From: an uncultured Nitrososphaerota archaeon
Lineage (GTDB): Archaea > Thermoproteota > Nitrososphaeria > Nitrososphaerales > Nitrosopumilaceae
Reading direction: 5' to 3'
NCBI GenBank assembly: GCA_963701075.1
Contig: OY969559.1
Span: 1,088,001 to 1,152,000, forward strand
DNA length: 64,000 nucleotides
Shown: positions 1 to 64,000 of the stretch, in pieces
How positions within the stretch are numbered: position 1 is the stretch's first letter
Layout of the letters: the number at the start of each line of letters is the position of its first letter
Notes under the pieces: model-generated
Seen by the model: the letters and a program-made list of their open reading frames with translations, nothing else
Told to the model about the DNA's origin: nothing
Databases searched by the model: none
Translations under genes and position numbers: made by a program

Positions 1-51
1 AAGGATGGAATGTGCGAAATTCTTTTATATGCGCAGCCTATAGCTAAAACC

Positions 52-432
52 ATGTCGTCCAAGTTACCGGTAGTACTGTTGTTAACAGCAGTTCTGATGG
101 CATCTGTTGCAGTATCAACTATTCCTGCATCAAATGCATTGATCCAGAGAGACTTCTCCTACCTAAATGATCAACAGATAACAGTGAGATACGGAGACAC
201 CAAAGTTTGTGGCGATCACCTATGTGCACCTGGAGAATGGGATAAATTGCAAACATCAATTGCTAATGCTCAGCTTGGCAATCAAACTGGTGGAAAGAAT
301 GCAACGACCACAACCATGGCACCTATGGCGTCTGGTACATCAAGTCTTTGCACTATGGTAAAGGCCGCACTTGCTAATGCAAATGCCAGTCCTACTATAA
401 CACAAACAGTACTTTCACAACTAGGCTGTTAA
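52..432 (+). CDS. Hypothetical secreted protein
   Basis: N-terminal signal-peptide-like segment (MSSKLPVVLLLTAVLMASVAVS), CGDHLC motif and Thr-rich linker; ATG 52 preferred over 10. Confidence 0.6.
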   Translation: MSSKLPVVLLLTAVLMASVAVSTIPASNALIQRDFSYLNDQQITVRYGDTKVCGDHLCAPGEWDKLQTSIANAQLGNQTGGKNATTTTMAPMASGTSSLCTMVKAALANANASPTITQTVLSQLGC

Positions 433-485
433 AAGAATCAGTATTTCAAATCTCTTTTTTTAAAACACATCTCTGTAATTAAAAT

Positions 486-1052
486 TCAAAAGTTTACGTC
501 AAAACCGCCAATGTCGCCCTGTCCACCATTACTGTGACCAAAATCTCCACTGCCATAGTCACCATGACCTATATCATGTCCACCGTCAGCATGATTCATG
601 TCTGTTGAACCTGCGTCATACATGTACTGATCTGGCATAAAACTTGTCATGGCAAGACCCATGAATGACATCATTGATGAGAACATCATCATGTCCATGA
701 TTCCCATGAACATCATGGTGGGCAGGATGGAACGATTATTATCTATGTGTTGTTGCAGCTTTTCTTTATCTCCCTTCTTCCAAAGAGTTACCATATGATC
801 CCAGTTTTGTTGCATTTCGAATCTTCTTTCTTCTAATTCTCTTATTCCTTTATCGGTAAGAACAATCTCCTTCTTTGGACCGAAGAATCCTTTCTTTTCT
901 ACCCTTGTGATCAGTCCCTTGCTTTCAAGGCGCTCCAGAAGACTGTTCACCGCTTTGCCTTCGATATGTGCTTTCTTTTCTATCTTATCTGATTTTCTAG
1001 CGCCTTGACTTATGGCACTTAGAACTATTACATCAGTTGGTTCTTCTTCCAT
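486..1052 (-). CDS. Winged-helix domain protein with Met-rich and Gly/His/Asp-rich C-terminus
   Basis: wHTH-like VNSLLERLESKGLITRVE...IVLTDKG; low-complexity tail. Confidence 0.55.
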   Translation of the reverse strand: MEEEPTDVIVLSAISQGARKSDKIEKKAHIEGKAVNSLLERLESKGLITRVEKKGFFGPKKEIVLTDKGIRELEERRFEMQQNWDHMVTLWKKGDKEKLQQHIDNNRSILPTMMFMGIMDMMMFSSMMSFMGLAMTSFMPDQYMYDAGSTDMNHADGGHDIGHGDYGSGDFGHSNGGQGDIGGFDVNF

Positions 1053-1126
1053 AAAATAAAGCACTGCATTTGTGCCTATAAATTGTTCCACGATAATCTA
1101 TTAAGAGGAACAATCATCACAAAATC

Positions 1127-1537
1127 ATGGAAAGGGATTTGCACTCTGATGAGCAAATAAAGAAAATCTACACATTAAAAAATATAGCCGTTGTAGGCAT
1201 GTCCAAGAATCCTGAAAAGGCGGCACATTATGTGCCAAAATATCTCGTAGAACAAGGATACAACATAATACCAGTTAATCCAACAACTAATGAGATTCTA
1301 GGAAAAAAATGTTATCCGAGTTTACTTGACGTCCCAGTTCAGGTGGATATCGTCGATGTTTTCAGACCGTCTGATCAAGTAAAACCTGTAGTTGAGGAAG
1401 CCATCAAAATAAAACCAAGAGTGATTTGGCTGCAAGAAGGAATCCATGATCCTGAAGCGGAATCACTAGCAAAAAAAGAAGGAATAGACGTTGTCTTCAA
1501 CCGGTGTATGCTTGCAGAACACCAGAGATTATTCTAG
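1127..1537 (+). CDS. CoA-binding protein (YccU family)
   Basis: IAVVGMSKNPEK, IIPVNP, VDIVDVFR, IWLQEG motifs. Confidence 0.9.
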   Translation: MERDLHSDEQIKKIYTLKNIAVVGMSKNPEKAAHYVPKYLVEQGYNIIPVNPTTNEILGKKCYPSLLDVPVQVDIVDVFRPSDQVKPVVEEAIKIKPRVIWLQEGIHDPEAESLAKKEGIDVVFNRCMLAEHQRLF

Positions 1538-1539
1538 AC

Positions 1540-1905
1540 ATGGTAGAAGATTTTGTAGAGTTTTATGATGCTCTTTCAGATCTGGTAAAATCATTTGAAC
1601 AAAAAAATGTGCTAATCAAGGTGGTGCCAGACATCGATTCCAATATTGTCAAGATATATGGTGAGAGATCAGATGCGCTTGCACGCGCAAAAACAGGACT
1701 TGAGGAAGTTGCAGAGCTTGCATATGATACAGCAGAACATCATCCATATTGGAATTTGTTGTATAATGGTTCACAAATCCTAAAAGTAGTTCTGGACAAA
1801 TGGAACAATACATTAACGGAAGAAGAACTTGGAGAAATCAAATGGTATGCAGACAAGATAAAAGACTCGCTTGGAAATGTCTCAAATGATCATCATCATG
1901 AATAA
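1540..1905 (+). CDS. Conserved hypothetical protein
   Basis: ORF with ATG 2 nt after upstream stop. Confidence 0.6.
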   Translation: MVEDFVEFYDALSDLVKSFEQKNVLIKVVPDIDSNIVKIYGERSDALARAKTGLEEVAELAYDTAEHHPYWNLLYNGSQILKVVLDKWNNTLTEEELGEIKWYADKIKDSLGNVSNDHHHE

Positions 1906-1946
1906 TCTACAACAGAGATAAATAGCAAGCATTACGAGATGAGTTT

Positions 1947-3164
1947 ATGCCAATAAAAATTGGCCTTATCGGTAAAACAAATACTGGAAAAACTACATTT
2001 TTTAACGCTGCCACTCTGTCAGGTGGGGAGATCTCAACTTATCCCTTCACAACAAAGAAACCAGAGAGTGGCATAGGAAATGCAATAACTCCATGCGTTC
2101 ATACAGAATTTAATGTACAAGATAGTCCTCAAAACTCAAAATGTGTTGATGGGTGGAGATTCATACCAATCGAGCTCATCGATCTTCCGGGTCTTATAAA
2201 AGGAGCCTGGGCAGGAAAGGGACTGGGTAACAGATTTCTTTCTGTTGCAACTCAATCTGATGCCCTTTTGCATGTAGTGGATGTATCAGGGGGTGTGGAT
2301 GCCGCTGGGAGAATAACAGAGATTGGTCAAGGCGACCCGATTGCTGACGTATCAGATATTGAAGAAGAATTGATAATGTGGTATCAAAAACTTTTGGAAG
2401 GCAATAGAGACAAGATATCAAAACTTGTCAACTCTGAAACCGAGCCGGTTGTAGCAATCACTGACGTCTTCAGGGGTATAGGTGTCAAGGAAAGTCACGT
2501 AAAGGAGGCATTGAGGGTGACTGGTCTTGAAGGCAAGCACTTTGATAATTTTGATATGAATGATAGCAAAAAATTCTCTGCACATTTACGAAAGATCTCA
2601 AAACCCACGCTTATAGTAGCAAATAAAATTGACCTTGCAGGTGCAGACAAAAACTTTGATAGGCTGCGCGAAAAGCATGTAGACACAATAATTATACCTG
2701 CCAGCGCTGACAGCGAACTTTCTCTGAGACGTGCAGAACAGAAAGGCTTGATAAAGTATATTCCAGGCTCGGAACAGTTTGAAATACTTCACAAGGAGGC
2801 ATTAAACAAAAAACAACTCGAAGCTCTTGAGTTTATTACAAAAGGTATACTTGGAGAATATATGAGAACAGGTGTACAGTTTGCAATCAATGTTACCGTC
2901 TTCAAATTGCTGAAGATGAATTCGGTTTATCCTGTTGCAGATCCTGAGAAGCTATCCGACAAAAAAGGGCATATTCTTCCTAATCTTATTCTTATGAAAG
3001 ATGGCTCAACAATAGAAGATTTGGCAAAAGAAATTCACTCAGATCTTACAAAGGGCCTACTCTATGCAAAAGATGTCAGATATGGAGTGAGATTGCCGAC
3101 AAATTACCAATTGCGTGATAGGGATATAGTGTCGTTGGTAAGTGCACAGACAAAGAAATCTTAA
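1947..3164 (+). CDS. ychF: YchF/Obg-family ATPase/GTPase
   Basis: GKTNTGKTT P-loop, YPFTT, DLPGL, NKID, C-terminal TGS-like domain. Confidence 0.9.
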   Translation: MPIKIGLIGKTNTGKTTFFNAATLSGGEISTYPFTTKKPESGIGNAITPCVHTEFNVQDSPQNSKCVDGWRFIPIELIDLPGLIKGAWAGKGLGNRFLSVATQSDALLHVVDVSGGVDAAGRITEIGQGDPIADVSDIEEELIMWYQKLLEGNRDKISKLVNSETEPVVAITDVFRGIGVKESHVKEALRVTGLEGKHFDNFDMNDSKKFSAHLRKISKPTLIVANKIDLAGADKNFDRLREKHVDTIIIPASADSELSLRRAEQKGLIKYIPGSEQFEILHKEALNKKQLEALEFITKGILGEYMRTGVQFAINVTVFKLLKMNSVYPVADPEKLSDKKGHILPNLILMKDGSTIEDLAKEIHSDLTKGLLYAKDVRYGVRLPTNYQLRDRDIVSLVSAQTKKS

Positions 3165-4567
3165 CTGCGCTCGGCACCGATTTTTTCCTGTTTCATCCAT
3201 AATGTTTTTTTCTTGTGATCGATTAGAACAATTCCCAAGCCTGATAGCTCTTTCCTAATGGTATCTGCACCCTGAAAGTTTTTTTGACTTCGTAATAGAT
3301 TGCGTTGATTGATAAGTTCATTTATTTTTGTTTTCTCCTCTGAGAAAACCTGTGATATCTTTAGGCCTAAAATGTCAAGCATTTGATCAAATACAGGTAA
3401 AACTGCATTAGAAAGGGAAGACACCATGTGTTCAGATGAAGCAATCTGATTTACTACCTTTACAAGTTTAAAAAACGCACTAGATGCAAGCGGCGTGTTA
3501 AAGTCTGAGTTTAGAGCTTCAGCAAACTCTTTCTTGGTTTCTTTCACTGTCTCTTCAATGAGTTTTACATCATCTGTGGAAGCCGATCCATCCTCTGACA
3601 AGACCAATTCATAATAACAATTCTCCACTTGGCGCCACTTTGTTATGGCCTCTCTTAACAAGTCTTCAGAATAATCGATGGGCTTAGAATAGTGACCTGA
3701 AAGGCAAAAAAGCCTGATTATGTTTGAACCCCATTTTTTTAGAACAAAATCTACCGACTTTGTATTTCCAAGAGACTTTGACATTTTCTCGCCATTTATT
3801 GTAACCATTCCTACATGCATCCAAATCTTGGCAAAATTCTTGCCTGAATACGATTCTGATTGAGCAATTTCATTTTCATGATGAGGAAAGATAAGGTCTC
3901 TTCCCCCTCCATGAATCTCAAAATTAGGCCCCAAGTATTTTAGACTCATAGCAGAGCATTCTATGTGCCATCCAGGTCTACCAGGTCCCCATGGACTTTC
4001 CCATTTTGGCTCGTCATTTGCAAACTTCCATAATGCAAAATCTAATGGATCATTTTTAGTCTCATCTATCTCTACGCGCGCGCCAGAGACTAACTCGTCA
4101 GTCTTTTTCTTTGAAAGCTTTCCATATTCGTGAAATTTTGATACCGAAAAATAAACCCCATTTGTTGACACGTACGCAAAATTTTTCTCAATTAATACTT
4201 TGATCAAATTAATCATATCTCCTATATGCTCTGTAGCTTTTGGATATCTATCTGCATGTCTTACATTGAGATTGTCAAACTCCTTGAAATAACTTGCAAT
4301 GTATTTTGAACTTATTTTATCCGCAGATACATTTTCTGCTCTTGCTCGATTTATTATCTTGTCATCTACATCAGTGAAGTTTTGAATGAATTCAACTTTG
4401 ATTCCCTGTGATTCTAGAAATCTGCGTAGAGTATCGAAAACTATGATTGTTCTAGCATGTCCTATATGACTATCATCATATACTGTGACACCGCAGAGGT
4501 AGATTCTTACCTTGTCTGATATGTCTAATTCCTTTTCTGCTACTGATAATGTATCAAAAATTTTCAA
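3161..4567 (-). CDS. cysS: Cysteine--tRNA ligase
   Basis: CGVTVYDDSHIGH, GRPGWHIECSAM, FPHHENE, KMSKS. Confidence 0.97.
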   Translation of the reverse strand: MKIFDTLSVAEKELDISDKVRIYLCGVTVYDDSHIGHARTIIVFDTLRRFLESQGIKVEFIQNFTDVDDKIINRARAENVSADKISSKYIASYFKEFDNLNVRHADRYPKATEHIGDMINLIKVLIEKNFAYVSTNGVYFSVSKFHEYGKLSKKKTDELVSGARVEIDETKNDPLDFALWKFANDEPKWESPWGPGRPGWHIECSAMSLKYLGPNFEIHGGGRDLIFPHHENEIAQSESYSGKNFAKIWMHVGMVTINGEKMSKSLGNTKSVDFVLKKWGSNIIRLFCLSGHYSKPIDYSEDLLREAITKWRQVENCYYELVLSEDGSASTDDVKLIEETVKETKKEFAEALNSDFNTPLASSAFFKLVKVVNQIASSEHMVSSLSNAVLPVFDQMLDILGLKISQVFSEEKTKINELINQRNLLRSQKNFQGADTIRKELSGLGIVLIDHKKKTLWMKQEKIGAERS

Positions 4568-4581
4568 ACTTTATCATCTTA

Positions 4582-5370
4582 TCAAAGAACACATGTTTTG
4601 GGTGTTATTCTTTTATGCTCGCTTCTTTTGTGCATCTGGTAAATTTTATCCACATTTGAAATGGGTATTTCTGTGATCTTGGAAGTGTCCTCAATTGAGA
4701 GATTCTTGTCAATCACACAATGAAGAATGGAATCAATCTCTTCGTATGTCAGGCCAATCTCTGCCTCTGCCGTATGCCCTTCCCACAGTCGGGGGCCGCT
4801 TGGTTTTGATATTATGTTTGATGGAATGCCCAAAAATCTTGCAAATTCTCGAATCTGGGTTTTGTATAGTGAAACTATTGGTAAGAGGTCTGCGGCGCCA
4901 TCGCCATATTTTGTAAAATATCCTATCAAAAATTCGCTTCTATCTTCTGATCCGAGAACAAGATAATTTCTAGCATTGGCATAATAATACAAAATGTTTG
5001 ATCTAATCCTGGCACCCAAATTGCCAAATGCCAGTGGGCTTGGTTCAATGTACTTTGAGTACTCTTTGTGAATAAATCCAATATCAATTAACTTGTATTC
5101 AAGATGTGAACTGTCGACAATTTTGATTGCATCTTCTGTATCTGTCTGTGGTGTAATTTTAGAATCTGGCATTATCAACGCAAGTGATTTTTCTCTGACA
5201 AATTTTGCGCAAAGCATGGCAATAACGGCAGAGTCTATTCCTCCACTTAGACCAAATATTACTCCCTGTGATCTACGTTCTCTAATTTCTTCAACAAGAA
5301 ATGAACCAATTTTTTCTTGTATGGCGTTGAAATCTTTTTTTGTGATCTCATCTAGTATTTTTAGATTCAA
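4582..5370 (-). CDS. nadE: NH3-dependent NAD+ synthetase
   Basis: GLSGGIDSA, GYFTKYGDG, SEHKR. Confidence 0.95.
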   Translation of the reverse strand: MNLKILDEITKKDFNAIQEKIGSFLVEEIRERRSQGVIFGLSGGIDSAVIAMLCAKFVREKSLALIMPDSKITPQTDTEDAIKIVDSSHLEYKLIDIGFIHKEYSKYIEPSPLAFGNLGARIRSNILYYYANARNYLVLGSEDRSEFLIGYFTKYGDGAADLLPIVSLYKTQIREFARFLGIPSNIISKPSGPRLWEGHTAEAEIGLTYEEIDSILHCVIDKNLSIEDTSKITEIPISNVDKIYQMHKRSEHKRITPKTCVL

Positions 5371-5432
5371 CGTTTGTTAAAATTATTCTAAAGAATTAAA
5401 CTTTTTCAAGTATTTTTTACATTAAGTGTTTT

Positions 5433-5645
5433 TCATTGCGATTTTTCGGGATTTGCACATTTCTGAACTCGTCCTATTTTGCCATTATCTAATTCTACCT
5501 TAATTCCATGAGGATGAGAGTTACTTGAAGTAAGGATTCTCTTGACCACCCCTCTAGTCAAAACACCTGTGCGTTGGTCTTGTTTTTGTACTATCAGTAC
5601 ACTTGTTCCAATTTTTATTTCATCTCTTGAAGGAGATTTGGTCAT
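5433..5645 (-). CDS. YwbE family protein
   Basis: KQDQRTG..TRGVVKRILT...HPHGIKVEL..G.IGRV. Confidence 0.9.
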   Translation of the reverse strand: MTKSPSRDEIKIGTSVLIVQKQDQRTGVLTRGVVKRILTSSNSHPHGIKVELDNGKIGRVQKCANPEKSQ

Positions 5646-5954
5646 GATGACTTGATGACAATTGTATGTCTTAAACTAAGCTAAACCTGTGAGACATTTT
5701 TTCATGTGTTATAGTTTTTTTATGAGTGTCTGTAACATTAACTGTTGAATGATTTCATTGCAAGATGTAGGTCTTGCAATACTAGAGTCTTTATCCCTGA
5801 TCAGGGGCCTTGTACAGATTTAGAGTATATGGAATACATTAATGCATACAACAAACAATGCAAATGTGGTAAAAACGACTGGGAGATTCTTTCCTAGTGT
5901 ACCATATCGTGTAATAACTGTGTAGAGATTTCTGTGGTAAATTAGTTAAACTTG

Positions 5955-6257
5955 TTATATATCTAGATAAATACCGTCATTTTTTACTTCAACTTTGTAT
6001 GTTTGAAGTTTCACTCCTTTGATATAATCTAAAAGCTCTCCTGTTTTGATGTTGTAGTGCCATAAATGAAGTGGACACTCTACTATATCGCCGTCTATCT
6101 TGCCGGGTGCAAGAGATCCATCCTGATGTACGCAAACTGAATCTAGCGCATGAAAACCGTCTTGATTGAATATCGCAATTTTTTTACCATCTACCGAAAA
6201 CTCTCTACCTTTTCCTAGTGCAATTTCGTTCTTTTCTGCCACTTTTTTCCAGACCAT
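5955..6257 (-). CDS. Rieske [2Fe-2S] ferredoxin
   Basis: CVH...CPLH ligand motifs. Confidence 0.9.
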   Translation of the reverse strand: MVWKKVAEKNEIALGKGREFSVDGKKIAIFNQDGFHALDSVCVHQDGSLAPGKIDGDIVECPLHLWHYNIKTGELLDYIKGVKLQTYKVEVKNDGIYLDI

Positions 6258-6337
6258 ATTTTTTTAAGCAAAACACATCCAATATTTAGATTGTTATTTT
6301 TGATAACATTTTATACCCCTGAAATTTGAGATGCCTT

Positions 6338-7579
6338 ATGAGTCAGGTAAAGGATCCAAGCCTAGCAGAAAAAGGAAAGATGTCATACGAATGGGCACGG
6401 GATCACATGCAAATTCTCACTAATACAATTGGAAGATTAAAGAGATCTCAGCCTCTCAAAGGACTGCGCATAGGAATATGCCTGCATATTACAAAAGAAA
6501 CATCTGTCTTGATCATGGGTGCAAAGGAGTTGGGTGCTGATGTAAGTGCCTGCGCAGCAAACCCTCTTTCAACACAGGATGACATAGCTGCATTTTTAGC
6601 TGAAAATGGAATCCACATTTATGCTTGGACCGGACAAACCTCAGAAGAATATGACTGGTGCATTGAACAGATGCTAAGTCATAACCCGCAGATTCTAACA
6701 GATGATGGTTCTGACAGTCATAGCAAAATACATGGAAATAAAAAATTTGCGTCAATGAAAGTCATGGGAGGAACAGAAGAGACAACAACTGGTGTTATAC
6801 GATTGAAGGCCCTTGCAAAAGAAAAGAAACTCAAGTATCCTGTAATTGCTGTCAATGACGCATATACAAAACACATGTTTGACAATAGATATGGAACAGG
6901 CCAGAGTACAATTGATGGATATCTCAGATCAATGAATTTACTATTTGCAGGAAAACGTATTGTTGTAGCAGGCTATGGATGGGTAGGAAGAGGCGTTGCA
7001 TCCAGATGTCGTGGAATGGGAGCCAAAGTCTGCGTTACTGAAGTCGATCCGGTGAGAGCTTTGGAAGCTCATATGGATGGTTTTGAAGTTGCACCAATGG
7101 CCGAAGCCGCAAAAACGGGAGAGATATTCATTACCGCGACGGGCCAAACTGGAATCATTAGAAAAGAGCATATCTTGACTATGAGAAACGGTGCCATCAT
7201 GGGTAACGTGGGTCACTTTGATGTTGAAGTTGATGCCAAGTTTTTACTAAATGAATCAAAATCAGTACGAGAAGTTCGTCCAAATCTAGATGAATGTTTA
7301 TTAAAAAATGGAAAGCGCGTTTATCTTATTGGAAAAGGAAGAATTGCTAATCTTGTTGCAGCAGAAGGACACCCACCGGAAGTTATGGCACAATCGTTTT
7401 CAAATCAATTGCTGTCCATGATTTACATTGCAAAGAATCACAAAAAGATAGGAAAGAATGTAATCACAGTTCCCCAAGAAATTGACATACAGATTGCAAT
7501 TGATGCACTCAAAGCAATGAATGTGAACATGGACAAACCAACTGCAGCCCAGATAAAATACGGCCAAAGTTGGGCATAG
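6338..7579 (+). CDS. ahcY: Adenosylhomocysteinase
   Basis: CLHITKET, EETTTG, FDNRYGTGQS, GYGWVGRG, GHFDVE. Confidence 0.97.
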   Translation: MSQVKDPSLAEKGKMSYEWARDHMQILTNTIGRLKRSQPLKGLRIGICLHITKETSVLIMGAKELGADVSACAANPLSTQDDIAAFLAENGIHIYAWTGQTSEEYDWCIEQMLSHNPQILTDDGSDSHSKIHGNKKFASMKVMGGTEETTTGVIRLKALAKEKKLKYPVIAVNDAYTKHMFDNRYGTGQSTIDGYLRSMNLLFAGKRIVVAGYGWVGRGVASRCRGMGAKVCVTEVDPVRALEAHMDGFEVAPMAEAAKTGEIFITATGQTGIIRKEHILTMRNGAIMGNVGHFDVEVDAKFLLNESKSVREVRPNLDECLLKNGKRVYLIGKGRIANLVAAEGHPPEVMAQSFSNQLLSMIYIAKNHKKIGKNVITVPQEIDIQIAIDALKAMNVNMDKPTAAQIKYGQSWA

Positions 7580-7609
7580 CTTAAATCACGCACAAACTTT
7601 ATTCAGATA

Positions 7610-9256
7610 ATGAAAAAGGCAATTATAACAAGTGCGTTGCCATATGCCAATGGCGAGATACATCTTGGTCATGTTGCCTCGACTTACTTGCCTGCTGATA
7701 TCACAACAAGATTTCTCAAGCTTACTGGCACAGAGGCATATTACATATGTGCATCAGATGACTATGGCACACCAATTTTAATTCAAGCTGAAAAAGAAAA
7801 AAAGACACCAGAGGAATATGTCAAAGTCTGGAATAAAAGAGATTATGATGATTTTACTGCATTTGGAATAGGATTTGATCTATTCTACAGAACAAGCTCT
7901 CCTGAAAATGTTGCCTTTGTACAAGACGTATTCAAAAAATTAATGGAAAATGGTCACATTTACGAACAAGAGATTATACAATTCTATTGTAAAGTTGACA
8001 AAAAGTTTTTGCCAGATAGGTACGTGATAGGACGATGCCCCTATTGTAAGGCTGAAGAACAATATTCTGACCTATGTGAAAAATGTGGGAGAGTACCACA
8101 AGAGATAGAAGAGCCCAAATGTTCAATTTGCAAGAATCCTCCAACAAAAGAGAAGACCAAGCATTACTTTTTCAAACTGACAAACTTTGTAAACGAATTA
8201 AATGAATGGCTTGCAGGCGACTCTCATCTTCAAAAGGACGTAAAAAAATACGTACAAAATTGGATAAAAGATGGCTTGGTAGATTGGGATATTACAAGAG
8301 ACATCACATGGGGGGTGCCTATTCCGCTTGAAGCAGCCAAGGGTCAAGTCTTCTATGGCTGGTTTGACAATCACCTTGCATACATTTCTTCAGCACTAAA
8401 GTTTCTAAATGACAAGGGGATAGATGGCAAAGAATTTTGGAACTCTGCAGATATTTACCATTTTATTGGTAAAGATATAGTGTATCATCACTATCTGTTT
8501 TTACCTGCAATGAGATTTGGAATAAAAAAAGAGTACAAACTTCCCGACTATATCCCAACTAGGGGGCATCTCATGCTGCAATCAAAAAAGATCTCAAAGA
8601 GCCGTAACTGGTATATTGGCCTAAAAGATTTTCTTCAAATTTATCCATCTGATTATCTACGATTCTATCTGACATTGATTACCCCGTATAGTCAAGATGA
8701 TCTTAATTTTGATTGGGATGAGTTTGCAGTGAGGATAAACTCTGAGCTCATAGGAAACATTGGTAACTTTGTCAATCGGGCGCTTGGCTTTACAAAAAAG
8801 AGTACTGGAGGTATAATACCCCCCACTGATGGTCTTGACTCTGCTGATAACGAAGCACAAGACAAGATCGAAAGCTTGGTAAATGAAATGACACCGCTAA
8901 TGGAAGAAAACAATCTTGATAGGGCACTTAAGAAGATCTTGGAGTTTTCTGCATACTTTAACCAATACTTTCAGAAAAAGGAACCGTGGAAAGGAGGAAC
9001 AGGTACAAACAATTGCATATTCATTTCAGTGCACGCAGTACGTTCTATCGCAATAGCGCTTTATCCATTTTTACCAGAATCATCCCAGAGAATATGGTCT
9101 CAACTCAACTTGGCGGGAAATGTATCAGAGCAACCATGGCATTCTATGTCTGAAATTATGATAACACCAGGTCATAATCTGGGTGAGGCTTCTCCACTTT
9201 TCAAGAAAGTAGAGTCTGCTGATATTCAGGTGCATAAATCAAAACTTGGACAGTAA
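7610..9256 (+). CDS. metG: Methionine--tRNA ligase
   Basis: ALPYANGEIHLGH, zinc knuckles, KISKS. Confidence 0.96.
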   Translation: MKKAIITSALPYANGEIHLGHVASTYLPADITTRFLKLTGTEAYYICASDDYGTPILIQAEKEKKTPEEYVKVWNKRDYDDFTAFGIGFDLFYRTSSPENVAFVQDVFKKLMENGHIYEQEIIQFYCKVDKKFLPDRYVIGRCPYCKAEEQYSDLCEKCGRVPQEIEEPKCSICKNPPTKEKTKHYFFKLTNFVNELNEWLAGDSHLQKDVKKYVQNWIKDGLVDWDITRDITWGVPIPLEAAKGQVFYGWFDNHLAYISSALKFLNDKGIDGKEFWNSADIYHFIGKDIVYHHYLFLPAMRFGIKKEYKLPDYIPTRGHLMLQSKKISKSRNWYIGLKDFLQIYPSDYLRFYLTLITPYSQDDLNFDWDEFAVRINSELIGNIGNFVNRALGFTKKSTGGIIPPTDGLDSADNEAQDKIESLVNEMTPLMEENNLDRALKKILEFSAYFNQYFQKKEPWKGGTGTNNCIFISVHAVRSIAIALYPFLPESSQRIWSQLNLAGNVSEQPWHSMSEIMITPGHNLGEASPLFKKVESADIQVHKSKLGQ

Positions 9257-10483
9257 ATGGCACTAGACTGGGTCTCAAGAGATGGAAAACTAATACTGAG
9301 TGCAAGAGTTGTAAGAGCATTCTCGTACGGTTTTGTGAGCGTAATTTTAGCAATTTACCTCAATTTACTTGGATTCAATGAAGTCTTAATTGGAGTTGTT
9401 CTAACTGCCACGTTAGTAAATAGCATAATCTTCAACCTAATCTCAAGTGTATATGCTGATAAGATAGGGCGCAGGAAGTTTTTGATCCTTTATGCAGTTT
9501 TGATGGTTATTTCGGCAGCCGTCTTTTTCCTAACCGACAACTATGTTGCACTAATTATAGCCGCGCTTATTGGAACAATCAATGTAACAGGATCTGAGGT
9601 AGGTGCATTCTTATCACTTGAGCAAGCCATTTTGCCTAAAACAGTAAATGATGAAAAGAAGCGGACTTCTATTTTTTCTATCTATAACATGGTAGGAACA
9701 TTTGCCATGTCCGGTGGCGTACTCCTTTCAGGATTGCCGCACATTTTTTCACAACAATTTGGACTTGATCAAATTGATGCAATCAAAGTTCTCTTTCTTG
9801 CATATGCCGCATGTGCGTTAGGTGCTCTGGTAATCTATCTTGCATTATCGCACAAGATTGAGATCAAGTCAGTGAATCAAAAAGGCGATTCATCATCTTA
9901 TACCATTACGCCGAAATCTCGTAGCGTTATTAAGAAAATGTCCTCACTATTTGCGGTTGATTCCTTTGCAGGAGGGTTTGTGATACAAAGCATAGTTTCC
10001 TTTTGGTTCTATACAAAATTTGGTGCTGACTTGTCTACTCTGTCTTACATATTTACAATAGCAGGCATACTCACCGCAGTGTCATATTTGCTAGCAAGCA
10101 AGATAGCATCAAAGATTGGTCTTGTTAATACAATGGTCTATACACACATACCATCCAACATTCTTCTAATCTTAGTGGCGTTTGCACCAAGTTTTCCACT
10201 TGCTGTTGGGTTGTACTTTGCAAGAATGAGTATATCGCAGATGGATGTTCCAACACGCCAATCATATTTGATGGCTGTAGTAAACGAGAATGAACGTGTT
10301 GCAGCTGCCGGGATTACTAATACATCAAGAAACATTGCCCAGTCAGTGGGTCCATCTCTTGCTGGTGCAATAATGGGCTCTTTTTTATCCGCTCCTTTCA
10401 TTATTGGCGGCGTACTAAAGTTAGCATATGATGTAGGGCTATTTCTGAATTTTAGAAAAATCAAGCCGCCTGAAGAACTCTAG
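9257..10483 (+). CDS. MFS transporter
   Basis: About 12 TM segments, ADKIGRRK motif A. Confidence 0.9.
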   Translation: MALDWVSRDGKLILSARVVRAFSYGFVSVILAIYLNLLGFNEVLIGVVLTATLVNSIIFNLISSVYADKIGRRKFLILYAVLMVISAAVFFLTDNYVALIIAALIGTINVTGSEVGAFLSLEQAILPKTVNDEKKRTSIFSIYNMVGTFAMSGGVLLSGLPHIFSQQFGLDQIDAIKVLFLAYAACALGALVIYLALSHKIEIKSVNQKGDSSSYTITPKSRSVIKKMSSLFAVDSFAGGFVIQSIVSFWFYTKFGADLSTLSYIFTIAGILTAVSYLLASKIASKIGLVNTMVYTHIPSNILLILVAFAPSFPLAVGLYFARMSISQMDVPTRQSYLMAVVNENERVAAAGITNTSRNIAQSVGPSLAGAIMGSFLSAPFIIGGVLKLAYDVGLFLNFRKIKPPEEL

Positions 10484-11376
10484 ATACTTGATTTGCTGAT
10501 TTTCTCAAGGTATGCAAGAATTCCTGTGTAGTCTATATTGCCAAATCCATCCTTGACGGCATTTTGGTACAATTCATTTGCAAGTCTGGCAACAGGTAAA
10601 TCTACCCCGAATTCTTTGGCTGTGTAATTTATCTCATCTAGGTCTTTTTGCATTACGTTTAGAAAGAAACTTGGCTCAAAGACTCCTTTTACCATCTTTG
10701 GTCCTTTGAGAACACTCATTCCTGTCTTGAAATATGTGGAATTTAACACCTCTAAGAAAAGGAGGGGATCTAGACCTGACTTTTTTGCCAATATGATGCC
10801 TTCAGATATAGCTAATGCCAAAATTGAAATCTGCAAGTTCATGGCAAGTTTCATTGCATCAGCAGAACCGTTATCTCCCAGGTAGAATGTTCTTTCCCCT
10901 ATTGAATCAAAAACATCTTTGCATTTTTCATAAACTTCTTTTTTGCCTCCTATCATGATTACAAGCTGACCTTTTTCTGCAAGTGATGGTCCACCCATAA
11001 CGGGGCTGTCAATCATTGGAATTCCATGCTGGGAGTATTTTTCAGCTATTTTTCTTGATGAAATCGGACTAATTGTGCTCATGTCAGATACAATTAGTTT
11101 TTCATGCTTACCATGTATGATACCATCTTTTCCAAATGATATCGACTCGACAGCCTTTGCGTCCTTTACTATTGTAATTACGATATCAGATCTTTCTGCT
11201 ACTTGTTTTGGTGACTTTGCAACTTGAGCTCCCATGCTCTTAAGTGGCTCTGTCTTTTCTTCTGTTCTATTGTAAACCGTAACCTTGTGCCCTGTACTAA
11301 GAAGGCGTACTGCAACTGCTTTTCCAAGCAATCCTGTACCGATAATCCCAACATTCATCGTATCATTGTTTTTCAT
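10480..11376 (-). CDS. NAD(P)-dependent beta-hydroxyacid dehydrogenase (3-hydroxyisobutyrate dehydrogenase family)
   Basis: GIIGTGLLG, DSPVMGG, catalytic K in MKLAMN. Confidence 0.88.
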   Translation of the reverse strand: MKNNDTMNVGIIGTGLLGKAVAVRLLSTGHKVTVYNRTEEKTEPLKSMGAQVAKSPKQVAERSDIVITIVKDAKAVESISFGKDGIIHGKHEKLIVSDMSTISPISSRKIAEKYSQHGIPMIDSPVMGGPSLAEKGQLVIMIGGKKEVYEKCKDVFDSIGERTFYLGDNGSADAMKLAMNLQISILALAISEGIILAKKSGLDPLLFLEVLNSTYFKTGMSVLKGPKMVKGVFEPSFFLNVMQKDLDEINYTAKEFGVDLPVARLANELYQNAVKDGFGNIDYTGILAYLEKISKSSI

Positions 11377-11402
11377 GACAGTATTTTTTTCTATTGCATC
11401 AT

Positions 11403-11927
11403 TTAGGTAACAAGCGCTTTGAATCTATCGTCATTTCGAAGAATATCAAAATCTTTGTCACCGCTAGCTTTTATTCCGTATTCTGGATCAAGAACTACGA
11501 CACGCTCAAGCAACGCCAGAGCTTCTTCAGTGTTTTTCTGGAGTGATTTGCTGCAGGCCTTGTGGTATATGGCACTGGTATGTTCTGGCTCTTGTGATAG
11601 AATCTTATCATAGCAAGCTATGGCTTCATCATATCTTTGAAGATAATGTAGGGCAAGTCCTTTGTTTAAAAGACAAATTGCATGGTTTGGCTTTAGTTTC
11701 AAAGCTACATCGTAGGAAGAAATAGAATCATTGTACCTGCCCATCTTTCCCAATGCATTTCCTTTGTTGATTAAAGCATTCAGGTGTGCTGGGTTTACTG
11801 CCAAAACCTTATCAAAGTAAAATATGGCATCTCTAGGCTTACCACGCTTTGCATGTCCAAGACCTATATTGTAAAAATACTCGAGGTTTACCTCTTCGTC
11901 ATCTGAGAAAAAGTGTATTCCCTTCAC
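11403..11927 (-). CDS. Tetratricopeptide repeat protein
   Basis: Repeated TPR consensus (NKGNALGKMGRYNDSISSYDVAL). Confidence 0.85.
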   Translation of the reverse strand: MKGIHFFSDDEEVNLEYFYNIGLGHAKRGKPRDAIFYFDKVLAVNPAHLNALINKGNALGKMGRYNDSISSYDVALKLKPNHAICLLNKGLALHYLQRYDEAIACYDKILSQEPEHTSAIYHKACSKSLQKNTEEALALLERVVVLDPEYGIKASGDKDFDILRNDDRFKALVT

Positions 11928-12011
11928 TCTGGTACGTATGCCATTCTATTTGATAAACGCTATTGCATCTGATCAAATTGATAAAGTACCATGATGATAT
12001 ACAATAAAGGC

Positions 12012-12131
12012 ATGGAAAAACTAAGAGCATGTCCAATCTGTCCTAATTGTGGTTCAAGAAAATTTGACAAGATAAAATCCAAAGATACCCTAGTTAGATG
12101 CATAAAATGCGGAAAAGAAATGATAATTTGA
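12012..12131 (+). CDS. Zinc-ribbon microprotein (39 aa)
   Basis: Hand-translated MEKLRACPICPNCGSRKFDKIKSKDTLVRCIKCGKEMII; below ORF-track cutoff. Confidence 0.55.
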   Translation: MEKLRACPICPNCGSRKFDKIKSKDTLVRCIKCGKEMII

Positions 12132-12236
12132 TTATTTTAGATACTGCAACACTACCATTATTTTCAAGTTTATTGTTTGAATAAAAATAAAAAACTCGCG
12201 CTAATCAATTATACTGTATCTTTAGATTGAAGAAAA

Positions 12237-12434
12237 CTATTCTAATGAACCGGACTTGAGAAACTCATGACTCTCTTTTTCAAACATGTCTGACTTTTCC
12301 TTTACCTGTTTGATGGAAGAATATAGTCTAAACAACAATTCATCACTAGGCTGGGTAGTTTCTAAAAGTTTACGATCTATGCCATATTCTTCTATTACCT
12401 GCCACATATCATCAAGCGACAATTTTGAACTCAA
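12237..12434 (-). CDS. Small hypothetical protein
   Basis: 65 aa ORF with TATA-like TTAAAT upstream. Confidence 0.5.
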   Translation of the reverse strand: MSSKLSLDDMWQVIEEYGIDRKLLETTQPSDELLFRLYSSIKQVKEKSDMFEKESHEFLKSGSLE

Positions 12435-12668
12435 CTTACTCCCCGTTTGAATAAAAATTATTCCGGTATTTAAGAATTCTCAAGAGATGAGAAAACTACA
12501 AGATCTCAAATGACATGCACGTAAAACAAATCTTTTTCCAGATTTGGATAATAATATCTGGAAAGATCTTTCATATTTTTAATGTGCTGATAGCTTGCAG
12601 ATCTTATTTTAGATGCATTTCCAATCGGTTTTATATACATTGCAAATTTTTTGACACAAAAAAGAGAA

Positions 12669-13079
12669 TTAATTAAAAAATTTCATTTTGTTAACATTAG
12701 TTTCAGATATCAGATCCTTTACAACATTCACTATGTCATTGATATCAAATGGCTTGTGGATTATTGCAGAGGCACGTAGTTGTTCCAATCGTTCAGCCGT
12801 TGTGGTGGCAAGATCTGACGTGACCATTACAACTATTGCGGCGGGATTGATCTCCCGAATCTTTTCCAAAGCGTATATACCATCGCCATTAGGCATGACA
12901 ACATCCAAAAATGTAATATCTGGTTTAAGGGTGCGATACAACTCTACAGCTTCTTGACCGTTCTGTCCTTTCCCGGCAACTACGAAATTCTTTAATTGCA
13001 ATAGCTCGACAAAAAGGGTCAGAATGTCAGGGTTGTCATCTACTACTAGTGCCTTTATGCTCTGTTCCTTCTCTCCCAC
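12669..13079 (-). CDS. Stand-alone response regulator receiver (CheY-like)
   Basis: LVVDD, FLDVVMP (phospho-Asp), MVTS, HKPF. Confidence 0.9.
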   Translation of the reverse strand: MGEKEQSIKALVVDDNPDILTLFVELLQLKNFVVAGKGQNGQEAVELYRTLKPDITFLDVVMPNGDGIYALEKIREINPAAIVVMVTSDLATTTAERLEQLRASAIIHKPFDINDIVNVVKDLISETNVNKMKFFN

Positions 13080-13404
13080 TAATATCGAAACAACGAATTT
13101 CCTATTTAAGGTATCTTTTGTACCGGATTTCCCTTTAAAGGGAAATTATATTGTTGGAGGGAGCGTATGGATAACAGGTCCAAATACAGTTTAAAAGAAA
13201 TTTGGTCTAATGAATGCAAAAAATCTATCTTCTGGTGTGAAAAGTCTTACGTGGTCATAATTCCGTGCTACCTTATCAGCTGCTATTTTGTTAACAGTAT
13301 GTAGTTATCCCACATTCCCATTCATGTTTTCTGACTGGAATCTATCGAGTTTACCATCAAAACGTATCGTACGTTTTTATTTCGAGTATTTTTAAAGGTT
13401 CAGC

Positions 13405-14403
13405 ATGGCCAAAACTTGGAAAGATTCTGATGTAAGTCTAGATCCGATAAAAAACGAGACCATCGCAGTACTTGGCTATGGAATTCAGGGTAATGCACAA
13501 GCAAACAACCTGAAGGATTCAGGTCTTAACGTTATAGTGGGAGTACAAGAATCTGGGGCAAGCTGGAAGAAAGCAAAAGAAGATGGCCACCAAGTAATGT
13601 CGGTCCAAAAGGCATGTGAAAAAGCCGATATCATTCATGTATTGATTCCAGATATGGTTCAAGCACAAGTTTACAAGGAACAGATAGCACCAAACTTGAA
13701 ATCTGGTAAAGCACTTTCATTTTCTCACGCTGCAGCAATACACTGGGGCTGGATTGTGCCACCAAAAGATATTGATGTAATAATGATAGCTCCAAAAGGT
13801 CCTGGTTCAAAGGTTCGCGAAACATACCAGCAGAACTTTGGGACTCCGTCAATTGTAGCAGTTCATCAGGATTATACCAAAAAAGCTTGGGATAGAACGC
13901 TTGCCATTGCAAAGGGAATAGGTAGTACAAGAGCTGGAGTAATTCAAACAACCTTTAAAGAAGAAGTTGAAACGGATTGGTTTGGCGAGCAGGTGGATCT
14001 ATGTGGCGGTTCTGCATCGATGGTAATGAATGCATTTGAGACTCTAGTTGAAGCAGGATATCAACCAGAGATAGCTTACTTTGAGGTGCTTCATGAACTC
14101 AAATTAATTGTAGATATGATTCAACGATATGGAATAGCTGGAATGTATAGGCGGGTAAGCGAGACTGCAAGATATGGTGGCTTGACCAGAGGTCCTATGG
14201 TGATGGACAAAGAGGTTAAAGAGAAGATGAAAAAGGCATTAAAGATGATACAGGATGGCACGTTTAACCAAGAATGGACAAGTGATTACAGAAAGAATGG
14301 TAAAAACGCGTTTGATAGATACATGAAAGAGATCGAGGCACATAAGGTAGAACAAGTGGGCAAGAAAATGCGACAGATGATGTGGCCCGATTCTACAGAA
14401 TAA
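13405..14403 (+). CDS. ilvC: Ketol-acid reductoisomerase
   Basis: GYGIQG, APKGPG, ETDWFGEQ, YFEVLHE. Confidence 0.97.
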   Translation: MAKTWKDSDVSLDPIKNETIAVLGYGIQGNAQANNLKDSGLNVIVGVQESGASWKKAKEDGHQVMSVQKACEKADIIHVLIPDMVQAQVYKEQIAPNLKSGKALSFSHAAAIHWGWIVPPKDIDVIMIAPKGPGSKVRETYQQNFGTPSIVAVHQDYTKKAWDRTLAIAKGIGSTRAGVIQTTFKEEVETDWFGEQVDLCGGSASMVMNAFETLVEAGYQPEIAYFEVLHELKLIVDMIQRYGIAGMYRRVSETARYGGLTRGPMVMDKEVKEKMKKALKMIQDGTFNQEWTSDYRKNGKNAFDRYMKEIEAHKVEQVGKKMRQMMWPDSTE

Positions 14404-14406
14404 TCT

Positions 14407-14829
14407 TTAACTTTTCTTAGTTTTTGCCAGATTGGACTGGATAAAATCAATTATGGTTGGAAGTGGCGTACCTGGTCCAAAATTTCCCAACACTCCTGCT
14501 TTTTCAAGCTCTTGCTTGTCATCATGTGGAATAACTCCGCCACCTATTACGAGCACATCGCTGATTCCCTTTTCTTTGAGAGCTTTTACAACTCTTGGAA
14601 ACAGAGTCAAGTGTGCACCATTTAGTAGACTCAATGCTATGACATTGACATCTTCATCTTCTGCAATTTGTGCAATCCTGTCAGGTGTTGCAAACAAGCC
14701 AGAGTAAATGACCTCCATTCCTGCATCTCTAAATGCTCTACACAATACGAGGGCGCCCCTATCGTGGCCGTCTAGCCCTAACTTTGACACCAGTATTCTG
14801 ATTCGTTTTGTCTGGGCTTTTTGCGACAT
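14407..14829 (-). CDS. Methylmalonyl-CoA mutase, cobalamin-binding subunit
   Basis: GLDGHDRG B12-binding motif, GGGVIP. Confidence 0.93.
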   Translation of the reverse strand: MSQKAQTKRIRILVSKLGLDGHDRGALVLCRAFRDAGMEVIYSGLFATPDRIAQIAEDEDVNVIALSLLNGAHLTLFPRVVKALKEKGISDVLVIGGGVIPHDDKQELEKAGVLGNFGPGTPLPTIIDFIQSNLAKTKKS

Positions 14830-14937
14830 GATCTTGAAAGTATAAACTGGGTTTTAAAACCTTTATTGGAAAATTCTGAAGACTTGTGTTTATTTGATAT
14901 TACTGCAACAAGATTTTATTGTACGCGTGGTACGTGA

Positions 14938-15861
14938 TTGTTCTATATGGATTTAGTAAAGGATCTCAAGCAAGGTAATCGAAGAGCCATCGCAAGAGCT
15001 ATATCTATAGTTGAAAATGACGAAAAAGAAGCAAGAGATCTGGTCAAAAAAATCTTCAAGAGTTCTGGACACTCCCTCACTATTGGTATAACTGGTCCTG
15101 CAGGGGCAGGGAAGAGTACTCTGATCAATAAAACAAGTATTGAGCTCAACAAACTTGGTTACAAGACGGCTGTTCTTGCAATAGATCCTACAAGCCACAT
15201 AACAGGAGGTGCGATTCTTGGGGACCGAGTTCGCATGACCGAATCAACAGACTCTGGTACTTATATCCGTAGCATGGCATCAAGGGGTGCAACAGGTGCA
15301 GTCTCGCTTGCGTTAAGAAATAGCATAAGGGTACTGGAATTCGCAGGATTTAATCCAATAATTATAGAAAGTGTTGGAGCAGGACAGACTGAAGTTGACA
15401 TATCACGAGTAGTTGATATGACAATAGTGGTCTTTAACCCAAACACTGGTGATAATATTCAAACAATAAAAGCCGGTCTAACTGAGATCGGTGATATCTA
15501 TTTAATTAACAAGAGCGACCTACCTGGAGCAAATCAACTCTTCGACTCTGTAAGGGATTTCATAGGCGTGTCAGAAAAAAATCCGACCGTTATGATGACC
15601 TCAGCCAAATCAAACAAGGGAATGGTAGAATTTGCAAAGAAACTACAGGAATTGATGGAATCGCAAAAAAAATCCAAGAAACAAAAGGAGGAATCACGGC
15701 TTGATGCGGAACTGAGGGATATTATTTTAAATAATGTCAAAAACAAAGTGAGCAACATGCTTGATTCAAGTAATGCTTACACTAAATATCTCAAAAAGGT
15801 ACAAAAAAAGGACATGGATCCATTCGAAGCTGCAGATAAGATGTCTAAACTATTAAAGTGA
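14938..15861 (+). CDS. meaB: Methylmalonyl-CoA mutase-associated GTPase MeaB
   Basis: GPAGAGKST, IDPTS..TGGAILGDRVRM, ESVGAGQ, NKSD. Confidence 0.93.
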   Translation: MFYMDLVKDLKQGNRRAIARAISIVENDEKEARDLVKKIFKSSGHSLTIGITGPAGAGKSTLINKTSIELNKLGYKTAVLAIDPTSHITGGAILGDRVRMTESTDSGTYIRSMASRGATGAVSLALRNSIRVLEFAGFNPIIIESVGAGQTEVDISRVVDMTIVVFNPNTGDNIQTIKAGLTEIGDIYLINKSDLPGANQLFDSVRDFIGVSEKNPTVMMTSAKSNKGMVEFAKKLQELMESQKKSKKQKEESRLDAELRDIILNNVKNKVSNMLDSSNAYTKYLKKVQKKDMDPFEAADKMSKLLK

Positions 15862-15874
15862 GAGAATAAAAAAT

Positions 15875-17467
15875 ATGAAAACTAAACCAATTCCAAAGAA
15901 AAAGATAAAAACTGATTCTAACATACCTGTCAAAAGCTTCTACGATTCCACGGTCAAACCAAAGAGCAAAAACGAAGAGCCAGGAAAACATCCATTCACT
16001 AGGGCGATTCATCCTGGAATGTACCGGGACAGACTTTGGACAATGAGGCAGTATACTGGTTTTGGTACAGCTGCACAGACAAATCAGAGATTCAAGTATC
16101 TGCTTGAAAGAGGACAAACTGGTCTGAGTATGGCGTTTGATTTGCCCACTCAGATAGGATATGACGCAGACGATTCCCATGCGGAGGGCGAGGTGGGAAA
16201 GGTAGGGGTTTCAATCACATCGCTCAAAGACATGATGACTTGCTTTGATGGTATTCCCCTTGACAAAGTAAGTACATCTATGACAATTAATGCGACAGCT
16301 TCGACGCTACTTTCATTGTATATTGCTACAGGGGAGTCACAAGGAGTAAAAAGTGAACAATTACGAGGCACTACACAAAATGACATTCTCAAAGAATACA
16401 TTGCAAGAAACACCTACATCTATCCTCCAAGACCGTCTATGAGATTGATAGGTGACATGATTGAATACTGTTCCAAAAAGGTACCGCAGTGGTATCCTGT
16501 ATCAATATCTGGATATCACATGAGGGAGGCAGGATGCAATGCTGTACAAGAAGTTGCGTTTACTCTTGCAAATGCCATAGAGTATATCGAAACATGTGTT
16601 GACCGAGGACTCAAGATTGACGACTTTGCTCCAAGGCTGTCGTTCTTCTTTTGTTGCACCAGTGAATTCTTGGAAGAAGTTGCCAAGTTCAGAGCTGCAA
16701 GAAGAATCTATGCAAAGATAATCAAAGATAGATTCCATGCCAAAGACAAAAAATCAATGCAGCTTAAATTCCACGTTCAGACAAGTGGAGAATCACTAAC
16801 CGCACAACAGCCCGATAACAACATTGTCCGAGTAGCAGTGCAATCAATGGCTGCAGTATTGGGAGGCTGTCAGTCACTTCACACAAACTCAAAAGACGAG
16901 GCATTAGCATTGCCAACTGAAGCGGCAGTAAAGATTGCCTTGAGAACACAGCAGATTGTGGGGCACGAAAGCGGAATTACAAAAACAGTTGACCCGCTTG
17001 CCGGTTCATATTATGTAGAATACCTGACTGATAAAATAGAGGAAGAGGCAAACAAATATCTCAAAAGAATTGACAGGATGGGCGGATCACTTGCTGGGAT
17101 TGAGAAAGGCTTTTTCCAGTCTGAGATACGACAAAATGCATACAGGCTAAAGAAGGAGATTGATAGCAACGAGAGAGTAATTGTTGGAGTCAACAAGTTT
17201 ACGGATTCTGTTGAAGAAAAACAAGAGATCATGAAGATTGATGACAGCATTCAGGTTAAACAGATGCAGAATTTAAAAGAACTACGCAGTACGCGTGATA
17301 ATAAAAAGGCTGAAGATGCGCTATCGAAGATGAAGAGCGCTGCAGAAAAAGAAGAAAATCTAATGCCTTTCATCTTGGAATCAGTGCGAAGCTATGTCAC
17401 TCTTGGAGAGATAAGCAATACATTCAGAGAAGTTTTCGGCATCTACCAACCAAAGGAGTCGTTCTAA
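15875..17467 (+). CDS. Methylmalonyl-CoA mutase, large subunit
   Basis: WTMRQYTGF, AFDLPTQ, TTQNDILKEY, GCQSLHTN; 3HP/4HB cycle. Confidence 0.95.
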   Translation: MKTKPIPKKKIKTDSNIPVKSFYDSTVKPKSKNEEPGKHPFTRAIHPGMYRDRLWTMRQYTGFGTAAQTNQRFKYLLERGQTGLSMAFDLPTQIGYDADDSHAEGEVGKVGVSITSLKDMMTCFDGIPLDKVSTSMTINATASTLLSLYIATGESQGVKSEQLRGTTQNDILKEYIARNTYIYPPRPSMRLIGDMIEYCSKKVPQWYPVSISGYHMREAGCNAVQEVAFTLANAIEYIETCVDRGLKIDDFAPRLSFFFCCTSEFLEEVAKFRAARRIYAKIIKDRFHAKDKKSMQLKFHVQTSGESLTAQQPDNNIVRVAVQSMAAVLGGCQSLHTNSKDEALALPTEAAVKIALRTQQIVGHESGITKTVDPLAGSYYVEYLTDKIEEEANKYLKRIDRMGGSLAGIEKGFFQSEIRQNAYRLKKEIDSNERVIVGVNKFTDSVEEKQEIMKIDDSIQVKQMQNLKELRSTRDNKKAEDALSKMKSAAEKEENLMPFILESVRSYVTLGEISNTFREVFGIYQPKESF

Positions 17468-17468
17468 A

Positions 17469-17867
17469 ATGAGAATAGACCATGTTGCAATAGCTGTTAA
17501 CAACTTGGATGTAGCAGTAAAGGAATATCAAAACGTACTTGGAGTAAAAGAAGTAGAGTTTGAGACAGTAGAGACTGAAGGAGTGAGAGTTGCAATACTT
17601 CATCTAAACAATTCAAGAATTGAACTCATGGAACCAACAAAGGAGACAAGTCCAATCAAAAAATTCCTTGATACAAGAGGAGAAGGCTTGCACCATATTG
17701 CTCTTGAAACCGAAGGCATAGAAGGAGAAGTCGACAGAATGAAAGGTTCTGGAGTAAGATTTCTTGGAGAAATAAGGCCTGGCTCTGGAGGCACAAAGAT
17801 TACCTTTATTCATCCAAAGTCACTTCATGGCGTATTGACAGAGCTCTGCTCACACCCAAAAAAGTAA
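17469..17867 (+). CDS. mce: Methylmalonyl-CoA epimerase
   Basis: IDHVAIAV, GEGLHHIAL, FIHPK...GVLTEL. Confidence 0.93.
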   Translation: MRIDHVAIAVNNLDVAVKEYQNVLGVKEVEFETVETEGVRVAILHLNNSRIELMEPTKETSPIKKFLDTRGEGLHHIALETEGIEGEVDRMKGSGVRFLGEIRPGSGGTKITFIHPKSLHGVLTELCSHPKK

Positions 17868-17925
17868 ATTAACATACTGCCATCAGCGTGATAGCGGATG
17901 GGATATCTTCTAATCTTAGATATTG

Positions 17926-17943
17926 ATTTCCAATTATGATATT
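17926..17943. promoter_or_regulatory. Box A (ATTTCCA-atta-TGATATT)
   Basis: 41 nt upstream of USP ATG 17984. Confidence 0.7.
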
Positions 17944-17983
17944 TTATAATTTACTTTTTATACGCAAGTTATACATGTAGAAT

Positions 17984-18412
17984 ATGATAAAACACATCAT
18001 GGTACCATATGATACATCAGAATCTTCTATCCGTGCATTTGAGTTTGCAGTTGATCTTGCAAAAAAATACAATTCAAGCATTAGTATTTTTTCATGTGTT
18101 CATCTACAGGTTCCAACCGATCCATACTTTGGGACAGCGTATGCAGAAACAACAAAACTATTGGAAAAAGACGCTATCAACTCAATATCAAAGTTAGAAC
18201 CAAGATTGAAAGAATCCAAGATACCGTTCAAGACTGAGGTATTGGAAGCAATTTCCATTACTGATGCCATAATATCATATGCGGAATCTCACCAAGTAGA
18301 TCTTATTGTGATGGGCTCGCGTGGACTGGGTGGATTTAAGAAACTATTGCTTGGGAGTGTCGCAAGTGGTGTCTCTCAACACTCAAAATGCCCAGTTTTA
18401 ATTATCAAGTAA
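17984..18412 (+). CDS. Universal stress protein
   Basis: IMVPYD...DLIVMGSRGLGGFKKLLLGSVASGV..CPVLII. Confidence 0.93.
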   Translation: MIKHIMVPYDTSESSIRAFEFAVDLAKKYNSSISIFSCVHLQVPTDPYFGTAYAETTKLLEKDAINSISKLEPRLKESKIPFKTEVLEAISITDAIISYAESHQVDLIVMGSRGLGGFKKLLLGSVASGVSQHSKCPVLIIK

Positions 18413-18453
18413 TACTGTTGAATCGTTGAGCGAGATAGATTACGGAAAACAAT

Positions 18454-18889
18454 CTATTTGACTATGAGAACTGGGATCTCCAAGTTGTTAAGAACCCCAT
18501 TAGTAACGCTGCCTAAATACTTGGTATCCGATGAGCTCTGACCTCTAGATCCCATTATTACTATATCAAACCTCTTTGATTTTGCAAAACCAACTATCGT
18601 TTTGACAATGCCAGGCGAGGTAATGATCTTTCCGTCAAATTCTATACCGTTCTTTGTTACACTTGATCTCAGCTTGAAGCATGATTTTTTCTGCACTTTT
18701 TATCAATTCTGTTCTGTATTTTTTTAACAGTGTAGGCGCTTTGGAAAACCCAGAGCTTGATATTACATAAAGTCCGGTTACTGTTCCGCTACTTTGCTTT
18801 GCAAGCGAAATTGCTACGTTTAAACCTCTTATTGAATTTGGGGAACCGTCCAACGGAACAAGAATTTTTTTTAGGGTATTTTGCGACAT
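18454..18889 (-). pseudogene. Universal stress protein, frameshifted (~18650-18695)
   Basis: N-half (ILVPLDGS) and C-half (DIVIMGSRG...LGSV) in different frames. Confidence 0.75.
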
Positions 18890-18932
18890 GTTTGTAAATC
18901 TACATCGTATACTTAAAAACCAGATATATCAA

Positions 18933-18950
18933 GTTATCAAAAATGAAATT
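18933..18950. promoter_or_regulatory. Box A (GTTATCA-aaaa-TGAAATT), shared by divergent USP genes
   Basis: 41 nt from ATG 18991 and 44 nt from ATG 18889; TATA-like element on both sides. Confidence 0.75.
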
Positions 18951-18990
18951 CTAAGGTCTCTTTAAATGGGCTGATTGATAATCTTTCTTT

Positions 18991-19419
18991 ATGTTTGAGC
19001 ACATCATGGTGCCATATGACAAGTCAGAACCTGCCAGTAGAGCACTTGAATATGCAATGGATCTTGCCAAGAAATACAGTTCAAAAATAAGTATTATAAC
19101 ATATGTGTCCCTGAACGTCGGTTATTCTGCAGATGGTGGTAGTTCATACGTGGAGATGGTAAAATTGCAAAAGAAATCAGCAGAATACACTCTCTCAAAA
19201 TTAGAACCAAAGTTACAAAAACTCAAAATTCCTTACTGCATTAAAGCAATTGAAGGAACATCCATCATTGAAACTTTAATTTCCTATGCAGAAATGCATC
19301 ACGTAAATCTTATAGTGATGGGCTCGCGTGGACTGGGTGGATTTAAGAAACTATTGCTTGGGAGTGTCGCAAGTGGAGTCTTACAGCATTCGGAGTGTCC
19401 TGTGTGGATAGTAAAATAG
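18991..19419 (+). CDS. Universal stress protein
   Basis: USP motifs; paralog of 17984. Confidence 0.93.
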   Translation: MFEHIMVPYDKSEPASRALEYAMDLAKKYSSKISIITYVSLNVGYSADGGSSYVEMVKLQKKSAEYTLSKLEPKLQKLKIPYCIKAIEGTSIIETLISYAEMHHVNLIVMGSRGLGGFKKLLLGSVASGVLQHSECPVWIVK

Positions 19420-19449
19420 GAATTTTGCTAGCCTTACATACCCAATAGC

Positions 19450-19468
19450 TGCAGTGCAGCTCACTGCA
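19450..19468. promoter_or_regulatory. Box B (TGCAGTG-cagct-CACTGCA)
   Basis: Perfect 7-5-7 palindrome 10 nt before TTAAAT (19479). Confidence 0.7.
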
Positions 19469-19515
19469 TACATAGTTGTTAAATTCTATTGAATCAATCC
19501 ACTATCGATCAGAAA

Positions 19516-19674
19516 ATGGTATCAAGCCAGAAGATTGGACTCTTGAACTTCTTTGGAGTAAAAAACTCAAGAAAATACATTCTCATTTGCATAAGGTGTG
19601 GTTCTGATAATATTCAGCGGAAACAAAACCTTATTGAATGCAGAGAATGCGGTAAAGTTCTTTCCACCAAATAG
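19516..19674 (+). CDS. Zinc-ribbon microprotein
   Basis: CIRCGSDNIQRKQNLIECRECG; degenerate paralog at 53.8-53.9 kb. Confidence 0.65.
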   Translation: MVSSQKIGLLNFFGVKNSRKYILICIRCGSDNIQRKQNLIECRECGKVLSTK

Positions 19675-19748
19675 TGCCAAATTGTAATAACAAAAGGCCA
19701 GATAGAGCAAAAGGCTTAACCAATAATGAACCAAGTCTTGTAGATGGA

Positions 19749-20642
19749 CTAGGATTTTTGCGCACTGAGCAATTTACGAATTGAGCGTAATTCTTGTCTG
19801 CGTTTTGCACCTGATTTTGGATAAGCCATTTTGAGTTCTTTTAGTGCATCTAAGATGATCTGTGAAATGATCAGTCTGGTGTTCTCTTTGTCATCTGCAG
19901 GAATGACATACCAAGGTGCCTCAGTCGTGCTTGTGGCACTCAGACAATCTTCATATGCTCTCATGTAATGCTTCCAAAATTTTCTCTCCTCTATATCTGC
20001 AAGGCTAAATTTCCAATTCTTTTCGGGCTCATCAATACGCTTTAGAAAACGTTTCCGTTGTTCTTCTTTTGAAATATGGAGGAAAAATTTGATTATGCGT
20101 GTTCCGTTGCGATGTAGATGGTTTTCCAAGTTCACTATAGAATGATATCGTTGATGCCACATTGTATGCTTATCCAACAATTCATTTGGAAGGCATTCAC
20201 TGTGGAGAATCTCTGGATGTACACGAACAATCAGTACCTCTTCATAATAAGAACGATTGAAGATACCTATTCGCCCCCTTTCAGGCAGACATTGAACAGT
20301 ACGCCATAAAAAATCATGCTTAAGTTCCTCATTGCTTGGATGTTTGAAGCTGAACACTTGACATCCTTGAGGATTGATGCCAGACATCACATGTTTGATA
20401 GCACTGTCTTTTCCTGCCGCATCCATTGCCTGAAAAATCAATAGTAACGAATAGCGGTTTGATGCATAGAGAAGATTTTGCAAGGAGCTTAGTTCTTCCA
20501 CATGTTTTCTGAGGACTTGGTTATACTGTTCCTTTGATTTGTACACGGGGTTCACAGTTGTTTTATAGTTACTGAGTTTCACCTTTTTTCCTGCAGGTAC
20601 AAGAAAATCATTGCAATTTATTTTCATCATGTCACCTTTCAT
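19749..20642 (-). CDS. ppk2: Polyphosphate kinase 2 family, class III-like
   Basis: [13 protein letters not shown] Walker [22 protein letters not shown]. Confidence 0.92.
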
Positions 20643-20922
20643 TTCTGTAGTTTATAAAATATGTAAATAAGCACAAAAGATATCATGCCCAGCAATAATG
20701 CAACAAGATGGTTTTGTACCAAGACTCAATTGAGTTATTTAGCAAAAAACCAAATAGAAAAGCTGAAAATGTTGTTAAAAGTGTGCTTTCCCTTATTATT
20801 GATCCGTAATCACTTGTCAGCGCGTCCTTGTCTGCACGTTCATATCTATCTTTGTTAGACAATCTGCCACTAGTTGAGTTTCTCCTATATTGAATAAACC
20901 GGCAAAATTTCATTTGTGATGA

Positions 20923-21399
20923 CTATATTCCCAATAATGATACAGTTTCACCATCTTTGTCGGAAGCTAGCACCTTACCTGATTCTTCCTTAGGGTCTAG
21001 TGAATAGACTGCTTTTGGTTTGAACATTATTACAGTAGGATGTTTATTCTTGCTTTGTTGTTCAAATATCTTCGATGATGTCTTGCCAGTGGCTGAGCGC
21101 GATATTGTTTCGATGATTTTTTCCCCCTTATTTTCATCAGTTATGAAACTCACCTTGCCTTTCATTTGGAATCCTCGTAATTGTTCTTTGTCAAAAACAG
21201 CCACACTAACCCAAGGTATTACTCGAAAATTTCCTTGGGATTTGTGTTTGAAAAAATCTAACCAATATATGGAATCATCTGTAAAATAAAATGCGGTCCT
21301 CGGTGATATGTTGGCTAATCCGTTTGGGTCGACTGAAGCAACCACTATGAACTTTTGTCTTTTCATCATGTAAAGTACATCTTCTGGAATTGTAACCAT
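20923..21399 (-). CDS. Pyridoxamine 5'-phosphate oxidase-like FMN-binding protein
   Basis: VVASVDPNGLANISPR...GFQMKGKV split-barrel pattern. Confidence 0.8.
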   Translation of the reverse strand: MVTIPEDVLYMMKRQKFIVVASVDPNGLANISPRTAFYFTDDSIYWLDFFKHKSQGNFRVIPWVSVAVFDKEQLRGFQMKGKVSFITDENKGEKIIETISRSATGKTSSKIFEQQSKNKHPTVIMFKPKAVYSLDPKEESGKVLASDKDGETVSLLGI

Positions 21400-21439
21400 G
21401 GGATTCCTTTCAATTTCTTTTAAATAAAAGTAATGATTG

Positions 21440-21457
21440 ATTATCTTGATTGATAAT
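21440..21457. promoter_or_regulatory. Box A (ATTATCT-tgat-TGATAAT), divergent
   Basis: 41 nt from both ATG 21399 and ATG 21498. Confidence 0.8.
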
Positions 21458-21497
21458 CTTCATTCTCGTTATATAACATAGACAAGACAAATAATGC

Positions 21498-22253
21498 ATG
21501 AAAATTATTGTCGCAGCAATAGTTTCAATACTTGTTTTAACTGGATTGTGTGATTTGGCATATGCTGAATCATCATATCAAATGGAAGGAAGTGGGGCTG
21601 CAGTGATGGATACTAATAATCCGCAAATGTACCAATCCATATTTAGAATGACACTGTCAAACCAATCAACCATTACAAAAGGAACATTTCTGGTATATGG
21701 AAGTGATGTGTACCTACATGCATACATGTTGCCTCAAAGCTGGTCATTTTTGTATAATGCAGACGGATCTTTTCATGGACAAGGCCCAGTTCAGACCACT
21801 CAAGGCCAATTCTTTGATGTTGCATTAGATGGTAACCGGGTATTTGCAACAAACACCGGTTCACTATGGAAAGTAAGCGCCGATATGAAAAACAACAATA
21901 CCAATATGATACTTGATTATTTAACTACTGGAATAGATCCACTTCCCACCGTAAACGTATCTTCAAATGCAACTGTAATGATTCCAAACGGCAACTCTAA
22001 CGTAACTGGCGTTGGTTTTTACATACCGCTAAATCTAGAGGCGATGCGAGGAACCACAGTAACATGGCAAAACGAGGATAACATAGGCCATGTAATACAG
22101 AGCCAAGACGGCCACGGAAACATCATACCTATCTTTAGCAGTGCCATATTGAAGACAGGAGATACATTTAGCTACAAATTTGACAAGCCAGGTGTGTATT
22201 ATTATTTTTGTACAATACATCCGTGGAGAACCGGCGTAGTAACCATATCCTGA
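21498..22253 (+). CDS. Secreted cupredoxin-domain protein
   Basis: Signal peptide; WQNEDNIGH...YYYFCTIHPWR (axial Met position is Arg). Confidence 0.85.
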   Translation: MKIIVAAIVSILVLTGLCDLAYAESSYQMEGSGAAVMDTNNPQMYQSIFRMTLSNQSTITKGTFLVYGSDVYLHAYMLPQSWSFLYNADGSFHGQGPVQTTQGQFFDVALDGNRVFATNTGSLWKVSADMKNNNTNMILDYLTTGIDPLPTVNVSSNATVMIPNGNSNVTGVGFYIPLNLEAMRGTTVTWQNEDNIGHVIQSQDGHGNIIPIFSSAILKTGDTFSYKFDKPGVYYYFCTIHPWRTGVVTIS

Positions 22254-22288
22254 GACATTTTTCATCATTATGTTGAACAGAAAAGGTG

Positions 22289-22306
22289 ATTCTCATGTTT
22301 GGTATT
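22289..22306. promoter_or_regulatory. Box A (ATTCTCA-tgtt-TGGTATT)
   Basis: 41 nt upstream of ATG 22347. Confidence 0.7.
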
Positions 22307-22346
22307 CGTGTACCGAAAATAAATTGCAAATGCTTGTCATAATTAT

Positions 22347-23111
22347 ATGCTGGTTCAACATGCAGGCAGTTTGGAAGGAAGATCCCTCGCCACTAGTATA
22401 GTTGCATCTAAGGGACGGAAAAAAAATCAAAATGTACTGAGAGTAGAAAACTTATCAAAAATTTACAGCTCAGAATCAGGAAAAGTAGTTGCATTATCAA
22501 ACATCAATTTTACAGTAAAAAAAGGCGAGTTTGTCTCTATTCTGGGACCATCTGGAAGTGGCAAGTCAACTCTGCTATACATGATAGGAGCATTAGACAG
22601 ACCTAGTGCCGGTAAGGTCTACATTAATGGAGTTGACGTATTCTCACTTAATGATTCGGAGATTGCAATGGTCAGAAACAGGCTAATTGGATATGTCTTC
22701 CAGTCGTATAATTTGATAAATAGATCAACAGTGCTAAAGAATGTCAAGATACCAGTAACAATACGTGGAATGGCTCGTACTGAGGCCAATTTCAAGGCGA
22801 TGGAGATTATGAAAGCACTAGGTATAGATGACAAAATTAATGAAAAACCTGCGAATCTAAGCGGTGGTCAACAGCAGAGGGTTGCTATTGCAAGAGCACT
22901 TGTCAATAACCCATCAATAATACTTGCTGATGAGCCAACTGGTAATTTGGATACGAAAACTGGCAGTGAAGTGTTTGAGATACTCAAAAAACTATCCCGC
23001 CAATTTAACAGAACAATAATCATGGTTACTCATAACGCCGAGCTTGCAGAAGAGACAGATCGGTCTATATTTATAAAAGACGGAAGTATTGAAAGAGAAA
23101 CGCGGCATTAA
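22347..23111 (+). CDS. ABC transporter ATP-binding protein (LolD/MacB type)
   Basis: GPSGSGKST, LSGGQQQRVAIARAL, ILADEPTGNLD. Confidence 0.93.
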   Translation: MLVQHAGSLEGRSLATSIVASKGRKKNQNVLRVENLSKIYSSESGKVVALSNINFTVKKGEFVSILGPSGSGKSTLLYMIGALDRPSAGKVYINGVDVFSLNDSEIAMVRNRLIGYVFQSYNLINRSTVLKNVKIPVTIRGMARTEANFKAMEIMKALGIDDKINEKPANLSGGQQQRVAIARALVNNPSIILADEPTGNLDTKTGSEVFEILKKLSRQFNRTIIMVTHNAELAEETDRSIFIKDGSIERETRH

Positions 23112-23239
23112 ACATCATCATTTGTTCCGTATTACGTCCGTCTTTGATTTTAGTACGTAACGTGATATACTTTCAAGAAAGATCTTCTAAAGATATCTGG
23201 AGTTTTATATTATGTCATAAAATTAAATTTCATTGATTG

Positions 23240-23257
23240 AAACCCATCTTTGGAAAT
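23240..23257. promoter_or_regulatory. Degenerate box A (AAACCCA-tctt-TGGAAAT)
   Basis: CA-N4-TG core in canonical position: 11 nt before AATATAT, 42 nt before TTG 23299. Confidence 0.4.
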
Positions 23258-23298
23258 TAAACAGATATAATATATGCAATGACTAGTTATGGACATTA

Positions 23299-24840
23299 TT
23301 GCATCTTAAAGCTGATATTTTGGGAATAGATTCAGGTGGAAAACCAATTGTATTTCTTAACAAGTCTGATGCAGACGATATTGGAATAAGAGCTTCTGGC
23401 AGAATCACTTTAAATTTCAAAAAAAAGTTGCTCACTGCAATAGTTAACACAACAACGTCAGTCAATCGAGGCCATATTGGAATAAACGACGAAGTTAAAC
23501 GCATGCTTGGCCTAAAACAAAATTCTGACGTAGATGTAGAAATTGCGGCCTTTCCCAAATCACTCCAATTTATTCATAATAGATTGACTGGAAGGAGACT
23601 GTTATATCATGAAATTTACGAAATTGTAAAAGATGTAGTACAGGGGAACCTAAATGAAAATGAAATTTCTGCTTTTGTTACTGCATTAAGCATACAGGGA
23701 TTAGATTTGGATGAAGCAACAAGTCTTGCTTTGTCCATGGTTGAAACTGGAAAACAACTTGATCTTGGAAAAAAGATCATCGTGGACAAACACAGTATAG
23801 GTGGCGTGCCAGGGGACAAGACAACATTGCTAGTTGTTCCTATTGTGGCAGCTATGGGCCTTACAATTCCCAAGGTTTCCTCAAGGGCAATAACGTCAGC
23901 TGGCGGTACTGCCGACAGGGCTGAAACACTAATGCCTGTAGATCTAGAGATAAGCGAGATGGAACGCGTCATACGAAAAAGTAACGGCTGCATGGTATGG
24001 GGAGGATCGTTGGATCTTGCACCCGCCGATGATATTTTTGTTAGAAGTGAATATTCCTTGTACATTGATCCTCTGCTACTACCTTCCATCATGAGTAAGA
24101 AAAAGGCTGTTAATGCGACTCATCTTGTCATTGACATCCCAACGGGACGGGGATCAAAAATGCAGACTATCAGCGAGTCTGACTTTTTGGCTAAAGAACT
24201 AATCGAGCTTGGGCGAAGGCTTGGAATTCGTACACATTGTGTTTTGACAAATGGTGAAAAACCAATAGGGTTTACCATGGGGCCATCACTTGAAGTGAGA
24301 GAAGCTCTCTCCGTATTGATGAACAAAGTAGATGTTCCAGATCTTGTCGATAAAGTCTGTCACATCGCAGGAAGCATATTTGAAATGGTCGGAAAGAAAA
24401 ATGGCTACCACCTAGCAAGAGAGATCCTGCATAGTGGAAAAGCGGAGAAAAAAATGAGGGAAATTATAGGCCTGCAGGGAGGAAACTCGAAAGTAAAGAT
24501 TGAAGATTTGGCAATTGGCGAAGAAAAACATATGGTCAGAGCAAAAAAGCCCGGTCAAGTTCTATGGATGGACAATATTGCACTCATAGAAATTGCTCGA
24601 GCGGCAGGAGCTCCAAAGGACAAAGGCGCTGGCATTGTTTTTAACAAGAAGACTGGCGACAAGGTGCGAATTGGTGATGTTTTGTATACTATCTACGCCG
24701 AAAAACCGCGAAAACTCTCAAGAACAGTTGAACTACTATCAGAAACAGAGCCATTTGGAATAGGTGACAATGTAGAGATGCTCATACACAAAATAAAAGA
24801 ATCTTCGTTTGTAAAAAGATCATTTATGATAGACAGGTAG
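23299..24840 (+). CDS. AMP phosphorylase (archaeal thymidine phosphorylase family)
   Basis: N-terminal barrel extension, DKHSIGGVPG, KVSSRAITSAGGTAD, SIMSKKKA, ARAAGAPKDKGAG. Confidence 0.92.
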   Translation: MHLKADILGIDSGGKPIVFLNKSDADDIGIRASGRITLNFKKKLLTAIVNTTTSVNRGHIGINDEVKRMLGLKQNSDVDVEIAAFPKSLQFIHNRLTGRRLLYHEIYEIVKDVVQGNLNENEISAFVTALSIQGLDLDEATSLALSMVETGKQLDLGKKIIVDKHSIGGVPGDKTTLLVVPIVAAMGLTIPKVSSRAITSAGGTADRAETLMPVDLEISEMERVIRKSNGCMVWGGSLDLAPADDIFVRSEYSLYIDPLLLPSIMSKKKAVNATHLVIDIPTGRGSKMQTISESDFLAKELIELGRRLGIRTHCVLTNGEKPIGFTMGPSLEVREALSVLMNKVDVPDLVDKVCHIAGSIFEMVGKKNGYHLAREILHSGKAEKKMREIIGLQGGNSKVKIEDLAIGEEKHMVRAKKPGQVLWMDNIALIEIARAAGAPKDKGAGIVFNKKTGDKVRIGDVLYTIYAEKPRKLSRTVELLSETEPFGIGDNVEMLIHKIKESSFVKRSFMIDR

Positions 24841-24843
24841 TAC

Positions 24844-25677
24844 ATGAAGACACTTCAACAAGTAACGGATGACATAAGAGAATTCAGAATCCAAGGAGCA
24901 AACCAAATTGCACTGTACAGTTTATGCTTCTTAAAAAAAATTGCGCTTTGTTATGGATTTGGACTCAAATTCAAGACTGTATCACGACATTTGGAAAGGG
25001 CCAGACCAACCGCAGTAGTACTTCATAACTGTATTCAGATTATAAACACAAGTCCAAAAATTTCTACAATTGATACTTTGATTAATACGCTACGTGACAT
25101 GGGAGAAAAAGAAGCAGTATACTCGGCCAAGATTATAAAGAATGGTTCTACAATAATTACATACTGTCACTCGGGGGAAGCAATGTCATTTATCAAACAT
25201 GCGTGGATAAAATACAAAAAGAGATTTTCTGTGATTGCGTGCGAGACAGAACCTTTGGAACAAGGTGTAAGAACCGCAAAAGAGCTGGCAAAAGTGGGAA
25301 TCCCTGTAACCCTGATTGATGATAACGCGATCGGGTTCTTCATAAAATGTGCAGATATGGTAATTGTTGGTGCGGATGCATTACGAAAAGAAGGACTGGT
25401 TAACAAGATAGGAACTAGCCTTCTTGCACAGGCAGCAAATGATGCAGCCAAGCCATTCTATGTGATAGCCAGCTCGCTTAAGATTGACAAGAGGAGAAAA
25501 TTTGAGATCGAGGAGAGGCCTGCAAACGAGATATACAGAAAAATAATGCACAAAAGAGGGCTGGGTGGAATAAAGATACGAAATCCGGCCTTTGATACAA
25601 CTCCATGGAAATATGTTACTGCTGTAATAAACGAGAGAGGAGTCTTGACAAAGAATCAGCTGAGGAAAGTGATATGA
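24844..25677 (+). CDS. Ribose-1,5-bisphosphate isomerase (eIF-2B alpha/beta/delta family)
   Basis: RIQGA, RPTA, TYCHS, VGAD, NKIGT, NPAFDTTP; located between AMPpase and RuBisCO. Confidence 0.88.
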   Translation: MKTLQQVTDDIREFRIQGANQIALYSLCFLKKIALCYGFGLKFKTVSRHLERARPTAVVLHNCIQIINTSPKISTIDTLINTLRDMGEKEAVYSAKIIKNGSTIITYCHSGEAMSFIKHAWIKYKKRFSVIACETEPLEQGVRTAKELAKVGIPVTLIDDNAIGFFIKCADMVIVGADALRKEGLVNKIGTSLLAQAANDAAKPFYVIASSLKIDKRRKFEIEERPANEIYRKIMHKRGLGGIKIRNPAFDTTPWKYVTAVINERGVLTKNQLRKVI

Positions 25678-26963
25678 GGCACATCGATTGGTACAAAGAC
25701 TTTGTTGATTTAAAGTACAAGCCAAGCAAAACTGACGTAGTCTGTCTTTTCAGATTTGAACCATCTGATAAAGTATCGGTTGTTGAAGCAGCTGGTAGAA
25801 TAGCTTCTGAAAGCTCGGCTGGAACATGGACAACACTGACCAAGTTGCCAAAAACAATAAAAAAAGTAATGGCGACTTCTTTTGAGATAAATGGCAATTT
25901 TGCTAAGGTTGCATATCCAATCGAGATCTGGGAACCAGGAAACATATCACAGCTGTTAAGCGGTATTGCCGGAAATATTTTTGGGATGAAAGCATTAGAA
26001 AATCTCAGGCTTGTTGATGTATCTTTGCCCATTCAATATACCAAACATTTCAGAGGACCAGAGTTTGGAATAGAAGGAATTAGAAGAATTCTAAAAGTAA
26101 GAAAGAGACCAATTACAGGGGCAGTAGCAAAACCCAAGATAGGATGGAGTGCTGAAGAACATGCGACGATTGCCTATGAGACGTGGATTGGAGGGTTTGA
26201 TTTGGTAAAAGACGATGAAAACCTTACATCAACACAGTTTAACAAATTTGAACAACGCGTAAAGCTTTGTGCCAAGATGCGAGACAAGGCTGAAAAAGAG
26301 AGCGGAGAAAGAAAATCCGCACTGATAAACATAACTGGAGAAACTAATCAGATGACAAAGCGCGCTAAAATGCTGCATGATTTTGGATTTGAATATGCAA
26401 TGATAGATGTGGTTACAGTAGGTATGTCAGCATTGCAAACTTTGCGTGAGGTGTGTCATGACCATAATCTGGCAATACATGCGCACAGGGCAATGCATGC
26501 TGCATTTGACAGAAATCCAAGACATGGCATATCGATGCTGTTTCTTGCCAAGATCTGTCGATTGATAGGCGTCGACCAGCTTCACATAGGGACCGTGATA
26601 GGCAAACTTGTTGGAACGCGTCATGATGTTCTAGATATAAAAAACGCGATTACTAGTCAAAATAACAAGAGGTTTGGCAGCCTGAATCAAAATTGGAACA
26701 ACATCAAACCGGTTTTTCCAGTCTCTTCTGGAGGCATACACCCAGGAATCATACCTGATGTGTTAAAGATCATGGGAAATAACATAGTGTTACTGGTGAG
26801 TGGTGGAATACACGGTCATCCAAATGGTACCCGTGATGGAGCACGTGCTGCAATGCAGTCTATTGAAGCCTCAATGCAGAGGATCCCGTTATATCAATAC
26901 GCAAGATCACACAAAGAACTTGGAGATGCCTTGGCAAAGTGGGGCCGTCTTAGGCCTCAATGA
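25674..26963 (+). CDS. rbcL: Form III ribulose-1,5-bisphosphate carboxylase
   Basis: ESSAGTW, KPKIG, DLVKDDE carbamylation motif, HAHRAMH, GTVIGKL loop 6, SSGGIHP, GGIHGHP; ATG 25674 overlaps upstream stop (ATGA). Confidence 0.95.
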   Translation: MRHIDWYKDFVDLKYKPSKTDVVCLFRFEPSDKVSVVEAAGRIASESSAGTWTTLTKLPKTIKKVMATSFEINGNFAKVAYPIEIWEPGNISQLLSGIAGNIFGMKALENLRLVDVSLPIQYTKHFRGPEFGIEGIRRILKVRKRPITGAVAKPKIGWSAEEHATIAYETWIGGFDLVKDDENLTSTQFNKFEQRVKLCAKMRDKAEKESGERKSALINITGETNQMTKRAKMLHDFGFEYAMIDVVTVGMSALQTLREVCHDHNLAIHAHRAMHAAFDRNPRHGISMLFLAKICRLIGVDQLHIGTVIGKLVGTRHDVLDIKNAITSQNNKRFGSLNQNWNNIKPVFPVSSGGIHPGIIPDVLKIMGNNIVLLVSGGIHGHPNGTRDGARAAMQSIEASMQRIPLYQYARSHKELGDALAKWGRLRPQ

Positions 26964-27007
26964 TTGTCATTTCATCTTTCATTGAATGTGTATATCTGAG
27001 AAACAAA

Positions 27008-27658
27008 TTATCTAATAATCACAACTGGACACTTGGCTTCTTCTGAAATTTTTCTGCTTACACTACCGAGTGCCATTATCTTGTTCAGTCTAGTCAATCC
27101 TCTACTGCCGATAACTATTAGGTCTATCTTGTTATCTCTTGCAAATTTTAGTATGGAATCAGCAGGTTTTCCAGTTATCACTTCGCAAAATGTATTGACT
27201 CCCGACTGCTTACATATTTTCATCTTTTCTTGGAGAACACTATTTGAATGATTTTTTTGTGGCTCTAAAATATCTTTATTTAATTTTTTTATCTTTTTGT
27301 TTACTTGATCTTGTATTATTATGGGTAATTGGTCTGTCTGGATATTGATGACATTTATTATGTATAATTCTGAACCAAACTCTTTTGCTATGTCAGTTGC
27401 CTCAATAAGTGCTTTTTTTGAATATTTTGAGTTATCATAAGGTACCAATATTTTGCCATATTTTTTCTTGCTAGGTAGAGATACGCCAGTACTTAGTTGT
27501 ACATCAATCCTTGATGCTGCATCATTTATTCTTTTTATATTTTGAAGAAAATCTTGATGATTGCCATATTTTGCATTTTTTAACATTACGCCTATCGTAT
27601 TTTTTATTATTGATACTTGCTTCCTTAATGAAAAATTATATTCGTAGTCCAAGTCCAT
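27008..27658 (-). CDS. Universal stress protein with N-terminal extension
   Basis: USP domain from ILVPYDNS preceded by ~65 aa helical segment. Confidence 0.85.
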   Translation of the reverse strand: MDLDYEYNFSLRKQVSIIKNTIGVMLKNAKYGNHQDFLQNIKRINDAASRIDVQLSTGVSLPSKKKYGKILVPYDNSKYSKKALIEATDIAKEFGSELYIINVINIQTDQLPIIIQDQVNKKIKKLNKDILEPQKNHSNSVLQEKMKICKQSGVNTFCEVITGKPADSILKFARDNKIDLIVIGSRGLTRLNKIMALGSVSRKISEEAKCPVVIIR

Positions 27659-27742
27659 ATCTATTCAACTACTGGAAAATGTATACTTATACTGTATCTC
27701 ATGGGATTACTTTTCTTACAATGAATTTAAAGGAATAATATA

Positions 27743-27760
27743 ATTATCAAGATTGGAATC
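27743..27760. promoter_or_regulatory. Partial box A (ATTATCA-agat-TGGAATC)
   Basis: 11 nt from minus-strand TTTAAA (27731); farther from the ATG than usual. Confidence 0.45.
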
Positions 27761-27785
27761 TTTTATATGAAAAAATTGGTTATTC

Positions 27786-28127
27786 CTAATTACTTGTATC
27801 AGAATTAGGAACGATTTCAACATCAAGTGAACCGCTTTTGAAACATGTTACAATGGACTTGATCTTTGATTTGTACAAAAAGTACTTTTTGCCATCCTGA
27901 CTTATGGAGCCGGAGATGCCAAGTAATTTGTGAGTATGTAGTAATTGCACTCTTCTGTATGTTGTGCTGATTGGAATACCACACTCTATACTTAGATCAA
28001 TGGTAGATTTTGGCATCTCAAGTGTAGATTCCAATATGGCACGGGAATACTTGTCAGCCAAGATCTCAAGCAAGACAGTCTTTGTTGTCTCTTCCTGTAC
28101 GGGTTTTGTCTGTAGTAAGACTTGCAT
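27786..28127 (-). CDS. Winged-helix (ArsR-like) transcription regulator, paralog 1
   Basis: LEILADKYSRAIL...PKS..DLS.ECGIPISTTYRRVQLL...LL...GKKYFLYKS. Confidence 0.85.
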   Translation of the reverse strand: MQVLLQTKPVQEETTKTVLLEILADKYSRAILESTLEMPKSTIDLSIECGIPISTTYRRVQLLHTHKLLGISGSISQDGKKYFLYKSKIKSIVTCFKSGSLDVEIVPNSDTSN

Positions 28128-28165
28128 GTACCTCTATTGGCACGAATTGATATAATCAGTAGGAC

Positions 28166-28184
28166 TGCATTGCAGTGCAGTGCA
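28166..28184. promoter_or_regulatory. Box B (TGCATTG-cagtg-CAGTGCA)
   Basis: 10 nt before minus-strand TTATAT (28155) of the wHTH gene. Confidence 0.7.
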
Positions 28185-28236
28185 TACAAAAAACGCATTT
28201 TGAGATAGATTTTGTGTCTGTTTCCCCTTGCAGGCA

Positions 28237-28473
28237 CTATTTTTCTTCTTCTAGTCTCTCAATCTCTTCAAAACAGAGATTGACTAAATTTCTAAGATAT
28301 TCTGCCCTGTCGCGCAGAAGCGTTATTTGTTCATGTTCTTCCTCTTTTGACATTTTTTTGATGGTTAGATCCACCTGTCCAAAATACGTCAAGTCGTTTA
28401 TCTCGCCAAGAATCTTCAGTCTCTCTTCTTTAGATGTCAATTTTTCCCTTATTTCATCAAGATTACTCATCAT
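28237..28473 (-). CDS. Small hypothetical helical protein
   Basis: 78 aa ORF 6 nt downstream of USP gene, same strand. Confidence 0.55.
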   Translation of the reverse strand: MMSNLDEIREKLTSKEERLKILGEINDLTYFGQVDLTIKKMSKEEEHEQITLLRDRAEYLRNLVNLCFEEIERLEEEK

Positions 28474-28479
28474 TATTCA

Positions 28480-28905
28480 CTACTTTACTATAAGTACAGG
28501 AGTCTTTGATTTATGTACCACTGCGTTTGAGACGCTACCGAGAAAAACTTCCTTTACACTACCCAGTCCTCTTGCCCCAATTACTATTATGTCGAACTTG
28601 TTTTTTGTAGCAAAATCAACTATCTCTGAAGATTCGTTTCCGATTGCAGTTTTTCCAACAAAAACTATGCCATTTTGAGCAGCGCGTTTTTTAGCACTCT
28701 CCATAAACTCTCTGGCTGCTTTCATAAGGTATTTCTTGTCATAGGTTATTGGGGTAAAAGACTTTGGATAAATCGACATGACAAATAATCCCGTTATAGT
28801 TGCACCACACTGCCTTGCAAGATAGATGGCAGTGTCTAATCCTCTATACGAATTTTTTGATCCATCCAGAGGAACTAAGATTCGTCTAATTTTTGTTTTA
28901 ATCAT
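28480..28905 (-). CDS. Universal stress protein
   Basis: ILVPLDGS...DIIVIGARGLG...LGSVS. Confidence 0.93.
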   Translation of the reverse strand: MIKTKIRRILVPLDGSKNSYRGLDTAIYLARQCGATITGLFVMSIYPKSFTPITYDKKYLMKAAREFMESAKKRAAQNGIVFVGKTAIGNESSEIVDFATKNKFDIIVIGARGLGSVKEVFLGSVSNAVVHKSKTPVLIVK

Positions 28906-28944
28906 AAGCCACTTTCTTTCATGTTTAATTTAAGATTCACTTAC

Positions 28945-28962
28945 AATATCAATTATGATAAT
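28945..28962. promoter_or_regulatory. Box A (AATATCA-atta-TGATAAT)
   Basis: 11 nt from minus-strand TTAAAT, 40 nt from ATG 28905. Confidence 0.8.
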
Positions 28963-29008
28963 CTATCTATAGTTTATCATGTATAAATAAGAGAGTAAGT
29001 ATAATGAA

Positions 29009-29026
29009 GTTTTCAATTATGATTAT
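29009..29026. promoter_or_regulatory. Box A (GTTTTCA-atta-TGATTAT)
   Basis: Upstream of the CBS-HPF gene; spacing non-canonical. Confidence 0.5.
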
Positions 29027-29111
29027 CTCAGATAAAAAAATGGCGTCCTTTTTATAGCCCTATGAATGTTTCAGAGAATGACGACATTGGGAATAATAGG
29101 AGATATCTGAG

Positions 29112-30278
29112 ATGAATTCTTTAGCAGCGTATGAACAGTTAAAGAATATTCGTGAACGTAAAGTTTCTAGAATTATAGGACCGGCAACTACGATAGAACC
29201 TACCGTTTCTGTCTCTAAACTCATAGGCATGATGCTCAGGGATGATTCTTACGATGTATTTTGTATGAATGGTCGTGAGGTATCAACCATAAATGCAAGA
29301 GAACTATTGACCTCGCGAGATGTCAAAAACATGAAGATCTCTCCTTTATTACACAAGGTTCAGGCCATAAGGAGAAATGATACCTTGGAGAAAGCGGCTG
29401 CAATTATGTCACATAATAGAATGCGTTCAGTTCCTGTAGTGGAAGACGGGAAAATAATTGGAGCAGTTAACATAAAAGAAATAATCAAACTATTAAATCA
29501 AGAGAACTTGAATTGGATCTCAGCAAGTGACATACTTACTCCAAATCCAATTACTATTGGCAGTAATGAATTACTTTCCTCTGCAAGACAAACGATGGCG
29601 ACGAAAAAAATAGATCACCTCCCCGTCATCAGTGGAGGAAAAGTATCTCAAGTCTTGACATCAATGCATCTTTTACATTTTGCTGTGCCTGAAGAAAGAA
29701 TAGGAAGTGGCATGAGAGGACGAAATACTGAAAGGAGATTTGGATCTCAGGTAGGTAATGCTGGAAGTACCAGAGTTCCCAACTGTCTTACAAGTGCATC
29801 TCTTAACACTGTAATGGGTGCAATGTTAAAGGCTGACACTTCATGTTGCTTGCTTACCTTGTGGGATAACCTACATGGAATAATTACTTACAAGGACTTG
29901 TTAGGAATACTTGAGTCCAGAATTCAAAGCACGGTACCCTTGTACATTATCGGGTTGCCGGAAAACTTGGGCAATGCACAAATAATAAAAGAAAAATTTG
30001 ACAAGATAATTAGAAATCTCATCAAGTCTTATCCTGAGGTGGAAGAGGCAAAAGCTAGTATCAAGACAATGCATAATCACGAAAGTAAGGGAGACCATTA
30101 CAAAGTTGTAATAAGAATAATGACACCATACAGGAGTTACAGCTATTCAGAACTTGGCTGGGATCTCTCAAAAGTTTTTGATATTCTTGGAAACAAAGTT
30201 ACCAGAAATCTCTCAAACCGAAGTAAGAAACGTTGGAAGACATCTGTTAGAAAGATAGAAAAGAGAAATATTTTCTAG
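29112..30278 (+). CDS. 4xCBS + HPF/RaiA-like fusion, putative ribosome hibernation factor
   Basis: Four CBS repeats, then LYIIGL...IIKEKFDKIIR...VEEAKASIK...YKVVIRIMTP...GWDLSKVFDILGNKVTRNL, matching the HPF fold pattern. Confidence 0.7.
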   Translation: MNSLAAYEQLKNIRERKVSRIIGPATTIEPTVSVSKLIGMMLRDDSYDVFCMNGREVSTINARELLTSRDVKNMKISPLLHKVQAIRRNDTLEKAAAIMSHNRMRSVPVVEDGKIIGAVNIKEIIKLLNQENLNWISASDILTPNPITIGSNELLSSARQTMATKKIDHLPVISGGKVSQVLTSMHLLHFAVPEERIGSGMRGRNTERRFGSQVGNAGSTRVPNCLTSASLNTVMGAMLKADTSCCLLTLWDNLHGIITYKDLLGILESRIQSTVPLYIIGLPENLGNAQIIKEKFDKIIRNLIKSYPEVEEAKASIKTMHNHESKGDHYKVVIRIMTPYRSYSYSELGWDLSKVFDILGNKVTRNLSNRSKKRWKTSVRKIEKRNIF

Positions 30279-30546
30279 TTATTTTTTTAAAAATTAACCA
30301 AGTTATTTCGGTATGTCATATGATTGATATCTAATCACTTCTTATTTCTTGGACCTAGACTTGTTGCAACTATCTGTGCCATGTGTTTGGTCGCTGCAAT
30401 ATTGTTTCTTTGTGCATCGCAACCCTGGATTGTTTTGAACCATCTTTTGATACGATTACGGGTATTCCTTCAGATGTGGTCTGAACCAAAGCCATAAAGA
30501 CCTGTTACTTTTCAATAAAAATAGTAGAAGAAAATTACTATGCATG

Positions 30547-30564
30547 ATTATCATCCGTGATATT
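30547..30564. promoter_or_regulatory. Box A (ATTATCA-tccg-TGATATT)
   Basis: 10 nt before TTATAA, 42 nt before TTG 30606. Confidence 0.8.
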
Positions 30565-30605
30565 CTCCAACATGTTATAAAATTAGAAAAATACAGGTAA
30601 TTATA

Positions 30606-31346
30606 TTGCTAGATAAAAATAATCCCAAAAACTTGAAGAAAATGTCCACCGCGCCATCTATCTTGATTGTTGGCATTCCTGGACCTGGACTCATTGGTAC
30701 GCTCTCTGTCTCTTATCTGGTTCACTCGCTAGATATGGAAATTGTCGGTGAGATTGAAAACGAAGACACGACCCCTGTTGTGTTCGTTGATAATGGCGAA
30801 ATTTTTGGCCCAATTAGGATCTACAAAAAGGAATCACTGTATGCTATTCTTTCGGACACACCAATTGATTATGATATGGCTTCAGGTTTTTCTCAGTCAC
30901 TAATTGATTTTGCCCAAAAAAATAGCATAGACATGATTCTATTGCTTGGCGGCATACCTGCTTCTGAGAAAAATGCAGATGACATAAAAACATACGGACT
31001 CGCTACAAATGCAAAGCTTGACGCAATAATGTATGAAAATGAGATCCCCAAGTTTCTTAGCGGCATGATAGCAGGACCTGATGCTACCATACTTACACAT
31101 TTGAAAAATTCCACAATTCCATCATTGATTTTATTTACGCAGTGTAATTTCTTCTTCCCTGATCCTGAATCTGCCATGCATGCCATTGAGACAGTAGCAA
31201 GAATTGTAAAGCGAGATGTAGATCTTACTGAATTTAAGAAACAGATGAACTATTTGAGATTGCAAGGAAGACAGTTAATGGAAGAAACACTAAATGTTTT
31301 ACAACCGGAGCAAGAACCTCAGAAACCTCCACAGATTTACAAGTAG
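30606..31346 (+). CDS. PAC2 family proteasome assembly chaperone
   Basis: ILIVGIPGPGLIGTLS, PIRIY, LLGG, FPDPESA. Confidence 0.85.
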   Translation: MLDKNNPKNLKKMSTAPSILIVGIPGPGLIGTLSVSYLVHSLDMEIVGEIENEDTTPVVFVDNGEIFGPIRIYKKESLYAILSDTPIDYDMASGFSQSLIDFAQKNSIDMILLLGGIPASEKNADDIKTYGLATNAKLDAIMYENEIPKFLSGMIAGPDATILTHLKNSTIPSLILFTQCNFFFPDPESAMHAIETVARIVKRDVDLTEFKKQMNYLRLQGRQLMEETLNVLQPEQEPQKPPQIYK

Positions 31347-31350
31347 AGAA

Positions 31351-31746
31351 ATGTCGTCGCCAAGTTTTATCCCAGCATTTGAAAATCGCATCAATTCAAT
31401 ATTTGGCAATAGCTTAATTGATGATTTTGTCCATCGTGAGCTTGTACCTCTGTCTCATTTGACTGAAAAGGATTCAAGATGGATCTTGCAAATTGATCTC
31501 CCAGGAGTAAGAAAAAAAGATGTCTCAGTAACAGTAACCCGTGGTCACGTAATAGTAAAAGCCAAACTTGAAGAAGCATATCATGTTTCAAGGCATGGGC
31601 ATCTTACAAAGTTTGAATCTATGAGAAAAGTTTCTAGTCTTCCTACTCATGCAGATACAAAGAAGATCTCTGCTAGCCTCAAAAATGGAATTTTGACTAT
31701 AATGATTCCAAAAATAACGGACGGCAAGAAAATTCCAATTGACTGA
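31351..31746 (+). CDS. Small heat shock protein (Hsp20)
   Basis: IDLPGVRKKDV...LP......ISASLKNGILTIMIPK. Confidence 0.88.
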   Translation: MSSPSFIPAFENRINSIFGNSLIDDFVHRELVPLSHLTEKDSRWILQIDLPGVRKKDVSVTVTRGHVIVKAKLEEAYHVSRHGHLTKFESMRKVSSLPTHADTKKISASLKNGILTIMIPKITDGKKIPID

Positions 31747-31846
31747 ATCTTTGCACGATGAACAAATCATGCCTATCTGTATCTTGCCTGTTTTGTTATG
31801 CTATGAGATAGTTTATCTCTAAAACATATCAACTGGATATTGGGAA

Positions 31847-32689
31847 TTGAATAATTTGAATTATGCAAATAGAAGAATATTTGTAATCAAGTCAGATGGA
31901 ACTAGAGTACCGTTTAACCACAGAAAAGTCAAGCGAACATGTATTCGAGCAGGGGCTTCTAGAGAACTAGCTAATATTGTAGCAAACAAGGTCTCAGACC
32001 AGATTTATGATAACATACGCACTAGAGAAATATACAAAATGGTGTTAGATGCATTGGCCTCGGAAGAAAATGGTCGCATTGTCAAGCACAGGTATAGATT
32101 AAAAGAATCTATAATGCGTATGGGACCTGCCGGCTTTCAGTTCGAGACATATGTTGCAAAAATACTTGAAAATTCTGGACACCAAATCAAATCCTTAAGG
32201 TCAAAACTAACTGGCAGATGTGTGGAACATGAGATAGATGTTGTAACATATTCTGGGACCTCCAATAAAAGATACTTGATAGAATGCAAATATCATAATC
32301 TGCCAGGAATATTCACAGGCATAAAAGAATCACTCTACACACATGCAAGATTTTTAGATCTTGTTTCATATTTTGATGCCGAGATGTTGGTAACCAATAC
32401 CAAAGTTTCAAATGATGTTATTACCTACGCCAAATGTATTGGGCAAGAGATTTTGTCTTGGAGATATCCTCCTGATAATAGTCTTGAAAAATTGATTGAA
32501 AAAAATGGATTATACCCATTAACGATTATGCCACTTTCTAGAAAAGAATTCGTAGCGTTATATGAAAATAACATTGTGGTTGCAAAAGACTTGCTATCAA
32601 AAGATCCAAATCAACTGTCTCGCAATACTGGAATTTCATTAGTGCGCATAAGAAAATTACAAGACCTAGTAAAACAAATCATAGTCTAA
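31847..32689 (+). CDS. ATP-cone + PD-(D/E)XK (Mrr-like) domain protein
   Basis: VIKSDGTRVPFNHRKV ATP cone; FETYV...EHEIDV...LIECKYH...LVTNT. Confidence 0.8.
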   Translation: MNNLNYANRRIFVIKSDGTRVPFNHRKVKRTCIRAGASRELANIVANKVSDQIYDNIRTREIYKMVLDALASEENGRIVKHRYRLKESIMRMGPAGFQFETYVAKILENSGHQIKSLRSKLTGRCVEHEIDVVTYSGTSNKRYLIECKYHNLPGIFTGIKESLYTHARFLDLVSYFDAEMLVTNTKVSNDVITYAKCIGQEILSWRYPPDNSLEKLIEKNGLYPLTIMPLSRKEFVALYENNIVVAKDLLSKDPNQLSRNTGISLVRIRKLQDLVKQIIV

Positions 32690-33132
32690 TGCACCAAAGT
32701 TACAGGACATGGTGCATGTTCAGACACATGTCTTGCGGTACTGCCTAGGCGCTTGATTGATGATACTCCTGTCATCTTTCTGCTTCCCATAATTATCAAA
32801 TCCGCTCTTGATCTCTTTGCTTCTTTTATGATTGCGTTTGTTACGTCGTCATTTACTATCTTGTATTGTATCTTCACGCCTTGTTCTCTACACTTCTCGA
32901 CAACCTTGCCAACTTTCTTCTCGCCTTCTTGTTTTAGAGTTTTTAGAAAGTATTGATAATTTGCTGCAGCAGAACTAACAAGTACAGAATCTCCAATTGG
33001 ATAATAAATTGGAATTACCATGAACAGAGTGAGTTCTGCGTTAAAATTTCGAGCAATGTCTTTTGCAAGATCAAGAGCTTTTCTTGATAAGGGAGAACCA
33101 TCAAAGGGAAGAAGGATCTTTTTTATTATCAT
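32686..33132 (-). CDS. Universal stress protein
   Basis: ILLPFDGS...DLIIMGSR...LGSTA..CPVTLVH. Confidence 0.92.
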   Translation of the reverse strand: MIIKKILLPFDGSPLSRKALDLAKDIARNFNAELTLFMVIPIYYPIGDSVLVSSAAANYQYFLKTLKQEGEKKVGKVVEKCREQGVKIQYKIVNDDVTNAIIKEAKRSRADLIIMGSRKMTGVSSIKRLGSTARHVSEHAPCPVTLVH

Positions 33133-33402
33133 TTAAAACATCTCTTTTACTTTTTGTCTATATTGTTCTACTAGTGCTCCAAACTCTGTAAAATCATTCT
33201 CGCCTAGATTCTGCATCCTTAATGCATATTGTGATAGAAACGTTGTCGGTGCGTTTCCTACCATGAGGTTATAGCACATTTCAGAGAGATCTCTGACTGC
33301 AGGAAAAGCAATTTTCAAGAATGGGAGGTAAGATTTGGTTTGTCTGAGCATCAGATCCATGTTTCTTTCAATGATCTCTTTGACTTCGGGTTGTAGTGTC
33401 AT
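33133..33402 (-). CDS. Hypothetical protein
   Basis: Tightly packed in a 3-gene operon. Confidence 0.65.
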   Translation of the reverse strand: MTLQPEVKEIIERNMDLMLRQTKSYLPFLKIAFPAVRDLSEMCYNLMVGNAPTTFLSQYALRMQNLGENDFTEFGALVEQYRQKVKEMF

Positions 33403-33403
33403 A

Positions 33404-33610
33404 TTAACTCACAGAGACTATTTGCTGTAGATTAGATTTAAGATGATGAGAGCACAGAAAGATCGTTTTTTCATTAATGATTTTAGCAGTAATTGATATT
33501 CCATTTAATTCCTTCTTGCATACGTAACAAGTCAATGGCTTGACCTCGGATCTTACCAATGTCTTGGCATGTGGTAAGAACAAGTCTTGAACAATGAATG
33601 TGTCAGCCAT
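33404..33610 (-). CDS. Small putative zinc-binding protein
   Basis: CYVC...CSHH; first gene of the operon. Confidence 0.6.
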   Translation of the reverse strand: MADTFIVQDLFLPHAKTLVRSEVKPLTCYVCKKELNGISITAKIINEKTIFLCSHHLKSNLQQIVSVS

Positions 33611-33652
33611 TGCTCATATGTGTAATTATTAGGCTATTAAAGAATAGACCGC

Positions 33653-33670
33653 ATTCTCAACTTTGGTTTC
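33653..33670. promoter_or_regulatory. Partial box A (ATTCTCA-actt-TGGTTTC)
   Basis: 11 nt from minus-strand TTTAAT, 43 nt from ATG 33610. Confidence 0.55.
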
Positions 33671-33675
33671 AACTC

Positions 33676-33693
33676 ATTATCATGTATGATAAT
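33676..33693. promoter_or_regulatory. Box A, perfect (ATTATCA-tgta-TGATAAT)
   Basis: 41 nt before ATG 33734. Confidence 0.85.
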
Positions 33694-33733
33694 TTTGTCG
33701 GTATATTTTATACTAAATTTAGTAACATGCTAT

Positions 33734-34183
33734 ATGATTACAGCACGAGACATAATGTCAAAAAGAGTAATTACGATAGAATCCGATGTACCTGCATCCG
33801 ACATTGCTAAACTCATGGATAAAAATAAGGTCAGCAGCATAATTGTTACAAAGGATAACGCGCCTTACGGAATAATCTCTGAAAGAGACATGTTGTCCAA
33901 AGTTGTGGCTCAGAACAAGAGACCGTCAGAGATCAAAACAACAGAACTCATGTCATCACCACTTGTAGTTGTATCCCCCCTTACACCCGCTGAAGAAGTG
34001 GCAGAAAAGATGATCCTAAACAAACTCCGACGCATCGTGGTATCCGATGGCAAGCAAGCACTTGGGATAATAACCGTAACAGATTTCGTAAAACACCTTC
34101 ATGCAATGCTGTCTTCCTCAGAAGATTATAACAAGGATCTATACAAAGACATGATAGAAGACTGGGAATACTGGGTTTCGTAA
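33734..34183 (+). CDS. CBS-pair protein
   Basis: ARDIMS...GIISERD...ELMSSP...GIITVTD; start reassigned to 33734. Confidence 0.9.
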   Translation: MITARDIMSKRVITIESDVPASDIAKLMDKNKVSSIIVTKDNAPYGIISERDMLSKVVAQNKRPSEIKTTELMSSPLVVVSPLTPAEEVAEKMILNKLRRIVVSDGKQALGIITVTDFVKHLHAMLSSSEDYNKDLYKDMIEDWEYWVS

Positions 34184-34255
34184 ACCCATGAGTAACGAGT
34201 TTATCTCAAGTCCATATCATGATAAAAAATTTCATTTGTTTTGTTAAATCTCACA

Positions 34256-35122
34256 TTATTGTAATGAGTTTTCAGACGCTATTGTTTTTACAATATCAGT
34301 CTTAGTTATGATGCCAACAAGTAACGAATTTTTTACAACTGGTAGACCGCTGATTCCGTTACGTATCATAAGGAGTGACGCTTCAGATACGTCTTCTGTG
34401 ACTTTAACTGTAACTGGATTTGGTGTCATTATGTCTGCTGCTATAAACGAGGCAAGATAATTCAATTGGTTTAATTTGAATTCTGATGGTTTTGCAGCCA
34501 TTCTGTATTTTTCTACTTCTTTTGGATCTCCCGCCTGTCTTAGCCATAGTGGAATCTTTGCAGGTATGAAATCGCGGTGTGTTATAATCCCAACAGGCTT
34601 TCGATTCCTTTCTACTACTACCCTAGATAACCTGTTTTTTACTAGAACGTTTTCAACATACAAAAGTGAATCGGCGGGTTTGACTGTAATCACATGTCTT
34701 GTCATTATCTTCGATACTTGAAGAGACGATGTAGCCTGTGTAAGAAATACTGATGTCAAATCGGTTTTTGTTATTATTCCTGCCATCTTGCCATCTTTTT
34801 TCAAAACAATAACTGAGCTTATCTTATTGTCTACCATTAGACGCGCGCAATCCTGTATTGTAGAATCTTCAGATGCGATTACAAGGTGCTTTATCATTAT
34901 CTCTGATACATGCGTTTTCTCAATTGGCTTATTGCCTAGATAGATCGATTTTATCAGATCTTTCTCAGTCACTATGCCTAACGGCTTCTCATTTTCAGAT
35001 ACTATAATTCTACTTATTCTGTATCGTAATAACATCGATCTTAGATCAAGAAGAGTTGTCTTTTGAGGTACGGTTATTGCCTTTTTTATTACCTGATTCA
35101 GATCGTAGTTTTTTAGTTTCAA
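34256..35122 (-). CDS. 4xCBS protein
   Basis: Four CBS repeats (GIVTEKD, GIITKTD, GIITHRD, GIITKTD). Confidence 0.9.
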   Translation of the reverse strand: MKLKNYDLNQVIKKAITVPQKTTLLDLRSMLLRYRISRIIVSENEKPLGIVTEKDLIKSIYLGNKPIEKTHVSEIMIKHLVIASEDSTIQDCARLMVDNKISSVIVLKKDGKMAGIITKTDLTSVFLTQATSSLQVSKIMTRHVITVKPADSLLYVENVLVKNRLSRVVVERNRKPVGIITHRDFIPAKIPLWLRQAGDPKEVEKYRMAAKPSEFKLNQLNYLASFIAADIMTPNPVTVKVTEDVSEASLLMIRNGISGLPVVKNSLLVGIITKTDIVKTIASENSLQ

Positions 35123-35163
35123 TGACTATTCTCTCATACGATTGCATAAGAAAGACTATTTCA

Positions 35164-35181
35164 AATTTCAAAGATGATAAT
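35164..35181. promoter_or_regulatory. Box A (AATTTCA-aaga-TGATAAT)
   Basis: 42 nt from TTG 35122. Confidence 0.75.
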
Positions 35182-35203
35182 CACTATCTCTTAACCTTGA
35201 CAG

Positions 35204-35851
35204 TTATTTTGAGTTGGACTTGTAGCCATAGCTGCCCAGAATTGCCATTACCTGATAATCCTCTACTTGTTCAAATACATTGTAAAATTCGCCAACAGCA
35301 CTGAAAAATACTGGGACATCTAGAACTACAACTTCGGCTATCTTCGATAGTCTCTCAATAGTATCTCTTGGTCCTATCGGTATTGCTACAATTACTCTTT
35401 TAGGATGCTGCTTTTTGACCCATTCTACTGCTGCAAACATTGTTGCTCCTGTGGCAATGCCGTCATCAACTAGTACTACAGTTTTGCCTTTCAAGTCGTA
35501 TTCCGTGTTTCCCCTAAATTTCATTACTCGGCGTTCTATCTCTTTTAGTTCTGATCTGATCTCCTTCTTGATATACTCACTTGGAACATTTAATGCCGCT
35601 ATGATATCGGCATTTGGAAAGAAACTTCCATCATGCATTACCGCCCCTATTGCAAGCTCAGGGTTGTATGGGGCACCTATCTTCCTTGATATGATTATGT
35701 CTAGTTTTGTGCCAAGTTTTTTCGCTATGACATCTCCTGTTACTACACCCCCGCGAGGTATGGCAAGTATCACAGGATTTTCGTTTCTTAAATTCTCTAG
35801 TTTCTTTGCAAGTTTTTGAGCAGCGTCTACTCTGTCTTTGAATAGTATCAT
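35204..35851 (-). CDS. Phosphoribosyltransferase (Rv0571c/Rv2030c N-domain type)
   Basis: FKDRVDA, LAIPRGG, RKIGAP.NPELAIGA, VVLVDDGIATGAT, FSAVGEFY..F.QV. Confidence 0.88.
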   Translation of the reverse strand: MILFKDRVDAAQKLAKKLENLRNENPVILAIPRGGVVTGDVIAKKLGTKLDIIISRKIGAPYNPELAIGAVMHDGSFFPNADIIAALNVPSEYIKKEIRSELKEIERRVMKFRGNTEYDLKGKTVVLVDDGIATGATMFAAVEWVKKQHPKRVIVAIPIGPRDTIERLSKIAEVVVLDVPVFFSAVGEFYNVFEQVEDYQVMAILGSYGYKSNSK

Positions 35852-36528
35852 GTTTCTTTCTCCAAATATTTCAAAAACCAACCAGATGCATAATGTGCAA
35901 CCTCTTCAAGCTTTCCTTTCTCTTCAAATAGATGTGTCGCCCCTGGAATTATTACTAACTTCTTCTCTGATTGGAGGGAAGACAGAGCTTTCTTGTTTAA
36001 TTCAATAACAGGTTCGTCGTAACCTCCAACAATTAGAAGAGTAGGACACTTTACATCCGCTAATCTTTGTCCTGCTAAATCTGGTCTCCCCCCGCGAGAT
36101 ACAACAGCTTTTACAACTTTGGGCCTATCTGCTGCAGCAACAAGGGCAGCTCCACCGCCAGTACTTGCTCCAAAATATCCAATCTTTAATCTATTTAGCT
36201 TGGAATTTTTTAATACCCAGTCTGTAGTGTTTACAAGTCTTTTTGCAAGCAATGTTATATCAAACCTAAGATTAGCTGTCTGAAGATCTAAAGTCTCTTC
36301 CTCAGTAGTGAGTAGGTCAAACAAAAGTGTAGCAATCCCATTTTTGTTGAGTTCTTGTGCAACAAAACGGTTTCTTGGGCTCAGTCTACTGCTTCCGCTT
36401 CCGTGTGCAAAAAGGACTAAACCGCTAGCACCTTTTGGAACAGAAATGTTTCCTTCCAGTGTTACCTGACCTATTTTTATGGAAACAGTATCATTATACT
36501 GCTTCTCACTTTTTTCGAATATCTCCAT
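35848..36528 (-). CDS. Dienelactone hydrolase-family alpha/beta hydrolase
   Basis: FAHGSGSSRLSPRN, GYFGASTG, VSRGGRPDL, PGATHLFEE. Confidence 0.88.
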   Translation of the reverse strand: MEIFEKSEKQYNDTVSIKIGQVTLEGNISVPKGASGLVLFAHGSGSSRLSPRNRFVAQELNKNGIATLLFDLLTTEEETLDLQTANLRFDITLLAKRLVNTTDWVLKNSKLNRLKIGYFGASTGGGAALVAAADRPKVVKAVVSRGGRPDLAGQRLADVKCPTLLIVGGYDEPVIELNKKALSSLQSEKKLVIIPGATHLFEEKGKLEEVAHYASGWFLKYLEKET

Positions 36529-36676
36529 ACCCTATCATCCCATCCAGGATCATCGAATGATCGTCGTCTCCCTTACAACAAACACACCCTAGTTTGAGGC
36601 ATTCTCTTGCAAGTCCATGATTGCAGCTTCTACAAGTACATACTGTATCTCGAGATATTTTGCTATGTTTTGTCAG
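36506..36676 (-). CDS. Possible Cys-rich microprotein (56 aa, CTG start)
   Basis: Open frame with CTCRSC..H...C...CVCC; no ATG before the Cys cluster; lies downstream of box A 36721. Confidence 0.35.
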   Translation of the reverse strand: MTKHSKISRDTVCTCRSCNHGLARECLKLGCVCCKGDDDHSMILDGMIGYGDIRKK

Positions 36677-36720
36677 CGTGCAATCAAGACAGTTTATAAA
36701 TTATTTTAATTGAAAAGTTG

Positions 36721-36738
36721 ATTATCAACAATGATAAT
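36721..36738. promoter_or_regulatory. Box A, perfect (ATTATCA-acaa-TGATAAT)
   Basis: 11 nt from minus-strand TTAAAA (36709). Confidence 0.85.
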
Positions 36739-36763
36739 TGTTAGATTTACAATCCAGGACCTA

Positions 36764-36781
36764 ATTATCAACAATGAGATT
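36764..36781. promoter_or_regulatory. Box A (ATTATCA-acaa-TGAGATT)
   Basis: 11 nt before TTAATT, 42 nt before ATG 36823. Confidence 0.8.
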
Positions 36782-36822
36782 CATGGGATAACTTAATTGT
36801 GTTTTTTCATTAAATACAATTA

Positions 36823-37278
36823 ATGGCAAACAATTCCTATGCGAACATACTTGTTCCTTATGATGGCTCTAAATTCTCTCAAAAAGCGCTGGATGTAGCA
36901 AAAACATTTGCAAAGCGTTTTGACTCTACCCTTCATATTGCAACTGTTGTAGACCTAAGTGACGTCGCTTCTCCAGGCATGATACGTTCAAAGGGAATAA
37001 AGACAATCGAACAGATAAGAACTTCAATTAAACAATCTGCAAAGACCATCATTTTGCAAAAGGAAAATGAATGCACTACTGAAAAAATTAAAACAAAGGG
37101 GTGGATTCTTGAAGGTCCGACCACTAGTGAATTATTAAAATTAATCAAGGAAAACCGCACAGATCTAGTCATAATTGGAAGTAGGGGGCTCTCGGGATTC
37201 TCAAAAATGATGGCATTAGGCAGTGTTAGCAGAAAGATATCAGAGTTATCTGATTGTCCAGTAATGATTATACACTAA
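36823..37278 (+). CDS. Universal stress protein
   Basis: ILVPYDGS...DLVIIGSRG...LGSVSRK. Confidence 0.93.
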   Translation: MANNSYANILVPYDGSKFSQKALDVAKTFAKRFDSTLHIATVVDLSDVASPGMIRSKGIKTIEQIRTSIKQSAKTIILQKENECTTEKIKTKGWILEGPTTSELLKLIKENRTDLVIIGSRGLSGFSKMMALGSVSRKISELSDCPVMIIH

Positions 37279-37296
37279 ACCGGACTTGAAGATTAT

Positions 37297-37755
37297 ATGA
37301 TTGATATTAGTTTCTCAGATATTCTAAGTATTGCACAAACAGCTGGCATTATCGGCTCTCTTGTTATTGCATTTTATTTCTCAAGACGAGAGATTCAACA
37401 TCTATCCAGGGAATTCCAAGCTCAGGTTCTCAACAATATTACTGAGAGAATGTATCGTATTAGTGATATAATAATTGAGCATCCTGATCTTTCAAAATTG
37501 ATAAACAAAACCGACCCTCCCGAACAAGTATTTGCAATTTACATATTGTCGGTATACAATCAAGCATTCAACATGCATAGGAGAAAGTTACTAAATGACG
37601 CAATCTGGTCTGGATGGACGCAGATGATACGAAGTAGCTTCAAAGATGGAACCCTTGTAGAATATTGGGAAAAAATCAAAGCAAATAACAGATTTAGTTC
37701 TGATTTTAGGCATTTCATAAACAACACCATATTAGCCAGACAAGAGAAGACATAA
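37297..37755 (+). CDS. Hypothetical membrane-anchored protein
   Basis: N-terminal TM helix followed by helical domain. Confidence 0.65.
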   Translation: MIDISFSDILSIAQTAGIIGSLVIAFYFSRREIQHLSREFQAQVLNNITERMYRISDIIIEHPDLSKLINKTDPPEQVFAIYILSVYNQAFNMHRRKLLNDAIWSGWTQMIRSSFKDGTLVEYWEKIKANNRFSSDFRHFINNTILARQEKT

Positions 37756-37782
37756 TGCTTCTATGAAATTACGATCTGAGAG

Positions 37783-39117
37783 TTGTGGAATAATTTGGCC
37801 ACATTAAAAAGAAATGTAGGTGTTTTTGGCGCAGCCTCCATAGGAATCGCAAACATCATAGGTGCTGGCATCTTTGTTCTAAGCGGTGTTGCAGCAGGTC
37901 TTGCTGGTCCCTCTGCAATACTTTCTTTTTTGATTGCAGGATTTGTAGCACTTCTTGCTGCATTCTCATCTTCAGAGTTATCCTCTTTTATTACAGCGAC
38001 GGGTGCTTCATATTCGTATACGAAAAGGGCATTTGGAAGATTCTGGAGCTTTCTTGTAGGCTGGTTTTTATATTTTGATCAAATAGTAGGTGCTGCGGCA
38101 GTCTCTGTTGGGTTTGCAGCATATTTTTCCGTGTTGTTTGGCCTGCAGGGCACAACCACAATAATCTTGACAGCGCTAGGAATGCCCCTTGTAATGCTTG
38201 TCCTCAACTTGATTGGAATACGACAAGTCAGCGGCATAGCTTCTGCGATGGTTCTCATCAAGATCTTTGCTATTGTGCTGATCATTTTCCTTGGGATATT
38301 TTTTATAACAAACCACTTTGATCCAAGGCATTACACGCCATTTTTCGCAAACGGCCTTGGTGGAACTTTCAATGGGGCAGCAATAATCTTCTTTGCATTT
38401 GCTGGATTCAATACTGTTTCCATGCTTTCAGAAGAAGTCAAAAGTCCTGAAAAAACCATCCCAAAGGCATTGATGATTGCATTTACAGTTACTTTTGTCC
38501 TTTATGTAGGAATAGCATTTGTTGAGATTGGTGTTTTAGACTGGCACAAATTGGGCTCGGTGGCTTCTCCATTGAGTACTTTGGCTTCTGCCCTTTCAGA
38601 TAATCAGGTGATACTTGATTTTGTTTCATTTTCTGCTCTGATTGCTACAGGATCCGTAGCATTAAGTTCCATAACTGCAGGGGCACGAGGAAGTTTTGCA
38701 ATGAGTAGAGACAATCTTTTTCCAAGATTTTTTACTCGCATACACAAAAAATTTGGAACGCCGTATCTTTCAATAATAATATGTGGAATTGCAATATCTG
38801 TACTTGCTGGCGTCTTTTCTAATAATATAGGCATAATTGCCTCAATTTTTAATTTTGGGACACTCTTCACTTATCTCTTCATCCATCTCTCTGTGATTAA
38901 ATTGAGAAGAAAAGAGCCGGGAACTGCCAGGCCCTTCAAAGTTCCACTGTATCCCGCATTTCCTATAATGGGAGCTTCAAGTTGCATAGCCCTGATGTAC
39001 TATCTGAGTAATACTGCAAAGATAGCATCTTTTATCTGGCTTTTGATAGGATTGTTTCTCTATGCCCTCTTGATTAAGAAGATAAAATTCTCAAACAGCC
39101 TTCATTCTTCCAAATGA
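37783..39117 (+). CDS. APC family amino acid permease
   Basis: IIGAGIF, GASYSY, FFAFAGF..EEVK.PEK.IPKA, RPFKVP. Confidence 0.93.
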   Translation: MWNNLATLKRNVGVFGAASIGIANIIGAGIFVLSGVAAGLAGPSAILSFLIAGFVALLAAFSSSELSSFITATGASYSYTKRAFGRFWSFLVGWFLYFDQIVGAAAVSVGFAAYFSVLFGLQGTTTIILTALGMPLVMLVLNLIGIRQVSGIASAMVLIKIFAIVLIIFLGIFFITNHFDPRHYTPFFANGLGGTFNGAAIIFFAFAGFNTVSMLSEEVKSPEKTIPKALMIAFTVTFVLYVGIAFVEIGVLDWHKLGSVASPLSTLASALSDNQVILDFVSFSALIATGSVALSSITAGARGSFAMSRDNLFPRFFTRIHKKFGTPYLSIIICGIAISVLAGVFSNNIGIIASIFNFGTLFTYLFIHLSVIKLRRKEPGTARPFKVPLYPAFPIMGASSCIALMYYLSNTAKIASFIWLLIGLFLYALLIKKIKFSNSLHSSK

Positions 39118-39865
39118 GTAGGCCCCTATGGCACCAAGAGATATGGCATAAACTAGTACAATCGCAATATCAAATACAAAAGATTTACTGCCTACGCCCA
39201 GCACTGCAATTCTCATCGCATCAACTGCGTATGTAGCAGGATCAATAGAGGTTATGAACATCAACCATTGAGGTAGCTTGTCAAGTGGAAAGAGTGCCCC
39301 ACTTAAGAAAAATAATGGAAATACAACAAAGCTTGCTATCAGCTGGAAGCCTTCCAAGCTTTGCATGTCAGCTTCCTATGGCAAGACCAAGAGACGTTAA
39401 TGTAAAAGAGAGGAGTAATACAATAACAATCACCTCAATCATTCCTAGTGGGGAATACGTGATTCCAATTAATACTCCAATTGACAAGAGTATTGCAGCT
39501 TGGATGAGAGAGCTTGTCATGCCGCCAAGCGCCTTGCCAACAAAAATAGTTCCCCTGCTAACTGGAGCCACCATGACACTTTTTAGAAAATCAAATTTCC
39601 TGTCCCATATTACATAGGAGCCAAAAAATATGGAAGTAAAGATAATTGACATGCATATTATTCCAGGAAAGATGAATTTTTGATATCCCATAGAGCTTCC
39701 AGCAGGTAAGATTGCGACTGAGCCAAATCCTATGCCTATTACAAAGAGCCATAATAGTGGTGTAAATGTGGAAGCAACAAGTCTGCTTCTCTCCCGTAAG
39801 AATACCTTGAACTCTCGTAGCCATAGGGCATACAACTTTTCAAATACCGCAATCTTATTTTCCAT
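39091..39865 (-). pseudogene. ABC-2 type permease, frameshifted at ~39368
   Basis: GLAIGS-TGA then MQSLEGFQ...FFLSGALFP in the next frame; a single extra base explains the break. Confidence 0.75.
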
Positions 39866-40808
39866 ACTGAGCATATCTTTCCATGTAGCCTCCTTCTACA
39901 CTCTCTTTGAGATTTTTTGAGGCAAGTTTTAGGAATACGTCATTTAGGTCTGGCGTTCTAAACTCGACATATTCTGCCTCTAAATGTCGTAAAATATCAG
40001 GTATGTTGGCTCGTGCATTATCAACATACATGATTATCTCTCCGTTGACGAATTCAATTTTTCTAATGTAAATTAGTTTTTTAAGATTTTCTAAATCTGG
40101 ATAAAATTTTGGCTTGATCTTAACGATATCACCTCCTATCAATTTTTTTAGGTTTACAGGAGTATCGAGTGCTATTATCTTTCCTTGATCTATGATGCCT
40201 ATCCTGTCACATAGATGATCTGCCTCTTCCATGTAGTGAGTCGTAAGGATAAACGTCATATCCTCTTCTTTGACAAGCTTTTGAACATACTTCCACATCA
40301 TCTCCCTACTGCTTGGGTCAAGGCCAAGCGTTGGCTCGTCAAGAAACATCATCTTTGGTTTGTGCAAGAGACCGCGAGCTATCTCAAGACGTCTTCTCAT
40401 GCCGCCAGAGTATTTCTTGACCTCATCGTTCTGTCTGTCTGCAAGCCCGACAAGCTCTAACACAGACTGTATTCTCTTTTCCCTCTCGTATGCTGGAACA
40501 CTATAAAGAAATGCATGTATCTTCAGATTTTCATAACCTGTTAGCATATCGTCGCTGCTGGGGGCCTGAAATACGATTCCTATGGATGATCGTACTTTTC
40601 CTGGTTCAGTAATTATGTCATAACCGTTTACGATGGCAGTTCCTGATGTTGGTTTTAGCAAGGTTGCCAACATGTGGATGACCGTGGTCTTGCCTGCACC
40701 GTTTGGACCCAATAGTCCAAAGACCTCGCCCTTGTTTATCTCAAGATTTATGTTATCTACTACCGTGAGATTCTCGTACCTTTTTGTTAGGTTGCGTATC
40801 TTAATCAA
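39855..40808 (-). CDS. ABC-2 exporter ATP-binding protein (DrrA-like)
   Basis: GPNGAGKTT, YSGGMRRRLEIA, FLDEPTLGLD, LTTHYMEE. Confidence 0.92.
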   Translation of the reverse strand: MIKIRNLTKRYENLTVVDNINLEINKGEVFGLLGPNGAGKTTVIHMLATLLKPTSGTAIVNGYDIITEPGKVRSSIGIVFQAPSSDDMLTGYENLKIHAFLYSVPAYEREKRIQSVLELVGLADRQNDEVKKYSGGMRRRLEIARGLLHKPKMMFLDEPTLGLDPSSREMMWKYVQKLVKEEDMTFILTTHYMEEADHLCDRIGIIDQGKIIALDTPVNLKKLIGGDIVKIKPKFYPDLENLKKLIYIRKIEFVNGEIIMYVDNARANIPDILRHLEAEYVEFRTPDLNDVFLKLASKNLKESVEGGYMERYAQYGK

Positions 40809-40849
40809 ATGACATTGTTGATACACAGAGTAATATATCTAGAAGCATG

Positions 40850-40867
40850 CTTATCAGAAGTGAAAAT
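40850..40867. promoter_or_regulatory. Box A (CTTATCA-gaag-TGAAAAT)
   Basis: 11 nt from minus-strand ATATATTA, 42 nt from TTG 40808. Confidence 0.75.
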
Positions 40868-40896
40868 GATCTCTATTACAAAAAATAGATTGTGGG

Positions 40897-41409
40897 TTAT
40901 GCCGCTTTTGCTTGCGACGGTAACTCCTTTTTAGAAGATGTCTTTTTTGGTAGTTCTACCGTTAGAATGCCATTGTTTACGTTTGCTGTTATGGCTGACT
41001 CGACGATTTTTTCTGGGATTGTCAAGATGCGCTGGTATTTTAGAAAGGACCTCTCATTTCTGATGAATTCCTTTGACTTTTCTTCTTTTACATCCTTGTG
41101 TTCAGCTGATATCTCCACCTGTCTTCCTGACACATTTACCTTTACCTCATCGGTTGCAATTCCTGGCAAGTCTGCTGTGAGAACAAACTTGTCTCCCTTG
41201 TCAGCAATATCACAGCTTACGTCTCTTGGAAACTGACGCATGTAGCTTGGAAACATGTCATACATGTGGTCAAAATTCTCAAATGCCTGTGACCAGGTTG
41301 ATTCTATCTCTTTAAACCAAGGCATATCTGCCCATGGAGAATAGAGTGGTTCAAACCACGTATTGCGAACAGTTGCAGGAAGTCGTTTTTCGTTGGTGAC
41401 CTTTACCAT
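40897..41409 (-). CDS. Small heat shock protein (Hsp20)
   Basis: ADLPGI...ER...YQR...IPE.......A...NGILTVELPK; start reassigned to 41409. Confidence 0.9.
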   Translation of the reverse strand: MVKVTNEKRLPATVRNTWFEPLYSPWADMPWFKEIESTWSQAFENFDHMYDMFPSYMRQFPRDVSCDIADKGDKFVLTADLPGIATDEVKVNVSGRQVEISAEHKDVKEEKSKEFIRNERSFLKYQRILTIPEKIVESAITANVNNGILTVELPKKTSSKKELPSQAKAA

Positions 41410-41448
41410 GTGATCAAATATGCGTAAGAGGTTAAAAGCAATTTCATG

Positions 41449-41466
41449 ATTCTCATCTGTGATAAC
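41449..41466. promoter_or_regulatory. Box A (ATTCTCA-tctg-TGATAAC)
   Basis: 11 nt from minus-strand TTTTAA, 40 nt from ATG 41409. Confidence 0.8.
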
Positions 41467-41469
41467 TAT

Positions 41470-41487
41470 GTTATCAAAAATGAGTTT
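41470..41487. promoter_or_regulatory. Box A (GTTATCA-aaaa-TGAGTTT)
   Basis: 11 nt before TTAAAT, 41 nt before ATG 41528. Confidence 0.75.
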
Positions 41488-41527
41488 TGTCATCTTGCTT
41501 AAATTATAGAATTGACTTAACCTCTAC

Positions 41528-42862
41528 ATGCTAACCATGACAGATCGAAAAGAAATGTTTTCTGATATGGTATCAAATCAGACAAACCCGTTTTTTGACT
41601 GCTATTTTAGATGGCTTGATCTTTCCGTCAGATATGGCATTGCAGTTTTTGAGGCTTCAACAAAAGCAGCAGAATCGTTTTTCAATTTTAACAAGCCAAG
41701 GACTGAAAAATCCATTGAAAATGATATACGTTTATCGTTTGATGCCACCTTACAAGAATCTCTAAAGGAAGAAAGTTTTGCTAAAAGCCTTTCAGAATAC
41801 GTTGATGCATTTATACACATACAAACTGTTTTAGGGAGAAATGAGGCTTTTAGATATAGAGCAGGTCTTATTACGTATTATAATGACAGACTTGAATTTC
41901 TTCGAACTACGCTGTATCGTACTCCCTCTGAAACAATCAAGCTAAACAGCAATTTTGAGCTACTTCATTATATCTCATCGGAAAAAAAATACAAAACTCC
42001 TATACTCATAGTGGGGTCTCTTATCAACAGGTACTACATACTTGATCTGCTTCCGAAATTTAGCGTTGTAAGAAATCTCCTAAAACAGGGATTTGACGTG
42101 TATGCAACAGAATGGAGAACACCTTCGAATCTAGAATACGATATGACACTTGAGAATTACGCACGTGATTTTCTGGAAACTGCAATCGAGAAAGTGAAAG
42201 AGATGAGCGGTTCTGATAAAATCTCTCTTTTGGGTTACTGTTGGGGTGGAATATTTGCTCTGATATACTCTACAATTTATCCCGAAAATGTAAAAAATCT
42301 GATTCTACATTCGACACCCATTGATTCTGCAGCAAATCCGACTCCAGTTGAGATCTGGACCTCTCACTTGAATGTAGATAGGGATCTGGATGTCATGAGA
42401 AACATGCCTGGTTCCTTTGTCAACTTTGCCTTCTTGATGCGAAATCCGCTTGAGCCCATTTTAAAGTGGCCAAGATTTTTCAGTGAACCAAGGAGCATTG
42501 ATGAAATAATGCAGTTCATTGCAGTGGAGACATGGCTACATGACGGCAGACCAATAATAGGCGGTGTCTACAAAAAGTTGGTAAAGGACATTTATCAGAA
42601 AAACTTGCTAATAAAAAACAAAATGGAGGTTGGTGGCAAACTAGTAGACCTTCGAAAGATAACAATGCCTGTTTTGAATATAATTGCAACACACGATGAT
42701 CTAGTCCCTCCAGAATCTAGCAAATCCGTAATGAATGTCATACCTAGTACTGACAAACAACTGATTGAATTCCCTTCAGGGCACACTGGAATATGCATGA
42801 GTACACGTGCCCATGAGCAATTATGGCCTCAGGTGGGAAAATGGCTCTCTGAGCGTTCCTGA
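41528..42862 (+). CDS. phaC: Class III-like polyhydroxyalkanoate synthase PhaC with N-terminal extension
   Basis: TPILIVGSLINRYYILDL, lipase box GYCWGG, HDDLVP (Asp), GHTG (His). Confidence 0.85.
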   Translation: MLTMTDRKEMFSDMVSNQTNPFFDCYFRWLDLSVRYGIAVFEASTKAAESFFNFNKPRTEKSIENDIRLSFDATLQESLKEESFAKSLSEYVDAFIHIQTVLGRNEAFRYRAGLITYYNDRLEFLRTTLYRTPSETIKLNSNFELLHYISSEKKYKTPILIVGSLINRYYILDLLPKFSVVRNLLKQGFDVYATEWRTPSNLEYDMTLENYARDFLETAIEKVKEMSGSDKISLLGYCWGGIFALIYSTIYPENVKNLILHSTPIDSAANPTPVEIWTSHLNVDRDLDVMRNMPGSFVNFAFLMRNPLEPILKWPRFFSEPRSIDEIMQFIAVETWLHDGRPIIGGVYKKLVKDIYQKNLLIKNKMEVGGKLVDLRKITMPVLNIIATHDDLVPPESSKSVMNVIPSTDKQLIEFPSGHTGICMSTRAHEQLWPQVGKWLSERS

Positions 42863-42921
42863 TTCATGCCATGATCTTATATTTGAAATTGCATTATAAA
42901 AAACAAGAAAAATCAGAAAGT

Positions 42922-43041
42922 TCAGTCTTTGTGTAGGTGTTTTCCCAGTCTGCAACTAGAACAAATGTATTTTCCATCTTTATCCTCTTTGAAAAGTTGA
43001 GATGGGCAATCACATTCCACGCATTGACATTTTTCAGCCAT
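42922..43041 (-). CDS. Cys/His-rich microprotein (39 aa)
   Basis: Hand-translated MAEKCQCVECDCPSQLFKEDKDGKYICSSCRLGKHLHKD; ATG 1 nt after upstream stop. Confidence 0.6.
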   Translation of the reverse strand: MAEKCQCVECDCPSQLFKEDKDGKYICSSCRLGKHLHKD

Positions 43042-43042
43042 T

Positions 43043-43189
43043 TTAGTCCATTAATTCTTCGTCTTCTTCGTCAACTTCGTATTGACTTTTAAGCTCGAGT
43101 TGGTGAGCTTCTTCTTTCATCTCTTCTTGCTCAAATGCTTTCTTCTCTTTCTCTTCTTCTTTCTTCTCTTTCTTTTCTTTTTTAGCCAT
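43043..43189 (-). CDS. Highly charged microprotein (48 aa)
   Basis: MAKKEKKEKKEEEKEKKAFEQEEMKEEAHQLELKSQYEVDEEDEELMD; ATG 40 nt from box A. Confidence 0.6.
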   Translation of the reverse strand: MAKKEKKEKKEEEKEKKAFEQEEMKEEAHQLELKSQYEVDEEDEELMD

Positions 43190-43228
43190 AGTATGCAACT
43201 ACATACTTGAGATATTATATATGTGCAG

Positions 43229-43246
43229 ATTATCAAAATTGAGATT
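43229..43246. promoter_or_regulatory. Box A (ATTATCA-aaat-TGAGATT), divergent
   Basis: 40 nt from ATG 43189 and 43 nt from ATG 43289. Confidence 0.8.
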
Positions 43247-43288
43247 TTCGTCTATTCTTTATTATGGATGAAATCAATCGAATTTCGA

Positions 43289-43915
43289 ATGACAAGTCAA
43301 TATGTATGGATTGGGATTATTGTGGGCGTGTTTTTTGCTGGTTTAGGTATAGGATATGTAGTTTTTACAACGATAACGCCTAGCTATGTGATACAGAACC
43401 CTCAAGTACTCAACCAGATGATGTCTGCTAATCCTCAAGCAATGAACGACTGGATCAACACGATGATGAATAATCCTAATTTTATGAATACATTGATGAC
43501 TAGCATGATGAAAAATCCTCAATTTCAACAACAATACATGGGTCCTTGGATTACGGTACAAAGCCCATACTTTATGCAACATATGATGAACCAGTTATCA
43601 ATACCGCAGAACCAGAGCGCAAAATATGCTTATCCTATAGTTAAAACTGACCAGGTCTCAATAGTAAGTGGGGCATGGCAAATCAATACTACGCAGTCAT
43701 ATTCTCCTACCATAATCCAGACAAGCACTGGAACAACTGTTACTTGGACAAACAATGACAATGTGGTACACACTGTAACTGACGTTGGAGGAACCTTTGA
43801 TTCACATTTGATTCTGCCAAACACTACTTGGAAATATACTTTCAATGATGCGGGAAAATACAACTACTTTTGTACTCTACATCCTTGGATGAAAGGCATA
43901 GTCATAGTATCATAG
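43289..43915 (+). CDS. Membrane-anchored cupredoxin with Met-rich linker
   Basis: TM helix; MM-rich repeats; WTNNDNVVHTV...YFCTLHPWM. Confidence 0.88.
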   Translation: MTSQYVWIGIIVGVFFAGLGIGYVVFTTITPSYVIQNPQVLNQMMSANPQAMNDWINTMMNNPNFMNTLMTSMMKNPQFQQQYMGPWITVQSPYFMQHMMNQLSIPQNQSAKYAYPIVKTDQVSIVSGAWQINTTQSYSPTIIQTSTGTTVTWTNNDNVVHTVTDVGGTFDSHLILPNTTWKYTFNDAGKYNYFCTLHPWMKGIVIVS

Positions 43916-43939
43916 TCTCAAAAATTACGTAGAATTTTT

Positions 43940-43957
43940 GTTACCAGTAATGATAAT
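43940..43957. promoter_or_regulatory. Box A (GTTACCA-gtaa-TGATAAT)
   Basis: 11 nt before TTTAAT, 39 nt before ATG 43996. Confidence 0.8.
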
Positions 43958-43995
43958 CTGGTTTTGAATTTAATACCGTTGCGAACTTATTTTTG

Positions 43996-44778
43996 ATGGT
44001 ATTGAAAACCATTGAGTCCAAAGTTGCAGATTACATGAGTCCAGGTCCTCTAACAATTCAACAAAGTGACAGTTTGATAAACGCCATTGATCTAATGGCC
44101 GATAAAGGAATAGGAAACCTCATAGTAAAAAACAAACATGCGATAGGCATTCTTACAGAAAGAGAGATTCTTGAACATCTAGTATCTAAAAAAAAGATTG
44201 GTGGTGCCAAAATATCTGATATTTCCTTGAGTGCATTTGCCATAGTGAGTCCAGAAACTAGTGTAATAGATGCTGCAAGGGTGATGATGAGAAAAAAGAC
44301 ACGGCTGCTAGTGTATGAAGACAAAAAATTGGTTGGAATCATTACTGCAACCGATATGGTTCGAGCTTTCAGACGCACTCGTAGTAATCCTAAACTTGGG
44401 AAAGTGGTTAGCAATGATCTCTATATGGTGAAAGATGCCGATGATATCTTCAAAGCTGTAAAAATGATGTATGATAAAAAAATTGGAAGTGTCATAGTTA
44501 CAAAGCACAATATTCCATATGGGATTTTTACCGAGAGGGACCTTCTAGTTAATGTCCTATCCTATGATGCAGATTTGAGAAATCCAGTGGTTGGTTACTG
44601 TTCATATCCACTTGTTACGACAGAACTTGGAATAGGAGGAAGTGATGCAGCGATGATAATGGCTAAAAATAAAATAAAGAGATTAGTTTTAACAAAAAAT
44701 GATAAGGTAACATCTATTGTAACTGCAAGAGATATTGTAGATGCATTTCAGTCTAGCTTCTCAGATGAGAATCTTTGA
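43996..44778 (+). CDS. 4xCBS protein
   Basis: Four CBS repeats; paralog of 46006-46782. Confidence 0.9.
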   Translation: MVLKTIESKVADYMSPGPLTIQQSDSLINAIDLMADKGIGNLIVKNKHAIGILTEREILEHLVSKKKIGGAKISDISLSAFAIVSPETSVIDAARVMMRKKTRLLVYEDKKLVGIITATDMVRAFRRTRSNPKLGKVVSNDLYMVKDADDIFKAVKMMYDKKIGSVIVTKHNIPYGIFTERDLLVNVLSYDADLRNPVVGYCSYPLVTTELGIGGSDAAMIMAKNKIKRLVLTKNDKVTSIVTARDIVDAFQSSFSDENL

Positions 44779-44787
44779 AAGTAGATA

Positions 44788-45960
44788 TCACGCTTCAAGA
44801 TGAGTGCTAGTTTTCCTTAAACTTTGAAAATATTTTTGCCTCTCACTTGCCAACTCTATAATGTCAGTTTTGCTTATGACTCCCAATAGTTTGCCGTCCT
44901 TAGTACACACAAAGACTTTGCCGACACCCTTTTTCACCATCTCCAGAAAAGCTTTCTCTACTTCTGCCTCTGGAAATACGACTGCTAGATAGTTTATTGA
45001 TAACATGATATTTGTCACCTTTGCAATTTCTCGCTGATTTTCCGGTACGGCTAGTATTCCCTTTAGTGTAATCATTCCTAAGAGATGGTCCTGTTCATCT
45101 GTTACAGGAAGCTCGCTTTTCATACTGGTCATAAAAAAATTCTTTAGAACAAAATCTACGGACGCGTTTTGCTTTACTGATATTATTCTAGTATTCATAA
45201 TGTTGTTTACTCTGATGCCCCTGAGTGCAGTTGTTAACTCAAATTGCGACATGTAAGACTGTGCCCCTGAATGTACGAACCAACCTATGAGAACAATCCA
45301 CAAGCCTCCGATAAAATCGCCTCCAAGAAGTGTAATGAACCCAAATCCCATGAAAATATACGATATCACCACTCCGATTGTTGTGGCAACCTTTGTTGCT
45401 TCATGATAATCCTTTTTCCATCTTACTAATGCTGCTCTTAACACCCTTCCTCCATCAAGAGGAAATGCTGGAATTAGATTGAATACTCCCAGCATGAGAT
45501 TGGCAATTGCGTCATAGAACAGTATTCCTTTTGCCTGAAGATAGAACGCATTACTTGAACCTGACATACTTGAATCCAACCAAAGGAAAATGGCAAAAAT
45601 TGCAGCAAGTCCAAAACTAGCAAGTGGCCCGGCAATGGACATCTTGAACTCTTGATGAAAGTCGCTTGGTTCCTTTGCAATGTCTGATACCCCTCCAAAA
45701 ATAAATAGCGTGATACTTTTGACTGGAATGTTGTATCTTGTAGCAATCATGGAATGCGCCAACTCGTGTAACAGGATTGAGAAAAACAAGAGTCCAGTCC
45801 CTATGGAACCCATGAGCCAGTAATCTGATGGTGTAAGACCCTTCACATAGTCTGGCATAAAATATGTCGAAAGAGTCCAGTCTATTAGAAAGAACGTGAT
45901 AATTAGCGTAAAGTGTAATCGAATGCGGATGCCTTTGATGTGGCCTAATTGAAGAGACAT
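44788..45960 (-). CDS. Site-2 protease (M50) with C-terminal CBS pair
   Basis: HELAH, LFIFGGV, AGP, FNLIPAFPLDGGR, then CBS pair. Confidence 0.92.
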   Translation of the reverse strand: MSLQLGHIKGIRIRLHFTLIITFFLIDWTLSTYFMPDYVKGLTPSDYWLMGSIGTGLLFFSILLHELAHSMIATRYNIPVKSITLFIFGGVSDIAKEPSDFHQEFKMSIAGPLASFGLAAIFAIFLWLDSSMSGSSNAFYLQAKGILFYDAIANLMLGVFNLIPAFPLDGGRVLRAALVRWKKDYHEATKVATTIGVVISYIFMGFGFITLLGGDFIGGLWIVLIGWFVHSGAQSYMSQFELTTALRGIRVNNIMNTRIISVKQNASVDFVLKNFFMTSMKSELPVTDEQDHLLGMITLKGILAVPENQREIAKVTNIMLSINYLAVVFPEAEVEKAFLEMVKKGVGKVFVCTKDGKLLGVISKTDIIELASERQKYFQSLRKTSTHLEA

Positions 45961-46005
45961 GAAATCATCTAGATATTATCATTGAGATTTTGAATTTGAG
46001 GGATA

Positions 46006-46782
46006 TCAAGTCGTCTCCATCTGATATGCATCTACGATATCTCTTGCGGTAACGATTCCAACAAGTGCGCCATTATCTGTCAATCCCAGTCTTTTAATGT
46101 TTTTAGATGCCATGATACTTGCAGCCTCGTTTGCCAAAATTCCACTCTTGGCTGTAACAAGTGGAAATGTGGAATAAGGTCCTACCTTGCTTTCCAAGTC
46201 AACTCCTTTTGCAAGGGTTCTTACAAGATCTCGCTGTGTAAATATTCCATATGACGAATTCCTTTCTACAAGTATGGCGCCAATGTGTTTTTCGTCGAGA
46301 AGCTTTGCGGCATCTAATATAGTAGTGTCATATGGACAGTGGTAGACCTTTGTGCTGATGACCTTGTCCAAGCTTGGGGCTTTGTCTGTTTCTCTAAATG
46401 CCCTGAGCATATCTGATGCCGTGATGGTTCCAACAAGTTTGTCCCCATCGGCAAATACGAGTACCCTTGACTTTTTGGATATCATTAATCTTGCAGCCTC
46501 CACGACTGTGGTATCTGGTGTGACAGAAACGAACGGCTTGATGAAAACTTCCTTTACCCTTTGGTCCATGCTCTTTTCTCCCGATACGACATGCCTAAGG
46601 ATCTCTCTTTCTGTTAATATGCCGCGAGGCATTGTACTTTTTTCATCCATCACAATTAATGTGGCAAAACCTTCGTCTGCCATAAAGTTAATCACAGTAT
46701 TGAAAGGAACATCAGATTTAACTGAGATTGGATACTCTGACATGTAATTGCCAACAAGAAGATCTTTTACGTTTAATCCCAT
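46006..46782 (-). CDS. 4xCBS protein
   Basis: Four CBS repeats (GILTERE, GTITASD, GIFTQRD, GIVTARD). Confidence 0.9.
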   Translation of the reverse strand: MGLNVKDLLVGNYMSEYPISVKSDVPFNTVINFMADEGFATLIVMDEKSTMPRGILTEREILRHVVSGEKSMDQRVKEVFIKPFVSVTPDTTVVEAARLMISKKSRVLVFADGDKLVGTITASDMLRAFRETDKAPSLDKVISTKVYHCPYDTTILDAAKLLDEKHIGAILVERNSSYGIFTQRDLVRTLAKGVDLESKVGPYSTFPLVTAKSGILANEAASIMASKNIKRLGLTDNGALVGIVTARDIVDAYQMETT

Positions 46783-46825
46783 GAATGTACTTTCCTCAGC
46801 TGGGTATATTTGATTTGAGTATTCT

Positions 46826-46843
46826 GATATCAGAGATGATAAC
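46826..46843. promoter_or_regulatory. Box A (GATATCA-gaga-TGATAAC)
   Basis: 44 nt from ATG 46782; also 11 nt before plus-strand TTTTTATA. Confidence 0.75.
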
Positions 46844-46878
46844 TACCTGAGTCATTTTTATACTAAAAATACTGCATA

Positions 46879-46896
46879 CATCTCAGATCTGATAAT
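46879..46896. promoter_or_regulatory. Box A (CATCTCA-gatc-TGATAAT)
   Basis: Second site in the same intergenic region. Confidence 0.65.
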
Positions 46897-47005
46897 CTAA
46901 AACTGAGAGCCGAAGACATGTAACTTCTAACCCTTCTCTGTTAGTTGAGGTTTTATGGTCCAATTTCTTTTTGGAGTTATAGGGACACCAACAGCTTGGC
47001 AATAT

Positions 47006-47023
47006 CTTTTCACGCCTGATAAT
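47006..47023. promoter_or_regulatory. Box A (CTTTTCA-cgcc-TGATAAT)
   Basis: 45 nt before ATG 47068. Confidence 0.65.
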
Positions 47024-47067
47024 CGGGGATCTAACTAATATCTTTACAAATACGATATTGATACTAG

Positions 47068-47463
47068 ATGCCCATATCGAAAAGCTTGGAATACCGTTTT
47101 GCCGCAGAGTTGTCGTTAATTTCAGGCATTATCATACTTGGTGCATCCATCTTGTACCTTCAACACGTTACATTTTTCCCTGATATGAGGTGGATGATGG
47201 GCCCTCAACTCCTAGGTCACGTTTTCATCACAAACGTAGTTGGCATTGTAAGTGGAACCATGGTAATTATTGCAGGAATTATGATCTATGTTCAACCTGT
47301 TCACATTAGAAAATGGGGAGTAATGGCATGGGTTTTTGCCAGCATAAGCTTCTTTGGAATAGGTGGTTTTTTCATAGGTGGAATATTAGGAATAATAGGA
47401 GGATTGCTAGCAGTGACTAAAGGTATTACATTCTTTGGTTTCAAGTCTAAAGGCAAAAAATAA
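47068..47463 (+). CDS. Small hypothetical membrane protein
   Basis: 3-4 TM helices, GGFFIGGILGIIGGLLA. Confidence 0.7.
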   Translation: MPISKSLEYRFAAELSLISGIIILGASILYLQHVTFFPDMRWMMGPQLLGHVFITNVVGIVSGTMVIIAGIMIYVQPVHIRKWGVMAWVFASISFFGIGGFFIGGILGIIGGLLAVTKGITFFGFKSKGKK

Positions 47464-47595
47464 CCTCGTGCTAAAACGTAGCATGAAAAATTATAATTTC
47501 TAGTATCTCATGCCAAAAAACATTCTATGGATCTTCTAGTTATAGGCTAGTAAGTGATGATTGAATTTTAATTTTGATAATCAATAGGCACCTTC

Positions 47596-47613
47596 AATAC
47601 CAGATTTGATATT
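47596..47613. promoter_or_regulatory. Box A (AATACCA-gatt-TGATATT); weaker second site at 47564-47581
   Basis: 11 nt before TTTAAT, 42 nt before ATG 47655. Confidence 0.75.
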
Positions 47614-47654
47614 CAACAATTGCCTTTAATAAAATCAAACATCCATTGTCTGCT

Positions 47655-48101
47655 ATGACAAATGCAAAGATTTCAAACATTGTCGTTGCCATCGATGGTT
47701 CTGATCCATCTAGAAAGGCGGCAGATTATGCCGTATCTATGGCAAAGGAAAAAGATGCCAAGGTATCTGCAGTTGCTGTGGTGAAGATTCACCAGTCAGA
47801 CGCATTCAGAGGATCCTCTCAAACACTTCATAAGTTTGTTAACAAACAAGTTAGCATTGCAGATGGGTGGTTGGGTTCCATAAGAAAAGATGCCGATAAG
47901 AACAACGTCAAGTTTGAATCACGAGTAATCAAGACAACAACAAGCATTCCAGAAGAGATCATCAAGTACGCTAAAGACAAAAAATCTGATCTCATAGTTA
48001 TGGGAACTCGAGGTAGAACGGGATTTAAGAAGATGCTACTTGGCAGTGTAGCCTCGGCAGTAGTTACTCATGCTGGATGTACAGTAATGGTAGTAAGATA
48101 A
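47655..48101 (+). CDS. Universal stress protein
   Basis: IVVAIDGS...DLIVMGTRGRTGFKKMLLGSVA. Confidence 0.93.
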   Translation: MTNAKISNIVVAIDGSDPSRKAADYAVSMAKEKDAKVSAVAVVKIHQSDAFRGSSQTLHKFVNKQVSIADGWLGSIRKDADKNNVKFESRVIKTTTSIPEEIIKYAKDKKSDLIVMGTRGRTGFKKMLLGSVASAVVTHAGCTVMVVR

Positions 48102-48187
48102 AGATCAAATGACAATATCTTATTACTATTTCATTTTTACTTTAGGATGAATTATAATGTAAAACAAACTCAAAACGGTGTACGTTC

Positions 48188-49495
48188 ATGCACATACTTG
48201 ATAATCTTGACAAGTCTCAAAAAGTAATAGTACTAGGTTCGTGGTTTGGCTGGGCCCTAGACGGTTATGACCTGGTCCTAATGCTATTTGTGATATCATC
48301 TGTGAGCCAACTTTTCTTTCCTGTAAACGATCAAAGACTTGGTCTTCTTGCAACCTTTGCCGCCTATGCTGTTACTCTTGTGATGAGACCTCTTGGGGGA
48401 GCACTGTTTGGAGCCTTTGGCGACAGGCTTGGTAGAAAGAGAGCCATGATAATAACAATCATAGGATTTTCATGTGCTACATTTGCGACAGGTCTGCTTC
48501 CTACCTGGCAAGCTGTTGGGGTAATCTCACCCTTGCTCTTGATAACATTGAGGATCATGCAGGGTCTTTTTGCAGGAGGGGAATGGGGTAGCGGTGCGGT
48601 CATATCTATGGAATCTGTATCCAAGAAGGCAAGAGGAATTACCTCTGGATTTATACAAAGTGGATTTCCATTTGGGTTTCTCATTGCATCATTGGCATAT
48701 TGGATTGTATCGTCTGTTTATCATGACCAATCGTTTCTAGAGATTGGATGGCGTATAATGTTCTTCACAGGCATGATTCCAAGCTTGTTGGCACTCGTAC
48801 TTCGTCTTAAAATGAACGAGTCTGACATTTGGAAGGAAAAACTCGAACAACAGGCAATAGAGAAGGCACCATTAAAGCAAGTAGCATCAGGTCCAAATGG
48901 GAAAAGATTCTTTTCAACACTTATCATAACAACAGGATTGATGTATTCCTATTATGCATCAATTGGATTTATGCCGACATTGCTCTCACAATATGTAAAT
49001 CTAAAAGAGCCAGAGACGGCAACAATAATGGCAGCTGCTACCTTTTCATCAATGATTGGATACATCTTTGCTGGTTGGCTCAGCCAAAAGATAGGCAGGA
49101 TACGTACGATAGGCATCTTTGCCTCTCTGGCAGTGATTCTTGCGATTCCGTTGCTTATCGGTCTGTATGACTCATCTAACCATTTAGAAAGAACTGTGTA
49201 TGCTTCACTTCTCATACTTGTGGCGACAAGTGGATTTGGGCCCATTCCGGCATTTTTGTCGGAGAGATTTCCAACTCAGATAAGAAATACTTCAGCTGGA
49301 TTTGTCTTCAATGCGGGACTGATCATTGGAGCTTGGGCTCCTCTAGTTGCAATTGAATTGGGTTCAGAACCTAGTTCGTTACAACCAATACTCTTTGGAG
49401 CAAATCTTATGATTGGTTGCATATTGGTATTGATAGGGTTAAAGTTTAATCCAGAGACTCGTGATGTAGATTTACGATCTACAAATTCTAGTTAG
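48188..49495 (+). CDS. MFS transporter (metabolite/carboxylate:H+ symporter type)
   Basis: GWALDGYD, MRPLGG..FG..GDRLGRK, GGEWG, ERFPTQIR. Confidence 0.9.
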   Translation: MHILDNLDKSQKVIVLGSWFGWALDGYDLVLMLFVISSVSQLFFPVNDQRLGLLATFAAYAVTLVMRPLGGALFGAFGDRLGRKRAMIITIIGFSCATFATGLLPTWQAVGVISPLLLITLRIMQGLFAGGEWGSGAVISMESVSKKARGITSGFIQSGFPFGFLIASLAYWIVSSVYHDQSFLEIGWRIMFFTGMIPSLLALVLRLKMNESDIWKEKLEQQAIEKAPLKQVASGPNGKRFFSTLIITTGLMYSYYASIGFMPTLLSQYVNLKEPETATIMAAATFSSMIGYIFAGWLSQKIGRIRTIGIFASLAVILAIPLLIGLYDSSNHLERTVYASLLILVATSGFGPIPAFLSERFPTQIRNTSAGFVFNAGLIIGAWAPLVAIELGSEPSSLQPILFGANLMIGCILVLIGLKFNPETRDVDLRSTNSS

Positions 49496-49621
49496 TTTAC
49501 GACTGCATATTGTATTCAATAATCTGTAGATTTATGATTTGGTTGTAGTTTATGGAGTGTATTTTTCGCCGGGCATAGAGCCCGTTTGTCATCTTTGAGA
49601 ATCATATTTAGACAGTCATGA

Positions 49622-49639
49622 ATTATCAAGCGTGATAAT
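49622..49639. promoter_or_regulatory. Box A, perfect (ATTATCA-agcg-TGATAAT); weaker second site at 49585-49602
   Basis: 11 nt before TTTTTAT, 42 nt before ATG 49681. Confidence 0.85.
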
Positions 49640-49680
49640 CTAATTCCGTCTTTTTATCCCTGAAACAGTAACGAATCGTA

Positions 49681-50001
49681 ATGAAAACATCAAAGCTACA
49701 AGTCAAACCAATAGCAGCAGTGCTTAGCTTACTGGCTTTCGTTGCTGTTGTTGCCATGTCTCCACATGCTTTTGCGCAACAACCGTTTCAAGGTGGACAG
49801 GGACAACAAAACGGCATTGCCCTTGGATCATCATATAATGCACCAGCAGGTAGTACACAAAATCAGATTCCTGCACAAGTAGTGTATAGTGATTCCGACA
49901 ATCCTACTGGTCCGCTTCAAGGTATGGGATGGGGGATCGGAATGGCAATAGTGGGAGTCATGAGCGGCGTTGGAGTCTGGACAGCAGTACGAAGCAGATA
50001 A
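49681..50001 (+). CDS. Small secreted/membrane protein
   Basis: Signal peptide ending HAFA, Gln/Gly-rich linker, C-terminal TM helix. Confidence 0.7.
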   Translation: MKTSKLQVKPIAAVLSLLAFVAVVAMSPHAFAQQPFQGGQGQQNGIALGSSYNAPAGSTQNQIPAQVVYSDSDNPTGPLQGMGWGIGMAIVGVMSGVGVWTAVRSR

Positions 50002-50086
50002 GATCAAACTAGAGGTTGAAACGCTCTAGTTTTCTCCATTTTTTGTAATTTATGGTTTTTTTAGGTAGGTTACAACAAATTCAATT

Positions 50087-50104
50087 ATTCTCAATAATGA
50101 AAAT
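50087..50104. promoter_or_regulatory. Box A (ATTCTCA-ataa-TGAAAAT)
   Basis: 42 nt before ATG 50146. Confidence 0.8.
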
Positions 50105-50145
50105 CAAAGTAAAACTTCTTAAACAAACTTTCTAGATATAACATA

Positions 50146-50568
50146 ATGCAGAAAATTAAGAAGATACTTGTTGCATTAGATGGCTCAGTGCAATCCTTCA
50201 AATCTCTTCAAGAAGCAATTTACCTTGCAAGACAATGCGGTGCAACTATCACCGGATTATGTGTTCTGCCACTATATACAATAAGCCTCGGAAAGTTTAC
50301 AACATCTCTTAGAAATCAAAGCATAAAAGAAGCCAAGAAATTCATGGCAAAAGCAAAGGTGTTCGCGGCACAGAATGGAGTTGTATTTACCGAGAGGATT
50401 GTTATAAGCGATCACACCTCCAAGATTTCAGAATATGCAAGTGACAAAAAGTTCGATCTAATAGTAATGGGATCGCGAGGCATGAACCCCGTCAAAGAAT
50501 TGTTTCTAGGTAGCGTTGCAAACTATACTGTCCATAAATCTAAGATCCCAGTTCTAGTTGTAAAATGA
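50146..50568 (+). CDS. Universal stress protein
   Basis: ILVALDGS...DLIVMGSRG...LGSVAN; paralog of 28480. Confidence 0.93.
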   Translation: MQKIKKILVALDGSVQSFKSLQEAIYLARQCGATITGLCVLPLYTISLGKFTTSLRNQSIKEAKKFMAKAKVFAAQNGVVFTERIVISDHTSKISEYASDKKFDLIVMGSRGMNPVKELFLGSVANYTVHKSKIPVLVVK

Positions 50569-50594
50569 GCATTTGACTAGTAATTGAGCTTTTA

Positions 50595-50612
50595 ATTACC
50601 ACTATTGGTAAT
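50595..50612. promoter_or_regulatory. Box A variant, perfect palindrome (ATTACCA-ctat-TGGTAAT)
   Basis: 11 nt before TTTTTAA, 42 nt before ATG 50654. Confidence 0.8.
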
Positions 50613-50653
50613 TAAATTTCATCTTTTTAAGCATCTAACTTGTAAGTAATACA

Positions 50654-51091
50654 ATGGATGAGTACTTTGCAAGAGATATAATGAAAGAACAGGTAGTCAC
50701 GGTTGATTTTGCGGCCACTGTAATGGATGCTGCTAAGAAGATGGATGAAAAAAACATTGGATGCGTAATTGTAATGGAGAAGGAAATGCCGATAGGCATA
50801 CTAACCGAGAGAGATTTTGTAAAAAAGATAGCAGTTAATGAAAAACCCATGTCAACTCCTGTAAGAAATGTAATGTCTTCGCCTTTGATCTCAATAGATC
50901 CTGATGCTACAGTCTGGGAGTTGGCTGAGCTCATGAAACTTAAACGAATTCATAAGGTGCCCGTGGTGCAAGAAAACAAACTGCTTGGAATTGTAACTAC
51001 TGCTGATATTACTAGTCTATGTAGCATAGGCTCTGATTCAGAGATGAGAAAAGTCTGCCAACAAATTCTTTTACGATTGCATCAATCCTAG
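50654..51091 (+). CDS. CBS-pair protein
   Basis: GILTERD...NVMSSP...GIVTTAD. Confidence 0.92.
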   Translation: MDEYFARDIMKEQVVTVDFAATVMDAAKKMDEKNIGCVIVMEKEMPIGILTERDFVKKIAVNEKPMSTPVRNVMSSPLISIDPDATVWELAELMKLKRIHKVPVVQENKLLGIVTTADITSLCSIGSDSEMRKVCQQILLRLHQS

Positions 51092-51126
51092 GCATTTGAG
51101 AAAAACTGTTCTATTATTGATACAGG

Positions 51127-51999
51127 TTATTTTTCATTATGACTCCAATTATATTCCGTAAGATTTTCCGAATCAAGACTCTTTATGACATCCCAAGGCG
51201 TCAGGACTCCTTCTTCATGTAGAAGATATGGAGATTGCATTTCGTATAGTATCTTGCTTGCTTCTTCAAGTAAAATCTTACCAGAAACCTCTTTTGCCTT
51301 GTCTAATCTGAATTCACTACATTTCATTTCAAGAAAATTATCTACATCATGTAAGCAATTCAGATCTTGTGATATTTTTTGAATAATTATTCTGTCGCTT
51401 ATGAACTGCGAAGTTCCTTCTAAGATCAGCTTGCGGGTTCTGTTTTCGAACATTGCTGAGATGACTTCTTTTACTGTTTGATCTTTTCTAAAAGTAAAGA
51501 TTTTCTTCTTTGAGATATCTTTTATCTCCATTTTTGTCTTGCATAGCATTCCTATCTCAAGCAACTTTCTTGCAGATATTGCAGAGTAACTGCGATACTG
51601 ATTTGGCATTATGGCAAATGCTCTGTTTGTCTTCATCCATTGCTTTAGAAGTTCGCCTAATGTTGCATCCTTATCCACTATGACCAGATTTTTGTGCATG
51701 ATCTCTTTGATTCTGGTCTTTTCAAAAAAGCCAGCATTTGGACTACGCAATACTCCTTCTAGGATGCCAGCTCCTCCCACCAGTCCTACTGGCTTGTTGT
51801 CTTGTACAACTATCAACGAGTCTGTAAAAGTCTCCAAGTTGTGAGAAAGGAGGTTAGTTGCTTCTGCTACTGGATCGTTCGTTCTTACACTGACCACTGG
51901 CGAAGACAGGAGAGAATCTGGCAATAGATCGAGCATAACATGCTGTGAAATTGGTGTCTTTTCCGGGTTTGAATGAGAGTGATTAGTAGGTCTTTTCAC
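51127..51999 (-). CDS. Divergent CBS-domain protein
   Basis: Degenerate CBS repeats (KPVGLVGG, KEIMHKNLV). Confidence 0.65.
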   Translation of the reverse strand: MKRPTNHSHSNPEKTPISQHVMLDLLPDSLLSSPVVSVRTNDPVAEATNLLSHNLETFTDSLIVVQDNKPVGLVGGAGILEGVLRSPNAGFFEKTRIKEIMHKNLVIVDKDATLGELLKQWMKTNRAFAIMPNQYRSYSAISARKLLEIGMLCKTKMEIKDISKKKIFTFRKDQTVKEVISAMFENRTRKLILEGTSQFISDRIIIQKISQDLNCLHDVDNFLEMKCSEFRLDKAKEVSGKILLEEASKILYEMQSPYLLHEEGVLTPWDVIKSLDSENLTEYNWSHNEK

Positions 52000-52040
52000 T
52001 AACTAATCTTTTGAAAAGTGGTATATTTAGACACAAGATA

Positions 52041-52058
52041 ATTATCAGGAGTGATTTT
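52041..52058. promoter_or_regulatory. Box A (ATTATCA-ggag-TGATTTT)
   Basis: 11 nt from minus-strand TAAATATA, 42 nt from GTG 51999. Confidence 0.8.
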
Positions 52059-52069
52059 TGTCATGTACG

Positions 52070-53101
52070 CTATGGTATTAGAATGGCTCTTCCCTGGATC
52101 TTTCCAGCTTCCAAGTTTTCAATGGCTTTGCCTACATCATCTAGTTTGAATGGATTGACAACAGTCTTGAGCTTGTTTGCACGAGCCAGGCTAATTACTT
52201 CAGTGAGTTCATTGTAATTTCCCCAAAGAGAGCCGATTACGCTGTACTCGTTTATGACTGACTCTACTATAGGTATGTTAAATGAGTTGCCCATTAATCC
52301 AACTAGAACTAGCGCTCCCCTCTTTTTCAGGCATGCTATGCCAAGATCCAGTGTATCTTTTGATGCCACTATATCTAAAACAACATCCACGCCGTGATTT
52401 CCAGTTATCTTGTTAAGAGATGATATGACGTCCTCGTTTTGGGAATTGATGACATAGTCTGAACCCATCTCTCTTGCAAGTTTAGTCTTGGCCTCACTTC
52501 GTTCCACGGTAATTACATTTGTTGGAGATAATAGTTTTAGATATTGTATAGCATAACTGCCAAGACCCCCAGCTCCGAACAATAGTGTAAAGCTATTGGG
52601 ATTTAGCATGTGACGAACCCTCTTTACTGCCCTGTATGGTGTGAGTCCTGCATCAGTCAAGGGGGCAACATATTTTGGATCCAAGCCAGGTGCCTTTACA
52701 AGAAAACGATATGATGGAATGTACATGTATTCTGCGTATCCTCCGTCGGATTGTGAGAGTCCTGGCCATGTAGGCAAGTTACAAAGTTGCTCGTCGCCTC
52801 CTTTGCAAAATTGACAGACTCCGCATCCCCAACCGCCAAATACTGCTACTACATCCCCTTTTGCAAGTCCACGCACAGACTCGCCAACTTCCTCGACATA
52901 GCCAGCCGTCTCATGGCCTATTGTCACAGGAAGCTTTACTGGAATTGTTTTCTGCCACTCTCCATGAATGAAATGAATATCGCTATGACATATTCCAGCC
53001 GCCCCTACCCGTATCACAACACTCTCTCCTTTTGGTTTTGGAAGATCTACTTCGTCTAGTTGTAATGGTTCTCCATAATTGTGTAGTCTTGCGGCCTTCA
53101 A
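52070..53101 (-). CDS. Zinc-dependent alcohol dehydrogenase
   Basis: CHSD, GHE, CGVCQFC..C, DAGLTPYRA, GAGGLG. Confidence 0.92.
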   Translation of the reverse strand: MKAARLHNYGEPLQLDEVDLPKPKGESVVIRVGAAGICHSDIHFIHGEWQKTIPVKLPVTIGHETAGYVEEVGESVRGLAKGDVVAVFGGWGCGVCQFCKGGDEQLCNLPTWPGLSQSDGGYAEYMYIPSYRFLVKAPGLDPKYVAPLTDAGLTPYRAVKRVRHMLNPNSFTLLFGAGGLGSYAIQYLKLLSPTNVITVERSEAKTKLAREMGSDYVINSQNEDVISSLNKITGNHGVDVVLDIVASKDTLDLGIACLKKRGALVLVGLMGNSFNIPIVESVINEYSVIGSLWGNYNELTEVISLARANKLKTVVNPFKLDDVGKAIENLEAGKIQGRAILIP

Positions 53102-53150
53102 AGTATATCTACAAATATGATCAATCCTGCTGTATTAAATTCAGAACTAC

Positions 53151-53168
53151 ATTATCATTTGTGAAAAT
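53151..53168. promoter_or_regulatory. Box A (ATTATCA-tttg-TGAAAAT)
   Basis: 11 nt from minus-strand TTTAATA upstream of the ADH gene. Confidence 0.8.
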
Positions 53169-53206
53169 AAGCAATCTCATCTGCCGACTTTGGCTGGCAA
53201 GATGAT

Positions 53207-53677
53207 CTAATGCACTATCATTACTGCGCAAGGTGCAAGCTCTGAAACTTTTCTGCTCACGCTGCCCAAGACCTTTAGTTTATTCAAACCGCGTAACCCT
53301 TGGCTTCCTATTACTATGAGATCAATTTTTTTTCCTCTGGCATACTTTAGGATCATCTCAACTGGTTTTCCTGAAATTATATCATAGATTGCGTCGACAC
53401 CCTGTGATTTGCATATTGCTACTTCTGCAAGAACTTCTCTTCTGGCTTGGGTCTTTGCAGCTGCCATGAATTCAGATATTGATTCTTCAAGTCTCTTGTC
53501 CTTTTTTAACAAGCCAAGCAGCATTCCTGGAGGAAAATCTTCGGGATCAACTACTATGATAACGTGGATCTTAGAACCTAGCCTTTTAGCTATTTTTATT
53601 GCATGAGCAAGGGCTTTTCTTGCAAATTTTGAACCATCCGTTGGAACCAGTATTTTTTCAAATTTTGCCTCTGACAT
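53207..53677 (-). CDS. Universal stress protein
   Basis: ILVPTDGS...DLIVIGSQG...LGSVSRK; start reassigned to 53677. Confidence 0.92.
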   Translation of the reverse strand: MSEAKFEKILVPTDGSKFARKALAHAIKIAKRLGSKIHVIIVVDPEDFPPGMLLGLLKKDKRLEESISEFMAAAKTQARREVLAEVAICKSQGVDAIYDIISGKPVEMILKYARGKKIDLIVIGSQGLRGLNKLKVLGSVSRKVSELAPCAVMIVH

Positions 53678-53718
53678 TAATGCATTTGACCTATCACGAT
53701 ACTTAAAACCCATTCTTA

Positions 53719-53736
53719 AATTTCAGTATTGATATT
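53719..53736. promoter_or_regulatory. Box A (AATTTCA-gtat-TGATATT)
   Basis: 11 nt from minus-strand TTTAAG, 42 nt from ATG 53677. Confidence 0.75.
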
Positions 53737-53794
53737 AGAAAAATACCTCTTTCTTCCACTAAGGAAAAAGGTGCCGTGACTAGCGGTATGATGT

Positions 53795-53948
53795 AGTTCT
53801 GATTTGTCTGTAAGAATGCCGCATTGGCGGCATTCGATTTGTCTCCTCTGAATATTGTCAGAATCACATCTTATACAAATGGGATATACTTTCTTGAGTT
53901 TTGTATTCTATGGAAATTAAAAAGTTCAGTTCTATGACTTGATACTAT
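53795..53948 (-). pseudogene. Degenerate paralog of the zinc-ribbon microgene 19516-19674
   Basis: Nucleotide similarity including upstream region; ATG>ATA, 1-nt deletion before CIRCDSDNIQRRQIECRQCG. Confidence 0.65.
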
Positions 53949-53996
53949 TTTCTAATCAGTAGAAGATTAACTGTAATAGGATTTAACCAGTATGTA

Positions 53997-54015
53997 TGCA
54001 TTGAATGGCACTGCA
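53997..54015. promoter_or_regulatory. Box B (TGCATTG-aatgg-CACTGCA)
   Basis: 10 nt before minus-strand TTAAAT (53986). Confidence 0.7.
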
Positions 54016-54106
54016 AACACTTTATCACAGATGGCATTTTACATGCATAAATTTTAAGATTGTATTTTTATTCAAATTCGAAAAAACCGACTCGATCAAA
54101 TTTATC

Positions 54107-54124
54107 ATTCTCAAAGATGATAAT
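54107..54124. promoter_or_regulatory. Box A (ATTCTCA-aaga-TGATAAT)
   Basis: 11 nt before TTTAAA, 42 nt before ATG 54166. Confidence 0.82.
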
Positions 54125-54165
54125 GGTGTTTTCGTTTTAAATAATATTTTACAGATAAGAATAAC

Positions 54166-54498
54166 ATGTCACAAAATGTAGAGACGCAGTACGATGGTTT
54201 CTTGGATCAGATTACCAGCAAACTCGGAAAGATTGATCTCAAGTTGGCAACTGATGTGATGTATTATGAGAGAAAATTTACTGATGTAGAACCCAAAGTT
54301 GAACTAGATGTACACTATAGAAACGGAACCAACATGGACAAGAAAAAATATGAACTAGAAGCAAGTTACATGGTTGCCCGAGAGGGAGAAAACGGCATTC
54401 GAGCAGTTGGTTTGGCATCGTTGGCTGACATACTTAAACTAGCAAAAGATCCTGACATTGAAAAGATTGATGGATTTGCTACCTGTGCGTCTTACTAG
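54166..54498 (+). CDS. Hypothetical protein
   Basis: 110 aa ORF with a canonical box A promoter. Confidence 0.7.
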   Translation: MSQNVETQYDGFLDQITSKLGKIDLKLATDVMYYERKFTDVEPKVELDVHYRNGTNMDKKKYELEASYMVAREGENGIRAVGLASLADILKLAKDPDIEKIDGFATCASY

Positions 54499-54518
54499 GC
54501 GCACATCTAAAATATTTT

Positions 54519-55097
54519 TTAGTAATCATGTTCGCTAAAATCCGATCCTAGGGCACTACTAACTATGGCCGTATTTGGGGTGGTACGTGATTTAACTGCA
54601 AGGTTTGGCATGAATTGATGGAAGATTTCTTTTAAAATCATCTCTGTAAAAAGAGACCATTTGATGCCAAGATTGTGTTGTACTATAAAATGATGAACCT
54701 CACCTTCTATTCTGTGATCTGATGTCATACCGGATGCCCTCATGTAATCCTCAAAAGCCTCGATTGCACGCTTCAGATCATAACTTCCCTTCATGAACAT
54801 TACCCAGTCCTTCACCAGAGGAACCATGACATTGATTATCTTGTTCATGGACTCTCCTTCCATCTCTTCGCCTAATGTCTTCAAGACATCCCTTGGAACG
54901 GGTATCATTCCAATATTTTCTGCAAACCTATCCCAGTTGACATATTTTTCTAAAATCTGCTTTACAAGTACATTTTGAGAGATTTTTCTCTGCATTGCCT
55001 CTGTTTCTAGCTCTTCTACTACGTGTACCGGTAGCCTATAGCTTATGCTTCTGGTATCCTCATGTTTTGTAGGATGGGGCTTTCTTGTAACGCTCAT
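54519..55097 (-). CDS. Ribbon-helix-helix protein with C-terminal domain
   Basis: TRSISYRLPVHVVEELETEAMQRKISQNVLVKQILEKYV RHH pattern. Confidence 0.65.
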   Translation of the reverse strand: MSVTRKPHPTKHEDTRSISYRLPVHVVEELETEAMQRKISQNVLVKQILEKYVNWDRFAENIGMIPVPRDVLKTLGEEMEGESMNKIINVMVPLVKDWVMFMKGSYDLKRAIEAFEDYMRASGMTSDHRIEGEVHHFIVQHNLGIKWSLFTEMILKEIFHQFMPNLAVKSRTTPNTAIVSSALGSDFSEHDY

Positions 55098-55208
55098 CTA
55101 GATTCTATTGAACTATTTCTAACTTATATAACTAGTGAATATCTCTCAATTAGGCACACATCTTGATGTGTTTGCTACATCTGTACCGTTCCATCCTGTA
55201 GAATCTTT

Positions 55209-55718
55209 CTATTTTTTTATGTGATCTTTGTCTATGTGATTGCATACAGATTTTGTATCTTTGAATTGCTTTGAACAGTATGGACAATACGTTTTATCAG
55301 CTATCTCTAATTCTGGGAGTAGAAGATCATGTCTCTCAAGGTTCCCGCAGACCATTTTTTGTGTAATAAGACCAATTGGGCGTTTGTCCATCACTACCAA
55401 CCTACGTATATCGTGTTTTCTCATAATCTCTAATGCTTCTCTGACTAGAGATGTTTTTTGTATCGTTATCAAAGGACTCTTTGTGATCTGCTTCAATGTA
55501 GTTTTTGTTGGATCTAATCCTTTTGCTACTACATCATACAGGATATCTTTCTCAGTTACAATGCCTGTTATCTTGCTATTCTCAAATACCAGGATGCTAT
55601 CTATCTTAGACTCTGCCATGGCTTGGGCTGCATCTTGTATGGTAAGGTTACTCTCAACAGTAGTCATTTTGGGATTGGTGAATTTGGAAACTGGCTCGTT
55701 GAGAAGATCTAATGCCAT
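55209..55718 (-). CDS. CBS pair + C2H2 zinc finger
   Basis: CBS pair followed by CPYCSKQF......NHIDKDH. Confidence 0.88.
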   Translation of the reverse strand: MALDLLNEPVSKFTNPKMTTVESNLTIQDAAQAMAESKIDSILVFENSKITGIVTEKDILYDVVAKGLDPTKTTLKQITKSPLITIQKTSLVREALEIMRKHDIRRLVVMDKRPIGLITQKMVCGNLERHDLLLPELEIADKTYCPYCSKQFKDTKSVCNHIDKDHIKK

Positions 55719-55835
55719 GTGATATGATGCTCCTGTATCTTGATTTAATTTTGGAGGTATTTATATGATTGATGACGAGAAACCTCTTTCTGTATGGGCT
55801 ACACGTTCAAGAATTGGACTTGTGTATGATTTGTA

Positions 55836-55854
55836 TGCATTGCCGTGCAATGCG
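55836..55854. promoter_or_regulatory. Box B (TGCATTG-ccgtg-CAATGCG)
   Basis: 10 nt before TTATAT (55865) of wHTH paralog 2. Confidence 0.7.
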
Positions 55855-55892
55855 GTCCTACTGGTTATATCAAATATTATTGAATACGACAT

Positions 55893-56231
55893 ATGCAAGT
55901 ATTGCTACAAGGAAAACAGGTACAGGAAGAGACAACAAAAGATGTCTTGCTTGAGATCTTGGCAGACAAGTACTCTAGAACCATACTAGAATCCACAATA
56001 GATATGCCAAAATCAGCCATTGATATCACCCATGAGTGTGGCATACCAATCAGCACCGCTTATCGCAGAGTGCAAATGTTACACAGACACAAACTGCTTG
56101 GCATCTCTGGTTCAATCAGCCAAGATGGTAAAAAGTACTTTTTGTACAAATCCAAAGTCAAGTCAATCATGGCGTGTTTCAACAATGGTTCACTTGAAGT
56201 TGAGATTGTTCCTAATTCTGCATTAACTTAG
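55893..56231 (+). CDS. Winged-helix (ArsR-like) transcription regulator, paralog 2
   Basis: Highly similar to 27786-28127. Confidence 0.85.
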   Translation: MQVLLQGKQVQEETTKDVLLEILADKYSRTILESTIDMPKSAIDITHECGIPISTAYRRVQMLHRHKLLGISGSISQDGKKYFLYKSKVKSIMACFNNGSLEVEIVPNSALT

Positions 56232-56241
56232 AATTAGGAAC
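56208..56241 (+). other. Inverted repeat across the wHTH stop codon
   Basis: GTTCCTAATTCT-10 nt-AGAATTAGGAAC; shorter equivalent at 27783-27811. Confidence 0.5.
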
Positions 56242-56261
56242 TGCAAAAATTTTTCGAGATG

Positions 56262-56279
56262 AGAATCATGTATGAGAAT
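56262..56279. promoter_or_regulatory. Box A (AGAATCA-tgta-TGAGAAT)
   Basis: 11 nt before TTTAAA, 41 nt before ATG 56320. Confidence 0.7.
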
Positions 56280-56319
56280 AGAGCCGGCATTTTAAATGTG
56301 ATTAAAGTGGAGGTATGGT

Positions 56320-57180
56320 ATGATATCTAAGATACAGCAATTCACATCATCTGTTATAACATTACAACCCGAAGATACTATTAATGATGCATTATTTTTA
56401 ATGCAAAAAAACGATATAAAACGAATTGTTATTGTACAGAACAATTTTCCTATTGGAATAGTTACAGAGCGTGATATAGGAAGATTCTTGGAGTACGACA
56501 AGACAACAAAAGCACTTGACAAAATACCTGTTCAGAATATAATGAGTAGAAGCCTAGTTACAATATCTGCAGAAGATCATGATATTGCAATACAGTCAGC
56601 TATTAGAATGGATACATTTCAAATAAGCTCTGTTGTTGTAGTGGATAACGACGGAAATCTAGCTGGAATTATAACAAAGTCTGATTTGACAAGGATTTTT
56701 TCCAGTCTGTATAGCCGAGTCTACAAAGTTTCTGATTACATGTCAAAGAAGATAATCACCTGCCGCAAATCAGATTCGCTAACATTTGCTTTGGATATGT
56801 TAAACAAAAACAAGATCTCAAGATTGGTAGTTACTGATAACGAAGGAAAACCTATAGGTGTGATTACATATGATACGTTTCTAAGAAACAGCGGTTTTTT
56901 CAAGGCAAATAAAAGTACACGTAACTATCTTTTACCCAGTATCGATGCAAAGGAGATGAGGGTTGGAAATCTAATAAAAGATGAACTGCTTACAGTCACG
57001 ACCGAAGACGATTTGGCTATTGCTGCTAAATTAATGACAGATTTCAAGGTAAGTGGAATACCAGTCGTTGACCGTGAGGGATCTCTTGAGGGCGTCATAA
57101 GTTCTACCGATGTTGTAAATGCATACTCTGAGGTAGAGACACACTTTCGTTTGATAAAGAAAGATCCGCATTTTGATTAG
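56320..57180 (+). CDS. 4xCBS protein
   Basis: GIVTERD, GIITKSD, GVITYD, GVISSTD. Confidence 0.9.
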   Translation: MISKIQQFTSSVITLQPEDTINDALFLMQKNDIKRIVIVQNNFPIGIVTERDIGRFLEYDKTTKALDKIPVQNIMSRSLVTISAEDHDIAIQSAIRMDTFQISSVVVVDNDGNLAGIITKSDLTRIFSSLYSRVYKVSDYMSKKIITCRKSDSLTFALDMLNKNKISRLVVTDNEGKPIGVITYDTFLRNSGFFKANKSTRNYLLPSIDAKEMRVGNLIKDELLTVTTEDDLAIAAKLMTDFKVSGIPVVDREGSLEGVISSTDVVNAYSEVETHFRLIKKDPHFD

Positions 57181-57204
57181 TAAAGTTATCGCAAAGAAGA
57201 TGTA

Positions 57205-57222
57205 ATTCTTAGAACTGATAAT
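57205..57222. promoter_or_regulatory. Box A (ATTCTTA-gaac-TGATAAT)
   Basis: 11 nt before TTTTTAA, 42 nt before ATG 57264. Confidence 0.78.
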
Positions 57223-57263
57223 CTGATCCCATCTTTTTAACTATGAAGTAACATAGATTTGTA

Positions 57264-57693
57264 ATGGAAACCCTAGTGAGTGATATTATGAAGAACCAAG
57301 TAATTTCGATTGATTCTTCAATGTCAGTCAAGGATGCAGCTGAAAATGATGTCCGATTCTGGAGTTGGCTGCTTGGTTGTTATCCGGGAAAATATTCCAG
57401 TAGGCATATTAACTGAAAGAGATTTTGTAACAAGAATTGTTTTTCTTGCAGAACCATCATCCATGCCAGTACGAGATGTAATGTCTTCACCTTTGATAGC
57501 AATCCGTCCAAAAGAAACAATTAGGAATTTAGCAGAGTTAATGAAAGAGAAAAAAATTCACAAGGTCCCTGTCGTAGACGGAAACAAGCTTGTAGGAATT
57601 GTGACTGCAACCGACTTGATAAGAAAATGTGTCATTGGATCTGATTTAGATATGAAACAAATTTGCAGCTCTTTTGCTCAGATGGCATTTTGA
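57264..57693 (+). pseudogene. CBS-pair protein, frameshifted at ~57345
   Basis: METLVSDIMKNQVISIDSSMSVKDAA in one frame, MMSDSGVGCLVV... in the next; paralog of 50654. Confidence 0.75.
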
Positions 57694-57730
57694 ATTGGTA
57701 ACTGCCATATCTGTAGAACACCTAATGCAG

Positions 57731-58285
57731 TCATTCTACAATCTTTAGCGTATCAGATGTTGTAATTATTCCAACAATCTTGCTTTGTTTTGAGACAAGG
57801 ACGCATTTTGAATATCGTATAAGTGAGACAAGTGTCTTGACTGGTGTGTCATAATCTACAATGGGTGGACGAGGATCCATTATCTCTGACAGTCTTATCT
57901 TCTTTCTTTGCGTCTCATCGTTGTCGATGAGATGTTTTACTATGCCATCCTCTGTTACTACGCCCACTACCTCATTTCCTTCAAAAACTGGAACCTGACT
58001 AATGGACAGGTCTTGCATTTTTTTTATTGCATCATTTAATGTATCGCCTGTCTTTAGTTTTACAATCTCTTTACTACAAATGTCACCTGCTTTCATTGAT
58101 GACTGGCTATCAAGTGACCATAAGACCTCAAATATTTTTCTTGCAGTGGCATAGCTTGGCTGACATCTTCCTGACTCTATTTGATTTATCATGGAGGTGC
58201 TAACCCCTGTAAGAGAGGCAAGCTTTTGCTGTGTTAATCCAATTTTTAGTCTGGCTTGTTTTATTGAATCAAGTCTAGGTAACAT
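57731..58285 (-). CDS. XRE-HTH + CBS transcription regulator (conserved archaeal family)
   Basis: GLTQQKLASLTGVSTSMINQIESG followed by CBS pair; abuts ppdK. Confidence 0.88.
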   Translation of the reverse strand: MLPRLDSIKQARLKIGLTQQKLASLTGVSTSMINQIESGRCQPSYATARKIFEVLWSLDSQSSMKAGDICSKEIVKLKTGDTLNDAIKKMQDLSISQVPVFEGNEVVGVVTEDGIVKHLIDNDETQRKKIRLSEIMDPRPPIVDYDTPVKTLVSLIRYSKCVLVSKQSKIVGIITTSDTLKIVE

Positions 58286-60964
58286 CTATCTGTCACGTAC
58301 CACTTTTTTTGAAGATTTCTTCGAGTTTTCAAGAGCTGCCTGTGCTGCTGCCAAGATTGCTATTGGAACCCTGTGTGCTGATGCACTCACGTATGTTAAT
58401 CTGGCCGTGTTGCAAAACTTGATTGAGCGAGGATCTCCGCCGTGTTCGCCGCAGACTCCTATCTCAAGATTAGGTTTTACCCCTCTGCCTCGTGATATTG
58501 CAATCTGCATGAGGTTTCCTACGCCATTGATATCTAGTGACTGGAATGGATTTTCTGACATTATGTCTTTCTCGAAATACTCTGGAAGGAATTTTCCCTC
58601 TGCATCTTCTCTACTAAAACTAAATACTGCCTGAGTAAGATCATTTGTTCCAAAACTAAAGAACTCGGCTGTTTGTGCAAGTTCATCTGCTGTAAGACAG
58701 GCCCTGACAACTTCCATCATTGTGCCAAAATTCATTCTTACCTTGACTCCAAACTTTGATTCTACATCTGATTTTATGGAATCGTATATTTTTTTGATAT
58801 ATTTTAATTCGTTTATACTTCCAACTTGAGGGACCATTATTTGTGGATGGACATCTATCTTTTCCATTTGAAGTTCTGCTGCAGCCTCGCAGATGGCTCT
58901 AATTTGCATCTCATAAATTTCAGGATAAGTGATGCCGACTCTGACTCCTCGATGGCCCATCATCGGGTTTACCTCTGCCAACTCCTTTACTCTATCCAAT
59001 ATTTTCTGAGTTGGAATGATCTGCTCTGGCGTACCTTGTCTTTCTAGAGAATGAATTTTGTTTATCAGTTCTTCAGTATTTGGCAGAAACTCGTGCAATG
59101 GTGGGTCTAAGAGCCTGATTGTTACATGGTATCCTTGCATTATTCTGAGAATTTCCTTAAAATCCTGTTTTTGTAATATGTGAAGCTTCTCCAAGACTGC
59201 TTTTCTTTCTTGTATGGTCTTTGTCATGATCATCTCTACAAAGACTCCAAGTCTGTCACGTGCATTGAACATTCTCTCTGTTCTGCACAATCCGATGCCT
59301 TTTGCACCATAAGTGCGGGCAAGTCTTGCAGCGTCAGGGGTATCAGCATTGGCTCGTATGCCAAGCGTTTTGAACTTCTCAGACCATTCTAGTATAGTTC
59401 TAAAATCATCAGTCAGTTTTGGCTCAACTGTAGGTATCTCACCTGTGTACACATTGCCAGTACTTCCGTCTACCGTTATCGTCTCACCCTCGCCAACAAC
59501 CTTGCCGTTAACAAGAAACCGCTTTGCAGAATAATCAATTTTGATATCAGAACATCCCACAATGCACGGTTTTCCCATGCCCCTTGCTACCACAGCTGCA
59601 TGAGACGTCTTCCCTCCTCTACTTGTAAGAATACCCACTGACGAAAAAAATGCTGGCACGTCTTCTGGCTTGGTTTCTTCTCTAACAAGAATAACTTTGG
59701 TTCCGCTTTCACCCACACTTGATGCTCTTTTTACATCAAAGATGACCATGCCAGACGCAGCACCAGGAGATGCCGGCATGCCTTTTGTTATGGGATTGAA
59801 TCTCTTGACTGCTTCTGTATCAATAGTTCTATGTAGAATTTGGTCTAGATCTTCAGGATGCAGACGGAGAATCGCTCTTTCTTTTGATATCATTTTTTCT
59901 TTTACCATTGAAACTGATGTTCTAATCATTCCCGCCGTATTCATTTTGGCAGAACGGGTTTGTAACAGGTAGAACTTTCCTTTCTCTACAGTAAACTCAA
60001 TATCTTGGGGCTCCTTGAAGTGTCTTTCAAGCTTGTTGCACGTGCTGAGCAATCGCTTATACGTTGAAGGCATTTCTTTTGACATGTGGTCTATTGGTTG
60101 TGGCGTCCTGATGCCAGCTACAACATCTTCTCCTTGGGCATTGACAAGATATTCTCCAAAGATCTTTTTTGAACCATCCGAAGGATCACGCGTAAAGACC
60201 ACTCCTGTTGCACTGTCGCTTCCCATATTGCCAAATACCATTGTGACAACGCTTACTGCGGTTCCACTTGCAGCATCTCTTGAAATTTTATATTTTTCTC
60301 TATACACTACTGCTCTTTCACCCATCCAGCTTTTGAAGACCGCCTCTATTGCAGACTCAAGTTGTTTGTATGGGTCATCTGGAAACTGTTTCCCTGTATG
60401 TTCTTGACAAATTGCCTTGTACTGTGACACTATTTTTTTCAATGACTCTTCATTTAACTCGTAATCCTGTTGTACATTTTGTTCCTTTTTTGTGTCATGC
60501 AAGACACTGTCAAATTTCTTGTCATCTACCCCGAAGACTACTTTTCCAAACAATTGAACAAATCTTCTATAGGAATCAAGTGCAAATCTTGGATTCTTAC
60601 TTGAATTGCCAAGTCCTAAAATTGTCTTATCGTTTAATCCTAAATTAAGAATCGTATCCATCATGCCTGGCATTGATACTGAGGCGCCTGACCTGACAGA
60701 TACTAGGAGAGGGTTTCCCTCTGAGCCAAATTTCTTACCTGTTCTTCTCTCAATTTTTTGAATATTTTTTTTTACTTCACGCATGAGATTCTTTGGCAAT
60801 TTCTTGTTGTTATTGTAGTATCTGGTACAAACCTCTGTTGTAATGGTAAACCCTGGAGGCACCACAAGCCCTAGCCTTGTCATCTCCATTAGGCCTGCAC
60901 CCTTGCCGCCAAACAATTTTTTGTTCTTACCGTCGCCTTCGTTAAAAAAATAGATCGACTTCAC
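58286..60964 (-). CDS. ppdK: Pyruvate, phosphate dikinase
   Basis: GGKGAGL, SMPGMMDT, GGKTSHAAVVARG, GLCRTE, SFGTNDLTQ, CGEHGG. Confidence 0.97.
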   Translation of the reverse strand: MKSIYFFNEGDGKNKKLFGGKGAGLMEMTRLGLVVPPGFTITTEVCTRYYNNNKKLPKNLMREVKKNIQKIERRTGKKFGSEGNPLLVSVRSGASVSMPGMMDTILNLGLNDKTILGLGNSSKNPRFALDSYRRFVQLFGKVVFGVDDKKFDSVLHDTKKEQNVQQDYELNEESLKKIVSQYKAICQEHTGKQFPDDPYKQLESAIEAVFKSWMGERAVVYREKYKISRDAASGTAVSVVTMVFGNMGSDSATGVVFTRDPSDGSKKIFGEYLVNAQGEDVVAGIRTPQPIDHMSKEMPSTYKRLLSTCNKLERHFKEPQDIEFTVEKGKFYLLQTRSAKMNTAGMIRTSVSMVKEKMISKERAILRLHPEDLDQILHRTIDTEAVKRFNPITKGMPASPGAASGMVIFDVKRASSVGESGTKVILVREETKPEDVPAFFSSVGILTSRGGKTSHAAVVARGMGKPCIVGCSDIKIDYSAKRFLVNGKVVGEGETITVDGSTGNVYTGEIPTVEPKLTDDFRTILEWSEKFKTLGIRANADTPDAARLARTYGAKGIGLCRTERMFNARDRLGVFVEMIMTKTIQERKAVLEKLHILQKQDFKEILRIMQGYHVTIRLLDPPLHEFLPNTEELINKIHSLERQGTPEQIIPTQKILDRVKELAEVNPMMGHRGVRVGITYPEIYEMQIRAICEAAAELQMEKIDVHPQIMVPQVGSINELKYIKKIYDSIKSDVESKFGVKVRMNFGTMMEVVRACLTADELAQTAEFFSFGTNDLTQAVFSFSREDAEGKFLPEYFEKDIMSENPFQSLDINGVGNLMQIAISRGRGVKPNLEIGVCGEHGGDPRSIKFCNTARLTYVSASAHRVPIAILAAAQAALENSKKSSKKVVRDR

Positions 60965-60990
60965 ATAGGAACTCTATTTATCGTGTAATA

Positions 60991-61662
60991 TCAAATTTTT
61001 CTACTTTTTGTGAAGGCCAGAGCAAATTCCTCTATTGTTTTTTCCCAATTTTTGGCCTTGACTATGCCACTTGCCACCAAGATGCCATCTGCTCCAAGAT
61101 GAAGTGCTTTTGCCACATCATCTCCTGTGACAATACCTGCGCCGCAGAGTAGCCTAGTGGAATTTTTTGCATCTTTGACTGCCTTGACAGAATTTGTTAT
61201 GATCTCAGGTCTCTCCTTTGATACTGCTTTGCCACTTCCTATCAGCTCAGGTGGCTCTATTGCGATATAATCAGGATTTAATTTTGCATATTTTTTTGCT
61301 TCACTCACATTTTTTACACATATCACAGATGTCATCTTCAAACTCTTCAGCCTTGAAACTATCTGCTCAATGTCATTACCTGTAATCCTGTGCTCGCTGT
61401 GATTGATTAGAGAGCCACTGACTCTGGATTTTTTTAAAAGCTCTGGAACAATAAACCCTGTCGTACTACCAGCTTTTGATGTATCGACATGTTGCGAAAA
61501 TACTGTGACTGGAATCTTGGCCACTTCTGAGATTAGGTGCTGTGGAGGGCACACAATGATTTTGATTTTATATTTTTTGGCAATCTTTGACGCTGCCTTT
61601 GCCAATCGTAATGAATTGCCTGCTGCAACCTCTTCATAATTTTTAAAGTTAATTATGAACAA
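60991..61662 (-). CDS. tpiA: Triosephosphate isomerase (archaeal type)
   Basis: INFKNY, NHSEHR, IEPPELIG, LCGAGI. Confidence 0.95.
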   Translation of the reverse strand: MFIINFKNYEEVAAGNSLRLAKAASKIAKKYKIKIIVCPPQHLISEVAKIPVTVFSQHVDTSKAGSTTGFIVPELLKKSRVSGSLINHSEHRITGNDIEQIVSRLKSLKMTSVICVKNVSEAKKYAKLNPDYIAIEPPELIGSGKAVSKERPEIITNSVKAVKDAKNSTRLLCGAGIVTGDDVAKALHLGADGILVASGIVKAKNWEKTIEEFALAFTKSRKI

Positions 61663-61787
61663 TATGCTTTCAGCTAAATTTATTGTTGCCTCTATATCAA
61701 GAGTTCCTTGTATGAATGCTAGGGAACATTAAACATGATTTCATTTTTTGAAAATTCTTATAGGATGGAAGAAAGAAAAGAAACTTC

Positions 61788-62087
61788 ATGAGATCTGAGT
61801 CGTTTTTACTCTTGGAGCAACTTCAAGGTTTGGTGTCAAATGCTAAATCTTTGGGATATCATGATGACGATCTTGTAAAGTTAACTTTCAAAAAAATACT
61901 TGAAAGCGGTGATACTTACAGTATAGCAGAATTAGAAAATTGGTTTGTCAGTAAAGTAAACGGTGTTGACCGATCCGTAATTGACAGAGTACTCAATATA
62001 GCGCATTACCAGAAATCAAAATTTGAGGCAAACAACAAGTTTAGGATAGTATCAGATGACCATGACTGTGGTTGCGGCAGTCATTGA
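61788..62087 (+). CDS. Hypothetical protein
   Basis: 99 aa ORF ending HDCGCGSH. Confidence 0.6.
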   Translation: MRSESFLLLEQLQGLVSNAKSLGYHDDDLVKLTFKKILESGDTYSIAELENWFVSKVNGVDRSVIDRVLNIAHYQKSKFEANNKFRIVSDDHDCGCGSH

Positions 62088-62255
62088 TTACTTCTTTATG
62101 CCAAGTGTTCTGTTCTTTAATCTCAGGTAAGGATTGTGGCACTTGCGACATCTTGTAGCTGACATTGAATTTTTGGCACCACATGAGAAGCAGACCTTAA
62201 AGTAAAGCCTTGCCTTTTGGGCAATCTGTTTTTTTAACGGATCTGTAATTGGCAT
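62088..62255 (-). CDS. rpl40e: 50S ribosomal protein L40e
   Basis: Hand-translated MPITDPLKKQIAQKARLYFKVCFSCGAKNSMSATRCRKCHNPYLRLKNRTLGIKK. Confidence 0.92.
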   Translation of the reverse strand: MPITDPLKKQIAQKARLYFKVCFSCGAKNSMSATRCRKCHNPYLRLKNRTLGIKK

Positions 62256-62280
62256 TTCTCTTTTCTATCCTATTTGTCTG

Positions 62281-63202
62281 CTATTTGTTTCTACCCTTTT
62301 CCAACTTTCCTGCAAGTAACATTGGTACTTCGGCTGGTCTCTTGGCAACAGGTACGTTTGCCTTGGCATACATGGATACTTTAGATTCTGCTGAACCGTA
62401 GGTTCCATAAATTATAGACTCCTGCATGTCCCATCTTCTTCTCTTTTGGAGCTGCACGTCCTGCAATATATGCTACAACAGGCTTGTCAAACTTGGTATC
62501 AATAATGTGCTGAGCTAGCATCTCTTCTGCATCGCCGCCTATCTCTCCTACTACAACTACACCATCTATGTTGGCACCACTTCTAATTGTGTCAAATGCG
62601 TCTATCAGGGGGGATCCATTAATGGGGTCTCCACCTATTCCAAAACAGATGCTTTGACCAAAGTTCGCAAGCGAGAGATTGTTAGATACTTCATACATGA
62701 GAGTGCCACTTCGTGAAAGCACAGCTATTCTTCCAGGCTTGAATGGAGATGCTGGCATGATCCCAATCTTGATAATTCCAGGTATTATCACTCCTGGGGT
62801 ATTTGGTCCCACCACGATCGCATCATTCTTTTTTGATAACTCTACTACTTTCAACGCGTCTTTTATCGGCACATGCTCTGGAATTGCAATTAACAGCTTG
62901 ATTCCAGACTCTAGGGCTTCAACTGCGGCACTAAGGAAAAACTTTGCTGGAACAAAGATTATTGAAATTTTTGCACCGGTTGCACCAACTGCATCTTTCA
63001 TGTTCTCGTAAATTGGAACTCCTTCAAACTTTTGTCCGCCTTTTCCAGGTGTGACTCCTGCAACTATGTTGGTGCCATATGCCAGCATCTGCTGCGTGTG
63101 CAATGATCCGAACTTTCCAGTAATTCCCTGAACAATCACTGGCTTTTTCTTGTAGTCCTTGTCTCCTTCCTTACCAATTAATAAATCAAAAAGATCAGCC
63201 AT
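62281..63202 (-). CDS. sucD: Succinyl-CoA ligase alpha subunit (apparent frameshift at ~62418)
   Basis: VQGITG, GVTPGKGG, GPNTPG, GEIGG, MGHAG; C-terminus continues in another frame. Confidence 0.9.
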
Positions 63203-64000
63203 TTTTACTTACCTCGATTACTGCTGCATTTATTGCTTCTTCAATGGTATCGAACATCTTTGTTCTGGAGCCCTTCAACATCTCTTTTGATTTATCTGCC
63301 TCCGCACCTGACATTCTTGCAAAGACTGGCACATCGACCAGCTTTGTATCATATGCTTTGATAAAGGCAGTAGCAACGATTGTTGTTTTGACAATGCCTC
63401 CGTAAAGATTTACAAGTATGCCTTTGACTTTTTTCATCTTACTAATCAGAGTAAGTGCTTCGTATACTGTATCAGTTGTTGCTCCTCCGCCCACATCCAG
63501 AAAACATGCTGGCTTTCCTCCATTGTCTGATAGCATGTCCAATGTAGACATGACAAGACCTGCTCCATTGCCTACTACGGCAATGTTGCCATCAAGCTCA
63601 ACTAGTGAAAAGCCACTTTTTTCAGCACGCTCCTCAAGTTCTGAGACTTCTTGGAATTTGCGTAACTCATCATGTCTGAACATAGAGTTATCATCAATTA
63701 TCATTTTACCGTCTAGTGCAACAAGCAAATCGTCCTTTAACACTGCAAGAGGGTTGATTTCGGCCAACTCTGCTTCCTTTTCTATTGTAACTTTGGATAA
63801 TTTTTGAAGTATGTCAACAAATTGTGTAAGTGCCTTGTCCTTTAGCCCCATTTCTTTACCGATTTCTTCTGCAACTTTTGCATCAACATTTCCCAATCCT
63901 ACTTCGTGTATTATTTGGTTCTTGACAGACTCTATCTCTACACCGCCTTCTGACGAAGATATGACTGTGTAGCATCTCTTACTTCTATTCAAAAACAATG
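63195..64000 (-). CDS. sucC: Succinyl-CoA ligase beta subunit (truncated by the window edge)
   Basis: EGGVEIE, EINPL, GNGAGLVM, FLDVGGGA. Confidence 0.93.
   Translation of the reverse strand, partial: LFLNRSKRCYTVISSSEGGVEIESVKNQIIHEVGLGNVDAKVAEEIGKEMGLKDKALTQFVDILQKLSKVTIEKEAELAEINPLAVLKDDLLVALDGKMIIDDNSMFRHDELRKFQEVSELEERAEKSGFSLVELDGNIAVVGNGAGLVMSTLDMLSDNGGKPACFLDVGGGATTDTVYEALTLISKMKKVKGILVNLYGGIVKTTIVATAFIKAYDTKLVDVPVFARMSGAEADKSKEMLKGSRTKMFDTIEEAINAAVIEVSKNG

Follow-up and report, generated by a model that had tools for sequence, protein, structure and literature searches.

A conserved palindromic box upstream of stress-related genes is a probable regulon operator in ammonia-oxidising archaea

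An 18-bp palindrome, ATTATCA-N4-TGATAAT (the box), recurs upstream of genes across a 40-kb island of this archaeal genome. We read it with reasonable confidence as the operator of a dimeric regulator, probably a winged-helix protein, that most likely activates a stress regulon. The evidence supports a real regulon operator; a dimeric factor, also proposed in the initial annotation, is expected because the box is palindromic. In the window (the whole 64,000-nt stretch analysed), perfect copies lie at 33676, 36721 and 49622, with none in 100 dinucleotide shuffles, and one symmetric variant, ATTACCA-N4-TGGTAAT, lies at 50595, all as first reported. With up to three mismatches allowed, 46 matches were found, compared with 11.2 ± 3.2 in shuffles (maximum 21). 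A position weight matrix (PWM) was trained on 20 island sites with at most two mismatches, which makes its island counts partly circular. In the window it gave 35 matches scoring 10 bits or more and 27 scoring 13 or more, every one of them within 17926–57222; the flanks held no match of 10 bits or more. A genome-wide scan against background, proposed in the initial annotation, yielded 39 sites of at least 16 bits (34 intergenic, 21 in the island) versus 2.2 in local shuffles. The earlier statement that the flanking core lacks the box thus holds for the window flanks but not for the genome, where another 18 sites at this threshold fall outside the island. Similarly, the box is real across the island, but "island-wide" does not fit in full: strong sites of the same geometry occur elsewhere, and some island genes have no box. 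In 23112–23298, the AMP phosphorylase/RuBisCO operon lacks any box scoring 10 bits or more. The spacing is specific to N4: genome-wide, TATCA-N4-TGATA occurs 24 times (11 intergenic, 6 in the island), compared with 3–11 copies (0–4 intergenic) for each other spacing from 0 to 12.

The position of the box is equally constrained. Among 55 box–ORF pairs, the gap to the start codon is most often 41 nt (16 pairs), followed by 40 (11), 39 (6) and 42 (5). The gap was originally given as 39–45 nt, mostly 41–42, which is the same peak (39–42) counted one base further. T/A-rich, TATA-like columns occupy box positions +30 to +36, 11–12 nt past the box end (11 nt had been proposed) and about 26 nt from the ATG. 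This agrees with the suggested placement directly upstream of BRE/TATA and with the near-leaderless promoters claimed from it; the mRNAs are presumed leaderless or nearly so. The geometry is the norm in this genome: 649 non-box genes share the TATA-like signal, located at −30 to −24 relative to the ATG. The start of an ORF with 60 aa or more is found 38–44 nt from 21 of 27 island boxes (the other six are off the canonical distance from any such ORF), from 19 of 56 boxes outside the island and from about 10% of random positions. The box sits one helical turn (11–12 nt) upstream of TATA, so that it spans roughly −59 to −42 relative to the presumed start. In the mechanism we propose, a winged-helix homodimer bound to it would help TFB/TBP onto promoters without an A-rich BRE. 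Repression by occlusion, with a Phr-like protein blocking the BRE, is possible because the box ends only about 4–5 bp from the expected BRE; Phr and ArsR/SmtB proteins are themselves repressors. The A-rich stretch at −38 to −32 is missing from the box promoters, a weak-BRE argument drawn from a sample of 26. Judged from position, activation by the box factor is most likely.

Universal stress protein (Usp) genes are among the box-linked genes. Boxes at 17926–17943 (16.9 bits) and 18933–18950 (15.8 bits) lie 40 nt before Usp genes 17984–18412 (+) and 18991–19419 (+), the latter box also 43 nt before a truncated Usp gene, 18635–18889 (−). Further examples are 28945–28962 (21.0 bits; 39 nt before 28480–28905, −), 50087–50104 (19.9 bits; 41 nt before 50146–50568, +) and 53719–53736 (14.3 bits; 41 nt before 53207–53677, −, start corrected to 53677). 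Two Usp genes have tandem boxes: perfect 36721–36738 (23.9 bits; 84 nt before 36823) upstream of 36764–36781 (20.9 bits; 41 nt before 36823–37278, +), and 47564–47581 (15.7 bits) upstream of 47596–47613 (16.0 bits; 41 nt before the ATG at 47655; ORF 47646–48101, +). Genes for CBS-domain proteins, of the adenine-nucleotide-sensing type, are preceded by the perfect box 33676–33693 (23.1 bits; 40 nt before 33734–34183, +, start corrected to 33734), the variant box 50595–50612 (18.9 bits; 41 nt before 50654–51091, +), 52041–52058 (16.0 bits; 41 nt before 51127–51999, −), a weaker box at 46826 (11.7 bits; 43 nt before 46006–46782, −) and, at a non-canonical 85 nt, 29009–29026 (13.6 bits; gene 29112–30278, +). 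Box 57205–57222 (16.9 bits) lies 41 nt before ATG 57264 of a CBS gene that a frameshift divides into a 50-aa part and 57310–57693. Proteins with four CBS domains follow 35164–35181 (18.6 bits; 41 nt before 34256–35122, −), 43940–43957 (16.8 bits; 35–38 nt before 43993–44778, +) and the weak box 56262–56279 (10.4 bits; 40 nt before 56320–57180, +), which is retained at orthologues in other genera. In the divergent region 46783–47067, box 46879–46896 (16.0 bits) has no start at the canonical distance, and 47006–47023 (15.6 bits) lies 44 nt before a DUF6114 gene (47068–47463, +).

Chaperone genes include PAC2, of the proteasome-assembly chaperone family (30606–31346, +; 41 nt from box 30547–30564, 22.6 bits), which is followed by an Hsp20 gene at 31294–31746, and a second Hsp20 gene (40897–41409, −, start corrected to 41409; 39 nt from box 41449–41466, 19.7 bits), whose G009 orthologue has a box at the identical distance. 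Box 21440–21457 (20.9 bits) lies 40 nt from the ATGs of both a cupredoxin (21498–22253, +) and a PNPOx gene (20923–21399, −), bearing out the idea that a single box can serve divergent genes; a PPK2 gene (19749–20642) lies downstream of PNPOx on the same strand. A second cupredoxin gene (43289–43915, +) lies 42 nt from box 43229–43246 (19.7 bits), which is also 39 nt before a gene for a 48-aa charged peptide (43043–43189, −). ABC ATPase genes follow 22289–22306 (17.9 bits; 40 nt before 22347–23111, +) and 40850–40867 (18.4 bits; 41 nt before 39855–40808, −, start corrected to 40808). The remaining targets are a Zn alcohol dehydrogenase (52070–53101, −; 49 nt from box 53151–53168, 19.1 bits), a 106-aa protein without a family match (49681–50001, +; 41 nt from the perfect box 49622–49639, 21.1 bits) and a 110-aa protein, hyp110 (54166–54498, +; 41 nt from box 54107–54124, 20.0 bits), whose orthologues in G009, G014 and G080 also have the box. 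Box-linked genes further encode MFS transporters, ferritin-like, FMN-reductase and DUF302 proteins and small Cys-rich peptides. We estimate that the regulon comprises about 25 island promoters and roughly 15–20 elsewhere in the genome.

Related genomes, where the initial annotation had proposed repeating the search, gave the same picture. Within the genus, boxes with at most one mismatch were found in 17 of 18 genomes (0–24 per genome, versus 0–2 for a reversed control). At family level, 76 of the 91 genomes carry the box, representing 22 of 24 genera, with a summed count of 529 versus about 35 for the control (summed by hand). In six genomes of three genera, 79 boxes score 14 bits or more, and 41 of them lie 38–44 nt from an ORF start (random positions, 271 of 3600); the targets in these genomes are orthologous Usp, CBS, Hsp20, cupredoxin, PNPOx, CBS-ZnF and hyp110 genes; in G077, the box also precedes genes for a CDC48 AAA ATPase and a P-II protein. 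The regulon is old: in other genera the box precedes orthologous genes at an unchanged distance. The initial annotation knew of no regulon with this motif in ammonia-oxidising archaea, and likewise no published description of such an operator or regulon was found in the literature searched.

We infer that the box is most likely bound by a 112-aa winged-helix protein, named ArsR-type by the sources, acting as a homodimer. Its gene (55893–56231, +) has a second copy (27786–28127, −; 82% identity). Of the 91 genomes, the 47 with an orthologue (E ≤ 1e-28) have a median of 8 boxes and the 44 without one a median of 2.5; the gene is missing from all 15 box-less genomes, and in 9 of the 10 genera with both states the mean box count is higher in gene-bearing genomes, although related genomes are non-independent observations. 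G042, a complete genome without the gene, has six one-mismatch boxes, and none of the three examined lies at the canonical distance. In an AF2 model (pLDDT 83.4), the predicted fold has as its best Foldseek PDB match the Pyrococcus heat-shock regulator Phr (2p4w; E 2e-4, TMq 0.74, 101 columns, 15% identity). The homodimer model scored 0.58, versus 0.00 for the best of three controls, with at least 97% contact agreement between runs and partner pLDDT of at least 83. In calibration, 20 of 30 proteins solved as one-chain pairs reached that mark, as did 1 of 23 solved as single chains; these counts hold only roughly here because a custom alignment was used, and the pass may partly reflect the model's prior exposure to solved ArsR-type dimers. 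Across genera, the recognition helix keeps an invariant P-I-S-T-x-Y-R-R sequence.

Two hub genes accompany the winged-helix gene, one encoding a CBS pair with a C2H2 zinc finger (CBS-ZnF; 55209–55718, −), where the box is degenerate here and kept at orthologues, and one encoding RHH192, a 192-aa protein with a weak RHH (CopG/BrnA-like) N-terminus (54519–55097, −) and 12 paralogues in the genome. The trio lies within box-rich islands of G077, G032 and G110; in G014, the winged-helix and RHH192 genes were found and CBS-ZnF was not. Because the hub genes travel together, co-occurrence does not distinguish the winged-helix protein from RHH192 as regulator. Genome G011 (unpublished, 99% complete) counts against the winged-helix protein: 3–4 of 11 scanned sites (at least 13 bits) lie 39–41 nt from ORF starts, including that of an orthologue of a box-bearing G000 gene, and no hub gene was found (best family match, 40% identity). 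In 14 of 14 orthologues, the promoter of the winged-helix gene itself has a different, equally conserved palindrome, GCAYTGC-N3-GCAATGC. Here it reads GCATTGC-N3-GCAATGC at 55837–55853, with a one-mismatch copy at 28167–28183, each 11 nt before the TATA of its winged-helix gene (55893 and 28127, −), a geometry matching that of the box. Although the gene tracks the box across genomes, the protein might bind this palindrome instead. With the winged-helix protein as the probable box regulator, its gene would be driven through the second palindrome and, because the CBS-ZnF and RHH genes are box-controlled, the two operators would form a circuit.

The likely trigger is heat or proteotoxic stress, hypoxia or an energy shortage. 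PMC12974425 describes HSP20, a Cdc48-like ATPase, four UspA and two CBS proteins of N. maritimus rising together at the highest growth temperature, and bioRxiv 10.1101/2023.02.27.530229 describes Usp, Hsp20, CBS, P-II and regulators as up under hypoxia in sponge Nitrosopumilus symbionts; the likeness of both to the box regulon is one of gene families. In N. brevis, ammonia limitation raises Hsp20 about 10-fold (bioRxiv 10.1101/175141). The Phr regulon of P. furiosus includes HSP20, the AAA ATPase VAT1 and PAC2-type PbaA (PMC10746257), and box genes include Hsp20, PAC2 and, in G077, the CDC48 AAA ATPase. Collectively, these results indicate that the box marks a genetic switch common to a whole family of ammonia-oxidising archaea, whose probable role is to govern a survival programme that draws on stress, chaperone and energy-sensing proteins.

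The genome containing the window is a single contig of 1.916 Mb with a GC content of 38.6%, in which the window corresponds to bases 1,088,001-1,152,000. The organism was taken to be an ammonia oxidizer because the genome encodes archaeal AmoA, and the nearest homologues of one of its proteins are labelled Candidatus Nitrosotalea or Nitrosopumilaceae by their sources. The palindrome ATTATCA-N4-TGATAAT (hereafter the box) occurs in perfect form at window positions 33676, 36721, and 49622 and was absent from 100 shuffles; with up to three mismatches, there are 46 matches in the window versus 11.2 ± 3.2 in shuffled sequence. A weight matrix trained on 20 sites with no more than two mismatches from the island (the part of the window in which copies cluster) returned 35 window sites at a threshold of 10 bits, all within 17926-57222 and none in the window flanks on either side; 27 of them reach at least 13 bits. 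Because the matrix was trained on island sites, the island counts are partly circular, and independent checks were therefore run. Genome-wide, the core TATCA-Nk-TGATA was found 24 times (11 intergenic) with k=4 and 3-11 times (0-4 intergenic) with any other k from 0 to 12, making N4 the sole enriched spacing. A genome-wide scan at 16 bits or more gave 39 sites, 34 of them intergenic and 21 in the island (local shuffles gave 2.2). The perfect copies and the specificity of the spacing establish the palindrome noticed in the initial annotation as real, and we regard the existence of both the element and its regulon as close to certain. The accompanying claim that the flanks are free of copies holds for the window at 10 bits or more and fails for the genome as a whole, since subtracting the 21 island sites from the 39 leaves 18 strong sites (at least 16 bits) outside the island.

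The boxes are positioned with little latitude. Among 55 box-ORF pairs, the box was separated from the start codon by 41 bases in 16 cases, 40 in 11, 39 in 6, and 42 in 5, and T/A-rich, TATA-like columns lie 11-12 nt past the box. An ORF of at least 60 amino acids starts 38-44 nt from 21 of 27 island boxes and from 19 of 56 boxes elsewhere, compared with about 10% of random positions. These values, with a peak of 39-42 nt between box and start codon, agree with the fixed distances proposed earlier. For several long ORFs, the start was moved inward to an ATG (33734, 41409, 43289, 53677, and 40808) that restores the distance of 39-42 nt. A T-then-A signal at -30 to -24 likewise marks 649 other genes (ATG start, upstream spacer of at least 70 nt). 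A leaderless layout is therefore the rule across this genome, and the near-leaderless arrangement ascribed to the box promoters is one that they share with the others. In 26 box promoters, the TATA-like element is present and no weaker than is average for the genome, and the A-rich stretch at -38 to -32, where a BRE is expected, is absent. Relative to the inferred transcript start, the box itself would occupy about -59 to -42. Tandem or upstream pairs occur at 36721/36764, 47564/47596, and 28945/29009, and a single central box at 21440 lies between two divergent promoters, in line with the suggestion that one box can serve divergent genes. The box is a transcription-factor regulon operator of the upstream palindromic type.

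By Pfam, the island encodes 10 Usp proteins, 11 CBS-domain proteins, two Hsp20 proteins, a PAC2 proteasome-assembly chaperone, two cupredoxins, PNPOx with PPK2, a PhaC-like hydrolase, a Zn alcohol dehydrogenase, and ABC, MFS, and amino-acid transporters. About 25 island promoters bear the box. An island-wide regulon had been proposed, and these promoters agree with it; the same box at the same distance also occurs outside the island, where it precedes additional Usp genes and genes for a ferritin-like protein, an FMN reductase, a DUF302 protein, a paralogous winged-helix protein, and two metallothionein-like, Cys-rich peptides. The latter, of 37 and 42 amino acids (genome positions 1545394-1545507 and 1548134-1548262, both on the minus strand), each have a very strong box at a distance of 40 nt (scores of 24.0 and 21.6 bits), and a Met/His-rich protein of 141 amino acids (genome positions 1548374-1548799, plus strand) is encoded on the opposite side of one of these boxes. 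Within the island, a highly charged peptide of 42-48 amino acids (43043-43189, minus strand), with a Lys-rich N terminus followed by EQEEMKEE..HQ, matches no family; it is also found at loci L069, L073, L074, and L080, and in four genomes from three genera it is preceded by a box at a distance of 38-41 nt. A 388-residue CBS protein (29112-30278, plus strand) is kept with its box in other genera. Its C-terminal 110 residues resembled a ribosome-hibernation protein by eye, an assignment dropped after a PDB sequence search (best E 1.9, to a lipoprotein).

Some island genes do not carry a box of their own. Consecutive genes for AMP phosphorylase, ribose-1,5-bisphosphate isomerase (IF-2B family), and form III RuBisCO occupy 23299-26963, and the matrix scan of the window found no box belonging to this operon; the pathway was earlier noted in one species of the same genus (PMC5767755). 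A gene in mid-island (31847-32689, plus strand), at which no box was seen, combines an ATP-cone, an Mrr-type nuclease core, and an AF1548-like C-terminal domain, an unusual architecture with a predicted role in nucleotide sensing. Three other genes look broken: a CBS gene (57264-57693) with a frameshift after 50 amino acids, an ABC-2 permease (39091-39874) present as ORFs of 168 and 91 amino acids, and a box-bearing Usp gene elsewhere in the genome (453047-453238) cut to 63 amino acids. Either decay of regulon members or errors in sequencing may account for them. The GC content is 36-41% across the whole window, there is no tRNA in the window and no integrase among its Pfam matches, and the island is flanked by core metabolism genes for methylmalonyl-CoA mutase and PPDK. 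For these reasons, a horizontally transferred element was rejected and the island was interpreted as a regulon cluster.

Many of the targets belong to the two expanded families, Usp and CBS, as would be seen if the boxes were pieces of promoter copied along with duplicated genes and recognized by no dedicated factor. The box, however, precedes members of at least 15 unrelated families, its N4 spacing is specific genome-wide, and it is retained at orthologous promoters across genera whose proteins are 40-60% identical. Moreover, the N4 spacer and the 11-nt linker vary in sequence while the half-sites and distances stay, which makes promoter copying so improbable that we set it aside.

The search was extended to related Nitrososphaerota, as the initial annotation had proposed. 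Boxes with no more than one mismatch were found in 17 of 18 other genomes of the genus, with 0-24 per genome compared with 0-2 for a control pattern written backwards. In a family sample of 91 genomes, each at least 90% complete, the box was present in 76 genomes and 22 of 24 genera, with a summed count of 529 versus approximately 35 for the control (the latter summed by hand). Both tallies include the unpublished genomes G011, G012, G081, and G108, as do those given below for the winged-helix, RHH192, HTH_3-CBS, and 77-residue proteins. Elsewhere in the order, 12 genomes from outside the family had 0-5 matches, with 0-3 for the control pattern, a signal too weak to call. Box-rich stretches from six genomes representing three genera contain 79 boxes that score 14 bits or more. 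For 41 of them, an ORF starts at a distance of 38-44 nt, with a peak at 39-41 nt; the same was true of 271 of 3600 positions chosen at random. The genes that follow these boxes are orthologous to those for the Usp, CBS, Hsp20, cupredoxin, PNPOx, CBS-zinc-finger, and 110-residue proteins of the window, and in one genome (G077) a box also precedes genes for a CDC48 AAA ATPase and a P-II protein. As predicted from these sequences, the regulon extends family-wide.

A cluster of regulator-like genes at 54.5-57.2 kb encodes three proteins that we refer to as the hub: RHH192 (192 amino acids, with a weak RHH N terminus), CBS-ZnF (a CBS pair with a C2H2 zinc finger), and a winged-helix protein of 112 amino acids, of which a second copy, 82% identical, is encoded at 27786-28127. 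The trio also lies inside the box-rich islands of three other genomes (G077, G032, and G110); in a fourth, G014, only the winged-helix protein and RHH192 were found. The median number of boxes is 8 in the 47 of 91 family genomes in which an orthologue of the winged-helix protein (E ≤ 1e-28) was identified, and 2.5 in the other 44, where none was found. The gene is missing from all 15 genomes that have zero boxes, and in nine of ten genera containing both states the mean box count is higher where the gene is present. The p value of 8e-12 for this association (Mann-Whitney) is overstated because related genomes are not independent. Three apparent exceptions were dismissed: in G009 a contig end truncates the gene, and G080 and G003, although their sites are genuine, are fragmented assemblies with many sites at contig ends. 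In G042, which is complete and has no winged-helix gene, all three boxes examined are off the canonical distance, as are three of three in G043. The unpublished genome G011 (99% complete, no hub gene found) has 3-4 well-placed boxes among 11 scanned and is a partial counter-example to assignment of the winged-helix protein as the binder.

The structural model of the winged-helix protein (pLDDT 83.4) has as its best PDB fold match the Pyrococcus furiosus heat-shock regulator Phr (2p4w; E 2e-4, TMq 0.74, TMt 0.44, 101 aligned columns, 15% identity), with SmtB/ArsR proteins next. Modelled as a homodimer, it scored 0.58, compared with 0.00 for the best of three controls; the runs share at least 97% of contacts, with a partner pLDDT of at least 83. 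Of 30 proteins solved as same-chain pairs, 20 attained a score of 0.58, as did 1 of 23 solved as single chains; these counts are only a rough calibration because the alignment was our own. Likeness to solved ArsR dimers may contribute to the score. The recognition helix is invariant across genera. At the sequence level, the island copies match the HTH_IclR profile weakly (E 0.0012 and 0.048), a paralogue at locus L002 matches HTH_20 with 27.3 bits (cut-off 27), and several close homologues carry the precomputed domain PF12840 and are labelled ArsR family by their sources. The winged-helix protein is tentatively put forward as the protein that binds the box, with confidence a little short of even.

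Phr is described as a negative regulator with a palindromic site, and its regulon comprises HSP20, VAT1, and PbaA (PMC10746257). The system described here is similar in combining a winged-helix regulator of ArsR-like fold with a palindromic operator, and in regulon content, with boxes before Hsp20 (41449 box), PAC2 and Hsp20 (30547 box), and, in G077 only, the CDC48 AAA ATPase; the hsp20, Cdc48/VAT, and PbaA components thus all have counterparts. In contrast to Phr, the candidate has 112 rather than 198 residues and aligns to the N-terminal half only, so the long C-terminal dimerization part is missing. The operator sequence also differs and, rather than overlapping the TATA element or lying downstream of it, is wholly upstream of the TATA-like element, and Usp and CBS proteins predominate in the regulon. 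Given the shorter regulator and an operator on the other side of TATA, this is not the Phr system as defined.

The heptamer TGATAAT/ATTATCA is the same as that of the 7-1-7 Fur box (TGATAAT-n-ATTATCA), and the box could accordingly be a Fur-like operator whose regulon answers to iron or another metal. The candidate does show a weak sequence match to the Fur DNA-binding domain (E 0.9), Fur chains rank fifth among its fold matches (E 2.6e-3, TMq 0.41), and box targets include the ferritin-like protein, the Cys-rich peptides of 37 and 42 amino acids, and a Met-rich protein. The half-sites are nevertheless everted and separated by N4, not arranged as an inverted 7-1-7 repeat, and for this reason the box is not a Fur box despite the common heptamer. 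A protein of 112 residues has no room for the dimerization and metal-binding domain of Fur, there are no metal-uptake genes among the targets, and Usp genes of Nitrosopumilus maritimus are reported not to have been regulated under Cu stress (PMC12974425). A Fur-like, metal-responsive operator is thus highly improbable.

Upstream activating sites are known in archaea for Ptr2 (Methanocaldococcus), TFB-RF1 (Pyrococcus), and TrmBL1 (at gluconeogenic promoters). The box shares with them a location just upstream of BRE/TATA at fixed phase; its factor is predicted to be dimeric, as theirs are, and its BRE region may be weak or atypical. It differs in that those factors belong to other protein families (Lrp/AsnC and TrmB) and recognize other motifs. 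The TrmBL1 site, TATCAC-N5-GTGATA, has the TATCA/TGATA core in common with the box, at a spacing of N7, not N4. By analogy, the box would work like an archaeal upstream activating site, and the content of its regulon resembles that of the Phr regulon. Activation is slightly favored over repression because of the position upstream of the BRE, the tandem upstream boxes, the single box for divergent promoters, and the atypical BRE region. The same regulon could be under negative control if a Phr/ArsR-like dimer were to block TFB at the BRE or bend the DNA and to leave on stress, an arrangement in keeping with the fold of the candidate, whose best structural matches (Phr, then SmtB/ArsR-type proteins) are repressors, and with the short gap to the BRE: the box ends only ~4-5 bp from the usual BRE position. 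The strength of the TATA-like elements also points this way, being unlike what an activator-dependent promoter would need. However, characterized archaeal repressors mostly overlap TATA/BRE or the start site, with Phr sites around the start, and here the site is wholly upstream of TATA. Furthermore, the box promoters lack the A-rich, BRE-like stretch seen at the 649 others, and tandem upstream boxes and one box for two divergent promoters are typical of upstream activating sites. On balance, repression is considered the less likely reading.

Both winged-helix promoters are without the box. They carry a different palindrome, GCAYTGC-N3-GCAATGC (28167-28183 and 55837-55853), 11 nt before the TATA-like element, and this palindrome and its linker are kept in 14 of 14 orthologues, including those in other genera. 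A third copy (53998-54014), oriented toward the minus strand, is located in a spacer of 452 nt and is followed by no obvious ORF. Downstream of this copy is a perfect hairpin with a 9-bp stem, GAATGCCGC-CAAT-GCGGCATTC (53814-53835, minus strand), which could belong to a small RNA or to an extended leader of the Usp gene at 53207-53677. Autoregulation through a regulator's own site is common, and the conserved second palindrome is what would be expected if the winged-helix protein bound there and the box were bound by RHH192, CBS-ZnF, a core HTH_3-CBS protein, or some other factor. We treat this as a possible but doubtful alternative. RHH192 co-occurs with the winged-helix gene wherever both can be assessed, and the few well-placed boxes of G011 persist where no hub gene was found. 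The genome contains 12 paralogues of RHH192 and 10 of the winged-helix protein and, besides the adjacent pair in the window (54519-56231), a second paralogous RHH192-like and winged-helix pair (genome positions 849291-850163 and 801837-803779) is conserved in most genomes of the genus and in one further genome (G021), which suggests that the two families work together.

Confining the winged-helix protein to the GCAYTGC palindrome would, on the other hand, leave it a regulon of 2-3 sites per genome, and two other candidates fare worse. CBS-ZnF was rejected as the binder, not having been found in G014 (complete, 12 boxes), G016, or G005. The HTH_3-CBS gene (57731-58285, minus strand), which encodes an XRE-type HTH_3 domain with a CBS pair and starts directly after the PPDK gene, abuts the island, and its domains make it a plausible nucleotide-sensing regulator; it is, however, present in 87 of the 91 family genomes, including every genus with zero boxes, does not track the box, and was likewise rejected. 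A winged-helix paralogue with the same T-A-Y-R-R helix (genome position 490365) has the box, 40 nt upstream, and not the other palindrome, which counts against the alternative. This paralogue was excluded as the regulator itself because it is unique to this genome, as was a box-bearing protein of 77 amino acids shared with G011, found in only 3 of 91 genomes.

With the winged-helix protein retained as the candidate binder, the two palindromes could form a circuit. In its simplest form, a winged-helix dimer would act at the boxes, and a hub protein under box control, either RHH192 or CBS-ZnF, would in turn act at the promoter of the winged-helix gene as feedback. An ATTATCA-type box is retained across genera by CBS-ZnF and by the 4xCBS gene next to the winged-helix gene, and in other genera RHH192 lies closely downstream of CBS-ZnF, probably in the same transcript.

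Published responses offer some indication of the signal. At its top growth temperature, N. maritimus increased HSP20, a Cdc48-like ATPase, four UspA proteins, and two CBS proteins together, in a 2026 proteomic study that describes the regulatory roles of Usp proteins in ammonia-oxidizing archaea (AOA) as ones that "remain largely unknown" (PMC12974425). Two preprints report that Usp, Hsp20, CBS, P-II, and regulators were up in sponge symbionts under hypoxia (bioRxiv 10.1101/2023.02.27.530229) and that Hsp20 was up in ammonia-limited N. brevis (bioRxiv 10.1101/175141). By analogy, these responses would fit a heat, hypoxia, or energy-stress program. The DosR regulon of Mycobacterium tuberculosis, which responds to low oxygen or energy, includes many Usp proteins, an Hsp20 (Acr), a CBS-pair protein, flavin/PNPOx-type proteins, and storage-polymer synthesis. 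Its content is strikingly similar and it too uses one palindromic box; the likeness is a functional analogy only, as DosR is bacterial, a LuxR-type response regulator, and recognizes an unrelated motif. The initial annotation knew of no described regulon with the motif, and the literature searched, with most subscription journals outside its scope, yielded no paper on it or on any regulon or operator in AOA. A broader and more speculative proposal is that the box and the GCAYTGC palindrome, together with a minimal, Phr-like winged-helix dimer, its RHH partner, and the CBS-zinc-finger protein as nucleotide sensor, constitute the family's master stress/dormancy switch, activating 2-3% of the genome (Usp, CBS, Hsp20, Cdc48, PAC2, P-II, and cupredoxin genes) in response to adenine-nucleotide/redox status or heat. 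We hold this to be rather unlikely as a whole; if true, it would account for the heat and hypoxia responses reported piecemeal in omics studies.

AOA are among the most abundant microbes of oceans and soils, and this family holds most of the marine and many of the soil ammonia oxidizers. To our knowledge, these archaea are not genetically manipulable. A sharply defined operator present throughout the family would allow the regulon to be predicted in each of its genomes and would supply markers from which metatranscriptomes could reveal the physiological state of these archaea. It would also offer three candidate proteins and two DNA sites for a binding study, and probably a case of upstream control at leaderless promoters beyond the classical model archaea.
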